NCBI GenBank assembly: GCA_964445485.1
Contig: CAYUPS010000003.1
Location: 1,528-65,527 of the forward strand
Length of the DNA: 64,000 bases
Source: an uncultured Methanosarcinales archaeon
GTDB lineage: Archaea > Nanobdellota > Nanobdellia > Woesearchaeales > ARS49
Direction of reading: 5' to 3'
In this document: piece by piece, positions 1 through 64,000 of the stretch
Position numbering within the stretch: the stretch's first letter is position 1
Layout: each line of letters begins with the position of its first letter
The notes under the pieces: model-generated
The model's database searches: none
The model's input: the letters and a program-made list of their open reading frames with translations, nothing else
What the model was told of the DNA's origin: nothing
Program-made: the position numbers and the translations under genes

Positions 1-116
1 ACGTAATCATTATCCCTGTTGATCGTGCCGTCGCGGTCGATGAACACTGCTCGCATCGAATGGCCTATCGGCGGGCGGGGAATAAAAGATTTCCCCTTTC
101 GGGGAAAAAAGAGAAA

Positions 117-1406
117 TTACAGGCTCGCAGCGGTCAGGATATCGAGGCGCGCGTCCTTGACCTTGCTGTCCATGGCGACCAGGTGGCGCACTCCTGCGCT
201 CTGGGCGACATTGACGAGGTCGTTCTCGGCGACACCGTCGAAGACGACAGCGTACACGCCTCCCTTGAGGCTGTTGAGAGTGGTCGCGAGCTCAGTCGTC
301 GGCACCTTGCCGAGCACGGCCAGTTTCTGGTCGAGCAGCATGGCGCCGCGCGTGCCGATGAGGCCTTCGAGCATCTCGCTGAACTTCGCTTTCTCTGCGT
401 CGTTCGCCGCAGTGACCGGGCCTGAGGGCGCCGGCGCGGGCGGGCCGCGGCGCTCGTCGCGCGGGCCTCGCTCGTTCCTCTCGCTGCGTGGGCGCTCGTC
501 GCGGTTGAAACCGCCGCGCGGGCGCTCGTCACGGCCGATCATGGGCTTGCGGATGGACTTGCTGGTGTCGACGCTCGCGAGCTCCAGCTTGGCCTGCTCT
601 GCAGTGATGCGGCTGCGCAGGGCCTTGTGGATCTCCTTCTTGGCGAGCTCCTCGACTTCTTTGCCGTCGGGCGCCTTGGTCACGAAGTCGATCTCTGCGA
701 CCTCGAGCAGCTCCTTGATGATCAGGTCGCCGCCGCGGTCGCCGTCGACGAACACGACTGTGTCTTTGCCCTTCGTCAGGTTGATGATGGTCTGCGGGCA
801 GGAGGTGCCGTTCATGGCGATGGCGTTCTTGAATCCCGCTTTGAGCAGGTTCAGGACGTCTGCGCGGCCTTCGACGATGATGACCTCTTCGGCCTCATCG
901 ATGCCGGGGCCTGCGGGCAGGCGCTCGGTGCCGTACTCTGCGATCTCCTCGACGCGGACCGCCTGGGCGACCTCGTCTGCGATCTCCTGCGAGTCTGGCA
1001 TGACTGTGTCCTGCAGCGTGCGGAGGAGCTCCTTGGCGCGTTCGACGACGAACTGGCGTTTGGAGATGCGGACGTCTTCGATGCCCTTGACGCGGACTTT
1101 TGCGTTGCACGGGCCGATGCGCTGGATGACTTCGAGGGAGGCGCCGACGATGGCTGTCTCCGCCTTGTCCATTGAGCTCGGGATGATGATGGCTCCGGCG
1201 GTCTTGCCGTTGCGGGTCTCTGTGTTGACCTCGATGCGGCCGATGCGGCCTGAGCGCTGGAGCTCACGCAGTTCGAGGTCCGCGCCGAGAAGTCCTTCTG
1301 TTTGGCCGAAGATGGCGCCGATGACGTCGGGCCTGTCCACGACGCCTTCGATCTCGATCGTGGCGTTGATGACGTATTTCGATGATACCGGGCTGATCTT
1401 TCCCAT
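117..1406 (-). CDS. dnaG: Archaeal DnaG-type primase / exosome-associated DnaG
   Basis: N-terminus KYVINATIEIEGVVDRPDVIGAIFGQTEGLLG; TOPRIM motifs IIVEGRADV and FVDGDRGG; start placed at ATG 1406 behind GGGGGT SD. Confidence 0.95.
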   Translation of the reverse strand: MGKISPVSSKYVINATIEIEGVVDRPDVIGAIFGQTEGLLGADLELRELQRSGRIGRIEVNTETRNGKTAGAIIIPSSMDKAETAIVGASLEVIQRIGPCNAKVRVKGIEDVRISKRQFVVERAKELLRTLQDTVMPDSQEIADEVAQAVRVEEIAEYGTERLPAGPGIDEAEEVIIVEGRADVLNLLKAGFKNAIAMNGTSCPQTIINLTKGKDTVVFVDGDRGGDLIIKELLEVAEIDFVTKAPDGKEVEELAKKEIHKALRSRITAEQAKLELASVDTSKSIRKPMIGRDERPRGGFNRDERPRSERNERGPRDERRGPPAPAPSGPVTAANDAEKAKFSEMLEGLIGTRGAMLLDQKLAVLGKVPTTELATTLNSLKGGVYAVVFDGVAENDLVNVAQSAGVRHLVAMDSKVKDARLDILTAASL

Positions 1407-1419
1407 GTGATGTACCCCC

Positions 1420-1641
1420 GGTAGAGAATTCACTACCCTGTGCCGCGTCAGCCAATGCTCATTCGCTGATGGCGATCATGGTCGACTGGGTGATGTGGTG
1501 ATGGGGACGAATTCTCTACCTGATGACTATGCGGCTAAGGATACGTTGTTGCCCCTCGCAAACCCCTGGATTTCATTGTCTGGCGTTTCGCCGCAACTCC
1601 TTCAGGTACTCTCTGCGTAGGGCGTGTGGTATTCTTAGCCG
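1420..1641 (-). ncRNA. Candidate structured RNA / dnaG 5' leader (two large stem-loop domains)
   Basis: Perfect 12-bp inverted repeat 1420-1431/1509-1520; 13-bp stem with one non-Watson-Crick pair 1532-1544/1629-1641, with nested helices; begins ~25 nt from TATA 1664-1671. Strand not certain. Confidence 0.45.
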
Positions 1642-1663
1642 GTATACGCCGAATGCGTCAATA

Positions 1664-1671
1664 TTTATAAA
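1664..1671. promoter_or_regulatory. Palindromic TATA box (TTTATAAA), probably shared by divergent dnaG and rio1
   Basis: AT-rich self-complementary octamer in GC-rich DNA between divergent genes. Confidence 0.65.
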
Positions 1672-1705
1672 CCTTCTGGTCTTTTTGCTATCGTCCGGTG
1701 AGAAC

Positions 1706-2416
1706 ATCGTCTATCGCGAGAAATTCAAGACCCTCAACGACGTCTTCGACCTCTTCACAGAGCGCACCCTCTTCAAGCTCCAGACCCAAGGCCATTTCGA
1801 AGGCCTCGAGAGCCCCATCACCCTCGGCAAAGAGGCCAACGTCTTCTCCGCCATCACCCGCGACGAGCGCCGCATCGCCGTGAAGATGTACCGGCTCTCC
1901 ACCTGCGATTTCAAACGCATGTACGACTACATCAAAGCGGACCCCCGCTTTCCCCGTCTCTCCTCCAACCGCCGCCAGGTCATCTTCTCCTGGTGCCAGC
2001 GAGAATTCCGCAACCTCCTCCTTGCGCGCGAGGCGGGCATCCGCGTGCCCACCCCGATCGCCGCCATGCACAACATCCTCCTCATGGAATTCATCGGCGA
2101 CGACCATCCCGCCCCCCAGCTCAAGAAACAGGATCCCGAAGACATCCCTCGCTTCTTCGCCAAAGTCATCGAGAACATGAAGAAACTCCACAAAGCGGGC
2201 ATGGTCCACGGCGACCTCTCCGCCTTCAACATCCTCATCCACAACGACCTGCCCGTCTTCATCGACTTCTCCCAGGCCACCACGCTCGACAATCCCAACG
2301 CCAAGGACTATCTCCGGCGCGACATCAAGAACATCTGCACCCATTTCAGGGCGATCGGCATCGACGCTGACGACGCCAAAGTCCTCGCGCAAGTCGCCGG
2401 CAAGACGAAGGTTTAA
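1706..2416 (+). CDS. rio1: RIO1 family serine kinase/ATPase (SSU maturation)
   Basis: GKEANVF, AVKMY, HGDLSAFNIL, IDFSQA motifs; start uncertain (ATC 1706 after GGTGA SD preferred; TTG 1685 alternative). Confidence 0.93.
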   Translation: MVYREKFKTLNDVFDLFTERTLFKLQTQGHFEGLESPITLGKEANVFSAITRDERRIAVKMYRLSTCDFKRMYDYIKADPRFPRLSSNRRQVIFSWCQREFRNLLLAREAGIRVPTPIAAMHNILLMEFIGDDHPAPQLKKQDPEDIPRFFAKVIENMKKLHKAGMVHGDLSAFNILIHNDLPVFIDFSQATTLDNPNAKDYLRRDIKNICTHFRAIGIDADDAKVLAQVAGKTKV

Positions 2417-2473
2417 AAGAGCCCCTTCCTTTAATACCCCCACCGGTGGCGCGCGACGCCACGATCACCTCCC

Positions 2474-3061
2474 ATGACGCCCCCCAAGCCCGCAGCCGCC
2501 CTGCCGGCATCGGAAACATTCTCCTACGACCTCAAGGTCCCCAAAGACCGGCTCGCCGTCATCATCGGGCCCAAAGGCGTGACCAAGAAACAGATCGAGC
2601 ACGCCACCAAGACCCGGCTCTCCATCGACAGCGACGAAGGGGACATCACCATCGCCGGCAAAGACGCACTCCTCCTCTACGCCGCGCGAGAGATTGTCCG
2701 CGCCATCGGCCGCGGCTTCAGCCCCGAGACAGCCATGCAATTGCTCAAGCAGGACTACAGCCTCGAGATCATCCAGATCACCGATTACGCAAGCACTCCC
2801 AACGACATCCAGCGCCTCAAAGGCCGCATCATCGGCGAAGAAGGCAAATCCCGCCGCACCATCGAAGACATGACTGGCGCTGAGATCTCCGTCTACGGCA
2901 AGACCGTCGCGCTCATCGGCAATTTCGACGCGCTCGAGCTGAGCCGACGCGCCGTCGACAGTCTCCTCGCCGGCGCCACCCACGCGAGCGTGTGGCGATG
3001 GCTCGAGAGGCGCCGTCGCGAATTGCGCATGCGGGACCTGAGCGCCGGCCCCGGCTTCTGA
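2474..3061 (+). CDS. KH-domain pre-rRNA processing protein (Dim2/Pno1-like)
   Basis: IIGPKG, RAIGRGFSPE, RLKGRIIGEEGKSRRTIE; follows rio1 as in the conserved archaeal cluster. Confidence 0.92.
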   Translation: MTPPKPAAALPASETFSYDLKVPKDRLAVIIGPKGVTKKQIEHATKTRLSIDSDEGDITIAGKDALLLYAAREIVRAIGRGFSPETAMQLLKQDYSLEIIQITDYASTPNDIQRLKGRIIGEEGKSRRTIEDMTGAEISVYGKTVALIGNFDALELSRRAVDSLLAGATHASVWRWLERRRRELRMRDLSAGPGF

Positions 3062-3101
3062 CGACAGCACATTTTTATACGCCCCTTCGGTGGCCATCCC
3101 G

Positions 3102-4607
3102 ATGACAGCCTATACGCGGCACTTCATCAAGGCGTTCACCTCCAGCGTCGCGTTCACCATCCTCGCATCCCTCGCCGCCTACGGCCTGCGTGTCGTCCTC
3201 GCGCGCTCGCTGACCACCGCCGAATTCGGCCTGGTCTACGCGGTCTTCGGCGTCTACGGCCTCCTCTCCGTCCTGCAGCATCTCGGGCTTGATGATTCCA
3301 TCGTCAAGCACGTCGCGCAACTGCGGCTCAAGAAACGCAACGGCGCCATCAAGGACCTCGTGCTCACCGCCCTTCGCTGGGAACTCCTCGGCGCAATCGC
3401 CCTCGCGCTGCTCGGCTACATCAGCGCGCCGTGGCTCGCCGCCAGCTATTTCGGCACACCCGAGGCCGTGGGCATGGTCCGGTGGTACGCCATCTACGTC
3501 GCCCTCTCGCCCCTCTACAGCCTCAGCCTCGCCCTCTTCCGCGCATACCAAGAGCCGCAGATGTACGCCGTCGGCGAATTCTGCAAAAACGTCCTCGTGC
3601 TGCTCCTCACGGTGATATTCCTCGCGGTCGGCTTCGGCGCTCTCTCCCCCGTCCTCGCGTTCTGCTTCCTCGTCCTCATCCCCGCGCTCCTGCTCATCCC
3701 CCTCTTCATCCACAAGCACTTCCCTTCGTTCCTGCGGCAGAAATCGCAACCCACCAAGAAACTCCGCTCCTCCCTCTTCCGCTTCGGCCTCTACACCATC
3801 ATCGTCAACGTCGCAGGCATCATCATCGCCTACACCGACACCACCCTCCTCACCTACTTCCGTCCGCTCGAGGACGTCGGCCTCTACAACGCAGCACTCC
3901 CCACCGCCCGCGTCCTCTGGCTCTTTGGCAGCTCCATCGCTGTCGTGCTCTTCCCCCTCGCCGCCGAACTGTGGGCCACGCGCAGGGAATACCTCGCCGA
4001 AGGCATCGCGCTCGTCCAGAAATACGGACTCCTGCTCACCCTCCCGATCGCCGCGACGCTCTTTGTCTTCCCAGAACTCCTCCTCCGCCTCCTCTTCGGC
4101 GCCGCATACAGCGACGCCGCGACCGCCCTCCAGATACTCACACTCGCCTCCGTGTTCTACACCCTCGGCCAGGTCAACACGAGCGCGCTCGCAGGCATGG
4201 GCAAGCAGCGTGAGGCAAACCGCATCGTATGGGCCGGCGCCGCCGCGAATCTCGTCCTCGGCGCGGCCATGATCCCGCTCTTCGGCATCAACGGCGCGGG
4301 ATGGTCCACGTTCTTCGCGTTCGCCCTCATCTTCCTCCTCAGCCACGGCGTCGTGCACAAGGCGTTGCCGCGCATGCGCCTGCAGTGGGGCGCCATCGGC
4401 CGCATCATGATCGCCGCCGCGCTCTCCGTCGGCATCCTCTACGCCTTCCGCGGCATCACCCTCCTCGGATTCTACACCAAAGCCATCTTCGGATGCGCCG
4501 CCGCATTCACGCTCTACCTGATGGTCGTGTGGCTCAGCGGCGCCGTCCGCCCCGACGAGATCCGGATGATTCTCGCACGCATGCGCGGCGCCGCAAAAAA
4601 TAGCTGA
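3102..4607 (+). CDS. Oligosaccharide flippase (Wzx/RfbX, MOP superfamily)
   Basis: About 12-14 hydrophobic segments; LARSLTTAEFGL and EDVGLYNAA signatures; TATA-like TTTTTATA at 3072-3079. Confidence 0.85.
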   Translation: MTAYTRHFIKAFTSSVAFTILASLAAYGLRVVLARSLTTAEFGLVYAVFGVYGLLSVLQHLGLDDSIVKHVAQLRLKKRNGAIKDLVLTALRWELLGAIALALLGYISAPWLAASYFGTPEAVGMVRWYAIYVALSPLYSLSLALFRAYQEPQMYAVGEFCKNVLVLLLTVIFLAVGFGALSPVLAFCFLVLIPALLLIPLFIHKHFPSFLRQKSQPTKKLRSSLFRFGLYTIIVNVAGIIIAYTDTTLLTYFRPLEDVGLYNAALPTARVLWLFGSSIAVVLFPLAAELWATRREYLAEGIALVQKYGLLLTLPIAATLFVFPELLLRLLFGAAYSDAATALQILTLASVFYTLGQVNTSALAGMGKQREANRIVWAGAAANLVLGAAMIPLFGINGAGWSTFFAFALIFLLSHGVVHKALPRMRLQWGAIGRIMIAAALSVGILYAFRGITLLGFYTKAIFGCAAAFTLYLMVVWLSGAVRPDEIRMILARMRGAAKNS

Positions 4608-4659
4608 AACGACGCTCCCGCGTTATCTTTAAATAATCCCTGCGGTTTGCGGACTCTCC

Positions 4660-6312
4660 ATGCCTGAAAGCAAGACAGTCATCGCAGAGGAGCTCGCCAA
4701 GAAACAGCGGGCAGTCTCCGTCGCTGAGTTCTTCGAGCGCAACCGCCACCTGCTCGGTTTTGACAACAAGCGCAAGGCACTCCTCACGGTCATCAAAGAG
4801 GCGGTCGACAATTCGCTCGACGCCTGCGAAGAGGCCCGCATCCTCCCCGAGATCAAGGTCGAGATCGTGGAGATGGGCAATGACCGCTACCGCGTCAGCA
4901 TCGAAGACAACGGCCCCGGCATCGTCAAGAAGCAGGTGCCCAACATCTTCGCCAAACTCCTGTACGGCAGCAAGTTCCATTCCATGAAGCAGGCCCGCGG
5001 GCAGCAGGGCATCGGCATCAGCGCGGCCGTCCTGTACGCGCAGCTCACCACCGGCCGCCCCACCCGCATCCTCTCCCGCATCGCCGAAGACAAACCCGCA
5101 TATTCCTGCGAGCTCAAGATCGACACCAAGTCCAACGAGCCAGAGCTCAGCAAAGAAGAGGACAAGGAGTGGCGCAACAAGAAGCACGGCGTCCGCATCG
5201 AGATGGACATCGAGGCCAACTACCAGAAAGGCGACCAGAGCGTCGACACGTACCTCAAGCAGACAGCCATCACCAACCCCCACGCCACATTCATCTACAC
5301 CAACCCCAAGGCCGAGCAGATCATCTTCGCCCGCGCCACAGACAAGCTTCCCAAGATTCCTGAGGAGATCAAGCCGCACCCGTACGGCGTCGAGCTCGGC
5401 ATCATGATCAAGATGCTCGGCGCGACAGAATCACGCACGCTCCAGAGCTTCCTCACCAACGAGTTCAGCCGCGTCGGCCCCACCACCGCCAAAGAGATCT
5501 GCGAGCGCTCGGCCCTCCAGCCGAACATGAAACCCGGCGAGCTGCAGCTGCCTCAGGTCGAGAAACTGATGGAGGCCATCAAGAATACCAAGATCATCTC
5601 GCCCCCGACAGACTGTGTCGCGCCCATCGGTGAAGAGCTCCTCGAGAAAGGCCTGCGCAAGGAAGTCGCCGCCGAATTCTACACCTCCGTCTCACGATCG
5701 CCCGACGTGTACAAGGGCATCCCGTTCGTCGTCGAAGCCGCAGTCGCCTACGGCGGCGAGCAGCCCTCCGACCAGGCCGCCAAGGTCCTCCGCTTCGCCA
5801 ACCGCGTGCCCCTGCTCTACCAGCAGAGCGCCTGCGCGTCATTCAAGGCGGTGCTCCAGACCAACTGGCGCGGCTACGGCCTCTCGCAGCCGAGCGGCTC
5901 GCTGCCAGTCGGCCCCCTGACCGTCGTCGTCTCGCTCGTCTCCGTCTGGCCGCCATTCACCTCCGAGGCAAAAGAGGCAATAGCGCACTATCCTGAGATC
6001 GTCAAGGAGATCAAGCTCGCGCTGCAGGAGTGCGGCCGCAAGCTCGGCAGCTACGTCAACAAGAAACGCCGCGTCGCCGACCAGCAGGAGCGCGTCAACA
6101 TCTTCGAGAACTACATCCCCGAGGTCGCGGGGTCGCTCGCGCGCCTCACCGGCGAAGGCAAGGACAAGATCATCGACGCGCTGCGCAAGCAGCTCGCGAA
6201 GAACAAGGAATTCATCGCCTCCTACGAGGCGGAGCACAAGGTCGAGAAGAAAGACAAGAAAGGCAAAGAAGAGCAGATCGAGCTCCGCGGCGACCTGGAG
6301 GGCGATGAGTGA
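4660..6312 (+). CDS. top6B: DNA topoisomerase VI subunit B
   Basis: GHKL motifs [24 protein letters not shown]; [10 protein letters not shown]. Confidence 0.97.
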
Positions 6313-6314
6313 CC

Positions 6315-7403
6315 ATGGCAGAATCACCCAAAGAGATCAAGAACAAGATCGTCGACATGGGCAAAGGCCTCATCAAGGAGGTCGTCAGCGGCAAGCCGTT
6401 GCGCATCGAAGTCCCCGTCCGCGCACTCTCCAACGTCAAGTACAACGAGAAGACGCAAACGCTGGAGCTCGGCGACCGCAAGGCAGAGCGCACGTTCTTC
6501 AACGTCGGCCATGCCAAGAAATTCCTCCAGACCCTGGAGGTCGCGGCAGTGGCCAAGGACCTGCTCGATGCCGGCAAGCACGCGAGCTTGAGAGACGTGT
6601 TCTACATGGTCAAGCGCACCATTCCGAACACCAAGACCAACATCGTCGATGACCAGGTCGAGAGCGACAACGCCATCGAAGACCTCGAACTCCTCACCAA
6701 CTTCTCGCGCGAGCAGCTGCACATCAACGCCAACAAGCTCGGTTCCGTCGCGGGCAAGGTCGTCATCGAAGACAAGGGCGACACCATCGACTGGAGCAGG
6801 CTCGGCTCGGGCGGCTGGTCCATCCCTTCCAACGTCGAGGAGATCAAGTTCAAGAAAGTCGACGCCAAGTACGTCATCTACATGGAGAAGGCCGCCGTGT
6901 GGGAGCGCCTCCACGAAGACAAGTTCTGGGACAAGCAGAACTGCATCATCATGGCATCTCAGGGCCAGACTACCCGAGGTATCCGCCGGCTCCTGCAGCG
7001 GCTCTCGCAGGAGCACAAGCTGCCCATCTTCGTCCTCGCCGATTTCGATCCGTGGGGATTCTACATCTACTCCGTGCTCAAGTTCGGCTCGATCAACCTC
7101 GCCCACATGAGCGAGAGCATGACGCTCACGAACGCGCGCTTCCTCGGCATCACCGCCGACGACATCACCAAGTACGGCCTGCAGAAGCACTTCATCCAGT
7201 TCAAAGAGGTCGACGCCTCGCGCCTCAAGCAGATCTCCGAGTACGAATGGTTCAAGGGCGACAAGAACTGGCAGCGCCAGTTCAAGCTCATGAAGCAGTT
7301 CGGTGCCAAGGCGGAAATCCAGGCGCTCAGCGCCCGCGGCATCACGTTCATCACTGACAAATACCTGCCCGAGAAGATCAAGAATAAAGATTGGATTGAG
7401 TGA
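6315..7403 (+). CDS. top6A: DNA topoisomerase VI subunit A
   Basis: SLRDVFY (catalytic Tyr), MEKAA, ADFDPWG, KAEIQAL. Confidence 0.97.
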   Translation: MAESPKEIKNKIVDMGKGLIKEVVSGKPLRIEVPVRALSNVKYNEKTQTLELGDRKAERTFFNVGHAKKFLQTLEVAAVAKDLLDAGKHASLRDVFYMVKRTIPNTKTNIVDDQVESDNAIEDLELLTNFSREQLHINANKLGSVAGKVVIEDKGDTIDWSRLGSGGWSIPSNVEEIKFKKVDAKYVIYMEKAAVWERLHEDKFWDKQNCIIMASQGQTTRGIRRLLQRLSQEHKLPIFVLADFDPWGFYIYSVLKFGSINLAHMSESMTLTNARFLGITADDITKYGLQKHFIQFKEVDASRLKQISEYEWFKGDKNWQRQFKLMKQFGAKAEIQALSARGITFITDKYLPEKIKNKDWIE

Positions 7404-7404
7404 C

Positions 7405-7728
7405 TCAGTGTTTCTTTAATTCGTAGAAGAAGGGCCAGCCGTCGCGATAGAGATAATGGTGCTTTGCCATGCTGCTGCGGTTCTCGTATTTGAGCGCGAC
7501 GCCGTCTTCATACACCGCAACTATATCGTACAGTCTTCCGCTCTCTTGTATGCTGTCCGTATACTGCGCATACCTGGCCGCAGCGATTACCCTGACCATC
7601 ACGGACGCGCCGTGGAGCTTGCCGAGGATTTCGTTGACGAAGACGTTCTTCTGATGGCCTGTCCCTAAGATGTCTTCGAGAGAGGTCTTCTCCTGTTTCG
7701 GGTCGTTTGACAATTCATTGCCTGCCAT
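7405..7728 (-). CDS. Hypothetical protein (107 aa)
   Basis: ATG 7728 (MAGNELSND...), fills the gap between top6A and the next gene. Confidence 0.55.
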   Translation of the reverse strand: MAGNELSNDPKQEKTSLEDILGTGHQKNVFVNEILGKLHGASVMVRVIAAARYAQYTDSIQESGRLYDIVAVYEDGVALKYENRSSMAKHHYLYRDGWPFFYELKKH

Positions 7729-7766
7729 GCGCCCCGGCGGTCGCGCGTCGATTAAGAAGGTTCGCT

Positions 7767-8084
7767 TCACGCGCCGCCGAAATAATTGTGCAGCGCGGTC
7801 CTGACAAGGACATCGTTGAGGACCGCCCTCGCAGTCTCTTCGCGCTCGCGCATGAGTTTTGGGTTGCGCAATTGGTTGTGGACTTTCTGGATCTGCACAT
7901 CGCGCCGCACGGGGAGGTAGCGGCCGCGCGCTTCCGTGACCGCATCGGGATAGTCGAGACGCAGTACCCACTGGTACGCATGACGGACCGACAGCTGCAG
8001 GCGCGCGTCGACACCCTCCGGCACGCTCTCTGCGGGCAATTCCATGCCGAAGCCGCCGGGCGCGCTAACGCGAATGATGCCCAT
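7767..8084 (-). CDS. Hypothetical protein (105 aa)
   Basis: ATG 8084 (MGIIRVSAPGG...), overlaps the end of the upstream glycosylase-like gene. Confidence 0.55.
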   Translation of the reverse strand: MGIIRVSAPGGFGMELPAESVPEGVDARLQLSVRHAYQWVLRLDYPDAVTEARGRYLPVRRDVQIQKVHNQLRNPKLMREREETARAVLNDVLVRTALHNYFGGA

Positions 8085-8508
8085 GCCTCTTCCTCCGACG
8101 CACTGCCTTTTTGATGTGCGTGACGCGGAACAGCGGATGCGGCGCCAGGCGCTGGCCCGCGCGGACCGCCGCACGCCTCTTGCGCCGGCGCAGCGCGCGC
8201 TGCAAATGCACAAAATCCTCCCGGAGCGCCACCCGCGTCACGGGCATTCGGAAGCGCAGCAGCGGATCGTTGAGTTTGTGCTTGGAGAGGATGATATGCC
8301 TGCGCTTGGCATCGCGCGAGATGTGATAGAGGTACGTGTCGATGGCGAGGATGGGCTTGCGAGTCTTGCGGTACGGCGCGAGCTGCTGTTTGTATCTTTT
8401 GCCCCGCCGCCTTCCTTCGAAGATGCTCCTCGCGAGCAGCGCGTCGCTCCACACGCGCAGGACGCCCTGCACATCGAGATACTTGGGGTGCGCGATCCAG
8501 AGTCTCAT
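8065..8508 (-). CDS. Pyrimidine-dimer DNA glycosylase / T4 endonuclease V-like protein (divergent)
   Basis: N-terminus MRLWIAHPKYLDVQGVLRVWSDALLA resembles the family pattern MRLWSLHPKYLDxKGLVALWREALLA. Confidence 0.75.
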   Translation of the reverse strand: MRLWIAHPKYLDVQGVLRVWSDALLARSIFEGRRRGKRYKQQLAPYRKTRKPILAIDTYLYHISRDAKRRHIILSKHKLNDPLLRFRMPVTRVALREDFVHLQRALRRRKRRAAVRAGQRLAPHPLFRVTHIKKAVRRRKRHGHHSR

Positions 8509-8511
8509 TGA

Positions 8512-8586
8512 CGGGCCCGAGGGGATTTGAACCCCCGACCTTCTGCTTAGAAGGCAGACGCTCTATCCAGGCTGAGCTACGGGCCC
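8512..8586 (-). tRNA. tRNA-Arg(TCT), no intron, CCA not encoded
   Basis: Reverse complement GGGCCCGTAGCTCAGCCTGGATAGAGCGTCTGCCTTCTAAGCAGAAGGTCGGGGGTTCAAATCCCCTCGGGCCCG; 7-bp acceptor stem, anticodon loop CT-TCT-AA, TTC T-loop; TTTAAATA ~25 nt upstream. Confidence 0.97.
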
Positions 8587-8615
8587 ACTGGCACGAGAAC
8601 AGGCACAGGCGCTAT

Positions 8616-8834
8616 TTAAAGCCAGCGTCTTGCGCGCCACTGCTCAATCAGGGCGTAGAGCGCGACTTGTGCGGCGATCAGGAGCAGGATGCCGAAGAGG
8701 ACACGATCGTTGTGGCGCGCGACATCGAGCCCCCACGCGCGGAGCGTCTGCGGCGGCACGAAGGCGAAAACCGCGCCGATACTCCCTGCGATGGCGCAGA
8801 TGGCTGAGAGCAGTTTCGGCTCTTTGAGCTTCAT
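8616..8834 (-). CDS. Small membrane protein (72 aa, 2 TM)
   Basis: MKLKEPKLL...; ATGA overlap with the upstream gene; two hydrophobic segments. Confidence 0.6.
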   Translation of the reverse strand: MKLKEPKLLSAICAIAGSIGAVFAFVPPQTLRAWGLDVARHNDRVLFGILLLIAAQVALYALIEQWRARRWL

Positions 8835-9412
8835 CGGCGCGCCTCCAGCCACCATGCCGCGATGTACGACACGCCGGTGGCGATCGCGAGAGCGGACATA
8901 GCGCCGCCGAACGATATGGCGCCGACGGTCATCTCATCCATGGCGCCCGCGAGCTTCATGCTGCCTTGCAGGTACATGATGAAGAGCGCGAGCGACGACA
9001 GTCCCGCGAGCAGGGCGATGGACGGCAGCCGCGCGCCGCGCAGAGAGACACCGCGGTGCGCGAGCCAGTACGTGATGCCGAGCGCCGCCGCGTGGATGGC
9101 GATGTACAGGACGTTCTCGTCCAGCACGAAGAAATTCCTGTCGAGCGTGGGCGTGGCGAAGCGGTAGTACACGAAGAACATCAGCGGGCCGAGGATGGCC
9201 GTCACGATGCCTGGCGCCTTGCCGCGCCCGATGAGATGCGCGATGAGGAAGACCGTCATGAAGATGATGGTCGCCTTGACCGCCACGTATCCCAGATGGA
9301 CGGCGGTCTCTGTCGCGAGATGGTAGAGCATGTCGAGCGAATTCATGGCCAGCGTCACGATGACGCTGAAACCGATCGCGCTCGGGAGTCCCTTCGTGGC
9401 GTCGCGTCTCAT
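8831..9412 (-). CDS. Polytopic membrane protein, His-containing (193 aa, ~6 TM)
   Basis: Hydrophobic ORF with ATGA overlaps at both ends. Confidence 0.7.
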   Translation of the reverse strand: MRRDATKGLPSAIGFSVIVTLAMNSLDMLYHLATETAVHLGYVAVKATIIFMTVFLIAHLIGRGKAPGIVTAILGPLMFFVYYRFATPTLDRNFFVLDENVLYIAIHAAALGITYWLAHRGVSLRGARLPSIALLAGLSSLALFIMYLQGSMKLAGAMDEMTVGAISFGGAMSALAIATGVSYIAAWWLEARR

Positions 9413-9741
9413 TTGACGATGATGGTGCCTTTCATGCTCGGGTGGATGCCGCAGATGTAGTCATACGTCCCGGGTTCATCGAACGTGTAGGACCACGAGT
9501 CGCCCTCGAAGAGCTCCGGGCTCTCAGTGCCGTCCCATTTGACCGTGTGCGATGCCGCATCCTCGTTGGTCCACTTGATCGTCTCGCCGGCTTTGGCGTT
9601 GACGGTGCGGGGCGCGAACGCGAAGTTCTTGATGCTGACAAGATGGTTGGCCGCCTGCTCCGCCCTGTCGGGCGCGTCGGCGCTCGCGCAGCCGGCGAGC
9701 AGCAGCGCCAGGATCGCCATGAACACCAGGTACGCTTTCAT
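9409..9741 (-). CDS. Plastocyanin/amicyanin-like blue copper lipoprotein
   Basis: Lipobox LLAGC; type-1 Cu ligands SHTV and YICGIHPSM. Confidence 0.9.
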   Translation of the reverse strand: MKAYLVFMAILALLLAGCASADAPDRAEQAANHLVSIKNFAFAPRTVNAKAGETIKWTNEDAASHTVKWDGTESPELFEGDSWSYTFDEPGTYDYICGIHPSMKGTIIVK

Positions 9742-9828
9742 TCGGGACACCTCGACCGTCCTGTCGGCGGGCTTCTTTATTAAGATATCGTGCATAATAT
9801 TTTTAAGCAGACAGGGGGTGGGAATGCC

Positions 9829-10686
9829 ATGATGCTCTGGAACTACACCAAGACAGCCATCCTGCTCGGCCTGCTCGCGGGCCTCATGCTCGCCGCCGGC
9901 CAAGCGTTGGGCGGCACGCAAGGCCTGACCATCGCGCTCGTTTTCGTCATCCTCACCAACGGCCTGATGTTCTTCTTCAGCCACAAGCTCGTCCTCATGA
10001 TGTACGGCGCTAAGCCCGCAAAGAAAGCGGACTATCCGCGCCTGCACGCCATGGTCGAGCAAATCGCCAAGCGCGCCGGCATCCCCAAGCCGAAGGTGTA
10101 CATCATTCCCACGCCGCACGCGAACGCGTTCGCCACCGGCAGATCGCCTAAGCATGCGGTCGTCGCCTGCACGGAAGGCATCATGAGCCTCCTCTCAGAG
10201 AACGAGCTCGAAGGGGTCATCGCGCACGAGATCGCGCACATCAAGAACCGGGACATGCTCATCACCACCATCGCTGCGGTCATGGCGAGCGCCATCAGCT
10301 ACCTCGCCACCATGGCCCGCTGGGCGGCCATCTTCGGCGGCATGAACCCCCGTGACGAGCGTGACGGCAACCATGTCATGACCCTCGTGGTCCTCACATT
10401 CCTCACGCCGATCATCGCCATGCTCCTGCAATTGGCCATCTCGCGCTCGCGCGAATATGCCGCCGACGCCAGCGGCGCCCGCTATCTCAAGGACAGCAAG
10501 GGGCTGGCGCACGCGCTCAAGAAGCTCGCGCAGGGCCCTAAGCTCAGCACGAGCAGCAATGCCACGCAAGCCACCGCCTCATTGTTCATCGTGCATCCCT
10601 TCACCGGCGAAGGGTTTTTGCACATGTTCATGACGCACCCCCCTATGGGCGAGCGCATCAAGCGTCTCGAAGCGATGAAATTCTGA
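9829..10686 (+). CDS. htpX: HtpX zinc metalloprotease (M48)
   Basis: NAFATG, AHEIAH (HExxH), SRSREYAAD, THPP..ERI. Confidence 0.95.
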   Translation: MMLWNYTKTAILLGLLAGLMLAAGQALGGTQGLTIALVFVILTNGLMFFFSHKLVLMMYGAKPAKKADYPRLHAMVEQIAKRAGIPKPKVYIIPTPHANAFATGRSPKHAVVACTEGIMSLLSENELEGVIAHEIAHIKNRDMLITTIAAVMASAISYLATMARWAAIFGGMNPRDERDGNHVMTLVVLTFLTPIIAMLLQLAISRSREYAADASGARYLKDSKGLAHALKKLAQGPKLSTSSNATQATASLFIVHPFTGEGFLHMFMTHPPMGERIKRLEAMKF

Positions 10687-10738
10687 TACAAAACTTTTTA
10701 TAATGCCGCGACTCGCTCGGGCATCACGGAGGCATACC

Positions 10739-11911
10739 ATGCGCGCACAACTCATCCTCGCAATCCTGTCCATCACACTGCTCCTGACCGCCTGCGGCGG
10801 CAGCCCGCCGGATCTGGGGCTTCCCGCTATCGGCGGCGAGCAGCCAGCCGAGGCGCCGCAGACGCCTGCGGAAACTCCTGCTGAGGAGCCGTCCGCTCCC
10901 GCCGAAGAGGAAGAGCTCCCCGCGCAAGAGCCAGATGAGACCCCGATCGAGCCCACCGAAGAGCCCTCCCTGCCAGCGACACTGCCTTCCACCAACGGCA
11001 CGGTCGTGTTCGGCATCACCGACGCGGCAGTCGCGCTCAAGAACATCAGCCAGATCAAGATGACCATCGGCGGCGCCCAGCTCCACCATGCCGACGCTGA
11101 CGAGTGGGTGCAGCTCAGCGACCAAGTGCAGGAATTCGACCTCCTCATGCTCAAGAACAAAGGCATCATCGAGCTCCTCGGCGAGGCAAGCGTGCCAACA
11201 GGCCGCTACAACATCCTCCGCCTGTTCGTGCGCGATGTCGAGATCGCCAGCAGCGGCACCAGCGCGTCGGCCAAGATGCCGACCAAGACGCTCACGTTCG
11301 CCATCGACCTCACCGTCGACGAAGGCCAGACAAGCTCGGCCGTCTTCGATTTCCTCGCCGACAAATCCGTCTTCAGGACCGTGCAGGGACGCTTCATCTT
11401 CGCGCCGGTCGTCAGCGTCGAGACCCGCAAAGCCCCTGCCATCAGCAAGAGCGTCGGCACCCTCCGTGTCGAGGGAGGCAGCGTCACCGCCGCCAAGGAG
11501 ATCGGCATGGATATCGACGGCAACATGGGTGTCGGCAGCGTCATCGACCCCGCGCGCGAGCTCTCCTTCGACGCCACGCTCAACCGCATCTCCTACAGCA
11601 GCGGCGGTTCGACGCAGGTCGAGACCCGCATCGGCCAGGGCACCTCCGGTTCGACAAGCTCCACGAATGAGACATGGATCCCCTGCAACGAGCGCAGCTA
11701 TAGCGGCACGGAAGAGCAGAAAGACGCGAAGAAGCTCGAGTGCCTGCGCGAGCAGAACGCCCGCTCGACCGGCAGCACGGGATCGCGCACGCTCACGAAC
11801 ACGACGACAGGCGTCTCCTGCGACGACTGCTGCAACCCCAAGTACGAGTATTGCTCGGGACGGCGCGCGAACAAGATCTGCCCATCCGATTGCCCGGACT
11901 ATCAGATCTGA
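10739..11911 (+). CDS. DUF4382-like lipoprotein with Pro/Glu linker and Cys-rich tail
   Basis: LLLTAC lipobox; VVFGITDA...FDLLML...VPTGRYNILRL...VFDFLADKSV; GGAGG SD before ATG 10739. Confidence 0.7.
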   Translation: MRAQLILAILSITLLLTACGGSPPDLGLPAIGGEQPAEAPQTPAETPAEEPSAPAEEEELPAQEPDETPIEPTEEPSLPATLPSTNGTVVFGITDAAVALKNISQIKMTIGGAQLHHADADEWVQLSDQVQEFDLLMLKNKGIIELLGEASVPTGRYNILRLFVRDVEIASSGTSASAKMPTKTLTFAIDLTVDEGQTSSAVFDFLADKSVFRTVQGRFIFAPVVSVETRKAPAISKSVGTLRVEGGSVTAAKEIGMDIDGNMGVGSVIDPARELSFDATLNRISYSSGGSTQVETRIGQGTSGSTSSTNETWIPCNERSYSGTEEQKDAKKLECLREQNARSTGSTGSRTLTNTTTGVSCDDCCNPKYEYCSGRRANKICPSDCPDYQI

Positions 11912-14163
11912 GAATTGCCCTTGGGTTCGTAGCGGGCACGGGCAGTCTCCACGATCCTGCCCGCGATCTTGTCCCCCACGCCAGGCACTGCCTTGAGCGC
12001 TTCCTCTGACGCGTTGAACACAGCCTGCACGCTGCCGAAGCGCACGAGCAATTCCTTGGCCAGGCTCGGACCGACCGAGGGTACGGCGGAGACGAGGTAT
12101 TCCTGCGCCTCGCGCGTCGACATGGGCTTCTTGTCCGCGTGAGGGGAATAATTGCTCGAGAATTCCTCTTGCTCCCGCTTGGCAACAGTCAGGAGGAACG
12201 CGGCGGTCTCCTCGTCGGTCTTGGTGTGGATGATGGGGATGCCGAAGGACACCGTGATCGCCGCGAGCATGCCCCTGATGGCGTTCGGGTGCACGTTGCG
12301 CACCGCGTAGATGTCCTGCGTGCCCTGCACGAGCACCAGCGGGCGCTCGAAATTCCGGCGCAATTCCTTCAATTGCGCGACGAGACGGCCGTCCACGATG
12401 CTGTCGACGAAATCACCCACATCCTTGACCTCGACGCCAACGCGCGGCGAGCAGAGATAGTCCGCGCACTGCAGCATCTCGAGCTTCAGGTTGATGCCCT
12501 GGTCCGAGAGCATCTTCAGCACGCCGCGCCCCTTCTCCCGGTAGTCTGCGAAGATGGTCACGCTGCGCTGGCCGGGCACATACTCCGCGAGCGTCGGCTG
12601 CGCTTCCTTCTTTGGGATGACGAACGACTTGCGCTCGAGCGCCTTGCGGATGCCGTCGACGCTCTGCTGCATGCGGCGTTCCTTGTGCTTGGCGCCCCAG
12701 TGGTATCCTTCATCGCGCGTCCCTTTGGTGATCAGCATGATGACGCGGCCCTTGTCCTGCCGTCCCGTCCGTCCCCTGCGCTGGATGGTGCGGATGGCGC
12801 TCGGCACCGGTTCATAGAAGATCACGATGTCCACGCGAGGGATGTCGAGCCCTTCTTCGGCGACGCTCGTCGCGATGAGGACGTTGAACAGGCCGTCCCT
12901 GAACTGGTCGAGCATCTCGATCTGCTTCTTCTGCGACAAACCTGTCTCCCCTTTCTTCGCCTGCCCCACGAACAGCTCGGGGAGCACGCCCGGCAGGGTG
13001 GCGAGCTCTCGCTTGAGCGCGCTGCCTGTGTCGCGGAACTGCGTGAACACGATGATTTTCTGCGATGGGTCCTTGGCGATTTCCTCGCCGATGATCCTCT
13101 TGAGCGCAGGTATCTTCGGATGCTCGACATTCGCTGCCTGCAGGCTCCGCGCCTTGATGTGCGCCGCCTTGAAGTTCGCGTCGGCCACTAAATTCTGCAC
13201 GGCCTTGACTTTGCTCGTAGCCGCCTCTCCGACGATCTTATCCATGTACGTCACGAGAGGCCCGACGCCCTGCGTCTCGAGCAGTTCGAGCGCGTGCTGC
13301 ACCTTGATCGTCTCGGCGATGAGTGATAGCGCCTTCATGACGGAGAAATCCCTCTCGCCGCTGGACATCTGCGCATGCAGGCCCCGCTGGAGTTTCAGGA
13401 GCTCTGTTTTGTTCACGTAGCTCGTGAGCCGCACGCCGCACTCGCGCAGCGAAGAGAGCTTGCTGTTGACGCATTGGCTGAGGAGGCGTTGCGTCCCCAT
13501 CAATTCAGGGGGCAGTTCCACCCGCACCTGCTGCATCTCGACCTCCTGGATGTACGGACGCACATCAGGGTCATTCTCTGTGCGGATCTCGACCGCCTCC
13601 ACAAAGAGATTGCGGCATACTTCCTCGATCTTCACGATGTCCGCTCCGGGCGAGGCGGTGAGGGCCAGGATGCGTGAGGCCTCTGCCTGCTCATGGTATC
13701 TCTTGGCGAGGAACACATAGCTGTAGTCGCCGGTCGCCCTGTGCGCCTCATCGACAATCAGGAGCACGACATCCCTGAGCGGCGCCTTCCCTGAGATGAT
13801 GTCGTTTTCGAGGCCCTGCGGCGTGCTGAAGACGATGCGCACCTCGCTCCACCGGCGAGCGCGTTCTTCTGGCGGCACATCGCCGGTGAAGACGGCCATG
13901 TCCCCTGCGGGGATATTCAGCAGTTCTGAGAATGACGTGAGATGCTGGTCCACGAGCGGCTTGGTCGGCGCGACGAGCAGGATCTTGCCGCCCGGCCGCT
14001 CAGCGAGGCGCTGCGCGGCGAGCAGCGCGGCAATCGCCGTCTTGCCCATGCCTGTGGGAAGCACGACAAGCGTGTTCTTCGCCGCTGCCGTCGCGAGAAT
14101 GGTCTCCTGGTAGAGGCGGGGACGGAAGCTCGGATTCATCAGCCGTGTGAGCGCGACCTGCAT
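11902..14163 (-). CDS. hef: Hef (FANCM/XPF-like) SF2 helicase-ERCC4 nuclease
   Basis: PTGMGKT, DEAH, TASPG, QRRGRTGR, ERCC4 domain, HhH tail; alternative start ATG 14139. Confidence 0.95.
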   Translation of the reverse strand: MQVALTRLMNPSFRPRLYQETILATAAAKNTLVVLPTGMGKTAIAALLAAQRLAERPGGKILLVAPTKPLVDQHLTSFSELLNIPAGDMAVFTGDVPPEERARRWSEVRIVFSTPQGLENDIISGKAPLRDVVLLIVDEAHRATGDYSYVFLAKRYHEQAEASRILALTASPGADIVKIEEVCRNLFVEAVEIRTENDPDVRPYIQEVEMQQVRVELPPELMGTQRLLSQCVNSKLSSLRECGVRLTSYVNKTELLKLQRGLHAQMSSGERDFSVMKALSLIAETIKVQHALELLETQGVGPLVTYMDKIVGEAATSKVKAVQNLVADANFKAAHIKARSLQAANVEHPKIPALKRIIGEEIAKDPSQKIIVFTQFRDTGSALKRELATLPGVLPELFVGQAKKGETGLSQKKQIEMLDQFRDGLFNVLIATSVAEEGLDIPRVDIVIFYEPVPSAIRTIQRRGRTGRQDKGRVIMLITKGTRDEGYHWGAKHKERRMQQSVDGIRKALERKSFVIPKKEAQPTLAEYVPGQRSVTIFADYREKGRGVLKMLSDQGINLKLEMLQCADYLCSPRVGVEVKDVGDFVDSIVDGRLVAQLKELRRNFERPLVLVQGTQDIYAVRNVHPNAIRGMLAAITVSFGIPIIHTKTDEETAAFLLTVAKREQEEFSSNYSPHADKKPMSTREAQEYLVSAVPSVGPSLAKELLVRFGSVQAVFNASEEALKAVPGVGDKIAGRIVETARARYEPKGNSQI

Positions 14164-14226
14164 ATTTGAAGTATGCGGTCAGCCCCGTTAATAAGCGGAG
14201 CGCGTCGCTGTCCTGTGTCCAGTGGC

Positions 14227-14841
14227 TCAGCGCGGCGTGTCCGTCGGCTCCACATCGTGCCCTGCCGCCAAGACCGCGAAAGGATACTTGACCAGCTCGC
14301 GCAATGACGCCTCCATCAGGCCTGGCGCGCTCGTCGGCAGGTCCACACGGCCGACCACGCCATGGTCGAAGATGGTGTCGCCGCTGAAGAGCACCCGGTG
14401 CGCGGCGTCCCAGAAGCACACCGAGCCGCGCGTGTGGCCGGGCGTCTTGATCATCTCGAGGCCGAACTCGTGCAGGGGCGCTTGGCCGATAGGGACCAGT
14501 CTCGCGCCTTTGAGCCTTTCGGCGAGCAGCGGGTCGAGCACGGCGCCGGCGGGATCGCGGCGGAAATCATCAAGCTCTTCCTGCGGCACGAACAGCGCGG
14601 CTTTCGGGAACAGGTCGTAATTGCCGACATGATCGAGGTGCATGTGCGTGAAGAGCACGGCGCGCACGCGCTCGGGCGGGATGAGCTTGGTCGCGAACCA
14701 TTCGATGTCGCGGCGGTCCGAGCGCGCTCCGGTGTCGATGAGGACGAACGCGTCGCCTACCTTGCGCGCGAAGAAATTGCTCTGCCCTCTGACTTTCCAC
14801 GTGTCCGGGGCGATAGGGGTGACGATCGAACTTATGCCCAT
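14227..14841 (-). CDS. MBL-fold metallo-hydrolase (glyoxalase II-like)
   Basis: LIDTG, THMHLDH, TPGHT, SGDT, AAGH. Confidence 0.88.
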   Translation of the reverse strand: MGISSIVTPIAPDTWKVRGQSNFFARKVGDAFVLIDTGARSDRRDIEWFATKLIPPERVRAVLFTHMHLDHVGNYDLFPKAALFVPQEELDDFRRDPAGAVLDPLLAERLKGARLVPIGQAPLHEFGLEMIKTPGHTRGSVCFWDAAHRVLFSGDTIFDHGVVGRVDLPTSAPGLMEASLRELVKYPFAVLAAGHDVEPTDTPR

Positions 14842-15602
14842 TGGGTCTCGAAGAAATAATCGAACAGGAACCAGCTTATAAAACCGACGAGCAGCGCGAG
14901 CCACCACAGGCCGGGGGAACCGAACGCGGCGAGGATGGCGTACGCGAGCGCGGCCGTGCCGCCGAAGACGTAGAGCGGCCGCGAGAGGAAGATGATGCGG
15001 CTGCCGTCCAGCGGCGGGAGGGGCAGGATGTTCACGATGGTCATGATGAGATTGATGGCGACGAGGCGCTCGAGCATGATCGAGTCGGGGAAGCCGACGT
15101 TCCACAGCCACGCCGCGAGACCCGCGAGCAGCGCGTTGGCGAGGACGCCCGCGAGGCATGCGCGGCCGAGCGTCTTGAGCGTGAAGGGGAATTTCCCGCG
15201 GCCGAGGCGGTGCGATCCGCCGAGCGGTTCTATGTCTGTCGATGATCCGCCGAGGAATTTGATGTTGCCGCGCGAGACGAACACGAGCAGGAAGCCCAGC
15301 ACGGGCCCGACTGGCACGCTGCCGAGCGGCCACATGTTCGCAGTCCACAGCCCGTTGGTGACTTTGAACCCTTTGCGGATGGCGTACAGGCGCTGCGCCG
15401 CGTGATGGACGAAGAGTGACAGGGCGCAGAGCGCGATGCCGACGGCGAGGTTGAGCAGGCCTGTGAGCGCGTCGAACCGATCGTCGCCCCACTGGTCGAA
15501 GGCAGCGATGAACCCCCAGAACAGGGAGAGGATGATGAACGCCTGCCACTCCTCCTTCGAGAAGGGGAAGTGCTTCTTGACCGCTGCTGCGTACGCGCTC
15601 AT
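14832..15602 (-). CDS. Site-2 protease (M50)-like membrane protein with degenerate HExxH
   Basis: NILPLPPLDG retained; VHHAAQ where HExxH is expected. Confidence 0.7.
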   Translation of the reverse strand: MSAYAAAVKKHFPFSKEEWQAFIILSLFWGFIAAFDQWGDDRFDALTGLLNLAVGIALCALSLFVHHAAQRLYAIRKGFKVTNGLWTANMWPLGSVPVGPVLGFLLVFVSRGNIKFLGGSSTDIEPLGGSHRLGRGKFPFTLKTLGRACLAGVLANALLAGLAAWLWNVGFPDSIMLERLVAINLIMTIVNILPLPPLDGSRIIFLSRPLYVFGGTAALAYAILAAFGSPGLWWLALLVGFISWFLFDYFFETQWA

Positions 15603-16297
15603 GTGCGTCCAACCACGTCAATCGCGTTTAAATATCTTTTCACGAGCGCGATGATCTCCTTCTCATGTCCGGCGCCGACGACCGCGACGACGCTCTTGTC
15701 TGCGTTGCGGGCCATGATGTGGGCGAGGTTGCGCGCCATCACGTGGTTGCGCTCCTCCACCAGGACGCGGTAGATGTTAGGGTAGCGGTCTTTGACCTGC
15801 AGGATCATCTTCTCGATGATCCTCTGCTCCGGCACCTTTGCGAGGTCGAAGGTGATCTTCTCGCCCCGTCCGAACACGCCGCCCCAGACCAGGTCCCATG
15901 CGAGGCGGAACTTCTCCTTCCAGGTCAATTCTTGGCTGAACCTGCGGAGCGTGATCTCGATCGGCTGGTCGATGAGCGCGACGCGGATCCGCCGGTCCTT
16001 GGCCATGCGGAAGGCCTGCATCATCTCGCTGCCGGGGCTCACGCCGACTTTCTCGCCGAGTCTCTTCTCGATCCACGCGCCGATGACACTGAAGAGCCAG
16101 CCCTTGAGGCCGACAAGCTTGATCATGCGCCAGCCCGGCTTCTCCCGGTTGCCGCTCAGGAGCGCGTGCAGCCTGCCGCGGTCGAGCTCGAGCGCGATGA
16201 TGCCCGGTTTCTCAGCATCTATCGCGCGCTCGACGTCGACGAGGCTCTGGCGGGCGATGTGGCTCGTGCCGATGAGGAGGAGATTCTTGTGGCGCAC
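15599..16297 (-). CDS. TraB/PrgY/GumN family protein
   Basis: LIGTSHI, IALELD, GSEM..AF, LVEERN, VVGAGH; GTG start after GGAGG. Confidence 0.88.
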   Translation of the reverse strand: MRHKNLLLIGTSHIARQSLVDVERAIDAEKPGIIALELDRGRLHALLSGNREKPGWRMIKLVGLKGWLFSVIGAWIEKRLGEKVGVSPGSEMMQAFRMAKDRRIRVALIDQPIEITLRRFSQELTWKEKFRLAWDLVWGGVFGRGEKITFDLAKVPEQRIIEKMILQVKDRYPNIYRVLVEERNHVMARNLAHIMARNADKSVVAVVGAGHEKEIIALVKRYLNAIDVVGRT

Positions 16298-16394
16298 ACC
16301 GCCTCCGGGTCAGCGGCTGTTTAAATATGCTTCTGCAGCGAAACGCAAGCTTTATGTAACATTCACCGATGCCGCATGCCAGGGGGGATTTCAC

Positions 16395-17195
16395 ATGCCA
16401 ACATACACCACCGAGCAGATCGCGAGCGTCACCGACCACACATTCCTCAAGACCGCGGACGAGCTGCACTGCTCCGAGAGCGCGCTCGAAGGGAAGCTCC
16501 ATGATTTCTTCAATGAGATGGCGTCATTCCCGCACAAGCCGTACGCGGTGTGCGTGCGCTCGGACAAAGTCAGGCTCACGCGCATCATCCTCGGCAATCT
16601 CGGTCTCGCGGGCAAAGTGAAGATCGCAGCCGTCGTCGGCTTCCCTGACGGCAACGCCTACCCGACCGCGCTCAAGACACTCGAGACGCAATACGCCATG
16701 GGCGAAGGCGCGAATGAGATCGACATGGTCCTCAAGTACGACACGTTCAAGGCAGGCAACCTCCCGCTCGCAGGCGACGACATCAACGACGTGGCGAAGA
16801 CCGCGCACGTCTACCACGGCAAGCTCAAAGTCATCCTCGAGACGACCATGCTTGCGCCGCAGGGAGTCGCGCAGGCGAGCGTGCTCGCGCTCACCAACGG
16901 CGCCGACTTCATCAAGACCGGCACCGGCTATGACATCAAGGCCGCGCATGGTATCGTCAAGAACAAAGGCGCGACAGAGCCCGATCTCAAACTCATGCGC
17001 ACCTACGCTGAGCGCCAGTACGGTGTCAAGGCCGCAGGCGGCGTCAACGCCAAAAACGTCCACAGCATCCTCGATGCCGCGCTCAACTGCGACGGCATCA
17101 TGGTGCCCCTGCATCCGGACATTGTGCGCATCGGCGCCTCGGGATTGCTCAAGCAGCTCTATGCGGGCCAGGACGCTCCGAAACCCGCGTATTGA
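16395..17195 (+). CDS. deoC: Deoxyribose-phosphate aldolase
   Basis: DHTFLK, AVCV, VVGFPDG, EIDMV, KVILET, FIKTGTG, GVKAAGG. Confidence 0.9.
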   Translation: MPTYTTEQIASVTDHTFLKTADELHCSESALEGKLHDFFNEMASFPHKPYAVCVRSDKVRLTRIILGNLGLAGKVKIAAVVGFPDGNAYPTALKTLETQYAMGEGANEIDMVLKYDTFKAGNLPLAGDDINDVAKTAHVYHGKLKVILETTMLAPQGVAQASVLALTNGADFIKTGTGYDIKAAHGIVKNKGATEPDLKLMRTYAERQYGVKAAGGVNAKNVHSILDAALNCDGIMVPLHPDIVRIGASGLLKQLYAGQDAPKPAY

Positions 17196-17271
17196 GCATT
17201 TAAATCGCGGCATAAAACTTAAATACATCCACTACTGCGCGATAGATACGAGATAGAGGAGGTCGTTCACA

Positions 17272-17562
17272 ATGCTGAAGATGAAGCAAATCTCTGAGAC
17301 ATACGACATGAAAGTGTTCACCGAGACAGGCGACTATTTCGGTGACGTCGAAGAGGCCATCATCACGCAGACCAAGGTCTACGGCTGGCGCGTGCGCGCG
17401 ACCAAGAACAGCTTCCTCTCCAAGGTCCTCGGCAGCGCCAAAGGCGTCATCGTGCCCCACCAGCTGGTGAAGGCCATCGGCGACATCGTCATCATCGCGA
17501 AAGCGGCCGTCCCCAACTTCGACGGCGAGATGCCCGCCCAAGAGCAGGCCGGCACAGAGTGA
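17272..17562 (+). CDS. PRC-barrel domain protein
   Basis: KVFTETGDYFGDVEE...IVPHQLVKAIGDIVII; GGAGG SD. Confidence 0.85.
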   Translation: MLKMKQISETYDMKVFTETGDYFGDVEEAIITQTKVYGWRVRATKNSFLSKVLGSAKGVIVPHQLVKAIGDIVIIAKAAVPNFDGEMPAQEQAGTE

Positions 17563-17822
17563 GCATGTTCTCCCGCGAGTTCCGGCTCTACGACTGCAAG
17601 ACGCGTGATGGACTCGAGATGATTATCCCTGTCCTGTACGGCAAAGCCAAAGAGCTGCGCCTCAAGGACCAGTACGGCTTCTGGCGCGAGAGAGACTCCC
17701 TTGTCTTACGCTGCACAGAAGACTTCAACAACGCGCTCCTTGTCGGCTGGCGCGAAGCCAGCCATCCGCTCAATCAGTACGTCAAGAATGTCTACTGCGT
17801 GATGCGCGCGGCGCAGCGCTAG
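17559..17822 (+). CDS. Hypothetical protein (~85 aa)
   Basis: Overlaps the PRC-barrel stop and abuts the rnz stop; start GTG 17559 or ATG 17565. Confidence 0.55.
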   Translation: MSMFSREFRLYDCKTRDGLEMIIPVLYGKAKELRLKDQYGFWRERDSLVLRCTEDFNNALLVGWREASHPLNQYVKNVYCVMRAAQR

Positions 17823-18709
17823 AGCTTCACTTTCATGAAGTCGAACGCGCACTTGACGTCGTCGAACACGTCCTTCGCGTCATTGAGAATCTCGTCCGTG
17901 ACAGCATAGCGCGGCGAGAAGTGCGTGAGGATCAGTTTCTTGGCGTTCGCGCGCGACGCGATCTGCGCCGACTCGCGCGACGTCATGTGCATGTACTCCT
18001 CGGCCTTGTCCTGCAGGGCGTGCGCGTAGATCGACTCGCAGATCAGGAGATCCGCGTCCTTCGCGATCTTGGCGCAGTTCGGATTCGGGCGCGTGTCCGT
18101 GATGAACGCGACCTTCTTGCCTTTCACCACGTACGTGACCTTGTCGGCAGCGACGGTGCGGCCCTTCCATTTCACGTCGTCGCCCTGCTGCAGCTCACCC
18201 AGGAGCGGACCCTCGGGGATGCCGAGCTTCTTGATCTCCTCCAGCTTGATGCGGCGGCGGTCCTTCTCGCAGAATGCGAACGCGATGGTCGGGATGCGGT
18301 GCTTCATCGGCAGCGCCTCGATCGTGAAATCCTTGGTGTCGACGATGGTGCCGCTCTCCACGTCATGGCCCTTGAGCGGGACCTTGAAATCGAGATCGAG
18401 CTGCTCGGTGATGACTTTCAGGAAGCGCTGCGTGCCTTTCGGGCCGTAGATCTCGAGCGTGTTCGTGTAGCCCGCGGCGCCGAGCGACTGGATGAGGCCC
18501 GGCAGGCCCAGCATGTGGTCGCCGTGCCAGTGGCTGAGCAGGATGCGCGACACTTTCGTGATCGGAATGCCCGCTATCTTGAGCTGCCGCTGCGTGCCCT
18601 CGCCGCAATCGAAGAGGATGCCCTCGCCCTTGTAATCGAGGAACACCGCGCTCGGATTGCGCTGCTTGGTGGGCATCATGCCCGACGTGCCGAGGAAGGT
18701 GAGCTCCAT
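17819..18709 (-). CDS. rnz: Ribonuclease Z
   Basis: LTFLGTS, FDCGEGTQRQ, SHWHGDH, exosite IPEGP, THFSPRY. Confidence 0.95.
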   Translation of the reverse strand: MELTFLGTSGMMPTKQRNPSAVFLDYKGEGILFDCGEGTQRQLKIAGIPITKVSRILLSHWHGDHMLGLPGLIQSLGAAGYTNTLEIYGPKGTQRFLKVITEQLDLDFKVPLKGHDVESGTIVDTKDFTIEALPMKHRIPTIAFAFCEKDRRRIKLEEIKKLGIPEGPLLGELQQGDDVKWKGRTVAADKVTYVVKGKKVAFITDTRPNPNCAKIAKDADLLICESIYAHALQDKAEEYMHMTSRESAQIASRANAKKLILTHFSPRYAVTDEILNDAKDVFDDVKCAFDFMKVKL

Positions 18710-18757
18710 GGTCGTTCACGAAGTTTTATAAAGCGCCATTTATAAAGATATGCTGGA

Positions 18758-19300
18758 ATGGCAAGCGACGTGCCGATCGCGGTGACCGCGATCTTCACCC
18801 GCGAACGCGTCCTGAGCGAGAATTCGGACGCCGCGAGGGAACTGCACAACGTGAGCCGGTACGGGACGCTCAAGCCCGACGGCCGCGTGGAACTCTCCCT
18901 GCTCGAAGCCCTCTATCTCACCGAGAAGCACAGGCTCAAGGTGCTCGGCCCGCGCAACAAGCCCATGAGCTTCGACGCCCTCTACGCCAAAGCGCGCAAG
19001 AGCGATCCGAACGTGTTCGTGCGCTACAGCGTCTTCAAGGACATGCGCTCGCGCGGCTACGTCATCAAGACCGCGCTCAAATTCGGCGCCGACTTCCGCG
19101 TCTACGACCGCGGCACCAAGCCCGGCGAAGCGCACGCCAAATGGATCGTCTTCCCCGCCATGGAAGGCCAGACATTCACCTGGCACGATTTCGCCGCGAA
19201 GAACCGCGTCGCGCACAGCACCAAGAAACGCCTCCTCATGGCGGTCGTCGACGACGAAGGCGACGTCACCTACTGGGAAGTCAACTGGACCAGGCCGTAA
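18758..19300 (+). CDS. endA: tRNA-splicing endonuclease (single-unit, alpha4-type size)
   Basis: LSLLEALYL; catalytic Tyr/His/Lys positions in FRVY...EAH...RVAHSTKK. Confidence 0.93.
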   Translation: MASDVPIAVTAIFTRERVLSENSDAARELHNVSRYGTLKPDGRVELSLLEALYLTEKHRLKVLGPRNKPMSFDALYAKARKSDPNVFVRYSVFKDMRSRGYVIKTALKFGADFRVYDRGTKPGEAHAKWIVFPAMEGQTFTWHDFAAKNRVAHSTKKRLLMAVVDDEGDVTYWEVNWTRP

Positions 19301-19332
19301 TCATTTTATAGCATTTCGATATCTTCACCTGC

Positions 19333-19653
19333 ATGGCAATCGATGATGTGCTCCGACGCATTGACGATCTCTTTGATGGTGTCGAGTTCGAACCAGGTGT
19401 AGTCTGCGTCGTCTTCAACGAAAATGCGAGTGCCGCGAGCATCGAGAAATATCTCCAAGCGACTTCTGCAGCCACATCCAGCGAGTATGTCCGCCAAGGC
19501 AAAGTGCCCTGCAGGGACTGCAATTTCAGGATCATCCCGAACCAGTACCGCGAATGCTACCACTTCATCACGCAACCCGATGCCGAGAATGAGATATTCA
19601 AGTATTCCCGACCCGGCATCATCCACTGCATGCATCTGCTGCCCAAGGGCTGA
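19333..19653 (+). CDS. Hypothetical protein (106 aa)
   Basis: Fills the gap between endA and the next gene; lower GC codon use. Confidence 0.6.
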   Translation: MAIDDVLRRIDDLFDGVEFEPGVVCVVFNENASAASIEKYLQATSAATSSEYVRQGKVPCRDCNFRIIPNQYRECYHFITQPDAENEIFKYSRPGIIHCMHLLPKG

Positions 19654-19702
19654 ATTCGTACGAAACCATTTTATACCCGAAAAACGGGTGTTCTGAGTGC
19701 CC

Positions 19703-20656
19703 ATGGCGGCCGTCGACTACCCTGACCAGATACTTCGTCTCGCCAGCATCAAGCCCGTCCAGCCCGCCATGATCGCGAGCGTCCTCAAGACAAACAGCAT
19801 CATGGCCTCCGCCTTCCTGTGCGAGCTCAAGGACAAGGGCAAGCTGCGTATCACCAACATGAAGATCGGCAGCTCTCCTCTCTATTACCTCCCTGACAAA
19901 CCCGAGCACCTTGAATCATACGTCACGTCATTGAACGAGAAAGACCAGCGCACTGTCGAGATGCTCAAGGCGAAAAAAGTCGTGCGCGAGAACGATCTCG
20001 ACCCGCTCTCGCGCGTGAGCGTCAAGAGCCTCCGCGACTTCGCGTATCCTCTCGAAGTCACGTACAAGGACCAGACCGAGATCTTCTGGAAGTACTATCT
20101 CTACTCCGACAAGGAGGTCGAGCCGCTCATCAAGGAACTCCTCACAGAGGGCGATCCTCAAGAGGCGCCAGCAGCCGCTCCCGCGCAAGCCGCAGCAGAG
20201 ACCGCGCCCCTCCCGCAGCCGACCATGCCTGCCGAGAAACCAGTGCTCGAGCACAGGTCCCGCGCCAAACCCGTCAAGACCGCGCAGACGACCATCCCCG
20301 CGCACCCCGAGAAACCCGTCGCCGACACGGTTGAGGCGCTGTGCGCCAGCGATCCATTCCTCAAATCGCTCATGGAGTTCTTCAACGAACAGCGCATCCG
20401 CATCATCGAGCACACCGTCATCAAGAAAAAGTCCGAGCATGATTTCGTGCTCCTCGTGCCGTCCGTCGTCGGCAGCATCGCGTTCTACGCCAAGGCGAAA
20501 GCCAAAGCGCGCATCCTCCCCGCGGACCTCTCATCCGCGTTTGTCGGAGGACAGTTGCGCAAACTCCCCGCCCTCCTCCTCGCGCCGGGCGAGATGAGCC
20601 GGGCCGCCGTCGATCTGCAGCAGGACCTCAAAGCGGTCACATTCCGCCGCATCTGA
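19703..20656 (+). CDS. Hypothetical protein (putative winged-helix N-terminus, PD-(D/E)XK-like C-terminus)
   Basis: Coding-like codon use; Pro/Ala linker between two globular regions; fold calls are inference. Confidence 0.7.
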   Translation: MAAVDYPDQILRLASIKPVQPAMIASVLKTNSIMASAFLCELKDKGKLRITNMKIGSSPLYYLPDKPEHLESYVTSLNEKDQRTVEMLKAKKVVRENDLDPLSRVSVKSLRDFAYPLEVTYKDQTEIFWKYYLYSDKEVEPLIKELLTEGDPQEAPAAAPAQAAAETAPLPQPTMPAEKPVLEHRSRAKPVKTAQTTIPAHPEKPVADTVEALCASDPFLKSLMEFFNEQRIRIIEHTVIKKKSEHDFVLLVPSVVGSIAFYAKAKAKARILPADLSSAFVGGQLRKLPALLLAPGEMSRAAVDLQQDLKAVTFRRI

Positions 20657-20702
20657 ACCCTCCTCGCAAGCTATTTAAGCCTCCGGTCCGTCGGCGGTAG
20701 CC

Positions 20703-21740
20703 ATGGGAGTGAATCTCAAGGACCTGGTCATCAAGCGTGACGTGACATTCGCGGATATGAGCGGCAAAGTGCTCGCCGTCGACGCCTACAACATGCTCTA
20801 CCAGTTCCTCGCCAACATCCGCGCGCCAGACGGCTCGCTCTTCTGCGACAGCCACGGCAGAGTCACCTCGCACCTCATCGGCCTGCTCTCGCGCACGCTC
20901 AACTTCATGGACAAGGGCCTCAAGCTCGCGTTCGTCTTCGACGGCAAAGTGCCGGACCTGAAAGCGGCCGAGCTGCGCCGTCGCCGGCAGATAAAGGAAG
21001 AAGCAGCGAAGGAATACGAGAAAGCCGCCGAACGGGAGGACACCGAGGCGATGCGCAAGTTCGCCGCGCGCACCAGCATCCTCAGCAAAGACATGGTCGC
21101 GCAGGCCAAACGGCTCCTCGACCTCCTCGGCCAGCCCGTCATCCAGGCGCCCACCGAAGGAGAGGCGCAGGCGGCCCGCATGGTGCAGAACGGCGACGCC
21201 TGGGCCGTCGCCTCGCAGGACTATGATGCCCTGCTCTACGGCTCGCCGCGGCTCATCCAGAACCTCTCGCTCGCCGGCAAGCGCAAGAAGACCGGCACGC
21301 TCGGCTGGGTCACCGTCAACCCGCAGCTCCTCGACCTCGAAGAGAACCTCATGCATTTGGGCCTCTCGCGCACCCAGCTCGTCGCCCTCGCCATGCTCGT
21401 CGGCACTGACTTCGCGCCCGGCGGCGTCAAGGGCATCGGTCCCAAGAAAGCGCTCGCCCTCGTCAAGGAGCACGGCGAGGACCGCAAGACCATCTTCGGC
21501 GTCGCCGAATGGCGCGACAGCCAAGAGACTCCATGGGAAGACGTATTCGAGACCATCACCAAGATGCCCACGACCGACGACTACGCGCTCAAATGGAAAC
21601 CGGTCGACGCCAAAGGCATCATCGAGTTCCTCTCGGTCGAGCACGACTTCCAGCGCACGCGCCTGCAGACACAGCTCTCCGATGCCATCAAATCCCAGAG
21701 CAAGCAGGGCCAGAAAGGGCTCGGGGCGTTCTTCTCATGA
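20703..21740 (+). CDS. fen: Flap endonuclease 1
   Basis: MGVNL, AVDAYNMLYQFL, EGEAQAA, SQDYD, GTDF, C-terminal PIP box QKGLGAFF. Confidence 0.97.
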   Translation: MGVNLKDLVIKRDVTFADMSGKVLAVDAYNMLYQFLANIRAPDGSLFCDSHGRVTSHLIGLLSRTLNFMDKGLKLAFVFDGKVPDLKAAELRRRRQIKEEAAKEYEKAAEREDTEAMRKFAARTSILSKDMVAQAKRLLDLLGQPVIQAPTEGEAQAARMVQNGDAWAVASQDYDALLYGSPRLIQNLSLAGKRKKTGTLGWVTVNPQLLDLEENLMHLGLSRTQLVALAMLVGTDFAPGGVKGIGPKKALALVKEHGEDRKTIFGVAEWRDSQETPWEDVFETITKMPTTDDYALKWKPVDAKGIIEFLSVEHDFQRTRLQTQLSDAIKSQSKQGQKGLGAFFS

Positions 21741-22564
21741 ACCTCAAAGAAGCGCTCCAGGGCAAGCTCACCGGCAAGGAACTCGAGAGGCTGCGCCGCT
21801 CGTTCGACACCATCGGCACGATCGCCATCATCGAGATCCCGCCAGAGCTGCGCAAGAAGCAGAAACTCATCGCCCAGACACTCCTGACCCTCAACCCGCA
21901 CATCAAGACAGTCCTCAAGAAAGCCGGTGCGCACACCGGCAAGTTCCGCACGCAGAAGCTCGCATGGCTCGCCGGCGAGAGGACCATGATCACCGAGCAC
22001 AAGGAGAGCGGCGTTCGCATCGCGCTTCACGTGCAGGACTGCTACTTCTCGCCCCGCCTGAGCACCGAGCGGCTCCGCATCGCCCAGCAGGTCAAGAAAG
22101 GCGAGAAGATCCTCTGCCTCTTCTCCGGCGTCGCGCCCTACCCGCTCGTGCTCGCCAAGGCGACACCCGCCGCTCTCGTCGTGGGCATCGAGATGAATCC
22201 GACAGCCCACAGGTTCGCAGCGCAGAACGTCGCACTCAACAACCTCGCCAAGAAGATCGCGCTGCGCCGCGGCGACGCGCGCAAGGTCATCGCCACGCTC
22301 GCGCAGAAGTTCGACCGCATCATCATGCCGCTTCCAAAATCCGCAGGACTCTTCCTCGAAGACGCGTTCAAGGCCGCGAAGAGGGGTACCGTGTTCCATC
22401 TCTACGGCTTCGCCGCGGAAGAGGACCTGGACGCGGTCGCACGCGAAGTCTTAAAAGGCGCCGATGCCCTGAGGAGGAGAGTCAGCATACTCAAGACGGT
22501 CAAGTGCGGGCCGTACTCACCCCGCACGTTCAGGGTCTGCGTGGACTTCAGGCTTGTCAAGTGA
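21737..22564 (+). CDS. Trm5/TYW2 (Met-10+) family SAM-dependent tRNA-modification enzyme
   Basis: SFDTIGTIAI, YFSPRLSTER, LFSGVAPY, IEMNP, DRIIMPLP; ATGA overlap with fen. Confidence 0.85.
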   Translation: MNLKEALQGKLTGKELERLRRSFDTIGTIAIIEIPPELRKKQKLIAQTLLTLNPHIKTVLKKAGAHTGKFRTQKLAWLAGERTMITEHKESGVRIALHVQDCYFSPRLSTERLRIAQQVKKGEKILCLFSGVAPYPLVLAKATPAALVVGIEMNPTAHRFAAQNVALNNLAKKIALRRGDARKVIATLAQKFDRIIMPLPKSAGLFLEDAFKAAKRGTVFHLYGFAAEEDLDAVAREVLKGADALRRRVSILKTVKCGPYSPRTFRVCVDFRLVK

Positions 22565-22579
22565 CAACGGACGCACAAA

Positions 22580-22646
22580 GCGCGATGACGATGTGAATCC
22601 CAATCGAGGCCTCCGGGCCGATGAGATTCAAAGGAAGACTGAGCGC
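22580..22646 (+). ncRNA. Candidate C/D-box-like sRNA or structured 3' UTR element
   Basis: GCGC-GATGA...TCGA-GGCC(TCCG)GGCC-GATGA...CTGA-GCGC in 67 nt between convergent genes. Confidence 0.35.
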
Positions 22647-22660
22647 GTGAAACGTCCCCA

Positions 22661-23800
22661 CTAGCCGAATATCTTCTGCAATTCCTGCGTCTCTTCGACG
22701 TTCTCCTTGCGGACCTTCTCGATCGCGTCGAGGAAATCTTTCTCGAGGACCTTGGTGCGATTGGCGCGGATGGCGAAATAGCCCGCTTCTGTCGCGACGG
22801 ACTTGATCTCGGCGCCGGAGAACCCCTCCATCTTGCCGACGACCATATCCGCGTCCATCTTGCCCAGTTTCATGGGCGCGGTGTGGATCCTGAAGATCTC
22901 CTTGCGGCCGTCCGCGTCCGGGAGCGGCACGTGGATGAGGCGGTCTAAGCGTCCGGGGCGGATGATCGCAGTGTCGAGGATGTCCTTGCGGTTGGTGCAG
23001 CCGATGATCTTGACGTTGTCGAGCGGCTTGAAGCCGTCGATCTCCGCGAGGAGCTGCATGAAGGTCCGCTGCACCTCGCGTTCGCCGCTCGTGCCGACAT
23101 CGACGCGCGTCGCGGCGATGGCGTCGAGCTCATCGATGAAGATGATGGCCGGACCGCGCTCGCGCGCCAGCGCGAATATCTCCTTCACGAGCTTCGCGCC
23201 TTCACCGATGAATTTCTGCACGAGCTCGGAGCCGACAATCTCGATGAATGTGCTGTTGGTGCTCGCAGCGACAGCCTTGGCGAGCAGGGTCTTGCCTGTG
23301 CCGGGCGGGCCGTAGAGCAGCACGCCTTTGGGCGGGTGGATGCCGATCGCCTTGAACAGCTCGGGCTTCTTGAGCGGCAATTCGATGACTTCCTTGACCT
23401 CCTGCTCCTGCTTCTTGAGGCCGCCGATCTCGGTCCAGCCGAGCTGCGGCTTCTCCACGATCACGAAGCGCTCCACGTCGAATTTCTTGCTGAGCGCCAT
23501 CTTGCGCATGACAGTGAGGTTCTTCTGCTCCGAGAGGCACGCATCGCCGGGCCGGAGGGCATCGCAGCCGGCGGCGACCTCTACCAGGAATTCGTTGCCA
23601 TTGGGCAGGCGCACGAGCGCCTTGTCCTCGAGCGTGTCGCGGATCTCGCAGACAATCAGGGGCGCGCGGCGGAACTTCTCAAGCTCTCGCTCGAGGTTCT
23701 CGATGGATTCGCGCAGAAAACGGTTCTCCTCTTCGAGTCCGTGCACGGAAGCGGCGTAGGAGTAGATGACTCCTTCCACCTTGTTCTCGTTTCCCCCCAT
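22661..23800 (-). CDS. pan: Proteasome-activating nucleotidase (PAN)
   Basis: Coiled-coil N-terminus, GPPGTGKT, IFIDELD, RPGRLDR. Confidence 0.95.
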   Translation of the reverse strand: MGGNENKVEGVIYSYAASVHGLEEENRFLRESIENLERELEKFRRAPLIVCEIRDTLEDKALVRLPNGNEFLVEVAAGCDALRPGDACLSEQKNLTVMRKMALSKKFDVERFVIVEKPQLGWTEIGGLKKQEQEVKEVIELPLKKPELFKAIGIHPPKGVLLYGPPGTGKTLLAKAVAASTNSTFIEIVGSELVQKFIGEGAKLVKEIFALARERGPAIIFIDELDAIAATRVDVGTSGEREVQRTFMQLLAEIDGFKPLDNVKIIGCTNRKDILDTAIIRPGRLDRLIHVPLPDADGRKEIFRIHTAPMKLGKMDADMVVGKMEGFSGAEIKSVATEAGYFAIRANRTKVLEKDFLDAIEKVRKENVEETQELQKIFG

Positions 23801-23919
23801 CCGGGTAGCATTCTGGGCAATTTTCTATATAAACCTTGCGTAAACCGACGATACAGGCCTCCACGCGCCCTTTTTCCCCGTCGAAATATACTTAAATCAG
23901 CGCGCCTCCCGCATGCACC

Positions 23920-25425
23920 ATGGCATTACCGCAGCTGCACGCTGTCGCAGAGAGCCCCCGCGACCACAAGACCAACCTCCTGGTGGTCGGCGCGTTCGAG
24001 AACCGCTTCCAGCATCTGGACTGGCTCGACAAAGCGCTGGATGGTGCGTTGTCTGCAGTGGCCAAGCGCAAAGAATTCACGGCCGGCGCCGGCCAGACCC
24101 GCCTCTTCACCACGCTCGAGTCCTTGCACGCGACGAACGTCCTCGTCGTCGGCCTCGGTGACCCTGAGAAAGGGACGCTCGAGACGCTCCGCGCCGCGGC
24201 AGCCGTCGGCGCCAAAGAGGCATTGTGCCTCGGCGTCAAGGATGCCGCATTCGCTCTCACGGATGTCCCGCTCGGCAGGACGCCGCTCGCGGATCGCGCG
24301 CAGGCGATCGCCGAAGGCGCGCTGCTCGGCCTCTACCAGTTCACCAAGTACAAGACGCAGGATGCGGATAAGCGAAGCGTCGAGGATGTGCGTCTCCTGT
24401 GCCGCAAGGATGAGATGCCCGCGATGCAGCAGGCAGCAAAGACTGCCGGTGCGCTCTCCGATGCGGTCTACATGGTGCGCGACCTGATCAACGAGCCCCC
24501 GAACGTGCTCACGCCGCAGGCGCTCGGCGAGCACGCCAAGACCCTCGCGAAGCTCGGCGTCAAAGTCACAGTCCATGAGAAGAAAGCGATCGAGAAGCTC
24601 GGCATGAACGCTCTTCTCGCCGTCAACAGCGGCAGCGCCAAAGAGCCGCGCCTCATCGTCCTTGAATACGGCCCCTCCAAGCTCCCGCCCATCGCCCTGG
24701 TGGGCAAAGGCATCACGTTCGACTCAGGCGGCCTCGACATCAAAGGCTGGCCGCACATGGTCACGATGAAATGCGACATGTCCGGCGCCGCGACGGTCAT
24801 CGGCATCGTCAAGGCGGCCGCGTCGCTCAAGCTGGGCGTGCACCTTGTCGGCGTCATCGTCTCGACCGAGAACATGCCGGACGGCAACGCGTTCAAGGCA
24901 GGCGATATCTACAGGACATACTCTGGCAAGACCATCGAGATCGTCAACACTGACGCCGAGGGACGCGTCGCTCTCTGCGACGGCCTCGCGTATGTCGAGA
25001 AGAATTTCAAGCCCAAAGTCATCCTGGATTTCGCCACGCTCACCGGCGCGTGCCGCGTCGCCCTCGGCAACCACATCGCCGGCGTGATGGGCAACAGCGA
25101 CCAGCTCTACGAACGCCTCTACGAGGCGAGCCAGGCGTCAGGCGAGCGCATCTGGCGCCTTCCGCTCGACGATGAGTTCAAGGAAGAGGTCAAAGGCGAT
25201 CTGGCGGACGTGCGCAACCTCGGCCGCGGCGATCGCGCGGGCGGCGCGCTCTCGGCAGCCGCGTTCCTCGCACATTTCGTCGAGAAGACGCCCTGGATGC
25301 ACTTCGACATCGCGGGTCCCGCATTCATGGAGAGCCTCGCCAAGCAGTCGCCCTCGCACTGGACGCAGGGCGCTACGGGCTTCGGCGTGCGCACGATCGT
25401 GAAATACCTGCAAGGAATGCAGTGA
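23920..25425 (+). CDS. pepA: Leucyl aminopeptidase (M17)
   Basis: GKGITFDSGG, MKCDMSG, NTDAEGR, ATLTGA. Confidence 0.96.
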   Translation: MALPQLHAVAESPRDHKTNLLVVGAFENRFQHLDWLDKALDGALSAVAKRKEFTAGAGQTRLFTTLESLHATNVLVVGLGDPEKGTLETLRAAAAVGAKEALCLGVKDAAFALTDVPLGRTPLADRAQAIAEGALLGLYQFTKYKTQDADKRSVEDVRLLCRKDEMPAMQQAAKTAGALSDAVYMVRDLINEPPNVLTPQALGEHAKTLAKLGVKVTVHEKKAIEKLGMNALLAVNSGSAKEPRLIVLEYGPSKLPPIALVGKGITFDSGGLDIKGWPHMVTMKCDMSGAATVIGIVKAAASLKLGVHLVGVIVSTENMPDGNAFKAGDIYRTYSGKTIEIVNTDAEGRVALCDGLAYVEKNFKPKVILDFATLTGACRVALGNHIAGVMGNSDQLYERLYEASQASGERIWRLPLDDEFKEEVKGDLADVRNLGRGDRAGGALSAAAFLAHFVEKTPWMHFDIAGPAFMESLAKQSPSHWTQGATGFGVRTIVKYLQGMQ

Positions 25426-25689
25426 CTATCTCTTCTTGTACTTCTCGAGCGCTTCTCCGAGTTTGCTGAGTGAGTACGTGCGCTCGAGTTCAGCCCACGT
25501 GTGCCAGTTGTAACCCATGCCCTGGCCTCTCTCGACAGCCGTGGTATTGCTGTGGCTGTACTTGACGCCTTGCAGGAACGCGTCGGCTACGGCTTCGCGC
25601 AGCCTCTGCTTGAACCTGTCAGGCACGCCGCTCTCTGCCACGATGTGTTCTAGCGCTTTCTCATCAAGGACCCGCTTGTCTTCTGCCAT
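25426..25689 (-). CDS. Hypothetical protein (87 aa)
   Basis: GAGGTGAT SD before ATG 25689. Confidence 0.65.
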   Translation of the reverse strand: MAEDKRVLDEKALEHIVAESGVPDRFKQRLREAVADAFLQGVKYSHSNTTAVERGQGMGYNWHTWAELERTYSLSKLGEALEKYKKR

Positions 25690-25738
25690 GGATATCACCT
25701 CATCATACGGAAGAATACGGACTCATATGTTTTTCGCT

Positions 25739-26800
25739 TCAGCGGAACACGAGAAGGTCCCGCGGCAGTGACGTGAGGCACGCAGGTCCTTTCTTCGCCG
25801 CGAGCACGTCGTCCTCGATGCGCATGCCGAAGGCGCCTCGTTCGTACAGGCCGGGCTCGATGGTGGTGATGACGCCGTCTGCGAGCGTGAATACCCTGCG
25901 CCTGTCGGGATTCGGCGTCATGTCATGGACGTCCATGCCGAGCGAGTGGCCGAGGCTGTGGATGAACAGATGCGCGTGTGGGCCGAGCCATTTGCGCACG
26001 CTCGCATCGAGATGATCCATGCGCGTGCCGTGCAGGCAGGCGTCGACGGCTCTCTGCTGCACGCGCTGGAGGAGCGCGTATGTCTTCCGCTCCGCAGCAG
26101 AGGGCGTTCCGCGGTAGACAGTTCTCGTGATGTCCGCGCAGTAGCCTTTGTGCTTGACGCCGAAATCGATGACGACGAATCCACTGAGCCTCGACGGGCC
26201 GCTCACGTGGTGCGGCAGCGCGCCGTTCGCTCCTGCAGCGACAATCGGGTCGTACGCGAGGTCACATCCCGCGTCGATCGCGGCCTTGCGCAGCCATGAG
26301 GCGGCCCCGGTCTCGTCCTTGAACGTGATGAAGTCCGCGTAGAGCTGGCGGAAGATGTCTTCGGTGATGCTGATGGCCTGCTTGGTGCGCTTGATCTCCT
26401 CCGATGTCTTCTGCAGGCGCAATTGACCGACAATCGGCGTGATGTCCGCGATGCGCGCATCCTTGAACGCCTTCTGCAGGTGACCGAGGCCGTGGAGCGT
26501 GAACTTCGTCTTGCACAGGCCGAGCGTCTTCGCGTTCGGGAAATGCGCGCGCACATCCGAGAAAATATCCTGGGGCTTGATGACATCGATGCCTTTGCAC
26601 ATGCGCGAGGCGCGCTCGTGCTCGAAGCCGCCGATGAAGAGCGCAGGTTTTCCCTTGGCAGGGATTGCGAGGCAGCCGAAATCGAGCGGAGTTCCGGTGA
26701 AGTACGCGATGGTGCTCTCGCGCACCTCTTCGCCGCCGACGAACAGCGCGAGATCAACGCCGTGCCCATGCAGCCAGCGCTGGAGTTCGCGCGTCTTCAT
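25739..26800 (-). CDS. Xaa-Pro aminopeptidase/prolidase (M24B)
   Basis: VIDFG, ADITRT, HSLGHSLG, TIEPG, RIEDD metal ligands. Confidence 0.93.
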   Translation of the reverse strand: MKTRELQRWLHGHGVDLALFVGGEEVRESTIAYFTGTPLDFGCLAIPAKGKPALFIGGFEHERASRMCKGIDVIKPQDIFSDVRAHFPNAKTLGLCKTKFTLHGLGHLQKAFKDARIADITPIVGQLRLQKTSEEIKRTKQAISITEDIFRQLYADFITFKDETGAASWLRKAAIDAGCDLAYDPIVAAGANGALPHHVSGPSRLSGFVVIDFGVKHKGYCADITRTVYRGTPSAAERKTYALLQRVQQRAVDACLHGTRMDHLDASVRKWLGPHAHLFIHSLGHSLGMDVHDMTPNPDRRRVFTLADGVITTIEPGLYERGAFGMRIEDDVLAAKKGPACLTSLPRDLLVFR

Positions 26801-26804
26801 GCCG

Positions 26805-27884
26805 TTACCGCGTCACCTGATAGCCGCGCACGGTCTCCATGAGCGCGTGCGCCTTGCCTTTGGAGAAATGCTTCCTGACCGGTTCGAGCGATTCATTGAT
26901 GTAGCGCGCCGTCGTGCTCTTGAGGTCCATCGGGTGGATCTCTCCCTTCTCGTATGCCGCCGCGAGCTCTTCATATGTCTTGAAGCTGCGATCGCCGCCG
27001 AACTTGGCCGGCCGCTTGACATCGAAGGACTTGAACTTCTCGAACACCATGAACTTGCAGTACTCCATGACGGGATTCTCGTGCAATTGCCTGGCAGGGC
27101 ACCAGGCCTTGCCCATCTTGCGCTCGACCTCCTGCGCGGTGTCATCCATGAATATCGCCGAGTCGGGGCGTGACTTGGACATCTTCATCGCGATGGCGCG
27201 CTCCCTCGCGTCAGCGCCGTCGGCGAGCGGTTGCGGCTGCTCGAGGCCCATGAGCATGTGGTGGTGCACGGCAACGGGCTTGTCCTTGCCGAGTTTGGGC
27301 GCGAGCTCACGGGCGAGCATGTTGACCTTGCGCTGGTCCATGCCGAGCTGGCAGATGTCCACATCGAGCTGGAAGATGTCTGCCGCCTGCATGGCGGGAT
27401 AGAATATCTGCGCGGCCGAGAGCTCCTCGGATTCGCTGCGGCCCATGATCTGCGAGCAGCGCAGGATGCGCTTGAGCGTGCTGTTGCGCGCGACCTGCAT
27501 CACGAGCTTCCAGTAGTCCTGGTCTTCCACGAACTCGCTGCAGTTGACGAACTCGACCTTGTCAGTGTCCATGCCGCAGGCTTTCCATACCTCGATGAGG
27601 TATTTGCCGGTGGTCTGGATCCTCTCGAGGTCGCCGCCGAGCTTGTTGTTCGCCCATGCGTGCCAGTCCGCAGCGAGGAGCTTGAAGCGGCAGCCTGCCT
27701 TGAGCATCTTGTTGACGTTGATGGCGCGCAGGATGCCCTGCGCGATGTGCGGGCGGCCGGACGGCTCCATGCCGTCGTAGGCGACGGGCTTCTTCTTGTC
27801 ATGGAGGAGGGCACGGAGCTCGTCTTCGCTGATGATCTCCTCGCCGACCTGCCTGATGAGCGCGACCTTGGCGTCGATATCCAT
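26805..27884 (-). CDS. tyrS: Tyrosyl-tRNA synthetase
   Basis: YDGMEPSG..HIAQ, YPAMQAAD, GMDQRK, KMSKS. Confidence 0.96.
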   Translation of the reverse strand: MDIDAKVALIRQVGEEIISEDELRALLHDKKKPVAYDGMEPSGRPHIAQGILRAINVNKMLKAGCRFKLLAADWHAWANNKLGGDLERIQTTGKYLIEVWKACGMDTDKVEFVNCSEFVEDQDYWKLVMQVARNSTLKRILRCSQIMGRSESEELSAAQIFYPAMQAADIFQLDVDICQLGMDQRKVNMLARELAPKLGKDKPVAVHHHMLMGLEQPQPLADGADARERAIAMKMSKSRPDSAIFMDDTAQEVERKMGKAWCPARQLHENPVMEYCKFMVFEKFKSFDVKRPAKFGGDRSFKTYEELAAAYEKGEIHPMDLKSTTARYINESLEPVRKHFSKGKAHALMETVRGYQVTR

Positions 27885-27977
27885 GCTTCGCCGATGGCGC
27901 GGCCTCTTTATATAGTTTTACCGGCGCTGCGCAGTACGGACCGAGATTTTATATATTGGCTGCGCGACCAAGATGCC

Positions 27978-28976
27978 ATGCCGGCAGAGTCTCGCACGCG
28001 TTCCGTGACCCTCTGCCTCATCTCTGCGTTTCTCATCCTCGGCCTCACCGGTTGCACGTTCGGCGACATTCTCAATGTCATCATGTGGATGACGCCATCC
28101 CCTGTGTGCGGCGCGGCCTCCGGCGTCAACGAGGCCCATTGCTACAAGAAGATGGCTGAATCCAAGAACGACGCAGAAATATGCGAGAAAGTGAAGCGCA
28201 CCGAAGAGAAAGGCATCGCGCCGCACAATCAATGCTATTATGATATCGCCGCCAAGAACAACAATGTCAGCCTCTGCGAGAAGATCACAGAGGTCGAATT
28301 CTTCGCGGTCGATTCGGACGATTGCATCCACAAAGTCGTCAGCCAAACCAGGAGCACGAAGACCTGCGAGGCGTTGACCGACACGGTCAGCCAAGCGGCC
28401 TGCCTCGAATATCTCGCTTCCATCGGCGGACCGAAGGACGACAATGAGCCGGATTATTCCAAGGATCCAAAAGGCCTAGTGAGAGATAGCAGCGGCAATG
28501 CCATCTGCTTCGACAGCGACGGCGGCGACGCCGTATGGCTCAAGGGCTACACTGTCAAGAACGGTGCCCGCCAAGACGATACCTGCATGGATGCCGACAC
28601 GCTCATCGAGAGTTATTGCACCTGGGATGGTTTCCGACAGCAGATATCCTATGACTGCGAGCTCTGCGTGGATGGCCAATGCTACATCAACGGTATCACC
28701 CCCCAGAACGAAGTGACAAGCGATACCGCCCAGAAGTTCTGCACAGGTCCTGGCGGCACCACGCCCAACCGCCACACCAAATCATACACTGTCGCTCACG
28801 GCATCAGGCAATGGGATGTCTGCGTCAATGACAACACCCTGTACGAGAGCACCTGCATCGTGACCGGCGGCGGCAACGCGTACAATGACCACAAGTACAT
28901 CACGATGGACTGCAACCCCGGCGAGAAATGCGTCGATGGCGCCTGCACGCCCACCAATATGATCGTGAATGCCTGA
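27978..28976 (+). CDS. Cys-rich lipoprotein with helical Cys repeats and CxDSDGG-type repeats
   Basis: LGLTGC lipobox; repeated C-x-C helical units; CFDSDGG...DTC...TLIESYC followed by a second similar unit. Confidence 0.75.
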   Translation: MPAESRTRSVTLCLISAFLILGLTGCTFGDILNVIMWMTPSPVCGAASGVNEAHCYKKMAESKNDAEICEKVKRTEEKGIAPHNQCYYDIAAKNNNVSLCEKITEVEFFAVDSDDCIHKVVSQTRSTKTCEALTDTVSQAACLEYLASIGGPKDDNEPDYSKDPKGLVRDSSGNAICFDSDGGDAVWLKGYTVKNGARQDDTCMDADTLIESYCTWDGFRQQISYDCELCVDGQCYINGITPQNEVTSDTAQKFCTGPGGTTPNRHTKSYTVAHGIRQWDVCVNDNTLYESTCIVTGGGNAYNDHKYITMDCNPGEKCVDGACTPTNMIVNA

Positions 28977-29057
28977 TTCCTCCTTTTTGAAGGCCAGCAC
29001 AAACTTTAAATAATGGTGCTACTCCCGAGCAGTCATAGGTTTGCTGGGTGATTAACC

Positions 29058-29321
29058 ATGGGTGACGAAGACAAAAAATTCTCGCGTTCCGTGATGGGAA
29101 AGACTGTCGTTTCAAAGTCGGGCAAGAAGTTCGGCGAAGTCGGCGACTTGGTGTTCGAGACCAAGAGCGGCGAGCTGATCCACCTCGTCCTCAAGAACTC
29201 AACGCCCTACACGGACAAGCTCGAACTCGAGAAGAGCAAGGACGGCCACCTGCTGATCCCCTTCTCGGCTGTCGAGGCGATGGGCGACTTCCTCGTCGTG
29301 AGCGAAGAAGACATCGTATGA
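29058..29321 (+). CDS. PRC-barrel domain protein
   Basis: GKTVVSKSGKKFGEVGDL...IPFSAVEAMGDFLVV; GGTGA SD. Confidence 0.88.
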   Translation: MGDEDKKFSRSVMGKTVVSKSGKKFGEVGDLVFETKSGELIHLVLKNSTPYTDKLELEKSKDGHLLIPFSAVEAMGDFLVVSEEDIV

Positions 29322-29665
29322 GCACGCAACCGGTTAATTTTGTTGTTGATGTCGTCCACGGCTCTGATACTGACAAGGTCCGCAAGGATCTCGAGAGCCT
29401 GGCGAACGATTTCACCTTCGTCTCAAAGCTCGATCTGAAGAACGTCCGCATGACCCTCTTGCAGTACACGACTTCGCAAGCGTCCTACGAATCAGTCTTC
29501 AACACCACGCTTAATTATACGACGCGTACCATCAATAGGAGCGGTCCTCAGGTCACGCCGAAGAAAGTCAGCGACTGGGAGGAATCACGGCCTGCCAGCG
29601 TCCCGTCTTCTCTCGCAGGGAGGGTCAACTCAATCACCCTCAATATACGCAGGTACGCCTGCTGA
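29318..29665 (+). CDS. Hypothetical protein (115 aa), possible subtilase/sedolisin prodomain-like
   Basis: ATGA overlap with the PRC-barrel gene; YESVFNTTL...PASVPSSLAGRVNSITL. Confidence 0.55.
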   Translation: MSTQPVNFVVDVVHGSDTDKVRKDLESLANDFTFVSKLDLKNVRMTLLQYTTSQASYESVFNTTLNYTTRTINRSGPQVTPKKVSDWEESRPASVPSSLAGRVNSITLNIRRYAC

Positions 29666-29707
29666 TACGCACAGATACTTTTTTATACGATTCGCGTCCT
29701 GCGCGTC

Positions 29708-30673
29708 ATGATGGACCAGCATTCTTTCATCTGGACTGAGAAGTTCCGCCCCAAATCCTTCGATGCCGTCCGCGGCCAGCAGGAGATCATCGAGAAGGTC
29801 AAGGCGTTCGTCAAGGAGAAGAACCTCCCGCACCTGTTGTTCGCAGGCCCTGCGGGCGTCGGAAAATCTACTTTGGCGCTCGTCGTCGCCAGGGAGCTCT
29901 TCGGCGATTCCTGGAAGCAGAACTTCCTCGAGCTCAACGCTTCGGACGACCGCGGCATCGACATGGTCCGCACGTCCGTCAAGGACTTCGCCCGCACGCG
30001 CGCCATCGGCGACATGCCGTTCAAGATCATCTTCCTCGACGAGTGCGACAGCATGACCAAGGAAGCGCAGCAGGCCCTCAGGCGAACGATGGAGACCTAC
30101 GCGAGCGCCACGCGGTTCATCCTCAGCTGCAACTACGTCTCGAAGATCATCGAGCCCATCCAGAGCCGGTGCGTCGTGTTCAAGTTCAAGCCGCTCGCCA
30201 AGGCAGACGTCATCACAGTCATCGACGGCATCGCCAAGGCCGAGCAGCTCACCATCGACGCTGCGGCAAAGGAGGCGCTCTACGAGGTCAGCGAAGGGGA
30301 CTGCAGGCAACTGCAGAACATCCTGCAGAGCTGCGCCGCCCTCGGCAAGACCATCACCGCCGACGCCGTGCATTCGATGGCGTCCGTCGCCAAGCCCAAG
30401 GACATCCAGAATGTCCTCCAGCACGCGCTCAAGGGAGATTTCCACAAAGCGCGGGACCTGCTTCTCAAGACGATGGCAGACTACGGCCTCTCCGGCACGG
30501 ACATCGTGCGCCAGATACAGAAGGAGATCTGGGCACTGCAGATCGACAACCGCGCCAAGGTCTCCCTGGTCGACAAGACCGGCGAGATCGAGTTCCGCAT
30601 GGTCGAGGGTTCGGACGCGTTCATCCAACTGGAAGCGCTCTTGGCTCAGTTCGTCGCGGCCGGCGCAAAATAA
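29708..30673 (+). CDS. rfcS: Replication factor C small subunit
   Basis: WTEKFRP, GPAGVGKS, ELNASDDRG, LDECD, IQSRC. Confidence 0.96.
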   Translation: MMDQHSFIWTEKFRPKSFDAVRGQQEIIEKVKAFVKEKNLPHLLFAGPAGVGKSTLALVVARELFGDSWKQNFLELNASDDRGIDMVRTSVKDFARTRAIGDMPFKIIFLDECDSMTKEAQQALRRTMETYASATRFILSCNYVSKIIEPIQSRCVVFKFKPLAKADVITVIDGIAKAEQLTIDAAAKEALYEVSEGDCRQLQNILQSCAALGKTITADAVHSMASVAKPKDIQNVLQHALKGDFHKARDLLLKTMADYGLSGTDIVRQIQKEIWALQIDNRAKVSLVDKTGEIEFRMVEGSDAFIQLEALLAQFVAAGAK

Positions 30674-30682
30674 GGACGTTCT

Positions 30683-31624
30683 CTACTCGCCGCTCGTGAG
30701 CACTTTCAACTGCGTCGTCTGCGAGTCGTAATAGTTGTAGCCGAGCGTGATGTCCACGCGCTGCTCATAATTGCCGCGGTCGGCGAGCTCCTGCGTGCAG
30801 GAGACCGTCTTGACGCCGTCGAAGAGAGTCACTTCGCCGCTGACGCCCGTGCCGCTGGCCTGTGTCAGGCCGGTGCACGAGAGCCCCGGGGTATTCGAAT
30901 CGACGGTGACAATGACGCGGTTCTTGAGGCGGTTGATGTCGCCTTCGCACAGCGAGCCTTTGGTCCATACTTCGCCGCTGCCGACGTGCTTGACGTCGAA
31001 GGTGAAGCGGACCTTGTCCCTGCTCTGCTTGAATTCGCGGAAGCTCTGGACGTGGACGGGCGCGCCGCTGTTATACGCTTCCTTGCCGCCCTCGATGTCG
31101 CAGATGCCCGCGGGCTCGGGGTTGAGCAGGTCGCTTCTCACGCAGAGCTTGCTCACGGCGTCCGTGCGGTAGCCGTAGCAGATGTCCGCGCGGAGCGGGT
31201 ACGTCAGCTGCGAGCCGACGATCTTGGACTGGTGATTGAGATTCCTGAATTCGACCGAGAGGCGCGTGCCCTGTATGGTGTTGCCCGCGTCGTCCTGGTC
31301 GCGCGGTTCGAGGTCTTCGTCAGGCGCGAGCATCAGATCCGCTGCGCTCTTGCCGAACTCCTCCGGCTTGATGCCCTGGAGCTGCACGCGGATGTCGCCC
31401 TTGCGCACCAGCGTCTCACCCCTGTTCTCGAGCCAGACCGGAACGTCGAATGAGTCCTCGCCGCCATCGCGCACCTCTGTGCGGAAATCCGGCGCGAACT
31501 CGAGCTCAAGGCCTTCTGTGCCGCCGATGAACGGCTGGAGCGTCACCTGCCTGCCTTCGCGGCCGCAGCCGGAGAGGAGCAAGAGCGCAAGAACGATACT
31601 GATGCATACGTAGGCCCCACGCAT
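30683..31624 (-). CDS. Surface lipoprotein of unknown function, paralogue 3
   Basis: LLSGC lipobox; GGTEGL, CYGYRTDAVSKLCV, GAPVHV, LGYNY. Confidence 0.85.
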   Translation of the reverse strand: MRGAYVCISIVLALLLLSGCGREGRQVTLQPFIGGTEGLELEFAPDFRTEVRDGGEDSFDVPVWLENRGETLVRKGDIRVQLQGIKPEEFGKSAADLMLAPDEDLEPRDQDDAGNTIQGTRLSVEFRNLNHQSKIVGSQLTYPLRADICYGYRTDAVSKLCVRSDLLNPEPAGICDIEGGKEAYNSGAPVHVQSFREFKQSRDKVRFTFDVKHVGSGEVWTKGSLCEGDINRLKNRVIVTVDSNTPGLSCTGLTQASGTGVSGEVTLFDGVKTVSCTQELADRGNYEQRVDITLGYNYYDSQTTQLKVLTSGE

Positions 31625-31669
31625 GAGGCTTCCGGTCGCTAGCCGACTATATAAGTTTTTCGCCGAGAA

Positions 31670-32599
31670 CTAGGGCGTCTTGACGACTTCGAATGTCTTG
31701 GAGATGATGCTGCGGTAGCCGTAGCGGAGCTTCACCGTGATCGGGGTCGTGTACGCGCTCGTGCCGCTCACGGCAGCCTCGCAGTACACCACGCCGCGGC
31801 CGCTGTCGAGGCGCACATGGCCGTTGTCCAGCGGCCTGCATGTGGCCTTGATGCTCTGCTCGCCCAGCAGCACGTCATCGAGGCGCACGTAGCCCTCCTC
31901 GTTGTACTCGAGGCCGAACTGTGCGTACGGGCTGCACTTCTGCAGGTACTCGCCGCCGAAACGGAAGGGCGTTCCGCCGCCGACGTTCTGGACGACGATG
32001 CGGAACGCTGCCTTCTGCGGGCGCGGCTCGACCTCGATACTCGTGACCGCGACGGGCGCGCCCTGCGTGCCGAGGCCGACGTTGGTCGGCGTGCACACCT
32101 TCGGGCGCAATGATGCGCTGAACGGATCGGGATCGACGCATACATTGCCCGTGGCCTGCGTGTCATAGCCGTAGCAGGCGCTGGCGAAGAGCGTGACGGG
32201 ATAGCGCTCGCCGGTGATGCGGCGGATCACTCCCTTGAAACCGACAGTGTCATACCCGCCGTCGAGGTTGAACTGCGTCTTGCCCTCGATGCCGGGGATC
32301 TGCACGCCCGTGCTGGGGATGCCTGTGATGATGCGGGGATCGAAGCCGTAGAGGTAGACGCGGTCCCCCGCGGTGCCGACAGCGCCGGCGCCCTTGTTGC
32401 GCACTTCCACGAGCCCATTGAAGTCCTCCGTGTCATAGAGGCGTGTGGGCGGGAGGCGGTCGACGAAATTGAGCTGGAGGCCCTCGGAGCCGGTGCGGTA
32501 CTCGACCACGAAGCCGGAATCCTTGACCGGCTGCCTCGCCTGGCAGCCCGCCAAGAGCAGGATGGCGACTATAGCTGCGACGAGAACCCGTCGGTCCAT
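31670..32599 (-). CDS. Surface lipoprotein of unknown function, paralogue 2
   Basis: LLAGC lipobox; TGSEGL, CYGYDTQATGNVCV, QGAPVAV, LRYGY. Confidence 0.85.
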   Translation of the reverse strand: MDRRVLVAAIVAILLLAGCQARQPVKDSGFVVEYRTGSEGLQLNFVDRLPPTRLYDTEDFNGLVEVRNKGAGAVGTAGDRVYLYGFDPRIITGIPSTGVQIPGIEGKTQFNLDGGYDTVGFKGVIRRITGERYPVTLFASACYGYDTQATGNVCVDPDPFSASLRPKVCTPTNVGLGTQGAPVAVTSIEVEPRPQKAAFRIVVQNVGGGTPFRFGGEYLQKCSPYAQFGLEYNEEGYVRLDDVLLGEQSIKATCRPLDNGHVRLDSGRGVVYCEAAVSGTSAYTTPITVKLRYGYRSIISKTFEVVKTP

Positions 32600-32641
32600 G
32601 GGCTATACGCGCGCCTTTCGGCTTTATATACTTTTCGAGAA

Positions 32642-33556
32642 CTAGCGGGAGACTATCTTCTGGATGCGGAACTCCTTGGACTGCGACTCCACATACCCGT
32701 AATTGAGATTGATGCGCACCGGGCTCGGATACGTCCCCAGAACCGCAGGGATGCCCTCTTCAAGCGTGCATACCACGCGCGCCTTTCCCTCGCGCAGCAC
32801 CGCCTTCTCCGTGCACTTCATCGGCGTCTCGGACAGGAATCCCTGCACGCGGACGGTATTGTACATCTCCCTGTCGATCGGGCGGCCCTCGCAGATGTCC
32901 AGCTCAGACCCATCAGCAACGACCGTGCCCGTTCCGAGGTTCTGGATGTCGAAAGAGACCTGGGGGACGAAGTAATCCTCGCGCATGTGCGGCAGCATGA
33001 CCGTCTCGATGCCGGTGACCCCTACCGGCGCGCCCTGCCCGCCGCTGAGCGATCGCTTCTCCGGCGCAGAGCACGGCTTGCCCTTCTGCAATCCCGCAGT
33101 GTCCGGATCGACGCAGACCGTCGCGCTCGCCTGCGTCTCGTACGGATAGCACAGCGTCAGGAGCAGGTTGACCGGCAGCGTCTCCATCTGCGCGCCGAGC
33201 GGCGCCGCGAGACCCTTGAGCCCGATACGCTGCTGCCCCCCGCGCGGGTTATAGACCGATCTGCCCTGGACGTCCAGGAAACCTCCCGGACTCTCTTGGA
33301 AGATGACATACTGCTCGGGCGCGGCGATGACATACCTGCCGCGCTTGACGTCAGCCGCGCCGCGGTTCTCGACATTCAAGAGCACAGTGAACAAGGAGCT
33401 TTCATACACCTGCGCAGGCGGCGTCTGGGGAAGAAACCCCGCGGCAAGACCCTGCGTGCCCGTCCGGACATCCGGCAGGTCGATCTGCTTGCTGCCCTGC
33501 TGCGCGCACCCCGCGAGCAGCAGGATCAGGAGAACAGAGCACCAGAGCGGTCTCAT
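32642..33556 (-). CDS. Surface lipoprotein of unknown function, paralogue 1
   Basis: LLAGC lipobox; TGTQGL, CYPYETQASATVCV, QGAPVGV, LNYGY. Confidence 0.85.
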   Translation of the reverse strand: MRPLWCSVLLILLLAGCAQQGSKQIDLPDVRTGTQGLAAGFLPQTPPAQVYESSLFTVLLNVENRGAADVKRGRYVIAAPEQYVIFQESPGGFLDVQGRSVYNPRGGQQRIGLKGLAAPLGAQMETLPVNLLLTLCYPYETQASATVCVDPDTAGLQKGKPCSAPEKRSLSGGQGAPVGVTGIETVMLPHMREDYFVPQVSFDIQNLGTGTVVADGSELDICEGRPIDREMYNTVRVQGFLSETPMKCTEKAVLREGKARVVCTLEEGIPAVLGTYPSPVRINLNYGYVESQSKEFRIQKIVSR

Positions 33557-35199
33557 GCCTCCGCCTCATTGACGACGACAGTGACCTGCTGGCCGATCTC
33601 GTACTCATACTCAAGATGCGCGTGCACGTAATGCTGCGCGAGCGGCTCGGATACCCTGCGTCCGTCCACATCGCGCTCCATCAGGCGCGAGGCATCCGTG
33701 ACGCTCAGGTGCACGCGCGGCCGCACGTCCGCGCGCGACACGTCCAGCCCGCGGAACGCGGCCAGGATGCCTGGCTGCGTGAACACATAGACCTCGAAGA
33801 CATCATCGCGGCACGAGACCCTATCCGCATCCTCCGGCAGCGAGGCGCACCCTGTGGGTTCGCCCGCGCCGATGCCGTTGACATCCTTGACCTTGACGCC
33901 TTTGGGCAGGAGCAGCGTGAACGCGCGCACATTGCGCACCTTGCCCAGCCACATGTTCTCGACAGTCATGCCGAGCGTGATGTCCTGCGTCTTGCTCGTG
34001 TCGATGCTGATCGGCTGCGTGCCGAGGCCCATGCCGATGCGCACCGGGCCCTGCGTCGTGACCGCCTGCGGCGTCGAGACGGGGCTGATATCCCTCGTCC
34101 CCGCCTGCTTCATGTAGCTGAGGAGGTATGATTTCGTGGCGAAATTGAACGTCGCCGTGACGTTCACGCGCTGCGAGCCCTTGGGCAGCGCGCCCTGGTC
34201 GAACACGCAGTCGAAATCGGTCTCGGCAGCGTTCTGCACGGTGATCGCGGACGCTCCCGGCGCGTCAGGAACAGAATCACCCGGCGTGACAGCGCCGAAG
34301 ACGGTCGCCTTCTTGTCGTCCGCCGTCGGAGCAGTGCCTTCGCAGCGCAGGATGATGTCGATCGGCAGGTCGAGCACGCGCGCCCGCAAATGGCCGCCGA
34401 CCGTGATCGGCCGGTCCGTGTAGGCCTTGCTCTCGGCGAGCTTGACGTTCTCCACCCACACGCCCAGCTGCTCCTTGGCCTTCTCATCGACCTTGCTCGT
34501 GTAATACTCTCCCGTCGACATCTTGATGAACTGGTCCGTCCCTTTCTCGATCTGCGTCGGCAGGCCCTGCAGGAAGAGGAACGCATCCACTGTGAAACCC
34601 CACAGCTGCTCGGAGAAGTATTTGATCGTCAGCCCGGGCTGGAAGCCGGGCACGTCGACCTGGATGCCGAGCACGGTCTCTTGGATCTGCGGCGTCTGCC
34701 ACAGCGCGACCGACAGCAGCAGGAACCAGATCAGGAAGTAAACGGAGCCGAGCGTGTAGGTGCCCGTGCCGGGCCGCGCGAGCTGGTACATGATGATGAT
34801 CGGCCACCAGGGCGCGAAGATGATCGCGATGTGCACTACATAATTGAGCGGCGTGCCGAACACGCCGCCCGCGGAGCAGATGTTGTTGCCGCCCCACACG
34901 CACACGAGATTCACGAACGGGATGAAGTACGCGACGAGCGAGTGCAGCGCGGCGGGACCCATGGACCGTCCGAACGAGCCCTGCCCGAACTTCGGATGGT
35001 CCTGCAGTGTCAGAGCGGCGAAGACGGCGAAGCCCATGTACACTAGCAGCATCGGATGGAAGAAACCGAACGATGAGCCGCTCAGGCGCAGGATGACATC
35101 CAGCGCGTGGACCGCGATCGCGAGGAGCAGCAGGAGGAACAGGTTGCCTGTCGTCTCGCCCACAGCCGCCCGGCTCGGGTATTGCTGAGAATATTCCAT
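33553..35199 (-). CDS. Polytopic membrane protein with an extracellular domain resembling the three lipoproteins
   Basis: About 5-6 N-terminal TM segments, then FNFATKSY, QGPVRIG, TVENMWLG, LEYEYE; 4-nt overlap with the next gene. Confidence 0.82.
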   Translation of the reverse strand: MEYSQQYPSRAAVGETTGNLFLLLLLAIAVHALDVILRLSGSSFGFFHPMLLVYMGFAVFAALTLQDHPKFGQGSFGRSMGPAALHSLVAYFIPFVNLVCVWGGNNICSAGGVFGTPLNYVVHIAIIFAPWWPIIIMYQLARPGTGTYTLGSVYFLIWFLLLSVALWQTPQIQETVLGIQVDVPGFQPGLTIKYFSEQLWGFTVDAFLFLQGLPTQIEKGTDQFIKMSTGEYYTSKVDEKAKEQLGVWVENVKLAESKAYTDRPITVGGHLRARVLDLPIDIILRCEGTAPTADDKKATVFGAVTPGDSVPDAPGASAITVQNAAETDFDCVFDQGALPKGSQRVNVTATFNFATKSYLLSYMKQAGTRDISPVSTPQAVTTQGPVRIGMGLGTQPISIDTSKTQDITLGMTVENMWLGKVRNVRAFTLLLPKGVKVKDVNGIGAGEPTGCASLPEDADRVSCRDDVFEVYVFTQPGILAAFRGLDVSRADVRPRVHLSVTDASRLMERDVDGRRVSEPLAQHYVHAHLEYEYEIGQQVTVVVNEAEA

Positions 35200-35200
35200 C

Positions 35201-36406
35201 TCATCGCTCTTGCGCGAGGACGGTCATTTTCACGATGTCCAGGTCGCTGCGCGGCAGCAGCCTGATGTAATTGTTGCCCTCGAGCACGTGAGGCGTGATG
35301 TCTCTTTCGTAGACCGTCTCGCGCTGGTCGATGGTGAAGAGCACGCCGTTGACCACAAGGTCAGCTTTCTTCTGCTCGCGCTTCTTGTCGAACTGCGCGT
35401 CCTCGACGAATCTGATCGTCAGGTTCGCCCAGCGAGAGGAACCATTGAGCGCGCGATGCACTGTGCTGTTGACGAAGAAGTATGTGATGAACGGCTCTGT
35501 CGGCTCGAGGATCGTCTTGAGACGCACTGCCTCGAGCTGCACGGCGCCCTTGTCGAGCGTAAACTCAAGCGTATTGCGGCCCTCGACGAAGTCGTTCTTG
35601 AAGAGGTCCTGGATCGTCTTGGTGTCGCAGTGCGGCGCGGAATCGTACACGCTGCGCCCGTTGAGCGAGATGGCCATCCTGCCGACGGTCGCGTCGTTGC
35701 AGAGCGCGAAGAACTCGAAGCGCGCCCGCTCGAACGCCGCGTACTCGTCGCTCGGCATGCCGAAGTCGAAGCGGGCCGCGGTGCGGGATGCGTCACGGAA
35801 GTCGCCGAGCACCTGCACGTCGCTGAGCGAGTAGCGCTTGCTCTCGAACATGCCGCCGCGCGCCTGGAACTCCAGCGTGTTCTCTTCGCGCAGGAGCGCG
35901 CGAGGCAGCTCGATGGGCGGGACGGAGGCGCTCCGCACCTTCTCATAGAAGACCTCCACGCCGTTGAAGAGGATGCGCAGATCGCCAGAGTACTTGGGCG
36001 CCTGGAACGTGAGGATTGCCCTGTCGACACTGCCGAGGTTGTCGATCAGGAACACATGCGTCTTGTCATTGCGCGAGAACCATCCGCGCGAGACGTCGAA
36101 GGGGCTGAAGCGAACGAGCGTGCGCGTCTCCATGCCCTCGAAGAGATTCAGGTTCGGGATTTCATGGGTGATGTTGGATTCGCGCGTGCTCTCGAGGTGG
36201 CCGATGCTCTCGTTCACGAGCCAGACCCTGCGGGCGACGCCGCCCGAGCCAGAACCGCCGCTGCCGCCCCCGCCGGATGAATAGGCGCCGTCGGTCCCGA
36301 GCAGGTCTTCCCGCTCCTCCGCGGGCAGGAAGATGATATAGGTCACGAAGAGGAGCAGGATGATAGCGATGACTGTCGCGGCATTGCCGCCTGTCTTGTC
36401 AGCCAT
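35201..36406 (-). CDS. Membrane-anchored protein with Gly/Ser linker and three beta-rich repeats
   Basis: ATG 36406 MADKTGG..., single TM, GGGGSGGSGSGG linker; repeats ...NG...E(G/E)xNxL. Confidence 0.82.
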   Translation of the reverse strand: MADKTGGNAATVIAIILLLFVTYIIFLPAEEREDLLGTDGAYSSGGGGSGGSGSGGVARRVWLVNESIGHLESTRESNITHEIPNLNLFEGMETRTLVRFSPFDVSRGWFSRNDKTHVFLIDNLGSVDRAILTFQAPKYSGDLRILFNGVEVFYEKVRSASVPPIELPRALLREENTLEFQARGGMFESKRYSLSDVQVLGDFRDASRTAARFDFGMPSDEYAAFERARFEFFALCNDATVGRMAISLNGRSVYDSAPHCDTKTIQDLFKNDFVEGRNTLEFTLDKGAVQLEAVRLKTILEPTEPFITYFFVNSTVHRALNGSSRWANLTIRFVEDAQFDKKREQKKADLVVNGVLFTIDQRETVYERDITPHVLEGNNYIRLLPRSDLDIVKMTVLAQER

Positions 36407-36467
36407 TTTGAGCGTCTCTATCGGGCGCCGGTTAATTATATAAATGTTTTGCCGCGTCTCCCTCGGA

Positions 36468-37517
36468 ATGCGCCTCACAGGGGACATATCGCGGCAGGGA
36501 GAAGCGTCCCTCACGATCGAGACCCTCGATGACCTCTGGTACCTCCATGAGCTCATCGAGCCTGGCGACACGGTCTCCGGCAAGACCCCCCGCAAGATGA
36601 AGGCCACAGAAGAGGCAGAAGGCATCAAGCGGTGGGTCTTCATGGCGGTGCGCGTCCAGCAGGCCCAGTTCAGCGAGAGCAGCAGCACGCTGCGCGTCCT
36701 CGGCACAGTGCTCGACGGCCCCGAAGACATCCCCCGCGGCACGCACCACACCATCGCAATCGAGCCCGGCATGCAGATCACGCTCGCAAAGCCGGAGTGG
36801 CTCGGCTTCCAGCGCGACAGACTCAAGGAAGCGTGCGCGCAAAAACCCCCTAAGATACTCATCTGCGTCTTCGACAGGGAAGAAGCCCGCTTCGCGCGCC
36901 TCACCGCAGGCGGCCACGAGCAGCTCGTCCACCTCAAAGGCGATGTGCAGCGCAAGCGCATGGAGACCAAGAGCTCCAAGGATTTCTTCGAGGAGATCGT
37001 CGCGCAGGTGCGCGTGTACGATGAGCGCTACCATTTCGAGCGCATCATTCTCGCCTCGCCCGCGTTCTGGAAGGACGAACTGCTCAAGCGGCTCACCGAT
37101 CCATCGCTGCGCAAGAAATCGCTGCTCGCCACGTGCAGCGGCGCCGACGCATCCGCGCTGGGCGAAGTGCTGCGCCGCGACGAGGTGCGCGCCGCGCTCG
37201 CCGCCGACCGCATCACGCGAGAGGTGCAGCTCGTCGACGAGCTGATGAAGCGCATCCGCACGGGCAGCAAAGCGGCCTACGGCATCGTGCAGGTCAAGGC
37301 CGCGGCGGCTGCCGGCGCGATCGAGACGCTCATGGTCAGCGACAAGACGATACATTCACGTCGAGCGAGCGGCACATTCGCCGAGATCGAGGCGCTCCTG
37401 CGCGATGCCGACCGCGCCGGCGGCAAAGTCGTCATCGTCTCCGCGTCGCACGAAGGCGGCCAGCGTCTCGACGGACTCGGCGGCATCGCGGCGCTGCTGC
37501 GGTTCGCGGTAGAGTAA
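36468..37517 (+). CDS. pelA: mRNA surveillance protein Pelota
   Basis: ETLDDLWYL, RVLGTV, GTHHTIAIEPG, AAYG, RLDGLGGIAALLRF. Confidence 0.95.
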   Translation: MRLTGDISRQGEASLTIETLDDLWYLHELIEPGDTVSGKTPRKMKATEEAEGIKRWVFMAVRVQQAQFSESSSTLRVLGTVLDGPEDIPRGTHHTIAIEPGMQITLAKPEWLGFQRDRLKEACAQKPPKILICVFDREEARFARLTAGGHEQLVHLKGDVQRKRMETKSSKDFFEEIVAQVRVYDERYHFERIILASPAFWKDELLKRLTDPSLRKKSLLATCSGADASALGEVLRRDEVRAALAADRITREVQLVDELMKRIRTGSKAAYGIVQVKAAAAAGAIETLMVSDKTIHSRRASGTFAEIEALLRDADRAGGKVVIVSASHEGGQRLDGLGGIAALLRFAVE

Positions 37518-37650
37518 TTCTCGCGCAGGAAACTCGTGTTTCCCTCGCCGGTGATAAATCGCAGTAACATTTTAATAGTAGTTGCGCTCCCGCAAAACCT
37601 AGACCCGAGACCCGTCCGACGGGGCTCGCGGAAAAAGAGGGAGGCGACCA

Positions 37651-38454
37651 ATGATTGTCAAGGAGGAGTTTCTGAGCAAGCTGCGCCGTGACTTCGGGCT
37701 CAACCTGTACGAAGTGAAAATCTGGGCAGCGCTCCTCTCCCGCGGCGTCGCCACAGCAGGCGAACTCTCCGACATCGCCAACGTCCCCCGCTCCCGCTCC
37801 TACGATGTGCTCGAATCCCTCGAGCGCAAAGGCTTCGTCGTCATGAAGCTCGGCAAGCCGATCAAATACCTCGCAGTCCCGCCCGCCGAAGTCCTCGAGC
37901 GCGTCAAGAAGAACATGCACGAGGAAGCAGGCGAGAGGCTCAAGCGCCTCGAGGAGCTCAAGACCACAGACGTGCTCAACGAGCTCAACCTCCTCCACTC
38001 GCAGGGCATCGAGCTCGTCGAGCCCACAGAGCTCTCCGGCTCGTTGCGCGGCAGGCACAACCTCTACTCGCACCTCGAATCCTCGATCAAGAACGCCCAG
38101 AAGAGCGTCACGCTCATGACGACCTCGCAAGGATTCTTGCGCAAGGTCGAAGCGCTCAAGCCCGTCTTCGAGAAGCTCAAGAAGAAAGGAGTATCCGTGC
38201 GCATCGCCGCCCCCCTCACCAAGGACAGCAAGGGCGCGGTCAAGGAGCTCGGCGACGTCGCCGAAGTGCGCCACACAGATTCCAAATCCCGCTTCTGCAT
38301 CGTCGACGGCAAGGACCTCGTGTTCATGGTCCTGGACGACCAGGACGTCCATCCCACCTACGACATCGGCATCTGGGTCAACACGCCCTTCTTCGCCAAC
38401 GCCCTCGAGAACCTCTTCAACGACGCGTGGAAAGGCATGAAGCCCGCGAATTGA
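37651..38454 (+). CDS. TrmB family transcriptional regulator
   Basis: FGLNLYEVK, VPRSRSYDVLESLERKG, GKPIKY; C-terminal RFCIVDGK. Confidence 0.9.
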   Translation: MIVKEEFLSKLRRDFGLNLYEVKIWAALLSRGVATAGELSDIANVPRSRSYDVLESLERKGFVVMKLGKPIKYLAVPPAEVLERVKKNMHEEAGERLKRLEELKTTDVLNELNLLHSQGIELVEPTELSGSLRGRHNLYSHLESSIKNAQKSVTLMTTSQGFLRKVEALKPVFEKLKKKGVSVRIAAPLTKDSKGAVKELGDVAEVRHTDSKSRFCIVDGKDLVFMVLDDQDVHPTYDIGIWVNTPFFANALENLFNDAWKGMKPAN

Positions 38455-38457
38455 ATC

Positions 38458-38832
38458 ATGGCACGCGACTTTCTAAGTGCGTATAATAAAGCTCTAATTG
38501 GTGGCTTCTCAAAATCTAAGAAGAAAAAAAAGCGAATAACCCTGTCTCATACGGAAAAAGCGTACATTTGGGATACACAGCCTCATATATGCAATATTTG
38601 TCATAAACGAATCTCAAAACTTTCTGATGTAGAATTTGATCACACAAGAGCATACTCTAAGGGAGGCTCTTCTGTTAAGATGACCCATCACAGTTGCAAC
38701 AGGATGAAGCACACTAAATCTCTCTCAGAAACAAGAAAACGTGTCGGGATTAAGCATAAGTCTCGCAAAAGGAAAACGCGTGCCAAACCCGCAGGCCGAT
38801 CAAATCCTCTCAATTGGGATTTTAGATTCTAA
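38458..38832 (+). CDS. HNH endonuclease-like protein (AT-rich insert)
   Basis: CNIC...EFDHTRAYSKGG...HHSCN..K; DNA markedly AT-rich relative to flanks. Confidence 0.8.
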   Translation: MARDFLSAYNKALIGGFSKSKKKKKRITLSHTEKAYIWDTQPHICNICHKRISKLSDVEFDHTRAYSKGGSSVKMTHHSCNRMKHTKSLSETRKRVGIKHKSRKRKTRAKPAGRSNPLNWDFRF

Positions 38833-38887
38833 AATATCAGCCTTCCGACGATAGCTTTTTTAATGCCTCCCTGATACGGCAAGCGCT

Positions 38888-40435
38888 ATGTCCGAGGCAG
38901 AACTGCGCAAAATCGCCGACCTCTTGCATCCCCTTGAGCGCAAGGTGCTCCCTGTTCTGAAGCAGCACAGCGGCGCCGCCGCGCTCTCCACAGCGACGGG
39001 CCTGCAGGAAGTCGAGGTCGTGCGCGCGCTCCAATGGCTCCAGAACAAGAAGCTCGCCGTGCTGCGCACAGATCTCATCGAGACAGTCGCGCTCGGCAGC
39101 AACGGCACGCAGTACGCCGCGCACGGCCTGCCGGAAGCCAGATTCCTCAAGGCCGCATCCGAGAAGGAGCAATCCGTCGACGCGATCGCCAAAGCCGCCA
39201 CGCTCTCCCAGCAGGAGGTCGGCGTGTGCCTCGGCATCCTCCGTCCCAAGAACGCCATCGCCATGCGCAAGGACGGCAGCACGCTCTACCTCAAGCTCAC
39301 CGCGGAAGGCGCGCGCCTGCGCGAGGAGCCCTCCAAAGAATCCGAACTGCTCGCGCAGCTCGCCAAAGGGCCGATGCCCGCCAAGACGCTCAGCCACGCG
39401 CAGAAACAGATCGTCGAGGCGCTGCGCCGCCGCCAAGGCATCCTCGAGACCAACGTCACGCGCAACAAGAGCGGCGAGATCACCCCGCTCGGCGAGCAAT
39501 TGCTCCGCCTCGGCATCGGCTCTGGCGACGTCATCGACCGCCTCACGCCCGCCATCATCCGCAGCGGCGAGTGGAAGACCAAGAAATTCCGTTCCTACGA
39601 CACGGCGGCCAACGTCCCTCCCGTCTGGGGCGGCAGGCTGCAGCCCTACCGCGAATTCCTCGACTCGGTCCGGCGCAAGTTCACATCGCTCGGCTTCACC
39701 GAGATGAGCGGCCCGATCGCCGAGTCGGACTTCTTCGACATGGACGCGCTCTACATGCCGCAGTTCCACTCCGCGCGCGACATCCACGAAGCGTACTACC
39801 TCAAGGAGCCCACGCACGACAAGACACTCGATCCCGCGCTCGTCCGCCGCGTCAAAGCCGCGCATGAAGACGGCGGCGACACGGGATCACGCGGATGGAA
39901 CTACGAATTCGACGTGGAGCGCACCAAGCGCCTGCTCCTTCGCACGCAGGGCACCGCGCTCTCGGCCCGCATGCTCGCGAGCAAGGACCTGCGCATCCCC
40001 GGCAAGTACTTCGGCATCACGCGCTGCTTCCGCTATGATGTCATCGACGCGACGCACCTGCCGGACTTCAACCAGACCGAAGGCATCATCGTCGAAGAAG
40101 GCCTCACGTTCCGCCACCTCATCGGCCTGCTCCGCATGCTCGCGCGCGAATTCGCAGGCACCGACAAGATCCGCGTCGTCCCCGGCTACTTCCCCTTCAC
40201 CGAGCCCTCGGCGGAACTCTTCGCGCACCACCCGCAGCTCGGATGGGTGGAGCTCGGCGGCGCGGGCATCCTCCGTCCCGAAGTCGTCAAACCGCTCCTC
40301 GGCAAGCACATCAGCGTCCTCGCGTGGGGCATGGGCATCGACCGCCTCGGCATGTTCCGGCTCGGCATCAAGGATATCCGCTCCCTCTTCTCGCATGACC
40401 TCGCGCAATTGCGCGCCGCACGGGTGATGCGCTGA
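38888..40435 (+). CDS. pheS: Phenylalanyl-tRNA synthetase alpha subunit
   Basis: HSARDIHE, LRTQGT, FNQTEG, YFPFTEPS, ELGGAG, AWGMG. Confidence 0.96.
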   Translation: MSEAELRKIADLLHPLERKVLPVLKQHSGAAALSTATGLQEVEVVRALQWLQNKKLAVLRTDLIETVALGSNGTQYAAHGLPEARFLKAASEKEQSVDAIAKAATLSQQEVGVCLGILRPKNAIAMRKDGSTLYLKLTAEGARLREEPSKESELLAQLAKGPMPAKTLSHAQKQIVEALRRRQGILETNVTRNKSGEITPLGEQLLRLGIGSGDVIDRLTPAIIRSGEWKTKKFRSYDTAANVPPVWGGRLQPYREFLDSVRRKFTSLGFTEMSGPIAESDFFDMDALYMPQFHSARDIHEAYYLKEPTHDKTLDPALVRRVKAAHEDGGDTGSRGWNYEFDVERTKRLLLRTQGTALSARMLASKDLRIPGKYFGITRCFRYDVIDATHLPDFNQTEGIIVEEGLTFRHLIGLLRMLAREFAGTDKIRVVPGYFPFTEPSAELFAHHPQLGWVELGGAGILRPEVVKPLLGKHISVLAWGMGIDRLGMFRLGIKDIRSLFSHDLAQLRAARVMR

Positions 40436-42084
40436 TGCCGACCATCACCGTCTCCCGCGCGGATCTCGAGAAGCTCGCGCGCAAGAAACTCCCTGACGAG
40501 ACGCTCAAGGAACTGCTCGAGAAGGCGAAAGCAGAGCTCGAGCGCGCGTCCGGCGATGAGGTCGTCGTGAAATTCAACGACACGAACCTGCCCTACCTAT
40601 GGAGCGCCGAAGGGCTCGCCCGCCACTTCCGCGGATCGCTTGGCATCGAGACCGGCCTCATCGACCTGCCGCTCGGCAAAGAATCCTACAAGATCACCGT
40701 CGACACGGGCGTCAAGCCCATCCGGCCGTATATCGCCAGCTTCGTCGCCAAGGGCCCCGCCCTCACCGACGCTCTCCTCGTCCAGCTCATCCAGCTGCAG
40801 GAGAAGCTCGCCGACAGCTTCGGCAGGCGCAGGCAGAAACTCTCGATCGGCCTCTATCCGAGCGCCAGGATCAAGTTCCCCATCACATACACCGCGCTCC
40901 CACCGACAGCATCGTTCATCCCGCTCGAGGCGACGAAGAAGATGTCACTGCGCGCCATCCTCGACGACCACCCGAAAGGGAAGATGCACGCGTGGATACT
41001 CAAGGAATTCACCAAGTATCCCTGCCTCGTCGATGCGGACGGCCAGATCCTCAGCATGGCGCCCGTCATCAACAGCGAGACGTGCGGCAGATTGCAGCCG
41101 GGCGACAAAGAGATGTTCTTCGACGCGACCGGCACGGATGAGAGAGCGCTCGCGCTCGCATGCGTGATCGTCGCCTACGCGCTCGCCGACCGCGGCTATA
41201 CCATCCATCCCGTCAGGATCGCGTATGGCAACAAGATCGTCACCACGCCTGACGCGACGCCCTCGGGCATCAAGCTGCCGGACAACCTCATCGCCAAGAC
41301 GCTCGGCATCGAGCTCTCCAAGTCCGAGCTCAAGCGCCTCCTCGAGCAAGCCCTCTTCGGCCTCAAGGGAGACACCGTGCAGATCCCTGCGTTCCGCCAG
41401 GATATCATGCACCCTGTCGATGTCGTCGAAGACATAGCCATCCAGCACGGCTACGATTCCGTCGCGGGCGAGCCGCTCACCACGCTCACGCGCGGCGCCA
41501 CATTCCCCCTCATGGACTTCGCAGACCAATTGCGCACGCTCTGCGCAGGTCTCGGCTTCCAGGAGATACTCAGCCCGATGCTCACCAATCCGGACTCGCT
41601 CTACGCGCGCATGCGGCTGCCAGAGAAAGCGCATGCAGATTGCGTCAAGATCGCAGAGTACATGTCGGAGTCCTACAGCGCTGTCCGCTCGTGGCTCCTG
41701 CCGACGCTCATCGAAGTGCTCTCGAAGAACCAGCACGTCGACTATCCGCAGCGCGCCTTCGAGGAAGGCCTCGTGAGCGTGCGCGTGGGCGACCGCGTCA
41801 TCGATGAGCGGCGCATCGCGCTCGTGAGCGCGCACAGCGCCGCCGATTTCACTGAGGGCAAGCAGGCGCTCGACTACCTGATGCGCGCGCTCGGCCTCGG
41901 CTACACGCTCGAAGACACAGAGCACCGCTCATTCGTGCCCGGCCGCGTCGTGAAAGTGCTGGTCGGAAAGACCGTCGTGGGCATGATGGGTGAGATGCAT
42001 CCAGAGGTTCTCACCAATTGGAAGATCGAGATGCCGACTGTCGCGCTGGAGCTGAACGTCAGCGCGCTGCTCGAACGCGAATAA
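40435..42084 (+). CDS. pheT: Phenylalanyl-tRNA synthetase beta subunit
   Basis: MPTI, DLWS-like YLWSAEG, IRPYIA, RQDIMHPVDVVEDIAI, GEMHPEVL. Confidence 0.96.
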   Translation: MPTITVSRADLEKLARKKLPDETLKELLEKAKAELERASGDEVVVKFNDTNLPYLWSAEGLARHFRGSLGIETGLIDLPLGKESYKITVDTGVKPIRPYIASFVAKGPALTDALLVQLIQLQEKLADSFGRRRQKLSIGLYPSARIKFPITYTALPPTASFIPLEATKKMSLRAILDDHPKGKMHAWILKEFTKYPCLVDADGQILSMAPVINSETCGRLQPGDKEMFFDATGTDERALALACVIVAYALADRGYTIHPVRIAYGNKIVTTPDATPSGIKLPDNLIAKTLGIELSKSELKRLLEQALFGLKGDTVQIPAFRQDIMHPVDVVEDIAIQHGYDSVAGEPLTTLTRGATFPLMDFADQLRTLCAGLGFQEILSPMLTNPDSLYARMRLPEKAHADCVKIAEYMSESYSAVRSWLLPTLIEVLSKNQHVDYPQRAFEEGLVSVRVGDRVIDERRIALVSAHSAADFTEGKQALDYLMRALGLGYTLEDTEHRSFVPGRVVKVLVGKTVVGMMGEMHPEVLTNWKIEMPTVALELNVSALLERE

Positions 42085-42102
42085 ACCCGTGTGCGCAGCG
42101 AA

Positions 42103-42483
42103 TCACTGCTTCGCAGCGTCCGCCTTCTTGGCCGCTGGCTTCTTCGCAGGAGCCTTGGGCTTCTCGGCAGATTTCGCCTCAGCGGGCTTGGCGGCCTTCG
42201 GAGCCGCAGGCTTCGCCGCGGGCTTCTGCGGCGCGGCCTTCTTCGGCTTGGTCATGCGTGTCTCCACGCCGACAGCCTTGAGGGCCTTGGCCACTTCGTC
42301 GTGGCTCGCGCCTTTCTTGACATTGACGGTCTGGGGCATCGGCACGAGGTGCATGACATTGCACTTGCGCCGGCGCGTCTCGCCGTCGATCATGACAAAA
42401 TGAGCGTCGATGCTGTCGATGACAACACAGGTCTTGCCGGCGTCGCGGCCGGTCGTCTTCATGCAGAGTCTTCCGATTTCCAT
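42103..42483 (-). CDS. rpl14e: 50S ribosomal protein L14e with Ala/Lys/Pro-rich tail
   Basis: GRLCMKTTGRDAGKTCVVI...RRRKCNVMHL. Confidence 0.93.
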   Translation of the reverse strand: MEIGRLCMKTTGRDAGKTCVVIDSIDAHFVMIDGETRRRKCNVMHLVPMPQTVNVKKGASHDEVAKALKAVGVETRMTKPKKAAPQKPAAKPAAPKAAKPAEAKSAEKPKAPAKKPAAKKADAAKQ

Positions 42484-42543
42484 CTTGAATCATCCTCCTC
42501 TATCGCTGCGGGGCGTCGCCGCATCCCGCGGGAGCGAACAATA

Positions 42544-42825
42544 TCACTGCGTCTTGGCCTTGGCCAGCGCGCGGTCGACCATCATGGAGCGCATGCAGGC
42601 GCCGCACAGGTTGCCGCCGAACGGGCGCTCGGGGCGCCTCGCGGTCTTGGGCAGCCTGCGGACCTTGTAGGGGAGGCCGTGCGGCACTCCTGCGAGGAAT
42701 TTCTCGCAGGACGCGCACTGCGCCTTGCCCGGCTTGCGCCGTCCATAGTGGAGCACGACATGTCCGCCCGGTGTCTTTGCATAGATGCGGCGGTACGTCC
42801 TCGTGCGCCTGTTGGGTGCGACCAT
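42544..42825 (-). CDS. rpl34e: 50S ribosomal protein L34e
   Basis: KTPGG, CASC, RPERPFGGNLC. Confidence 0.94.
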   Translation of the reverse strand: MVAPNRRTRTYRRIYAKTPGGHVVLHYGRRKPGKAQCASCEKFLAGVPHGLPYKVRRLPKTARRPERPFGGNLCGACMRSMMVDRALAKAKTQ

Positions 42826-42913
42826 AGTGTCGCGGAGATTTTATGGCCGTTTATAAAGGTTCTCTTCTGGCGGCGTCGTAGCTTTATAAATGACCGGCGC
42901 CTCGTCCAACCCT

Positions 42914-43741
42914 ATGCGCTGCGTCATCATCCGCTACGGCGAGATCAGCCTCAAAGGACTCAACAGGCGCACATTCGAGAACGCGCTCTGCCGGAACATC
43001 AAGGCCGCGCTCGGCCGCGCGCGTGTCCCGCACGGCGATATCATCCGGCAGTTCGGCCGCATCCTCATCGAACGCTGCGAGGACCCCGCCCCCCTCGCCA
43101 CGGTCTTCGGCATCGTCTCCTACTCCTCCGCCACCCGGTGCGAACCGACGATGGACGCGATCATCCGGACCGCGCTCCCCTTCGTCTCAGACCTCAAGGC
43201 GCCGCGCACTTTCCGAGTCACCGCGCAACGCAGCCAGAAGACCGGCCCGAGCAGCGACGACATCGCGCGCGCCGTCGGCCAGGCGATCCGCGACGCCACC
43301 GGCGCTCCCGTCAAGCTCAGAGGATTCGACGTCGAGATCGGCATCGAGATGTTCCTCGACAGCGCGTTCGTCTTCACGCAGCGCATCGACGGACCCGGCG
43401 GCCTCCCCGCAGGCACCGCGGGCAAGATACTCGCGCGCGTCGGCGACGATAGGTCGGTGACCGCGGCGCTCACCATCGCGCGCCGCGGCCCGGAGATGGT
43501 CATCATCCGGGGCGCAGAACTCTCCGACGAGAATGCCCGCACGATCAAGGCGTTCGGCTACGAGCTCCTCGAGCGCGAACCGGGCGACAAGGATATCCCT
43601 GCGGTCGTCGTCGGCCAGACCCTCGAGGAGTATTCCTCCGTCGATGAGCGCGGCCGATGCGTGCTGCGCCCCCTCATCGCGTACACTGACAGACAGATCA
43701 AGGAGGCGTTGCATGGGTTCCGCGCTGCCGCTCGCGTGTGA
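42914..43741 (+). CDS. ThiI-like THUMP protein with degenerate PP-loop domain
   Basis: IIRYGEISLKG.NR..FE, THUMP, GPGGLPAGTAGK; SGGxDS absent; remnant LRPLI. Confidence 0.82.
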   Translation: MRCVIIRYGEISLKGLNRRTFENALCRNIKAALGRARVPHGDIIRQFGRILIERCEDPAPLATVFGIVSYSSATRCEPTMDAIIRTALPFVSDLKAPRTFRVTAQRSQKTGPSSDDIARAVGQAIRDATGAPVKLRGFDVEIGIEMFLDSAFVFTQRIDGPGGLPAGTAGKILARVGDDRSVTAALTIARRGPEMVIIRGAELSDENARTIKAFGYELLEREPGDKDIPAVVVGQTLEEYSSVDERGRCVLRPLIAYTDRQIKEALHGFRAAARV

Positions 43742-44639
43742 ACGCGCGCCCGCCGAGACGGCGGAGCCTTTCGACGCAGCGTTCATCGAGTCATTCGAGC
43801 GCAACGCGCGCGAGACCATCGCGCGCTTCGGCATGATCGCTCCCGACGACAAAGTCCTTGTCGCGGTCTCCGGCGGCAAGGACAGCCTCGCCACGCTCCA
43901 CCTGCTCAAGAAATTCGGCTACACGATCGAAGCGGTCACCATCGACGTGCACATCGGCTGCTACACTGCCGAGAATCTCGCGAACGTCAAGAGGTTCTGC
44001 GCGAGCCAAGATATCAAGCTCCACGTCTTCGACTTCCGCACAGAGTACGGCGCGTCCGTGTGCTACCTCACCGATGTGCTCAAGGAGAAAGGCGAGGCGC
44101 TCGGCACGTGCACCGTGTGCGGCGTGCTGCGCAGGCGCCTCCTCAACCAGATCGTGCGCGAGTGCGGCGCGACAAAAGTCGCGACAGGCCACAATCTCGA
44201 CGACGAAGCGCAGTCGCACATCATGAACATGGTGCGCAACAGGCCTGAGCAGAGCATGCGCCTGCGCCCCGTCTCGGGCGACGCTGACGACGGGCTGACT
44301 GACCTCGTGCCGCGCATCAAGCCGCTGTGCATGACGCGCGAGCGCGATGTCGTGCGCTACACGAAGATGCTGCAGTTCCCGGTGCATTATGGGCGATGCC
44401 CGTGCTCGAAGGATTCGATGCGATCGCACGTCCGCGCGCTCATCGAGGCGTACGAAGCGGAGCATCCTGACGCGTCGAAGAACGTTCTCGAGACATTCGT
44501 CGCGCTGCAGCGGGCATGGAATCCTCCGTCGAAGAAAGATGTCAAGCAGTGCCGGAAGTGCGGGGAGCCGTCCTCAGGCGCTCTGTGCCGGGCGTGCTCG
44601 ATCGTTGCGAAGCTTGAGAGCCCTGCGCAGGGTGCGTAA
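43713..44639 (+). CDS. TtuA/NcsA/Ctu1-type tRNA 2-thiouridine synthase
   Basis: AVSGGKDS, CTVC, TGHNLDD, CPC, C-terminal CRKC..CRAC; AGGAGG SD 6 nt before ATG 43713. Confidence 0.9.
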   Translation: MGSALPLACERAPAETAEPFDAAFIESFERNARETIARFGMIAPDDKVLVAVSGGKDSLATLHLLKKFGYTIEAVTIDVHIGCYTAENLANVKRFCASQDIKLHVFDFRTEYGASVCYLTDVLKEKGEALGTCTVCGVLRRRLLNQIVRECGATKVATGHNLDDEAQSHIMNMVRNRPEQSMRLRPVSGDADDGLTDLVPRIKPLCMTRERDVVRYTKMLQFPVHYGRCPCSKDSMRSHVRALIEAYEAEHPDASKNVLETFVALQRAWNPPSKKDVKQCRKCGEPSSGALCRACSIVAKLESPAQGA

Positions 44640-45296
44640 TTCTCCGTCCTTGAGCTCGCGCACTTTTCCCGCGCCCATCCATCCTAGTTTCAGCGGGCCG
44701 ATCTGCGTGCGCAGCAGGCGCACGACGCGGTAGCCGAGCCTCTCGAAGAGGCGGCGGATCACGTGCTTGCGCCCCTCGATGACTGTCAGCGACACGAGCC
44801 TCTCGCCCGAGCGTTTCCACCGCGTGATCGCGACCTTGCGCCCGTCGATCGCGGTGTCCTTGAGCTTGTATCCGTGGAGGAACGGCTTGTCGAGCCACGC
44901 GACGTAGGATTTCTCCACTTCGTAGCGGGGGTGCGTCATGCGGTTGGCGAGCTCGCCGTCGTTGGTCAGGAGCAGTAAGCCTTCGGTGTGCTTGTCCAGC
45001 CTGCCGACGGGGAAGACCCGCTGGTCCGTCTTGACCAGGTCCATGACTGTTCGCATGCCGTGCGTCTCGGAGACGGTCGTGACGAACCCGCGTGGTTTGT
45101 GGAGGAGAAGGTAGGTTTTCTTCTCTTCTGAGATGTCCTTCCCGTCGACGGTGATGGTGTCGGTCGGCCCGGCGGTCGCGCCGATGCTGACTGTTTTTCC
45201 GTTGACAGTCACCTTGCCCTCGCGGATCAGGTCTTCGCATCGCCGCCTGCTCGCGACGCCCCGTCGGGCGAGTATCTTCTGCACGCGTTCGGCCAT
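44574..45296 (-). CDS. RsuA/RluB-family rRNA pseudouridine synthase with S4 domain
   Basis: ERVQKILA..GVASRR, HKPRG, PVGRLD (catalytic Asp), EGRKHVIRR. Confidence 0.92.
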   Translation of the reverse strand: MAERVQKILARRGVASRRRCEDLIREGKVTVNGKTVSIGATAGPTDTITVDGKDISEEKKTYLLLHKPRGFVTTVSETHGMRTVMDLVKTDQRVFPVGRLDKHTEGLLLLTNDGELANRMTHPRYEVEKSYVAWLDKPFLHGYKLKDTAIDGRKVAITRWKRSGERLVSLTVIEGRKHVIRRLFERLGYRVVRLLRTQIGPLKLGWMGAGKVRELKDGELRTLRRALKLRNDRARPAQSA

Positions 45297-45346
45297 GGCT
45301 CTCCCTACCCATAATGCTTTTAAATAGCTATCGTCTGGGCAGGTGC

Positions 45347-45955
45347 ATGCCGGAGATACTGTTTCCCGACGGGAATGAGGATGCGCTGCTCCAGCGCGCC
45401 AAGGCCCTCGGCTGGAAGGACGCGATGCTGGTCTATCAGTCATTGCGCGCCGCGAAAGAGGCGCGTGATGCGCTGCGCAACCTGCCGCTGCGCTCCACGT
45501 TCGCCGCGCTGTGCTCGCCCGAGCAGTGCGCTGCAGCGAAAGCCGCAGGCATCCTGGGCGTGCTGCGCAGCGAAGGCGACGACCGCGCCGCCATCGAGCG
45601 CGGCAAGCCCTCATTGCTCTTCGGCATGGAAGGATCGGTGAAGCGCGACTCGCCCCACCAGCGCCTCTCGGGTTTCAACCACGTGATCGCCGCTGCCGCC
45701 GCGCGCCACGGCACGGCTGTCGGTTTCGCCCTCTCATCCTATCTGTCCCTCTCCGCGAACAAGCGCCCGACGCTGCTCGGCCGCTGGATGCAGAACATCA
45801 CGGTGTGCCGCAAGGAGAAAGTGCCGATGGTCGCGGCGTCGTTCGCGTCAGCCGTCGAGGAGATCAGGGCGCCGGCGGATCTCGCGTCGTTCTTCGCCGT
45901 GCTCGGCATGGCCCGCTCAGAATTCCTCGGTGGGCATGCAGCGCTGCGCGGCTAG
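45347..45955 (+). CDS. rnp3: RNase P protein subunit Rpp30 (divergent)
   Basis: RDSPHQRLSGFNHV, LGRWMQNI..CRK.KVP, EIRAPADL. Confidence 0.78.
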   Translation: MPEILFPDGNEDALLQRAKALGWKDAMLVYQSLRAAKEARDALRNLPLRSTFAALCSPEQCAAAKAAGILGVLRSEGDDRAAIERGKPSLLFGMEGSVKRDSPHQRLSGFNHVIAAAAARHGTAVGFALSSYLSLSANKRPTLLGRWMQNITVCRKEKVPMVAASFASAVEEIRAPADLASFFAVLGMARSEFLGGHAALRG

Positions 45956-46461
45956 ATCCGCTCGGTGCCGCACACGTGCTCTGCTTCCGTGAACGCGCCG
46001 CTTGTGTCGTCGCCGATCGTCAGCTCGCATCTGCTGCGCAGCGCGGTGTCTGCTATCTGCGCGCAGCGAGCGGCGTCGCGCGTGATGAACGCTCTGCAGT
46101 ACTCCGCGCCGAAGCCGACGGCGTCGCACACCTGCGGATTGCGGCTCGCCATGGCGAAGCACCACGCGCGGTCCGTGTCATCGATGACCGACGTGCACGA
46201 GGCGGGATTGCCGCTGACCCACGCGAGGCATTTCTCCCTCTCGCCTGGCCAGAGGGCACCGCACTGGTCGGCGCTCGTGTAGTCATACGTCCTGTCGCGC
46301 ATGCTGTCGATGCATTCGCGTATGTCCGGCTTCTCGAGCGGGACTTCGACGTAGATGTACGCGTACTCGACGAAAAAGTAGTAGTATGCGCCGAACGCGG
46401 CCAGCAGCAGGAGCGCGAGGATGGCTGCGATGGTCTGCCACTTTGGGCGGCGTTTCGCCAT
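45952..46461 (-). CDS. Membrane-anchored Cys-repeat protein (169 aa)
   Basis: Basic N-terminus plus TM; repeated C-x(5-6)-N/D-x3-C units. Confidence 0.75.
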   Translation of the reverse strand: MAKRRPKWQTIAAILALLLLAAFGAYYYFFVEYAYIYVEVPLEKPDIRECIDSMRDRTYDYTSADQCGALWPGEREKCLAWVSGNPASCTSVIDDTDRAWCFAMASRNPQVCDAVGFGAEYCRAFITRDAARCAQIADTALRSRCELTIGDDTSGAFTEAEHVCGTERI

Positions 46462-46519
46462 TACCACTACTGTATATAGAAAGATATATAAAAACGTTTT
46501 CTGCACAAGAGCAGAGAGC

Positions 46520-49500
46520 ATGGGCCCCCGCGCGAAGGTACTGATAGCACTCGCATTCCTTGTCCTTGCGCTCGCGCTCTCGTCGGTCTCGGCCGCGGCG
46601 TGCCACTGCGGCGCGTGCTGGTGCGGCATCTCCTTCAACAACGCGCAGCCGCCCGCCTCCTGCCAGCAGAACGTCACGCCCGGCGTCACGACCTTCGATT
46701 GCCAGACCTGGGGCCCTGTCAAATACGGCGATCCCGGCTCGTGGTACTCTATCGGCTTCAATCCCGGCGGCAACAAGTGCTACACCTGGCACTTCATGAA
46801 CTACTGCGGCAACATCAAGAGCGGCAGCGTCATCATCAACATCGACGATCCCGGCGGCGGCATCCTCGCCGACGCGAAAGGCCGCATCGTCTCGATGGTC
46901 AGCGGCCCCGCCACGCTCACTGTCAAGAAAGACGGCACGACCGTCGGCCAGATCAGCGGCGCCGGCGGCCCCACCGCGCCGAACCAGAACACCACGCCGA
47001 ATTTCACACTCGCGCCGGGCATCAACTCATTCACGTTCGACAACACCGCGGGCTGCACCACGATCAGCAACCCGATGAAAAGCTGCTTCCTCGTCCAGTA
47101 CCGCTACAAGATCGTGCGCGACATCGACTACAGCGAAGAGCTGTGCAAAGGCGTCGGCGGCGATTGGTATGAAGACGCAGAGCCCGGACGCGGCTGCTGC
47201 GGCGACGACGATCCCGGCGATTTCATGCTCATGAGCAACCAGGGCCTGTGCGTCAAGACCAATGCGGGTTGGCGCTGGGCAGCGCCGCCACGAGGAGGGC
47301 AGGTGCTCCACATCACTCCGCCCACGGGCGGCGCCGCTGTCGGCGACGATGCGGTCTACACCGATGACGGCCCGCGCGTGTGCGTGCGCAACATCACGCC
47401 GCTCATGCGCTTCGCCAACTACTCAGGCCTCGGCGTGAGCAACGTCAGCGGCCCGCGGGTCCCCGCCAACCTCACCACCGGCTTCTTCACGACGGCCAAC
47501 GGCACCAAGCACGGCGCGATCTGCCACAGGAGCGGCGCGACCGACTTCATCATCGAAGAATGCCCCGGCGCGGAAGGCCCCGTGACGCAGATCGCCGCGA
47601 GCGGCGCCGGCCGCATCGCGCAGGTCGGTTTCAAGCGCCTCTCCGACGGACCTCTCGGCGACGGCAAGAACCATTACTGCGCCAACGACGGCACGTGGAC
47701 GACAGACCTCGACATCAAGGATGAAGTGTCCTGCACGCGCGCAGGCAATGTCTGGACCGGCACGAAATGCTGCTCGGAGGACGACGACCCCGACGAGTCC
47801 TACAATGACCTGCGCGAGGGAACGCCGCAATATCCCGATTACATCCCGCCCGGCGCGACGGCGAGCCTCACCGGCATCGTGCGCTCAGGCAGCATCGGCA
47901 GCCCCGGCGGCACGCCTCCCCCGTGCGGGCCCGGCTACACCGACAGCGGCGTCATGACCGACTCGTTCCTCACCGCGGCTCCCGTCGAGCAACGCCACAG
48001 GCTCTGCCTCGCCGGCGTCGGGGGCAGCATCGTCACGCAAGGCCTCGGCAGCACGCGCCCGACAGACGCGCAAGCCCAATCGCAAGTCCCCGCCTGCCCC
48101 TCCGGCGCGAGCGCGGGCATCATCATCGACACTGCCGGCCTCCCCGGCTCGCAGTCATTCACCGGCTACCGCATCTGCCTCTCGCGGAATGTCGGCACGC
48201 TGCTCGAAGGCGCCGAGGACATCGAGACGTCCGCATTCGCGCCCGACTGCCCCGGCGGCAGCTCGAGCGGCGGTTCGTTCAAGGATCGCGTCTCCCCCGG
48301 CCGCGCACGCGCCTACCGTCTCTGCCTCACGCCCGAGCAGAACATGACTCCCTCGCAGGGCCCCGCGCAGCAGGGATCCATCGGAGGCTGCTTCCGCAAA
48401 GGCTTCGCAGGCACGGGCGCGCTGATCGTCAACAGCACCGGCCTCAATTATATGGGCAAATTCTGGGGCTGCCTCGTCAGCAACAACACCTTCCTCGGCA
48501 TCCAGGACTACCACGCCGGCGGCCCGCTGCTCACTGAGCGCGGCGCATGCCAGCCCGCCTTCCAGGACGCGTTCGGCCCCGGCCTGCACGCGCGCTGCAG
48601 CGCACGCGGCGTGTGGCAGCAATCGCTCTCTCTCGACACGACCGTGCAGAAGGACGCGCCGTTCACCGTCAGCGCCGCGCACCCGAACCAGGGCCTTGCG
48701 CAGTCTGACTGCTGCGCGGCCAGCGAGTGCTGGAGCGGGTCGGCATGCGTGCCCGACGGCGGCTACAGCAGCATCCGCGAGAGCACGACGGGATACCGCT
48801 GCGACGGCGGCAACTGGACAGTCGTGCCCATCAAGTTCAGCCCTGATTACCGCAGCAGCGGGTTCTGCCGGCGCGAGACGCAATGCCTCGTCAACGACGC
48901 CTTCAACCCCGATCTCGACGATGACCCTGCCGCGTTCTTCACCGGCGCATTCAGCCGCGAGAAGCCAAAGTGCATCGCGAGCGGCCAGTACATCAAGGAC
49001 AATTACTGCGACGGCGGGCTGTGGACGAGCAGGACCAAGCTGCTCGCGCTCTCGCTCGCGGGCCTCGCCGAGAACGTCTCGGCGCAGAACTACACGGTCT
49101 ACTGCGATGAATACAAAGAGGTGCTCAACCGCTTCTCGTACCTCGCGGACTTCGGCCTCGTCGAGGATTACCTCGCGCAGGACTGCCCGATCGGGCGCGC
49201 GACCCACGAGTGCGTCAGCAAGGTGTGCGCGCTTGAGTTCCGCGGCGGCGTGGCCGTCGGCGGCGTGCTGAACGCGGCCGTCGGCGGCAGCAAGTCGTTC
49301 CTGCGCGCGCTCAACGTCAGCCCTGCATCCTGCGACAGCGTTCCTTCGGGAGCCGGTTTCGGCGCGTGCGCGCCCGTCGACAGCGCGTCGCTCTTTTACG
49401 ACCGCGACCTGAACCTCGCGGTGTTCGTGCGCGGCGGCGGCTCGGTCCCCGTGCCCGCGCAGATCCCCTCGCCCCTCTCAGCGCCGCTGAGCGCATTGCA

Positions 49501-49864
49501 GCAGTACGTGCGCACGAGCGTGCATGCGGATTCGCCCCTCGCGCGCAACTACGCGTTCTTCGAGAGATTGCCCTTGCTTGATCGTCTCTATTTCGCGTCC
49601 AAGGGCAGCAGGCAGATCTTCGCGTTCTTCGAGACGGACAAGGGCGCGCAGAACACGACCGGCGTGGACTACATCGGCGCGGATTACAAGGGTTTCGAGA
49701 TCCCGCAGCGCCTGTGCGATGATGTCCTCGTGAAGGTCGACAGCAGGGCCGTGTGCGCCGAGCAGCCGCCTCTGGACTTCTTCGCGGTCGCCAAGCGCAC
49801 CCCGGACAAACCGGGCATCGGGCTGCTGTGGAAAGACCTGACCGCCAAGCTGCGCCCCCGATAA
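46520..49864 (+). CDS. Large secreted Cys-rich surface protein (1114 aa)
   Basis: Signal peptide MGPRAKVLIALAFLVLALALSSVSA; CCGDDD and CCSEDDD motifs; internal triple repeat. Confidence 0.85.
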   Translation: MGPRAKVLIALAFLVLALALSSVSAAACHCGACWCGISFNNAQPPASCQQNVTPGVTTFDCQTWGPVKYGDPGSWYSIGFNPGGNKCYTWHFMNYCGNIKSGSVIINIDDPGGGILADAKGRIVSMVSGPATLTVKKDGTTVGQISGAGGPTAPNQNTTPNFTLAPGINSFTFDNTAGCTTISNPMKSCFLVQYRYKIVRDIDYSEELCKGVGGDWYEDAEPGRGCCGDDDPGDFMLMSNQGLCVKTNAGWRWAAPPRGGQVLHITPPTGGAAVGDDAVYTDDGPRVCVRNITPLMRFANYSGLGVSNVSGPRVPANLTTGFFTTANGTKHGAICHRSGATDFIIEECPGAEGPVTQIAASGAGRIAQVGFKRLSDGPLGDGKNHYCANDGTWTTDLDIKDEVSCTRAGNVWTGTKCCSEDDDPDESYNDLREGTPQYPDYIPPGATASLTGIVRSGSIGSPGGTPPPCGPGYTDSGVMTDSFLTAAPVEQRHRLCLAGVGGSIVTQGLGSTRPTDAQAQSQVPACPSGASAGIIIDTAGLPGSQSFTGYRICLSRNVGTLLEGAEDIETSAFAPDCPGGSSSGGSFKDRVSPGRARAYRLCLTPEQNMTPSQGPAQQGSIGGCFRKGFAGTGALIVNSTGLNYMGKFWGCLVSNNTFLGIQDYHAGGPLLTERGACQPAFQDAFGPGLHARCSARGVWQQSLSLDTTVQKDAPFTVSAAHPNQGLAQSDCCAASECWSGSACVPDGGYSSIRESTTGYRCDGGNWTVVPIKFSPDYRSSGFCRRETQCLVNDAFNPDLDDDPAAFFTGAFSREKPKCIASGQYIKDNYCDGGLWTSRTKLLALSLAGLAENVSAQNYTVYCDEYKEVLNRFSYLADFGLVEDYLAQDCPIGRATHECVSKVCALEFRGGVAVGGVLNAAVGGSKSFLRALNVSPASCDSVPSGAGFGACAPVDSASLFYDRDLNLAVFVRGGGSVPVPAQIPSPLSAPLSALQQYVRTSVHADSPLARNYAFFERLPLLDRLYFASKGSRQIFAFFETDKGAQNTTGVDYIGADYKGFEIPQRLCDDVLVKVDSRAVCAEQPPLDFFAVAKRTPDKPGIGLLWKDLTAKLRPR

Positions 49865-49983
49865 GCGCCTTCTCGTCGAGACGCATCGAAAGATTAAAAA
49901 GGGGGAATGCCTCGCGTGAGGGTGATGGTCGGCCCTCTACTATCTATATGCGCGGCGGGATGGGCCCAGAGTCACAATGGCAC

Positions 49984-51477
49984 ATGAGACAGGCACAGAT
50001 AACTCTGTTCATCATCCTCGGCCTAGTGCTCCTGCTGGCGGTGGCCATCGCGGTCTACGTCCTGTCCAGCCAGGAAGGCGGTGATCAGGGCGTGCGCAGC
50101 AGCACCATACGGCAGGAAGTCATCAAGCCGGTCGAGCGGTACGTCACCGAATGCCTCAGCCTCGTCTCCAACGCAGGCATGCTGCTCCTCGCAGAGCAAG
50201 GCGGCACGATCACGCGCAGCCAAGGCGGCATCTCCCCCGATTTCCTCCCGGACCAGGAAGGCGAGCGCTACGTGCTCACCGACGAAGGAGCGAACGTCAC
50301 GTACCTGCTCAGGACAGACCCCTCCTTCACCATGGCCCTCGAGACTGCGCCGTTCATCTCCAGCAGCCCCACGCTCGAGCGGCACAGCCAGCTCGTGTAT
50401 CCCTACATGACATTCCCATTCAATCCCATCCAGCCCGTGCCGCAGTTCAGCATGAGCGGCCTCTTCGGGTGGAACCGCATCCAGCCGCTCGAGCACGGCA
50501 ATGACACCCCCGAGAGCTGGCAGGAGACCCTCGAGGCATACGTGAGCGCCAACGTGCAGCGCTGCGTCAACTGGGAACTGCTCGCCGGCACGCGCCGCAT
50601 CATCGCCCCCGACGAGCCTGCCGTGCGCGTCTCGTTCGGCAGGTCCGACACGACATTCCGCATGGCATGGCCGATCGTCGCCACCGAGATATCGACAGGC
50701 GCCACAGCGACCGTCAAGGACTTCAGCGTCACGCAGCCCGTCCGCCTCGCCTCCATCTACCAATCCATCCGCAGCATGCTCGACAAGGATGCGAGCGAGC
50801 TCCTCTACCGCGTCAAGGCAGAGCCGGGCGTGCGCGTCCAGCACGTGACACGCGACGGCAAATCCCACGGCTCGCTCGTGCACCTCACCGACACGCTCTC
50901 CTCCGTCGGCGATGAGCGGTACGTCATGACCTTCGCCCGCCACAACCGCCCGCCCGCACTCCTCGCCATCAACCAGACACTCCTTGACCAGCCCGACGCC
51001 TTCCTCGGCGACTGCCGCGACACCATCATCGGCTTCTCGCAGGGCGCGCGCGACTGCCCCGATGCGGAAGCACGGCTGGGCAGCAACGGCTGCCAGACAC
51101 CCAGCGGACCCGCCCCCGGCTGCGCAGACGATTCCCTCCAGTGCAGGGGCCTCGCGCTCGCACGCGACCTCGGCCAGGACAGCACGGCATTCGCCCTCAC
51201 CATCCGCGGCGGCGTGCACGGCGACGGCGAGCCCTGCGGCATCGACATCCGCCTCCCCCTCTTCGCCGTCGATCCCGACGAGCAATCAGTCCTGTTCCAG
51301 TTCGACTTCCCGCCCAACGTGCAAGGAGGCTACCGCGTCACCACCGACGATCTGGCGCGGCGCTGCCTCGGCGTCAAGGCAGTCGCCACCGACGGCACTG
51401 CCAAGGACTGGCAGGTCGCGCGCATCTGGACCAGCGGCCGCGACGAAGCGAGCTGCAGCTTTTTCACGATCAACTGA
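49984..51477 (+). CDS. Large pilin-like protein (class III signal RQA|QITLF)
   Basis: MRQAQITLFIILGLVLLLAV; V..YV..CL motif. Confidence 0.8.
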   Translation: MRQAQITLFIILGLVLLLAVAIAVYVLSSQEGGDQGVRSSTIRQEVIKPVERYVTECLSLVSNAGMLLLAEQGGTITRSQGGISPDFLPDQEGERYVLTDEGANVTYLLRTDPSFTMALETAPFISSSPTLERHSQLVYPYMTFPFNPIQPVPQFSMSGLFGWNRIQPLEHGNDTPESWQETLEAYVSANVQRCVNWELLAGTRRIIAPDEPAVRVSFGRSDTTFRMAWPIVATEISTGATATVKDFSVTQPVRLASIYQSIRSMLDKDASELLYRVKAEPGVRVQHVTRDGKSHGSLVHLTDTLSSVGDERYVMTFARHNRPPALLAINQTLLDQPDAFLGDCRDTIIGFSQGARDCPDAEARLGSNGCQTPSGPAPGCADDSLQCRGLALARDLGQDSTAFALTIRGGVHGDGEPCGIDIRLPLFAVDPDEQSVLFQFDFPPNVQGGYRVTTDDLARRCLGVKAVATDGTAKDWQVARIWTSGRDEASCSFFTIN

Positions 51478-51486
51478 GGAACACGC

Positions 51487-54400
51487 ATGAGGACACACGC
51501 GCTCATCGGCATCATCGCGCTCATCCTCTTCGCCCTCCCCGCCCTCGCCCAATCAGGCGCCACCGGCTGCTGCTGCGACAGCGCAGGCGACGCGCAGACA
51601 GGCAGCCTTCAGGCGCAATCCCAGTGCGACACCGCGCACCCCGTCTTCCTCACCGTCACCGCGCAGGACCTCTTCGGCGTCAGCGCAGAGGACCAGGCAG
51701 TGTTCTGCGACGCCAAATGCGCCCAGAACGCAGGCGTCACCCCTGAGCGGTGCGGCGACGGCGATATCCAGCCGCCTGAGCAGTGCGACGACGGCAACAC
51801 CGACAGCGGCGACGGCTGCAGCGCCACCTGCCTCGATGAAGGCGGACCCGTCAGCGTCGGCTGCGACGCGCCCGGCGCCGCCCCTGCCGTGCAGTCCCTG
51901 GCCGCGCGCCCCGTGCGCGGCGATAGGCGCATCCGCCTCACCTTCACCGTGCCGTGCGCCGCAGACTACCTCAACGTCTCGCGATGCACCGGCGCAGGAT
52001 GCACCAACTTCACCCTCATCGCGCTCCTGCCCAGCACCGGCATCTATGAGGACATCGATCCCGCGCTCGAATGGGGCAGGAACTACACATACAAGATCAC
52101 CGCGCGCTACCGCACCACCGGCGACAGCCCCGCAGCCACCGCCCTGGCGAGCCCCGGCGACATCGAATGCTGGGGCCGCACGGACACGAACCGATTCTGC
52201 CTCGGCTACAACTTCTACGAAGGCTTCCGCGACTACCTCCAGCAATTCGGCTACCTCCACTTCCCGCGCCAGGACTTCATCGCGGACTTCCGCGCCGCCG
52301 CGACCGCAGTCTTCGGCAACAGGTTCGGCCGCGACACATGGTGCGACGACCTCAACCGCGTCCAGGCTCCCACCGTGCAATGCCTCAACGGCAGCGTGTG
52401 CATCACCAACGGCGTCACCAGCCGCTGCCAGACCACCGGGCCGTGCGACACGGGCGGCGACCCGTTCAGCATGTTCTTCAGCGCAGCGAGCTGCGAAGCG
52501 AACGCGAGCGGACCGAAGTACTGCTTCTTCGACCGCTCCCGCAGCAGCATCAACGACTGCTACCAGTGCAACCCCCGCATGAGCTGCTATGACTACAAGA
52601 CGCGCAGGTCATGCGAAGCAGACAACTGCGGCGCCGGCGCGTGCCAGTGGCGCCCCACATTCGACCTCCTGGGCCTCGGCGTGTGCATCGACACGCGCAT
52701 CAACAACTGCCCCTTCTGCCACACGGGCGGCAGCGGCTTCGTCCGCACCGTCAACAGCACCAGCCGTGTCTTCGACGGGTGCTCCGCGAGCAAGGCCGCA
52801 GCGCTCTCCACGCCGCAATATCCCTGCTTCGTGCGCCAGGCGCCCAACGGCACGCCCGAAGGCAACTCGTGCGACACCGCCATCTGCCCTGACTTCGACA
52901 TCGACAGGTGCGGCACGCCCGCCGGCGGCATCCGTCTCGATACCGACAATCGGGTCATCACGCGCTCGGCCGATCCGTGCGGCATCGGCATCTGCCACTA
53001 CACCGCCGCGACCGGCTGCATCAAGAACGGCGACGGCAACGACCCCTTCCAGATAGGCTGGCAGGACTGCGCCGCCGGCGATACGCGCTGCGAGCGCGAC
53101 TACCTCCCGCCCGAGACCCTCATGGTCGCCGTCGGCGCGAGCGGCCGTCACGACAACCTCTTCATCCAGATCAACGACAAGACAGAGCGCAACGGCAGCC
53201 TCAAGGTCATCCCTGCCGGCGCGCCCAACTACACCACGAGCTTCTGCATCGCCGCCGTCGGCCAGACCTGCGCCAACTACAGCATCACCGTCAACGTCTC
53301 GGCAGTCCGCATCAAGGACCTGACATTGCGCGTTGGCAACCGCACCGTCGCCCGCCTCCCCTCCCAAGGCACGTACGTCGCGCGCTACACCAGCAAAGAT
53401 GCCGCGAAGAACATCGAGGCCGTGCAGAACGCCACGTTCCGCGTGTGCAACAACTGCTCCCCGCCCATCTGCTCCGGCCCGAACGTCACGCCAGGCAGGC
53501 AGTTCGGCAACCAGCTCTTCGCCCGCAGCGCGCAGCCCCAACTGAGCATCGACTGCGGCGAGCCCGTCAACGTCACCCTCGCGTCTGTCGTGCGCGGCGG
53601 CTTCCTCGTCAACCTCACCAAGCTCGACCCGCCGTTCAGCACGGACGCGCCGCGCTTCGGCACGCCCACCGCCTTGGCGGACAACATGTACAACTACACC
53701 ATCAACGCGCACGACAACAAGACGCTCTACCTCGACACGCCGCTGCAGGGCACGCTCGTGATCGACACCGTGCCGCCCACTGTCGTCATCTCGCCCGCCG
53801 ACGGGTCCGCGTTCGACCGCAACAGCGTCGACATCACGCTCAACTTCAGCGAGAAGGTCATCATCGACTCGCTGGAGCTCGCCGAGGAGGTGTTCATCTC
53901 GCCGTTCGTCAAGAACGCCACCATCATCGACCTGCTCAACATCACCAAGACCCGCGACAACCAATCCTACACCGTCCAGTCCCGCAGCCTCCAGGCGGGC
54001 AGGCACGTGCTGCGCGTGCGCGCAGGCGACTTCGCCGGCAACGAGATCACCGCCCTGTCCGCGTTCTACATCGCCACCGCGCCCACCAGCATCCGCCTCG
54101 CCTACCCCCGCTTCGGCGTCGCGCCCGCCTTCACCTTCAACGTGACCGTCGAGACCAGCAACCCCGCCGAGTGCCGCTACAGCTTCAACACACCCTCGGC
54201 GCCCAGCGCGGCCAGCTTCATCTTCCTGCCCGCCATGAGCAACACCAGCCCGAGCCTGCATGTCATCCGCGACTTCCGCGGCATCCCGCCAGGCGACTTC
54301 AGCGAGCACCCCCTGCACGTGCTGTGCAAGGACCGCATCGGCACCAGCGTCAAGTCATTCACGCTGCGCGTCGACAACACCCCGCCCACGATCATCTCGG

Positions 54401-56541
54401 CGGACGCGAGCCCCAACCCCGTCGTCGAGCGCGCCCTGCCCGAGCAGGACCTCTTCGCCACCAACCTGCGCGTGCAATTGAGCGAGCAGGGCTTCTGCAA
54501 GCACAGCGAGAACAGCACCGATCCCGACCGCATGACGCCGTTCCCCGGCTACGAGACAGACCCGCGCACCGGCCTCATCGCCCCCTACAACCTCACCTCT
54601 CTCGGCACGCACACCATCCACATCGTCTGCGAGAACATCGCAGGCCTGCGCGCCCCCCTGCGGGATGTGAGCGTCGGCGTCGACCTCAACGCGCCCTTCA
54701 CCATCACGCGCGTCACGCCGCCCGTCGTCAACGACACGCGATTCACCCTCGCCGTGGACACGAACAAGAAAGCCCTGTGCTATTTCGGCGAGACCAACAC
54801 GTCCATCACCACATGCTTCGGCGACTGCTCCTTCAGCAACTCCCATGCCCAGCAGGTCACCATCCCTGACGAAGGCATGAGCGCCACGTTCTGGGTCAAG
54901 TGCTCCGCCGCCAGCGGCGAAGAGGGCATGATCGCGGTCGATGTCATCGTCGATGATATCCCGCCCACCGTGACGTTCGTCAACGACAGCAGCAACTACA
55001 AGCCCAACCGGGAGCTCTCCTACTTCACCGACCAGATCCGCGTCGCCGTGACCGGCAACGACACGGGCAGCGGCATCTCGCAGTACCGCCTCAGCGTGCT
55101 CGAGAAGCAGTCCCGCGCCGAAGTCCTCAACGCCACCAGCCCCGTCACCGACGGGTCCTTCGTGTGGCTCAATAAAGGCGGCGCGCCCTTCCTCCGGAAC
55201 GGCACCGCCTACATCATCAGCGCCATCGCCGTCGACGCGGGAGGCCTCGAGAGCTTCCCCAAGGAGAGCGACGGCGTCACCATCGACACGTCGCTGCGCC
55301 CGCCCTTCTGCGACAACGAGGTCTTCGACCCCGAGAACGAGACCGACGTGGACTGCGGCGGCGTGTGCGGCAACAAGTGCGGCACGGACCAGGCATGCGA
55401 TGTGGCCACCGACTGCGCCTCAGGAATCTGCCAAGGCGGCAGGTGCGCCGCGCCCTCCTGCGACGACACCGTCCTCTCCCCCAACCACGAGAGCGATGTC
55501 GGCTGCGGCAAATCATGCCCCGACTGCAAGGACGGCAAGAAATGCTCGCAGGACAACGACTGCGAGAGCGACTCGTGCCGCAACGGCGTCTGCGCCCCCG
55601 CCGGTCCCTGCGACGACAAGAAGATCACGCCCGGCTCGAGCGAGACAGACGTAGACTGCGGCGGATCCTGCCCTGGCTGCAGGGAAAGCAAGAGCTGCCG
55701 CTCCGAAGCGGACTGCCAGCTCGACCTCTTCTGCATCGACTTCCGCTGCACGCTCGCCAACGACGAAGACGGCGACGGCGTGCCTGACGATTACGACAAG
55801 TGCCCCGGCACTGCCCTGAGCGCGACAGTCAACCGCGACGGCTGCAGCGATGCGCAGCTGGACGCTGATGGCGATGGCATGCCCAACGACTGGGAGATCC
55901 AGTACGGCCTCGATCCCAACGACGCGTCCGACGCCGCAGGCGACCCGGACGACGACGGCCTGACCAACCTCCAGGAATACCGCTACCGCACCGACCCGAC
56001 CAACTGGGACACGGACGGCGACCGCTGGAGCGACGGCGACGAGATCGACGAGGGCACCGACCCTCTCGACCCCGAGAGCCACCCCGAGAGCCTCTGGCCC
56101 CTCATCCTCCTCATCCTGCTCGTCCTCATCGGCATCGGCGCGCTCGGCTACGTGTACTACCGGCACCGGCAGGACTTGGCGGCCAAGCTCGCCAAGAAGC
56201 CCGCCGCAAAGCCAGTCTACAAGCCGGCGCCCAAGAAGATCTCCCCCGAGGCAAAGGCGCGCCTGAGCGACTTCGCCCGCAAGGAGCACCTGCCCGGAGG
56301 GTACACCGCGCTGGAGCTCGTCGCCGACCTGGTCAAGCGCGGCGTCATCAAGGCAGGCGACATCCCTGAGAGCCTGCGCCGCAAGCTCGAAGCGCTCGCG
56401 CGCGGCGAGCTCGCCGAAGTGGACATCATGGAGCTCATACGGATACTCTCCAAGGATCCGCTCCTGTGGGAGAAGCTCCGCAAGATCGTGCAGCGCGAGA
56501 GGGCCGCCTACACCGCGAGGCAGGCGGCGAAGGGACGATGA
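51487..56541 (+). CDS. Giant Cys-rich, calcium-binding, membrane-anchored adhesin-like protein (1684 aa)
   Basis: Signal peptide; CGDG...CDDGN..SGDGC repeat; Ig/FN3-like D..PP modules; three E(T/S)DVxCG repeats; DxDGDG repeats; C-terminal TM plus cytoplasmic tail. Confidence 0.9.
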   Translation: MRTHALIGIIALILFALPALAQSGATGCCCDSAGDAQTGSLQAQSQCDTAHPVFLTVTAQDLFGVSAEDQAVFCDAKCAQNAGVTPERCGDGDIQPPEQCDDGNTDSGDGCSATCLDEGGPVSVGCDAPGAAPAVQSLAARPVRGDRRIRLTFTVPCAADYLNVSRCTGAGCTNFTLIALLPSTGIYEDIDPALEWGRNYTYKITARYRTTGDSPAATALASPGDIECWGRTDTNRFCLGYNFYEGFRDYLQQFGYLHFPRQDFIADFRAAATAVFGNRFGRDTWCDDLNRVQAPTVQCLNGSVCITNGVTSRCQTTGPCDTGGDPFSMFFSAASCEANASGPKYCFFDRSRSSINDCYQCNPRMSCYDYKTRRSCEADNCGAGACQWRPTFDLLGLGVCIDTRINNCPFCHTGGSGFVRTVNSTSRVFDGCSASKAAALSTPQYPCFVRQAPNGTPEGNSCDTAICPDFDIDRCGTPAGGIRLDTDNRVITRSADPCGIGICHYTAATGCIKNGDGNDPFQIGWQDCAAGDTRCERDYLPPETLMVAVGASGRHDNLFIQINDKTERNGSLKVIPAGAPNYTTSFCIAAVGQTCANYSITVNVSAVRIKDLTLRVGNRTVARLPSQGTYVARYTSKDAAKNIEAVQNATFRVCNNCSPPICSGPNVTPGRQFGNQLFARSAQPQLSIDCGEPVNVTLASVVRGGFLVNLTKLDPPFSTDAPRFGTPTALADNMYNYTINAHDNKTLYLDTPLQGTLVIDTVPPTVVISPADGSAFDRNSVDITLNFSEKVIIDSLELAEEVFISPFVKNATIIDLLNITKTRDNQSYTVQSRSLQAGRHVLRVRAGDFAGNEITALSAFYIATAPTSIRLAYPRFGVAPAFTFNVTVETSNPAECRYSFNTPSAPSAASFIFLPAMSNTSPSLHVIRDFRGIPPGDFSEHPLHVLCKDRIGTSVKSFTLRVDNTPPTIISADASPNPVVERALPEQDLFATNLRVQLSEQGFCKHSENSTDPDRMTPFPGYETDPRTGLIAPYNLTSLGTHTIHIVCENIAGLRAPLRDVSVGVDLNAPFTITRVTPPVVNDTRFTLAVDTNKKALCYFGETNTSITTCFGDCSFSNSHAQQVTIPDEGMSATFWVKCSAASGEEGMIAVDVIVDDIPPTVTFVNDSSNYKPNRELSYFTDQIRVAVTGNDTGSGISQYRLSVLEKQSRAEVLNATSPVTDGSFVWLNKGGAPFLRNGTAYIISAIAVDAGGLESFPKESDGVTIDTSLRPPFCDNEVFDPENETDVDCGGVCGNKCGTDQACDVATDCASGICQGGRCAAPSCDDTVLSPNHESDVGCGKSCPDCKDGKKCSQDNDCESDSCRNGVCAPAGPCDDKKITPGSSETDVDCGGSCPGCRESKSCRSEADCQLDLFCIDFRCTLANDEDGDGVPDDYDKCPGTALSATVNRDGCSDAQLDADGDGMPNDWEIQYGLDPNDASDAAGDPDDDGLTNLQEYRYRTDPTNWDTDGDRWSDGDEIDEGTDPLDPESHPESLWPLILLILLVLIGIGALGYVYYRHRQDLAAKLAKKPAAKPVYKPAPKKISPEAKARLSDFARKEHLPGGYTALELVADLVKRGVIKAGDIPESLRRKLEALARGELAEVDIMELIRILSKDPLLWEKLRKIVQRERAAYTARQAAKGR

Positions 56542-57059
56542 ACCGCAAAGGCATGGACCTCCAGCAGGTCCTCATCTTCATCGTCGCCGCAGTCGTGCTC
56601 ACGCTCACGCTCTATTTCGGGTACAAGGCAGTCGTGAGCCTCTCCCAGAGCACCGAGGACATCCAGGTCGCCAAGTTCAAGCAGACTTTCGAGACCGCGC
56701 TCTCGCGCGTGCGGTCCAAATCCACCGGCAGCGTCGAGACAGTCAGCATCGGCCTCCCGTCCAAGTACACGGAAGTGTGCATCCTTCCATCGACGGAGCA
56801 GGTCGTGGACCTCCCTGCGCTCGCGTCATCGCGGCCGCTCATGCACCGCACGTGGATCACGGGCAACGAGAACATCGTGCTCACGCCGCCCGCGCGCATC
56901 GCCATCAGCACAGGCTACATCGACGTTCCTGATGATATCGACGAGGACCGCTACTGCTGCCTCGACAACCCTGGCAGCGTGCGGTTGCGCCTCGAGTCGC
57001 GGCCGGGAGCCGTCGCCGTGGGCCCCGCGAGGCCGGACATAGACCCATGCCTCGACTAG
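56538..57059 (+). CDS. Pilin-like protein (NRKG|MDLQ)
   Basis: Short basic leader, Gly, hydrophobic helix; ATGA overlap. Confidence 0.8.
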   Translation: MNRKGMDLQQVLIFIVAAVVLTLTLYFGYKAVVSLSQSTEDIQVAKFKQTFETALSRVRSKSTGSVETVSIGLPSKYTEVCILPSTEQVVDLPALASSRPLMHRTWITGNENIVLTPPARIAISTGYIDVPDDIDEDRYCCLDNPGSVRLRLESRPGAVAVGPARPDIDPCLD

Positions 57060-58108
57060 GAACCAAAGGATTCGAGCTCCAGTTCCACTGGATATTCGTC
57101 ATGATAGCGGGCGCGGTCATCCTCGCCTTCTTCCTCTCCCTCGCCATGCGCGCCCGCGAGAGCGGCCAGCAGGAAGCCGCCATCGAGGTCTCGAACGCCG
57201 TCGCCGCCGCGTTCACCGGCGCGCTCCAGAGCCCGGACGCGTTCAACAACCAGACCAGCCCCCTGCAGGGCATCTCGTTCGAGTGCTCTCCGTCGTGCGA
57301 GTGCAACTTCTACATCGATCCCGACGGCGTGCGCAAAGCCACGTCATTCGGCGAGAAGATCATCATGGCGCCGCCCGCACTGCGCGATCGCCCCCTGCAG
57401 CTGTGGACGATCCCGTGGGCGCTGCCGTTGCGCGCCGCCAACATGCTCATCGTCTCCAACGAAGACTACCATCTCTACATCGTGCACGATGACGGCGACG
57501 TGACATCGTCGCGCATCTTCGCCCGCATCAACAAGAGCCTGCCGCGCGACTTCGGCGCGCAGCACATCGCGCCAGACGATGTCATGCGGCTCGAGGACAC
57601 AGGCTACCCTTCGTACCGCTTCGTGTTCCTCAGCCTCGATCCGCAGCAGTACGTCCCCCGCGGCCTGCGCGATGCAGAGGATCTGAGCGCGGTCAAGATC
57701 GATGACACGGGCGCCGCGTTCTACGAGTTCGACGGCGGCGCCTGGCAGCGGCTCACCGACGTCCCCTACCCCGCGCAGCACTACCCGTCAGCCATGGCTG
57801 CCATGTTCGCCCGCGATCCCGCCATGTTCGCATGCGGCATGCGCAACGCATACCGCAAGCTCTCGTTCATCAGCCGCATCCAGCACGAGCGCACCATCGC
57901 GCTCTCCGCCGCGCCTGAATTGCAGCAGAACGGGTGCTCGTACCTCGCCGAATGGGACAAGATGGGCGCCGCGGCGTCCTCGCTCTCGCGCAGCACGCAG
58001 TTCAACGATGCGGACCTGAGCGCGCTCGATGCGGCTGTCCGCTCCGTCGAGCTCGAGAACCGCAGGCTGCTCGACATAGGCCCCACCAAATGCCCCAGCA
58101 TGTACTGA
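57047..58108 (+). CDS. Pilin-like protein (TKG|FELQFHWIF)
   Basis: Class III-type leader and hydrophobic helix. Confidence 0.8.
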   Translation: MPRLGTKGFELQFHWIFVMIAGAVILAFFLSLAMRARESGQQEAAIEVSNAVAAAFTGALQSPDAFNNQTSPLQGISFECSPSCECNFYIDPDGVRKATSFGEKIIMAPPALRDRPLQLWTIPWALPLRAANMLIVSNEDYHLYIVHDDGDVTSSRIFARINKSLPRDFGAQHIAPDDVMRLEDTGYPSYRFVFLSLDPQQYVPRGLRDAEDLSAVKIDDTGAAFYEFDGGAWQRLTDVPYPAQHYPSAMAAMFARDPAMFACGMRNAYRKLSFISRIQHERTIALSAAPELQQNGCSYLAEWDKMGAAASSLSRSTQFNDADLSALDAAVRSVELENRRLLDIGPTKCPSMY

Positions 58109-58110
58109 CC

Positions 58111-58617
58111 ATGGCACGACACGCGCAGATCCGGATGTTCGAGACCGTCGGCGTACTGGCAGTCTTCCTCTTCCTCATGGTCATCGCAGGCATCTTCTAC
58201 TTCCAGTTCCAGCGCACCACCATCGAGGAGAAAGTATCGGAAGCGGTCGAGCTGCGCTCTGCCGAGACGTTCCTGCGCGCGCTCTACCTGCCCGAGTTCG
58301 ACTGCCCCGCGACGAGCGGCGTGACGGCAAACTGTTTTGATAGACTGAAACTCAACGCGTTCGCAGGCCTGATGGCGGGCGGCGGCGACCAGATGCTCCT
58401 CGAGTACTTCCCCCTGTTCGGCTACACCACTGTCGCAGTCTCGACGGTATGGGAGCGCCCGCCAGGAGGCGCGCCGTTCAGGATCACGCTCTATGACTAC
58501 AGGCCTGAGACTGTGCTCAGCCAGAACGTATTCCGCAGCCCCGTCCTCATCTTCGACGGCACGCGCAACGCCATGGACTTCGGCATGCTGGAGGTGACGT
58601 CCTATCGCGCAGGCTAG
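58111..58617 (+). CDS. Pilin-like protein (RHA|QIRMFET)
   Basis: ATG 58111; class III-type leader. Confidence 0.8.
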   Translation: MARHAQIRMFETVGVLAVFLFLMVIAGIFYFQFQRTTIEEKVSEAVELRSAETFLRALYLPEFDCPATSGVTANCFDRLKLNAFAGLMAGGGDQMLLEYFPLFGYTTVAVSTVWERPPGGAPFRITLYDYRPETVLSQNVFRSPVLIFDGTRNAMDFGMLEVTSYRAG

Positions 58618-59140
58618 AAAAGCGCAGATGGAGATCCTCGGCCTCGCCATCATCGTCATACTGCTGGCGCTCGGCCTGCTGTTCGCCGTCGTCGTCCTCT
58701 TCCAGGAATCCCCGCGCACCGGCGGGCGCATCGCGCAGAGCGAATTCGCCACCAACTGGGTCAACACCATGCTCGGCACCACCACGGACTGCACCCCTGC
58801 GTCGGGCGTCGGCAGCAAACGCATGTCCAACCTGCTCATCGACTGCGCCAAGACCGGAGGGCGGGCGCTATGCCCCAACGGCCAGACCGTCTGCGAGCGC
58901 GCCGAGGACATCCTCCGCCAGATGCTCGACGCCACCTTCGGCACAGAGAAGCGCGACTACATCTTCACCATCACCGGCACGACAGAGATAGAGACGATGT
59001 TCTCCGGCGACAATGCGCTCAGAGGATGCTTCCGCGAGGACGGCAAGTGCTGCCTCTGGGACATCGAAGCGAACGCAGAATACAAAGTCCCGCTCGGCAC
59101 AGGGCCTGCCCTCGAGCCCGTCCTGAAAATCTGCAAGTGA
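58604..59140 (+). CDS. Pilin-like protein (RKA|QMEILGL), probable ATC start
   Basis: In-frame ARKAQ lies upstream of ATG 58628; GGAGGTGA SD 6 nt before ATC 58604. Confidence 0.75.
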   Translation: MAQARKAQMEILGLAIIVILLALGLLFAVVVLFQESPRTGGRIAQSEFATNWVNTMLGTTTDCTPASGVGSKRMSNLLIDCAKTGGRALCPNGQTVCERAEDILRQMLDATFGTEKRDYIFTITGTTEIETMFSGDNALRGCFREDGKCCLWDIEANAEYKVPLGTGPALEPVLKICK

Positions 59141-59143
59141 CTC

Positions 59144-59962
59144 CTAGAAGATGCGCCAGCGCAACGTCCGGTACATCTCCTGCGCCGTCGGACGAGCGAA
59201 CGGATCCTTGCGCAGAGTCGCGTTCACGAGCGATTCAATGCTCCGCGGGATGCCGGGCGCGCGCTCACGCAGCGGAACCGGCTTTTCGAGGAGTATCTTC
59301 TCGCGCATGTGGCGCTGATAATCCTCCGACTGCATGTTCGGACGGTCCTGCTCGAACGGGCGCACTCCTGCGAGCTGCTCATAGAGAATGACGCCGAGCG
59401 ACCACACATCGCTCGCCTGCACCGGCTCCCCGTCGAATGTCTCCGGTGCGCGATACTTCGTCTTGCAATGATCCGCAGGATGCGTCTTGCCGAGGAGGAG
59501 GCTGTTGCCGAAATCAGTCACTTTCACGCGCCCGCCGCAGACGAAGATGTTGCCCGGGTGGAGATCGTTGTGGATAAGAGTTGCGGAATGCGCTTTTGAT
59601 ATTGCCCCAGCTCCCCGCCCCACTGCGTTTATTTGAGGTGGCTCCACTTTATCAAGAGTCGTTCCAGACAAATATTCTTCAACTAAATATTTAGGAGAAT
59701 TAAGAAAATGTATTTTGTAAATTGAAGCAATATTTTTAGTAGTATTCAATGTTTTCAACTGAATTTTACCTTCTATCTCTTCGGTTGTTTCGAAGAGTTT
59801 CAGTACAACGGGATATTTTGTCTCGGTGTATTTTCCGCTCCAGATGTTTTTGTGGTGGAGTATTGCGTCGGCGAGGTATGCGCTTTTGTGCTTGCCGCTG
59901 CCGAGGTGTTGGCGGATGATGAATTGGCAGTCAAATGTCTGCCCAGGGGAGAGCGGTTTCAC
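59144..59962 (-). CDS. Serine/threonine protein kinase (Hanks-like, cytoplasmic)
   Basis: LGSG, VVLK, IHNDLHPGNI, DFG, APE, DVWSLG, R in subdomain XI. Confidence 0.85.
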   Translation of the reverse strand: MKPLSPGQTFDCQFIIRQHLGSGKHKSAYLADAILHHKNIWSGKYTETKYPVVLKLFETTEEIEGKIQLKTLNTTKNIASIYKIHFLNSPKYLVEEYLSGTTLDKVEPPQINAVGRGAGAISKAHSATLIHNDLHPGNIFVCGGRVKVTDFGNSLLLGKTHPADHCKTKYRAPETFDGEPVQASDVWSLGVILYEQLAGVRPFEQDRPNMQSEDYQRHMREKILLEKPVPLRERAPGIPRSIESLVNATLRKDPFARPTAQEMYRTLRWRIF

Positions 59963-60899
59963 GGGTCATCTGCTCCACGCGGTCGTGCCGGTAGGTGGTG
60001 TCGAGGTCGTTGAGGTAGGGGAGTTGGAGCTCTTGCAGTTCTGCGGTGAGGTTGAAGATGGTGCGGAGTGCGCGGTAGAGGGGTGTTTCGCTTTTGCCGG
60101 GGGCGTCGATGAGGGGTTTGAGCTGGTCGTAGACTGTGGCGATGTCGCGTGCGGTCTGGGTGCGGAGGGTGAAGGTGAGCTCGTAGCATTTGACGTACAT
60201 GTCGATGAGGCCTTGGAGGATGCGGAGGAGGTCTTTGTCGGCGGTGATTTTGTGTTTTGCGGCGTAGGCGAATGCCCATTTGTATTCGTCGCCGATGCGT
60301 TCTGTCTGGCGCAGGAGGGTGTAGAACATGGGCGCGTTGGGGTTGTGGATTTTCGGGCTTTTTGCGATGCGGCGGGTGCAGTAGTAGACGAATTTGTTGA
60401 TCTCGATGTCGAAGAGGGTGAGGGCTGCGAGGGCGTCGTAGTCTTTTTCGCAGAGGGCGATGATGCCTTCTTCGACCATGTTCTTGAGGAGCAGGAGGGT
60501 GCGGCGCATGAGCTGGGTGATGTCGGTGTCGTTGTTGCCGCCGAGGTCATTGATGGTGACGTTGCGTGGTGTTTGGGTGACGATCTCGTAGCCGATGGTC
60601 TGCTCGAGGTGGCGTTGGATGTCTGCGCGGAGTTGGGGGTCGGAGAATCTGAGTTTGATCTCGTCGTAGCCTTCTTGGTAGAGGCGGAGGATGACGCGGC
60701 GGAGGAGGGGGCCGAGGGTGTCGCAGTCGATCTCGATGGTTTTGCGTCCGCTGGTGTGTTTGGCGCGGATGAGGAGGTCTTGGTGGTGGGGTTCGACGTC
60801 GACTTGGTCGCCTTTTTTGATGCTGTGGGCGGTGACCCAGCTGACGGGGAGGCTGATGACGTGGGTGTTGTCGGCGATGCGGATCACTTTGCGCTTCAT
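59931..60899 (-). CDS. AbrB/MazE-PhoU family regulator (archaeal phosphate-uptake regulator type)
   Basis: MKRKVI...VISLP.SW...IKKGD; IGYEIV; ERIGDEY. Confidence 0.85.
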   Translation of the reverse strand: MKRKVIRIADNTHVISLPVSWVTAHSIKKGDQVDVEPHHQDLLIRAKHTSGRKTIEIDCDTLGPLLRRVILRLYQEGYDEIKLRFSDPQLRADIQRHLEQTIGYEIVTQTPRNVTINDLGGNNDTDITQLMRRTLLLLKNMVEEGIIALCEKDYDALAALTLFDIEINKFVYYCTRRIAKSPKIHNPNAPMFYTLLRQTERIGDEYKWAFAYAAKHKITADKDLLRILQGLIDMYVKCYELTFTLRTQTARDIATVYDQLKPLIDAPGKSETPLYRALRTIFNLTAELQELQLPYLNDLDTTYRHDRVEQMTRETALPWADI

Positions 60900-60927
60900 G
60901 GTCGTCTCCTTTCGGTAGTGACCCTGA

Positions 60928-60977
60928 CCTTATAAAGTTGGGCGAGACCTTAAGGAGCTTAAGGCAGGGGTATAAGG
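60928..60977. promoter_or_regulatory. Divergent promoter region with repeated CCTTA/TAAGG half-sites
   Basis: CCTTATAAAG 60928, palindrome CCTTAAGG 60948, CTTAAGG 60958, TATAAGG 60971. Confidence 0.4.
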
Positions 60978-61011
60978 CACGCCCCGAAGGAAACCCGCGC
61001 AGGTGATCTCC

Positions 61012-61503
61012 ATGAACAGACCCGATACGAAGACACTGCGCCTCCTCGCCGTCCTCCGCAGCGACGGCAGGGCCACACTGACCAACATCGCCCGCAAGAT
61101 GGGCATGCCCATCAGCACCACCTTCGACCGCCTCCGCACCCTCGAAGAGACCGAGATCAAGCGCTACACCGCCCTCATCGATTTCGGCGACTTCGGTTTC
61201 TCCGCCCGCGCCTTCCTCCTCATCCGGTGCGCCAAGCAGCACAAGGAAGAGCTCACCAAGCACCTCCTCCACCATCACAGCGTCAACACGCTCATCCAGA
61301 TCAACAACGGCTGGGACCTCCTCGCAGAGACGGTCTTCCCCGACATCAGGCGGCTCGAGGAATTCCTCGACACCATCGAGCCGCGCTTCGGCATCAAGAC
61401 CCTCCAGGTCCACTATGTCATAGACGACCTCCGCCGCGAAGGATTCCTCGCAGACCCCGACACGGCAGACACCCTCCATTCGTCGGGCCGCAGCAAAGTT
61501 TAA
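61012..61503 (+). CDS. Lrp/AsnC family transcriptional regulator
   Basis: LLAVLRSDGRATLTNIARKMGMPISTTFDRL HTH; RAM-like C-terminus; AGGTGA SD. Confidence 0.9.
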   Translation: MNRPDTKTLRLLAVLRSDGRATLTNIARKMGMPISTTFDRLRTLEETEIKRYTALIDFGDFGFSARAFLLIRCAKQHKEELTKHLLHHHSVNTLIQINNGWDLLAETVFPDIRRLEEFLDTIEPRFGIKTLQVHYVIDDLRREGFLADPDTADTLHSSGRSKV

Positions 61504-61542
61504 ATATCTGGTCGCCTCGCTCCGACGCAGAGGTACCTCACT

Positions 61543-61869
61543 ATGATGCGACAGGGCCAAGGGCTTCCGATATCGACAATCATCATCGCAGCGCTCGGAC
61601 TCCTCGTCCTCGTCGTCATCGCCGCCATCTTCGGCAGCCAGATCACGCAGGTCGGCGCCGTCACGCGCGAGTGCCAGTACCGCTGCGCAGGCCCCGCCGG
61701 CCCGTTCGCCACCGCAGACATCGCCGGCGCCCTCGAGAACTTCGAGCGCGATCCCGCCTCCTGCAACGACGGCTTCGAGAAAGCGCTCGCAGGCCAGTCT
61801 TTCTTCACACAGGACGCCCCGCAGCCAGGCATGAAATACATCTGCAAAGCCTGCTGCGCCCCCATCTGA
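61543..61869 (+). CDS. Small pilin (RQG|QGLPISTIII), major-pilin candidate
   Basis: Class III leader, hydrophobic helix, Cys-bonded small head ending CCAPI. Confidence 0.85.
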   Translation: MMRQGQGLPISTIIIAALGLLVLVVIAAIFGSQITQVGAVTRECQYRCAGPAGPFATADIAGALENFERDPASCNDGFEKALAGQSFFTQDAPQPGMKYICKACCAPI

Positions 61870-61879
61870 GGTCGGACAC

Positions 61880-62140
61880 ATGCTGTTCCGCCGCGGCCAG
61901 GGACTCCCGCTCAACACGGTCATCCTCGCCATCCTCGTCCTGTTGGTTCTCGTGATCGTCGGCGCCATCTTCGGCAGGCAGCTCGGCCTCTTTGGCCAAG
62001 AGACCCGCACGGCGACCGGTGAAGAGAAAGAATGCACCACGCCTCGCGCGGTCGTGGACAACTGCCCCCCGGGAACAGTCGAATCCTACGACCGCTACAA
62101 GGGACTCACATTGACACAGAAGTGCTGCATCCCCGCCTGA
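61880..62140 (+). CDS. Small pilin (RRG|QGLPLNTVIL), major-pilin candidate
   Basis: Paralogue of 61543; ends KCCIPA. Confidence 0.85.
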   Translation: MLFRRGQGLPLNTVILAILVLLVLVIVGAIFGRQLGLFGQETRTATGEEKECTTPRAVVDNCPPGTVESYDRYKGLTLTQKCCIPA

Positions 62141-62187
62141 TTCCCCCGTCGAAACTCTTATATATACTAGAGGCGCCCTTTTGAAGC

Positions 62188-62310
62188 ATGTTTCGACGCG
62201 GCGCGCACAGCACCCTCCTCAATACGCTCGTGTACCTAGGCCTGTTCCTGGGCCTCTTCATCCTCATCATGTTCATCATCAACAAGATGCTCGCGGGGGC
62301 CGCCGCATGA
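62188..62310 (+). CDS. Mini-pilin (40 aa; MFRRG|AHSTLLNTLVYLGLFLGLFILIMFII)
   Basis: Translated by hand (below the ORF-track cutoff); upstream TTATATATA; stop overlaps the next ATG. Confidence 0.7.
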   Translation: MFRRGAHSTLLNTLVYLGLFLGLFILIMFIINKMLAGAAA

Positions 62311-63329
62311 CACAGCGCAAGGGCGCCCTGACCATGATAGAAGTCATCGTGCTGCTCCTCATCCTCCTCATCTTCGCCCTGGTGTTCATGGCAGCAGTGC
62401 TGCCCAAGATACAGAGCGCGCTCGGCAGCGAGACGATCAAGTGCGACTGGAGCCTCTTCCTCCACGCCTTCAGCAAAGTCGGCGGCGTCGCGGCAATACC
62501 CCCCGAGTGCAAAGCCCACCGCTTCACCATCACCAAGAACGACCTCGAGCGCCTCGTGCCCGACGCCCGCAAAGCCATCAACATGTACCATGAGCAGCCC
62601 GAGAAGTACGCCGTGAGCGGCGTCGGCGTCGATGTCCTCCAGACATTCAAGCCCGACGGCGGCGAGTGGGAATGGGCGCTGGACAAGCTCGTCGCGGACG
62701 AGCTCAAGAGCTGCAGCGACAAAGTCATCAAAGGCAAACTCCCCCTCTTCAGCGAATGGTGGTCGCTCCTCGACTGCAAGGACGAGAAAGCCGCCGGCGG
62801 CTACCGCAAGTGCACCCCGGACGACTGGTCCGCGGCCTCCACCATCACCGCCATCGTCCTCCCCGGCATCGGCATCATGGGCCTCATCGGCGAGATGGCC
62901 GGCGACACCGTCCGCTTCGCCAAAGCCCCCACCTTCTGCGTCCTCTGCAGCCGCATCGTCATCGACCCGGAAGTCCCGCCGCTCATCGGCAAGAACACAG
63001 TCACTTCGCTCCGTGCCTGGATGGCCATCAACCCCGTCCGCAGCACCAATGAACCCTACTACAAGTACGTCGACGAGTGGCAGACGCCCACCGACAGCGC
63101 GCTCTTCAAGCCCAAATACACATTCGACCTCGACACGCCCCTCGCAGTCATGTACGAGCGCGTCAACGTCTTCAAAGCAAAAGGCGTGCTCGACTGGGGC
63201 CTGCGCGCCGCCGGCTTCATCGGCGAGCCGGACCAGCCCACCAACACGCTCAAAGTCCTGCCCTACACGCCCGAGGCAATCATCGGGACGCCGGAGACCG
63301 CAGGGGAGTGCCAATGGATACTCGATTGA
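62307..63329 (+). CDS. Pilin-like protein (RKG|ALTMIE), 340 aa
   Basis: ATG 62307; hydrophobic helix; several Cys pairs. Confidence 0.82.
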   Translation: MTQRKGALTMIEVIVLLLILLIFALVFMAAVLPKIQSALGSETIKCDWSLFLHAFSKVGGVAAIPPECKAHRFTITKNDLERLVPDARKAINMYHEQPEKYAVSGVGVDVLQTFKPDGGEWEWALDKLVADELKSCSDKVIKGKLPLFSEWWSLLDCKDEKAAGGYRKCTPDDWSAASTITAIVLPGIGIMGLIGEMAGDTVRFAKAPTFCVLCSRIVIDPEVPPLIGKNTVTSLRAWMAINPVRSTNEPYYKYVDEWQTPTDSALFKPKYTFDLDTPLAVMYERVNVFKAKGVLDWGLRAAGFIGEPDQPTNTLKVLPYTPEAIIGTPETAGECQWILD

Positions 63330-63463
63330 ATAAACGGGGCGAGACGCCCGGCTGGGTGTACGTGATCGCGTTCATCCTCGGCCTGCTCCTCGTCGTCATC
63401 GTCGGCTACATCATCGGCAAGAGCGCCGGCGTGCAAGTCGACATCCTCGGAGATATATGGTGA
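63314..63463 (+). CDS. Mini-pilin (49 aa; NKRG|ETPGWVYVIAFILG)
   Basis: GGGGAG SD before ATG 63314; overlaps both neighbours. Confidence 0.7.
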   Translation: MDTRLNKRGETPGWVYVIAFILGLLLVVIVGYIIGKSAGVQVDILGDIW

Positions 63464-64000
63464 TTCGCGGACGCAAAGCATTCACGTGGAGCGCCATACT
63501 CACCATAGTCCTCGGGCTCTTCGTCCTCATCGCGCTCGCCCTCGGCCCCGGCCGCGTCACGTACGAATTCGCAAAAGAGAAATTCTTCGGCGAGAAAGGC
63601 CTCTTCGCCAAGCCGCCCCGCGGCGACTTCGTCCCCTGGACCGGCCCGGAGCTCACGCAGGACGACATCCTCGCGCTCGACTCCATGGCCGCGCTGCAGT
63701 GCGCCGCCTCCGGCACCGCCGCAGGCGCCATACTGCTCGGCGACGGCACGGCCAACGACGCGGTCTGCCCGCAGAACCGCGAAGGCGGCCACGCCCGCGA
63801 AGTGCGATCAGGCAGCGTCTGCTACGGCGGGGCCTGCGCGAGCTGCAGAGGCATCAAGCAGCGCACCATCACGCTCCCCGGCGATGCGCAAGAGAACGCC
63901 GTGCGCCTCGCCAACACAATGCTCACCTGCATGCAGCACGCCAAGCTCGGCAAGCTCGCCACGCAGACGGGCGAGTACTTCAACTGCGCCGTCATCGACC
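63457..64000 (+). CDS. Pilin-like protein (GRKA|FTWSAIL), truncated by the window end
   Basis: Open frame from ATG 63457 to the window end, translated by hand: MVIRGRKAFTWSAILTIVLGLFVLIALALGPG... Confidence 0.75.
   Translation, partial: MVIRGRKAFTWSAILTIVLGLFVLIALALGPGRVTYEFAKEKFFGEKGLFAKPPRGDFVPWTGPELTQDDILALDSMAALQCAASGTAAGAILLGDGTANDAVCPQNREGGHAREVRSGSVCYGGACASCRGIKQRTITLPGDAQENAVRLANTMLTCMQHAKLGKLATQTGEYFNCAVID

What the first reader, a model, noticed from the sequence alone, without database searches (positions are those of the whole stretch)
46520..64000. Adhesin-pilin super-locus: 11 class III signal genes plus two giant Cys-rich surface proteins
Seen: more than 17 kb, mostly co-oriented and overlapping. 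Class III-type leaders occur at 49984, 56538, 57047, 58111, 58604, 61543, 61880, 62188, 62307, 63314 and 63457 (40 to ~500 aa). Five have Gln at +1. The 1114- and 1684-aa surface proteins are interleaved. No ATPase, TadC or prepilin peptidase is in the window, and the locus is still open at the right edge. Known: +1 Gln pilins are EppA-type substrates in methanococci, and DPANN cells attach to hosts. Inference: an uncharacterised composite attachment apparatus, with major pilins (61543, 61880), graded minor/tip pilins and a membrane-anchored adhesin. This is the best candidate for a new system in the window.
Basis: partly seen in the sequence, partly recalled or inferred. Interest (0 to 1): 0.78.

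Follow-up and report, generated by a model that had tools for sequence, protein, structure and literature searches.

The report
Woesearchaeal pilin-like surface gene cluster
This stretch is a previously unannotated gene cluster, shared by many tiny symbiotic Woesearchaeota archaea, that encodes about a dozen pilin-like proteins and two giant cysteine-rich surface proteins, probably parts of a filament used to grip other cells.

Summary
All 11 proposed class III-type leaders sit on real genes, and each belongs to a protein family conserved in related genomes. One correction: the gene at 58604 must start at a non-ATG codon. The organism is a high-GC (63%) Woesearchaeote (DPANN).

The same gene order recurs in 87 related loci: secreted Cys-rich protein, 497-aa pilin-like protein, ~1,700-aa membrane-anchored Cys-rich giant, four consecutive pilin-like genes, an optional kinase/AbrB-PhoU/AsnC regulator block, then small Cys-rich pilins and more pilin-like genes. 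The anchor family has 1,862 clusters in public data.

- **Leader motif:** N-termini carry a conserved [KR][AG]-Gln motif. Gln is 91-100% conserved in four families, the signature of EppA-type prepilin peptidase substrates.
- **Structure:** AlphaFold2 models the 353-aa member at pLDDT 94.5 with a 54-residue N-terminal helix followed by beta strands, a pilin-like layout.
- **No known relatives:** no family matches Pfam, NCBIfam or PDB.
- **No machinery nearby:** no ATPase, platform or peptidase gene lies within 10 kb in any locus.
- **Relatives:** some fuse the same kind of leader to peptidoglycan hydrolases.

Best reading: structural genes of a type IV filament-like attachment apparatus whose assembly machinery is encoded elsewhere. 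Cleavage, filament formation and function are inferred. New variant of a known kind; interest 0.66.

The parts
46472..46494 (+). AT-rich TATA-box-like element about 26-48 nt upstream of the 46520 start; candidate promoter of module A
   Evidence: Sequence tgtatatagaaagatatataaaaa in a 65% GC context. Inferred only.
46520..49864 (+). 1114-aa secreted Cys-rich protein (my family label F6): Sec-type signal peptide, 48 Cys, 16 N-glycosylation sequons, no membrane anchor
   Evidence: Homologues in 38 loci, as one fused gene or two genes. No Pfam hit.
49984..51477 (+). 497-aa class III-leader protein (F7); leader MRQA|QITLF
   Evidence: Family motif [KR][AG]-Q(100%)-[IL]-T. Homologues in 45 loci. 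No Pfam or NCBIfam hit.
51487..56541 (+). 1684-aa giant Cys-rich surface protein (F0): Sec signal, Ig-like region, three ~45-aa Cys-rich repeats, TSP3-type Ca-binding repeats, C-terminal TM helix 1532-1550, ~130-aa cytoplasmic tail
   Evidence: Family present in 82 of 88 sources clustered (87 related loci plus the window), median 1648 aa. C-terminal TM in 43 of 60 full-length members, median Cys 4.7%. 34 sequons. Highest GC3 in the window, 0.92.
56538..57059 (+). 173-aa pilin-like protein (F3); leader MNRKG|MDLQQ
   Evidence: Family motif [KR][AG]-Q(91%)-x-x-G-Q-V-F. 63 loci. 4-nt overlap with the upstream gene.
57047..58108 (+). 353-aa pilin-like protein (F1, the anchor family); leader MPRLGTKG|FELQFHW
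   Evidence: Homologues. 1,862 50%-identity clusters at E<=1e-3. AF2 pLDDT 94.5, pTM 0.88: helix 7-60, then beta strands 66-146, an alpha/beta part and a helical bundle. No PDB fold match.
58111..58617 (+). 168-aa pilin-like protein (F4); leader MARHA|QIRMFET
   Evidence: Family motif [KR][AG]-Q(100%)-I-K-M-F-E(100%). 67 loci. No PDB sequence match.
58604..59140 (+). 178-aa pilin-like protein (F5), apparently started at ATC 58604; leader (M)AQARKA|QMEILG
   Evidence: Family motif [KR][AGS]-Q(100%)-M-E(100%)-I-x-G(100%). The motif lies upstream of the first ATG (58628), with no stop after 58597. GGAGGTGA sits 6 nt upstream of the ATC. 64 loci.
59144..59962 (-). 272-aa Ser/Thr protein kinase (regulator block)
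   Evidence: Pkinase E=2.3e-27. Kinase-like genes occupy this position in most loci: F10 APH-like or F23.
59931..60899 (-). 322-aa AbrB/MazE-type DNA-binding domain plus PhoU-like region (regulator block, F9)
   Evidence: Weak MazE_antitoxin (E=8e-4) and PhoU hits. Conserved ~300-aa gene in 39 loci on the opposite strand.
61003..61503 (+). 166-aa Lrp/AsnC-family transcription regulator (F11)
   Evidence: HTH_24, HTH_IclR and AsnC_trans_reg hits. Conserved position in 28 loci.
61499..61507 (+). TATA-box-like TTTAAATAT about 44 nt upstream of the 61543 start
   Evidence: Inferred only.
61543..61869 (+). 108-aa small Cys-rich pilin-like protein (F2 copy 1); leader MMRQG|QGLPISTIIIAAL
   Evidence: Paralogue of 61880 (E=1.5e-5). 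Family of at least 1,007 proteins of 80-126 aa. Motif K-[KR]-[AG]-Q-G-L-[PS]-I-N-T-I-I-I-A-A-L, 6 Cys ending in CC. AF2 helix 10-48 (pLDDT >90 for residues 11-30), head not modelled.
61880..62140 (+). 86-aa small Cys-rich pilin-like protein (F2 copy 2); leader MLFRRG|QGLPLNTVIL
   Evidence: One to three tandem F2 copies in 43 loci.
62158..62166 (+). TATA-box-like TTATATATA about 30 nt upstream of the 62188 start
   Evidence: Inferred only.
62188..62310 (+). 40-aa mini-protein: class III-like leader plus one hydrophobic helix (MFRRGA|HSTLLNTLVYL)
   Evidence: Similar 35-45-aa ORFs end at the start of the F8 homologue in 20 of 45 cases. No BLAST-level similarity.
62307..63329 (+). 340-aa pilin-like protein (F8); leader MTQRKG(A)|LTMIEV, with Glu at +5 or +6 as in bacterial pilins
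   Evidence: Homologues (18 loci). Family leader [KR][KR][GA]. Only sub-threshold ComGF and Flp1_like hits.
63314..63463 (+). 49-aa mini-protein: leader plus helix (NKRG|ETPGWVYVIAF)
   Evidence: Conserved P-G-W mini-ORF directly after F8 in at least 12 loci. BLAST hits in L025 and L041.
63457..64000 (+). N-terminal 181 aa of a large (~975-1000 aa) class III-leader protein (F25 type); runs off the window
   Evidence: 32% identity to the N-terminus of a 973-aa protein at the same position in L034, and to one in L021. A 927-aa protein sits at this position in L007.

Best explanation
The region holds the structural genes of a Woesearchaeales-wide, type IV filament-like cell-surface apparatus. It is built from two modules with a regulator block between them.

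Module A (46520-59140) encodes:
- a secreted Cys-rich protein;
- a 497-aa pilin-like protein;
- a ~1,700-aa glycosylated, Ca-binding, Cys-rich giant anchored by a C-terminal helix;
- four consecutive pilin-like proteins.

This layout recalls bacterial minor-pilin plus PilY1 operons.

Module B (61543 to beyond the edge) encodes two small Cys-rich pilins (candidate filament subunits), two 40-50-aa leader-plus-helix mini-proteins and larger pilin-like proteins.

Proposed mechanism (inferred). Each precursor inserts by its hydrophobic N-terminus. An EppA/PibD-type prepilin peptidase encoded elsewhere cuts after [KR][AG], exposing Gln. A FlaI/PilB-type ATPase and platform, also encoded elsewhere, assemble the small pilins into a fibre. 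The four module A pilins would prime or cap that fibre, and the giant proteins would act as adhesins for a host or another surface.

Shown: the genes, their conservation, the leader motif and the predicted helix-plus-sheet structure. Inferred: cleavage, filament assembly and the adhesion role.
For: - Synteny is conserved in 87 related loci, nearly all labelled Woesearchaeota/Nanoarchaeia. The families are large: 1,862 clusters for F1 and at least 1,007 proteins for F2.
- The leader motif [KR][AG]-Q has Gln in 91-100% of members in F7, F3, F4 and F5, and 67% in F2. Such conservation at a fixed distance from the hydrophobic core fits a protease recognition site. A +1 Gln is required by the M. 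maripaludis pilin peptidase EppA (PMC4390842).
- The motif is absent from every cytoplasmic family in the same loci.
- The AF2 model of g57047 (pLDDT 94.5, pTM 0.88) has a 54-residue N-terminal helix starting at the predicted cleavage site, followed by beta strands. g61543 has a confident helix at 10-48.
- The N-termini of the families align to each other in register (hhalign probability 50-66%).
- Cys counts are even (2, 4, 6) in the extracellular parts.
- In relatives the same kind of leader, plus a shared ~150-aa N-terminal module, is fused to peptidoglycan hydrolases. This resembles modular pilins (PMC8179133).
- FlaI, FlaJ and FlaK homologues are reported in Woesearchaeota genomes (PMC8407392). 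Epd-like 'system 1' machineries are reported in DPANN (preprint 10.64898/2026.04.22.720090).
Against: - No ATPase, platform or A24 peptidase lies in the 64-kb window or within 10 kb of the anchor gene in 87 loci.
- No pilin model in Pfam or NCBIfam matches any window protein. Members of the small-pilin family give only sub-threshold hits: Arch_flagellin in 3 of 54, Flp1_like in 1 of 54.
- There is no sequence or fold match to solved pilins.
- The head of the small pilin is not confidently modelled.
- The giant proteins use Sec signals. One is anchored in the producer's own membrane, which is not how a tip adhesin such as PilY1 is held.
- One groundwater study states that type IV pilus components are missing in DPANN.
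- There is no expression, proteomic or imaging evidence.
Confidence: 0.6

Rival explanations
1. The leaders are processed, but the proteins do not build a long pilus. Instead they form a short pseudopilus or a bindosome-like surface scaffold. This scaffold would display enzymes and binding proteins, including peptidoglycan hydrolases in relatives and the Cys-rich giants here, at the cell surface or at the contact zone with a host.
For: - Many different large proteins (150-1,000 aa) carry the leader, far more than a simple pilus needs.
- Hydrolase fusions share a common N-terminal module.
- No retraction or extension ATPase lies nearby.
Against: - The small, abundant, tandemly duplicated F2 family and the mini-proteins look like polymerising subunits.
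- A set of four consecutive pilin-like genes is typical of filament priming complexes.
- A pseudopilus would still need the same machinery.
Confidence: 0.17
2. The N-termini are uncleaved signal anchors. On this view the locus encodes a membrane-embedded cell-envelope complex. The 1,700-aa giant could be the S-layer-like coat protein, and the small proteins its membrane stalks or assembly factors. No type IV machinery would be involved.
For: - No assembly genes are nearby.
- There are no pilin model hits.
- The giant has the Sec signal, many sequons, C-terminal anchor and highest GC3 expected of an abundant envelope glycoprotein.
- The locus is near-universal and single-copy, like a housekeeping envelope cluster.
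Against: - A plain anchor does not explain 91-100% conservation of Gln right after [KR][AG] in four unrelated families, or the invariant Glu in F4 and F5.
- It does not explain the 54-residue helix running well beyond a membrane span.
- A Cys content of 4.7% is unusual for S-layer proteins (own knowledge).
Confidence: 0.18
3. The pattern is a chance run of hypothetical membrane ORFs in a GC-rich sequence. Some of the ORFs, the 40-aa and 49-aa ones in particular, would not be real genes.
For: - High GC creates many long spurious ORFs.
- The relaxed leader test also picks up Sec signals.
- The 40-aa ORF has no BLAST-level homologue.
Against: - Every gene has the GC3 bias of true genes.
- Nine families are conserved in 32-87 loci spanning 30-59% GC.
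- The mini-ORFs recur at fixed positions.
Confidence: 0.02

Closest known systems
Epd pilus of Methanococcus maripaludis (EppA-processed pilins; archaeal TFF 'system 1')
   Same: - Short basic leader ending in G/A with Gln at +1.
- Several minor pilins plus a small major pilin with little or no globular head.
- Pilin genes partly at loci separate from the machinery.
- System 1 is reported in some DPANN.
   Different: - No detectable sequence relation: no Class_IIIsignal/DUF361 or other pilin model hits.
- No ATPase, TadC or EppA in or near the locus.
- Far more leader-bearing genes.
- Two giant Cys-rich Sec-dependent proteins.
- Small pilins carry a 6-Cys head.
Bacterial minor-pilin operons with a large adhesin (fimU-pilVWXY1E of T4aP; GspH-K of T2SS; ComGD-GG)
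   Same: - Four consecutive, overlapping pilin-like genes next to a very large surface protein gene.
- One pilin much larger than the others (353 aa).
- Conserved Glu near the mature N-terminus in several members.
   Different: - Archaeal, with no homology.
- The large protein has its own Sec signal and a C-terminal membrane anchor with a cytoplasmic tail.
- Leader cleavage would expose Gln rather than a methylated Phe.
Modular type IV pilins (e.g. Streptococcus sanguinis PilB, PMC8179133)
   Same: In relatives a pilin-like N-terminal module is fused to functional modules: Amidase_2+SLT, Amidase_3, M23, 3D, glucosaminidase.
   Different: - The fused modules are murein hydrolases rather than adhesion domains.
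- They are seen in relatives only. The window ends before that part of the locus.
Type IV pili of Saccharibacteria/CPR episymbionts (PMC9894109, PMC12206443)
   Same: - An ultrasmall symbiont lineage with a conserved pilin repertoire proposed to mediate host contact.
- Woesearchaeota occupy the same habitats as CPR episymbionts.
   Different: - Bacterial systems with recognisable PilA/B/C/D genes and experimental support.
- Here the parts are unannotated and the machinery was not seen.

Membership tests
Type IV pilin-like proteins (class III signal peptide proteins) | Short, positively charged leader ending in Gly/Ala, immediately followed by a ~20-residue uncharged hydrophobic stretch | tested here: met
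   All 11 window proteins. Conserved in families F1-F5, F7, F8 and 12 or more further families, and absent from the cytoplasmic families.
Type IV pilin-like proteins (class III signal peptide proteins) | Extended (~50-residue) N-terminal alpha-helix, its C-terminal half packed on a beta-sheet head | tested here: inconclusive
   g57047: helix 7-60 then strands 66-146 at pLDDT 94.5, but coordinates were not inspectable and no solved pilin matched. g61543: helix 10-48, head below pLDDT 50. Other members not modelled.
Type IV pilin-like proteins (class III signal peptide proteins) | Match to curated pilin N-terminal models (Pfam Pilin_N, Class_IIIsignal, N_methyl, Flp1_like; NCBIfam pilin models) | tested here: not met
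   No hit at or near threshold. Only ComGF E=0.046 and Flp1_like E=0.097 for g62307; Arch_flagellin in 3 of 54 F2 members, E>=0.013.
Type IV pilin-like proteins (class III signal peptide proteins) | Cleavage of the leader by an A24-family prepilin peptidase | not testable with these tools
   Needs biochemistry or proteomics. No peptidase gene in the window.
Type IV filament system (TFF: ATPase + platform + peptidase + pilins) | Pilin genes accompanied by a PilB/FlaI-type ATPase and a TadC/FlaJ-type platform in the locus or genome | tested here: not met
   In the locus: none within 10 kb in 87 loci plus L088. In the genome: not testable here. The literature reports FlaI/J/K in Woesearchaeota but also a claim that they are absent from DPANN.
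EppA-type (Epd) pilins of methanococci | Gln at +1 of the cleavage site | tested here: met
   Five window genes. Gln conserved in 91-100% of F7, F3, F4 and F5 members and 67% of F2. Requirement shown in PMC4390842.
EppA-type (Epd) pilins of methanococci | Sequence homology to Epd pilins or the DUF361 motif QxSxExxxL | tested here: not met
   No Pfam hit to that family. The motifs differ: QGLPINT, QIKMFET, QMEIxGL.
Archaellum | Archaellin (FlaB) genes with FlaC-J accessory genes | tested here: not met
   No Arch_flagellin hit for window proteins and no Fla accessory genes in any locus.
PilY1-like tip adhesin | Large secreted protein encoded with minor pilins, with a beta-propeller/vWA architecture and no membrane anchor of its own | tested here: not met
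   g51487 is encoded next to the four pilin-like genes. However, it has a C-terminal TM plus cytoplasmic tail and only weak TSP3, DUF4215 and Ig-like hits. The analogy is positional only.

The most novel reading that the evidence does not exclude
Woesearchaeales may carry a lineage-specific, host-breaching organelle. In this reading a type IV filament is built from tiny disulfide-knotted pilins whose heads weakly resemble defensins. The filament would be tipped or decorated by four minor pilins, giant Ca-binding Cys-rich adhesins and, in many species, pilin-fused murein hydrolases. It would be used to grip and open the peptidoglycan wall of bacterial rather than archaeal hosts. That would make many Woesearchaeota cross-domain episymbionts or predators, and would overturn the view that DPANN lack pili.
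Probability: 0.2. Interest if true: 0.85.

Novelty: new variant of a known kind. Interest (0 to 1): 0.66.

Why it matters
How DPANN archaea recognise and hold on to hosts is an open question. Woesearchaeota, among the most widespread DPANN, have no cultured member. Standard annotation calls every protein here 'hypothetical', and at least one study took DPANN to lack type IV pilus components.

This locus offers concrete, testable candidates:
- a conserved set of about 12-20 pilin-like genes;
- two giant adhesin-like proteins;
- a dedicated kinase/AbrB-PhoU/AsnC regulator block;
- in relatives, pilin-fused peptidoglycan hydrolases that point to bacterial partners.

It also supplies markers, the F1 and F2 families, for finding the apparatus in metagenomes, metaproteomes and cryo-ET data.

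Tried and rejected
- **Extending the contig.** Exact-protein look-ups of window proteins and of P0001 found nothing on record. Close-relative scans of GTDB genomes and JGI metagenomes with the 340-aa protein found nothing. The 8.5 kb to the right of the window remain unseen.
- **Family assignment by sequence.** Pfam and NCBIfam on all locus proteins gave no meaningful hits. Profile searches of PDB sequences with F2, F4, F5 and F3 returned only TM noise.
It was redone with database proteins.
- **Hunt for machinery in neighbouring DNA.** Walker-A and multi-TM screens over about 1,300 ORFs found only ABC transporters and GT-C-like glycosyltransferases. NuoF-like and Fe-hydrogenase-like neighbours (F32, F33), RNase P p30 (F24) and RPA (F16) mark the locus borders.
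- **Rejected: archaellum.** No archaellins or Fla accessory genes.
- **Rejected: chance ORFs.** Conservation across 30-59% GC genomes excludes this.
- **Rejected: mobile or viral element.** The locus is single-copy, sits between housekeeping genes, and has the same neighbours (RNase P p30 upstream) in relatives.
- **Literature.** Six full-text searches found no description of this locus. That covers only the held library.

Full report
**1. What is in the sequence**

The window is archaeal, with about 63% GC. Housekeeping genes fill the first 46 kb: DNA primase-like Toprim, RIO kinase, topoisomerase VI A and B, Hef, RFC, PAN, TyrRS, PheRS alpha and beta, ThiI-like, pseudouridine synthase and RNase P p30.

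From 46520 to the right edge lie 16 genes with the GC3 bias of real genes. Thirteen are co-oriented, and several overlap by 4-14 nt. Each begins with a short basic stretch ending in Gly/Ala, followed by a long uncharged hydrophobic segment.

The 1114-aa protein has 48 Cys and the 1684-aa protein has 82 Cys; both start with Sec-type signal peptides. The 1684-aa protein also has:
- three ~45-aa Cys-rich repeats;
- TSP3-type calcium-binding repeats;
- weak Ig-like hits;
- a C-terminal TM helix (1532-1550) and a ~130-aa cytoplasmic tail;
- 34 N-glycosylation sequons.

These are a Ser/Thr kinase (59144-59962, minus strand, Pkinase E=2.3e-27), an AbrB/MazE-PhoU-like protein (59931-60899, minus strand) and an Lrp/AsnC regulator (61003-61503).

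AT-rich TATA-like elements stand about 30-45 nt upstream of 46520, 61543 and 62188. This suggests at least three transcription units, which is inference only.

**2. The gene at 58604**

The first ATG is at 58628. However, the frame is open from 58598 and encodes A-Q-A-R-K-A-Q upstream of that ATG. In 55 homologues the N-terminus reads [KR]-[AGS]-Q(100%)-M-E(100%)-I-x-G(100%). The conserved leader therefore lies upstream of the ATG.

The only near-cognate codon there is ATC at 58604, and it sits 6 nt after GGAGGTGA.

**3. Relatives and taxonomy**

The 353-aa protein (57047) has database homologues at 28-34% identity. Their contigs show the same gene order. A profile of the family found 137 relatives among GTDB species representatives. 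Eighty loci were fetched.

Nearly all informative labels among these loci are Candidatus Woesearchaeota or Nanoarchaeia. Many TPA bins are labelled 'uncultured Methanosarcinales' and one 'Binatia', which look like mislabels. One locus is from MAG LFW-252_3, classified as Woesearchaeota in PMC8561730. A full HMMER scan gave 1,862 clusters at E<=1e-3 and 758 at E<=1e-30, all about 320-390 aa. The window has the highest GC of all these loci.

**4. Conserved architecture**

I clustered about 1,300 ORFs from 87 loci. The family labels F0-F33 are my own. The recurring order is:

- F6 (one fused gene or two) – F7 – F0 (giant, median 1648 aa) – F3 – F1 – F4 – F5;
- an optional block of kinase-like, AbrB-PhoU and AsnC genes;
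- F2 (one to three copies) – mini-ORF – F8 (one or two copies) – mini-ORF;
- a variable run of further leader-bearing proteins.

The window genes map to these families as follows:

| Window gene | Family |
|---|---|
| 46520 | F6 |
| 49984 | F7 |
| 51487 | F0 |
| 56538 | F3 |
| 57047 | F1 |
| 58111 | F4 |
| 58604 | F5 |
| 61543, 61880 | F2 |
| 62307 | F8 |
| 63457 | F25 (~1,000 aa in L034) |

The number of loci (of 87, the window included where present) in which each family was found is limited by contig ends:

| Family | F0 | F3 | F4 | F5 | F7 | F2 | F6 | F8 |
|---|---|---|---|---|---|---|---|---|
| Loci | 82 | 67 | 67 | 66 | 47 | 43 | 39 | 32 |

The regulator block is missing in L007, so there the two halves touch. 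In L088 the second half stands alone, next to an RPA gene. The 'super-locus' is therefore two modules that usually, but not always, travel together.

The two mini-ORFs of the window (40 and 49 aa) are real. Similar ORFs flank F8 in many loci, and the downstream one has a shared [KR][AG]-x-[ED]-x-P-G-W motif.

**5. Are these class III signal proteins?**

Evidence for:
- The aligned N-termini give [KR][AG]-Q. Gln is present in 100% of F7, 91% of F3, 100% of F4, 100% of F5 and 67% of F2.
- F4 and F5 also carry an invariant Glu a few residues later. F1 has K-x-[GA]-[IFV]-E-x-Q-F-[NH]-W-I-F.
- At least 12 further families in the variable part share the [KR][KR][GA] leader. None of the cytoplasmic families does.
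- This is the signature expected of a protease site. A +1 Gln is needed for cleavage by the M. maripaludis pilin peptidase EppA (PMC4390842).
- AlphaFold2 on an 81-sequence alignment models g57047 at pLDDT 94.5 and pTM 0.88. A 54-residue helix (7-60) starts at the predicted cleavage site. It is followed by beta strands (66-146), an alpha/beta part and a helical bundle. This is the classic pilin layout with extra domains.
- g61543 has a confident helix (10-48). Its Cys-rich head is not modelled.
- The families align to each other in register at the N-terminus (hhalign probability 50-66%).

Evidence against:
- No pilin model in Pfam or NCBIfam matches.
- No solved structure matches by sequence or by fold.

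**6. Where is the machinery?**

No PilB/FlaI ATPase, TadC/FlaJ platform or A24 peptidase lies in the window or within 10 kb of the anchor gene in any locus. Motif screens found only ABC transporters and GT-C-like membrane proteins.

Whole genomes could not be searched here. The literature is split:
- FlaI, FlaJ and FlaK are reported as annotated in Woesearchaeota (PMC8407392).
- A 2026 preprint places Epd-like 'system 1' machineries in DPANN.
- A groundwater study states that type IV pilus components are missing in DPANN.

**7. Functional hints from relatives**

At the far end of the locus, several relatives encode 350-1,040-aa proteins with the same kind of leader and peptidoglycan-hydrolase domains:
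- Glucosaminidase (E=1.3e-15), Amidase_2 (E=2.3e-27) plus SLT, and weak 3D and VanY hits.
- Among 108 distal leader-bearing proteins: Amidase_3 in 3, M23 in 2, SLT in 2, 3D in 2 and Amidase_2 in 1.
- A 1,041-aa protein with a weak SLT hit in L088.

These proteins share an N-terminal ~150-aa module with different catalytic modules behind it. This recalls modular pilins (PMC8179133). It suggests that some Woesearchaeales act on bacterial cell walls. The window ends before this part of its own locus.

**8. Best explanation and rivals**

I think this is most likely (0.6) the structural gene set of a type IV filament-like attachment apparatus, with the machinery encoded elsewhere.

| Reading | Confidence |
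|---|---|
| Type IV filament-like attachment apparatus | 0.60 |
| Processed proteins forming a short pseudopilus or bindosome-like display scaffold | 0.17 |
| Uncleaved anchors of an envelope complex, with the giant as an S-layer-like coat | 0.18 |
| Chance ORFs | 0.02 (refuted for the nine larger genes) |

Which protein is the fibre subunit is open. F2 is small, duplicated and very abundant in databases. The 40-50-aa mini-proteins resemble head-less Flp/Epd pilins.

**9. Novelty**

Type IV pilin-like systems are a known kind. The families, the architecture and the hydrolase fusions were not described in any paper I could find. All database names for these proteins are 'hypothetical'. I rate it a new variant of a known kind, with interest 0.66.

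Noticed in passing
window 30683-36979 (minus strand): A second unannotated surface-protein cluster. It holds three paralogous ~310-aa lipoproteins (lipobox LLLAGC/LLLSGC; pairwise E=1e-30 to 3e-11), a 548-aa protein with several N-terminal TM helices and a beta-rich C-terminal part, and a ~400-aa protein whose N-terminus (MADKTGG|NAATVIAIILLLF) also looks class III-like. None has a Pfam hit.
   Followed up: partly
window 58598-58630: The F5 gene seems to start at ATC (58604), 6 nt after a GGAGGTGA site. The first ATG (58628) would delete the conserved R-K-A-Q leader. This is either a rare non-canonical start or a base error in the assembly.
   Followed up: yes
window 61543-62140 and A3 family members: The 6-Cys heads of the small pilin family give weak hits to defensin-like families: AtDEF-like in 8 of 54 members (best E=2e-5) and Beta defensin in 7 of 54 (best E=8e-4). 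The consensus spacing C-x6-C-x6-C-x11-C-x10-CC is defensin-like. It may be convergence of small disulfide knots.
   Followed up: partly
window 42890-44639: The ThiI-like tRNA sulfurtransferase appears split into two overlapping ORFs in different frames. One is 42890-43741 (ferredoxin-like + THUMP). The other is 43533-44639 (PP-loop domain from residue 107). This may be a frameshift or a sequencing error.
   Followed up: no
window 45952-46401 (minus strand): A 149-aa protein with an N-terminal TM helix and a Cys-containing extracellular part, transcribed divergently from the locus. A similar small TM/Cys-rich gene (my F26) sits at this position in L013, L017, L036 and L042, but BLAST finds no significant similarity to it.
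   Followed up: partly
L008-L087 record titles: About a third of the genomes carrying this Woesearchaeal locus are labelled 'uncultured Methanosarcinales archaeon' (TPA bins). One (L029) is labelled 'Candidatus Binatia bacterium'. These are probably placeholder or wrong taxonomy, or a contaminant contig.
   Followed up: no
L001, L002, L004, L005 contig ends: Several homologous contigs break within or just after the AsnC/small-pilin region. The tandem, fast-evolving small pilin genes may cause assembly breaks or strain variation there.
   Followed up: no
A8 members (distal class III-like proteins in related loci): One distal leader-bearing protein carries Hint/intein-type domains (PT-HINT E=9e-11, Vint, Hint). 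Others carry TPM-phosphatase, PKD or TPR domains. The leader is therefore attached to a wide range of cargo.
   Followed up: no
L007 15267-18202: Directly after the pilin block lie two ~490-aa proteins with 9-10 TM helices. By eye they resemble GT-C-type glycosyltransferases, and no Pfam hit is on record for them. They could glycosylate the surface proteins.
   Followed up: no
window 10703-11911: A DUF4382 lipoprotein (E=7e-18) with a lipobox, another predicted surface protein unrelated to the locus.
   Followed up: no
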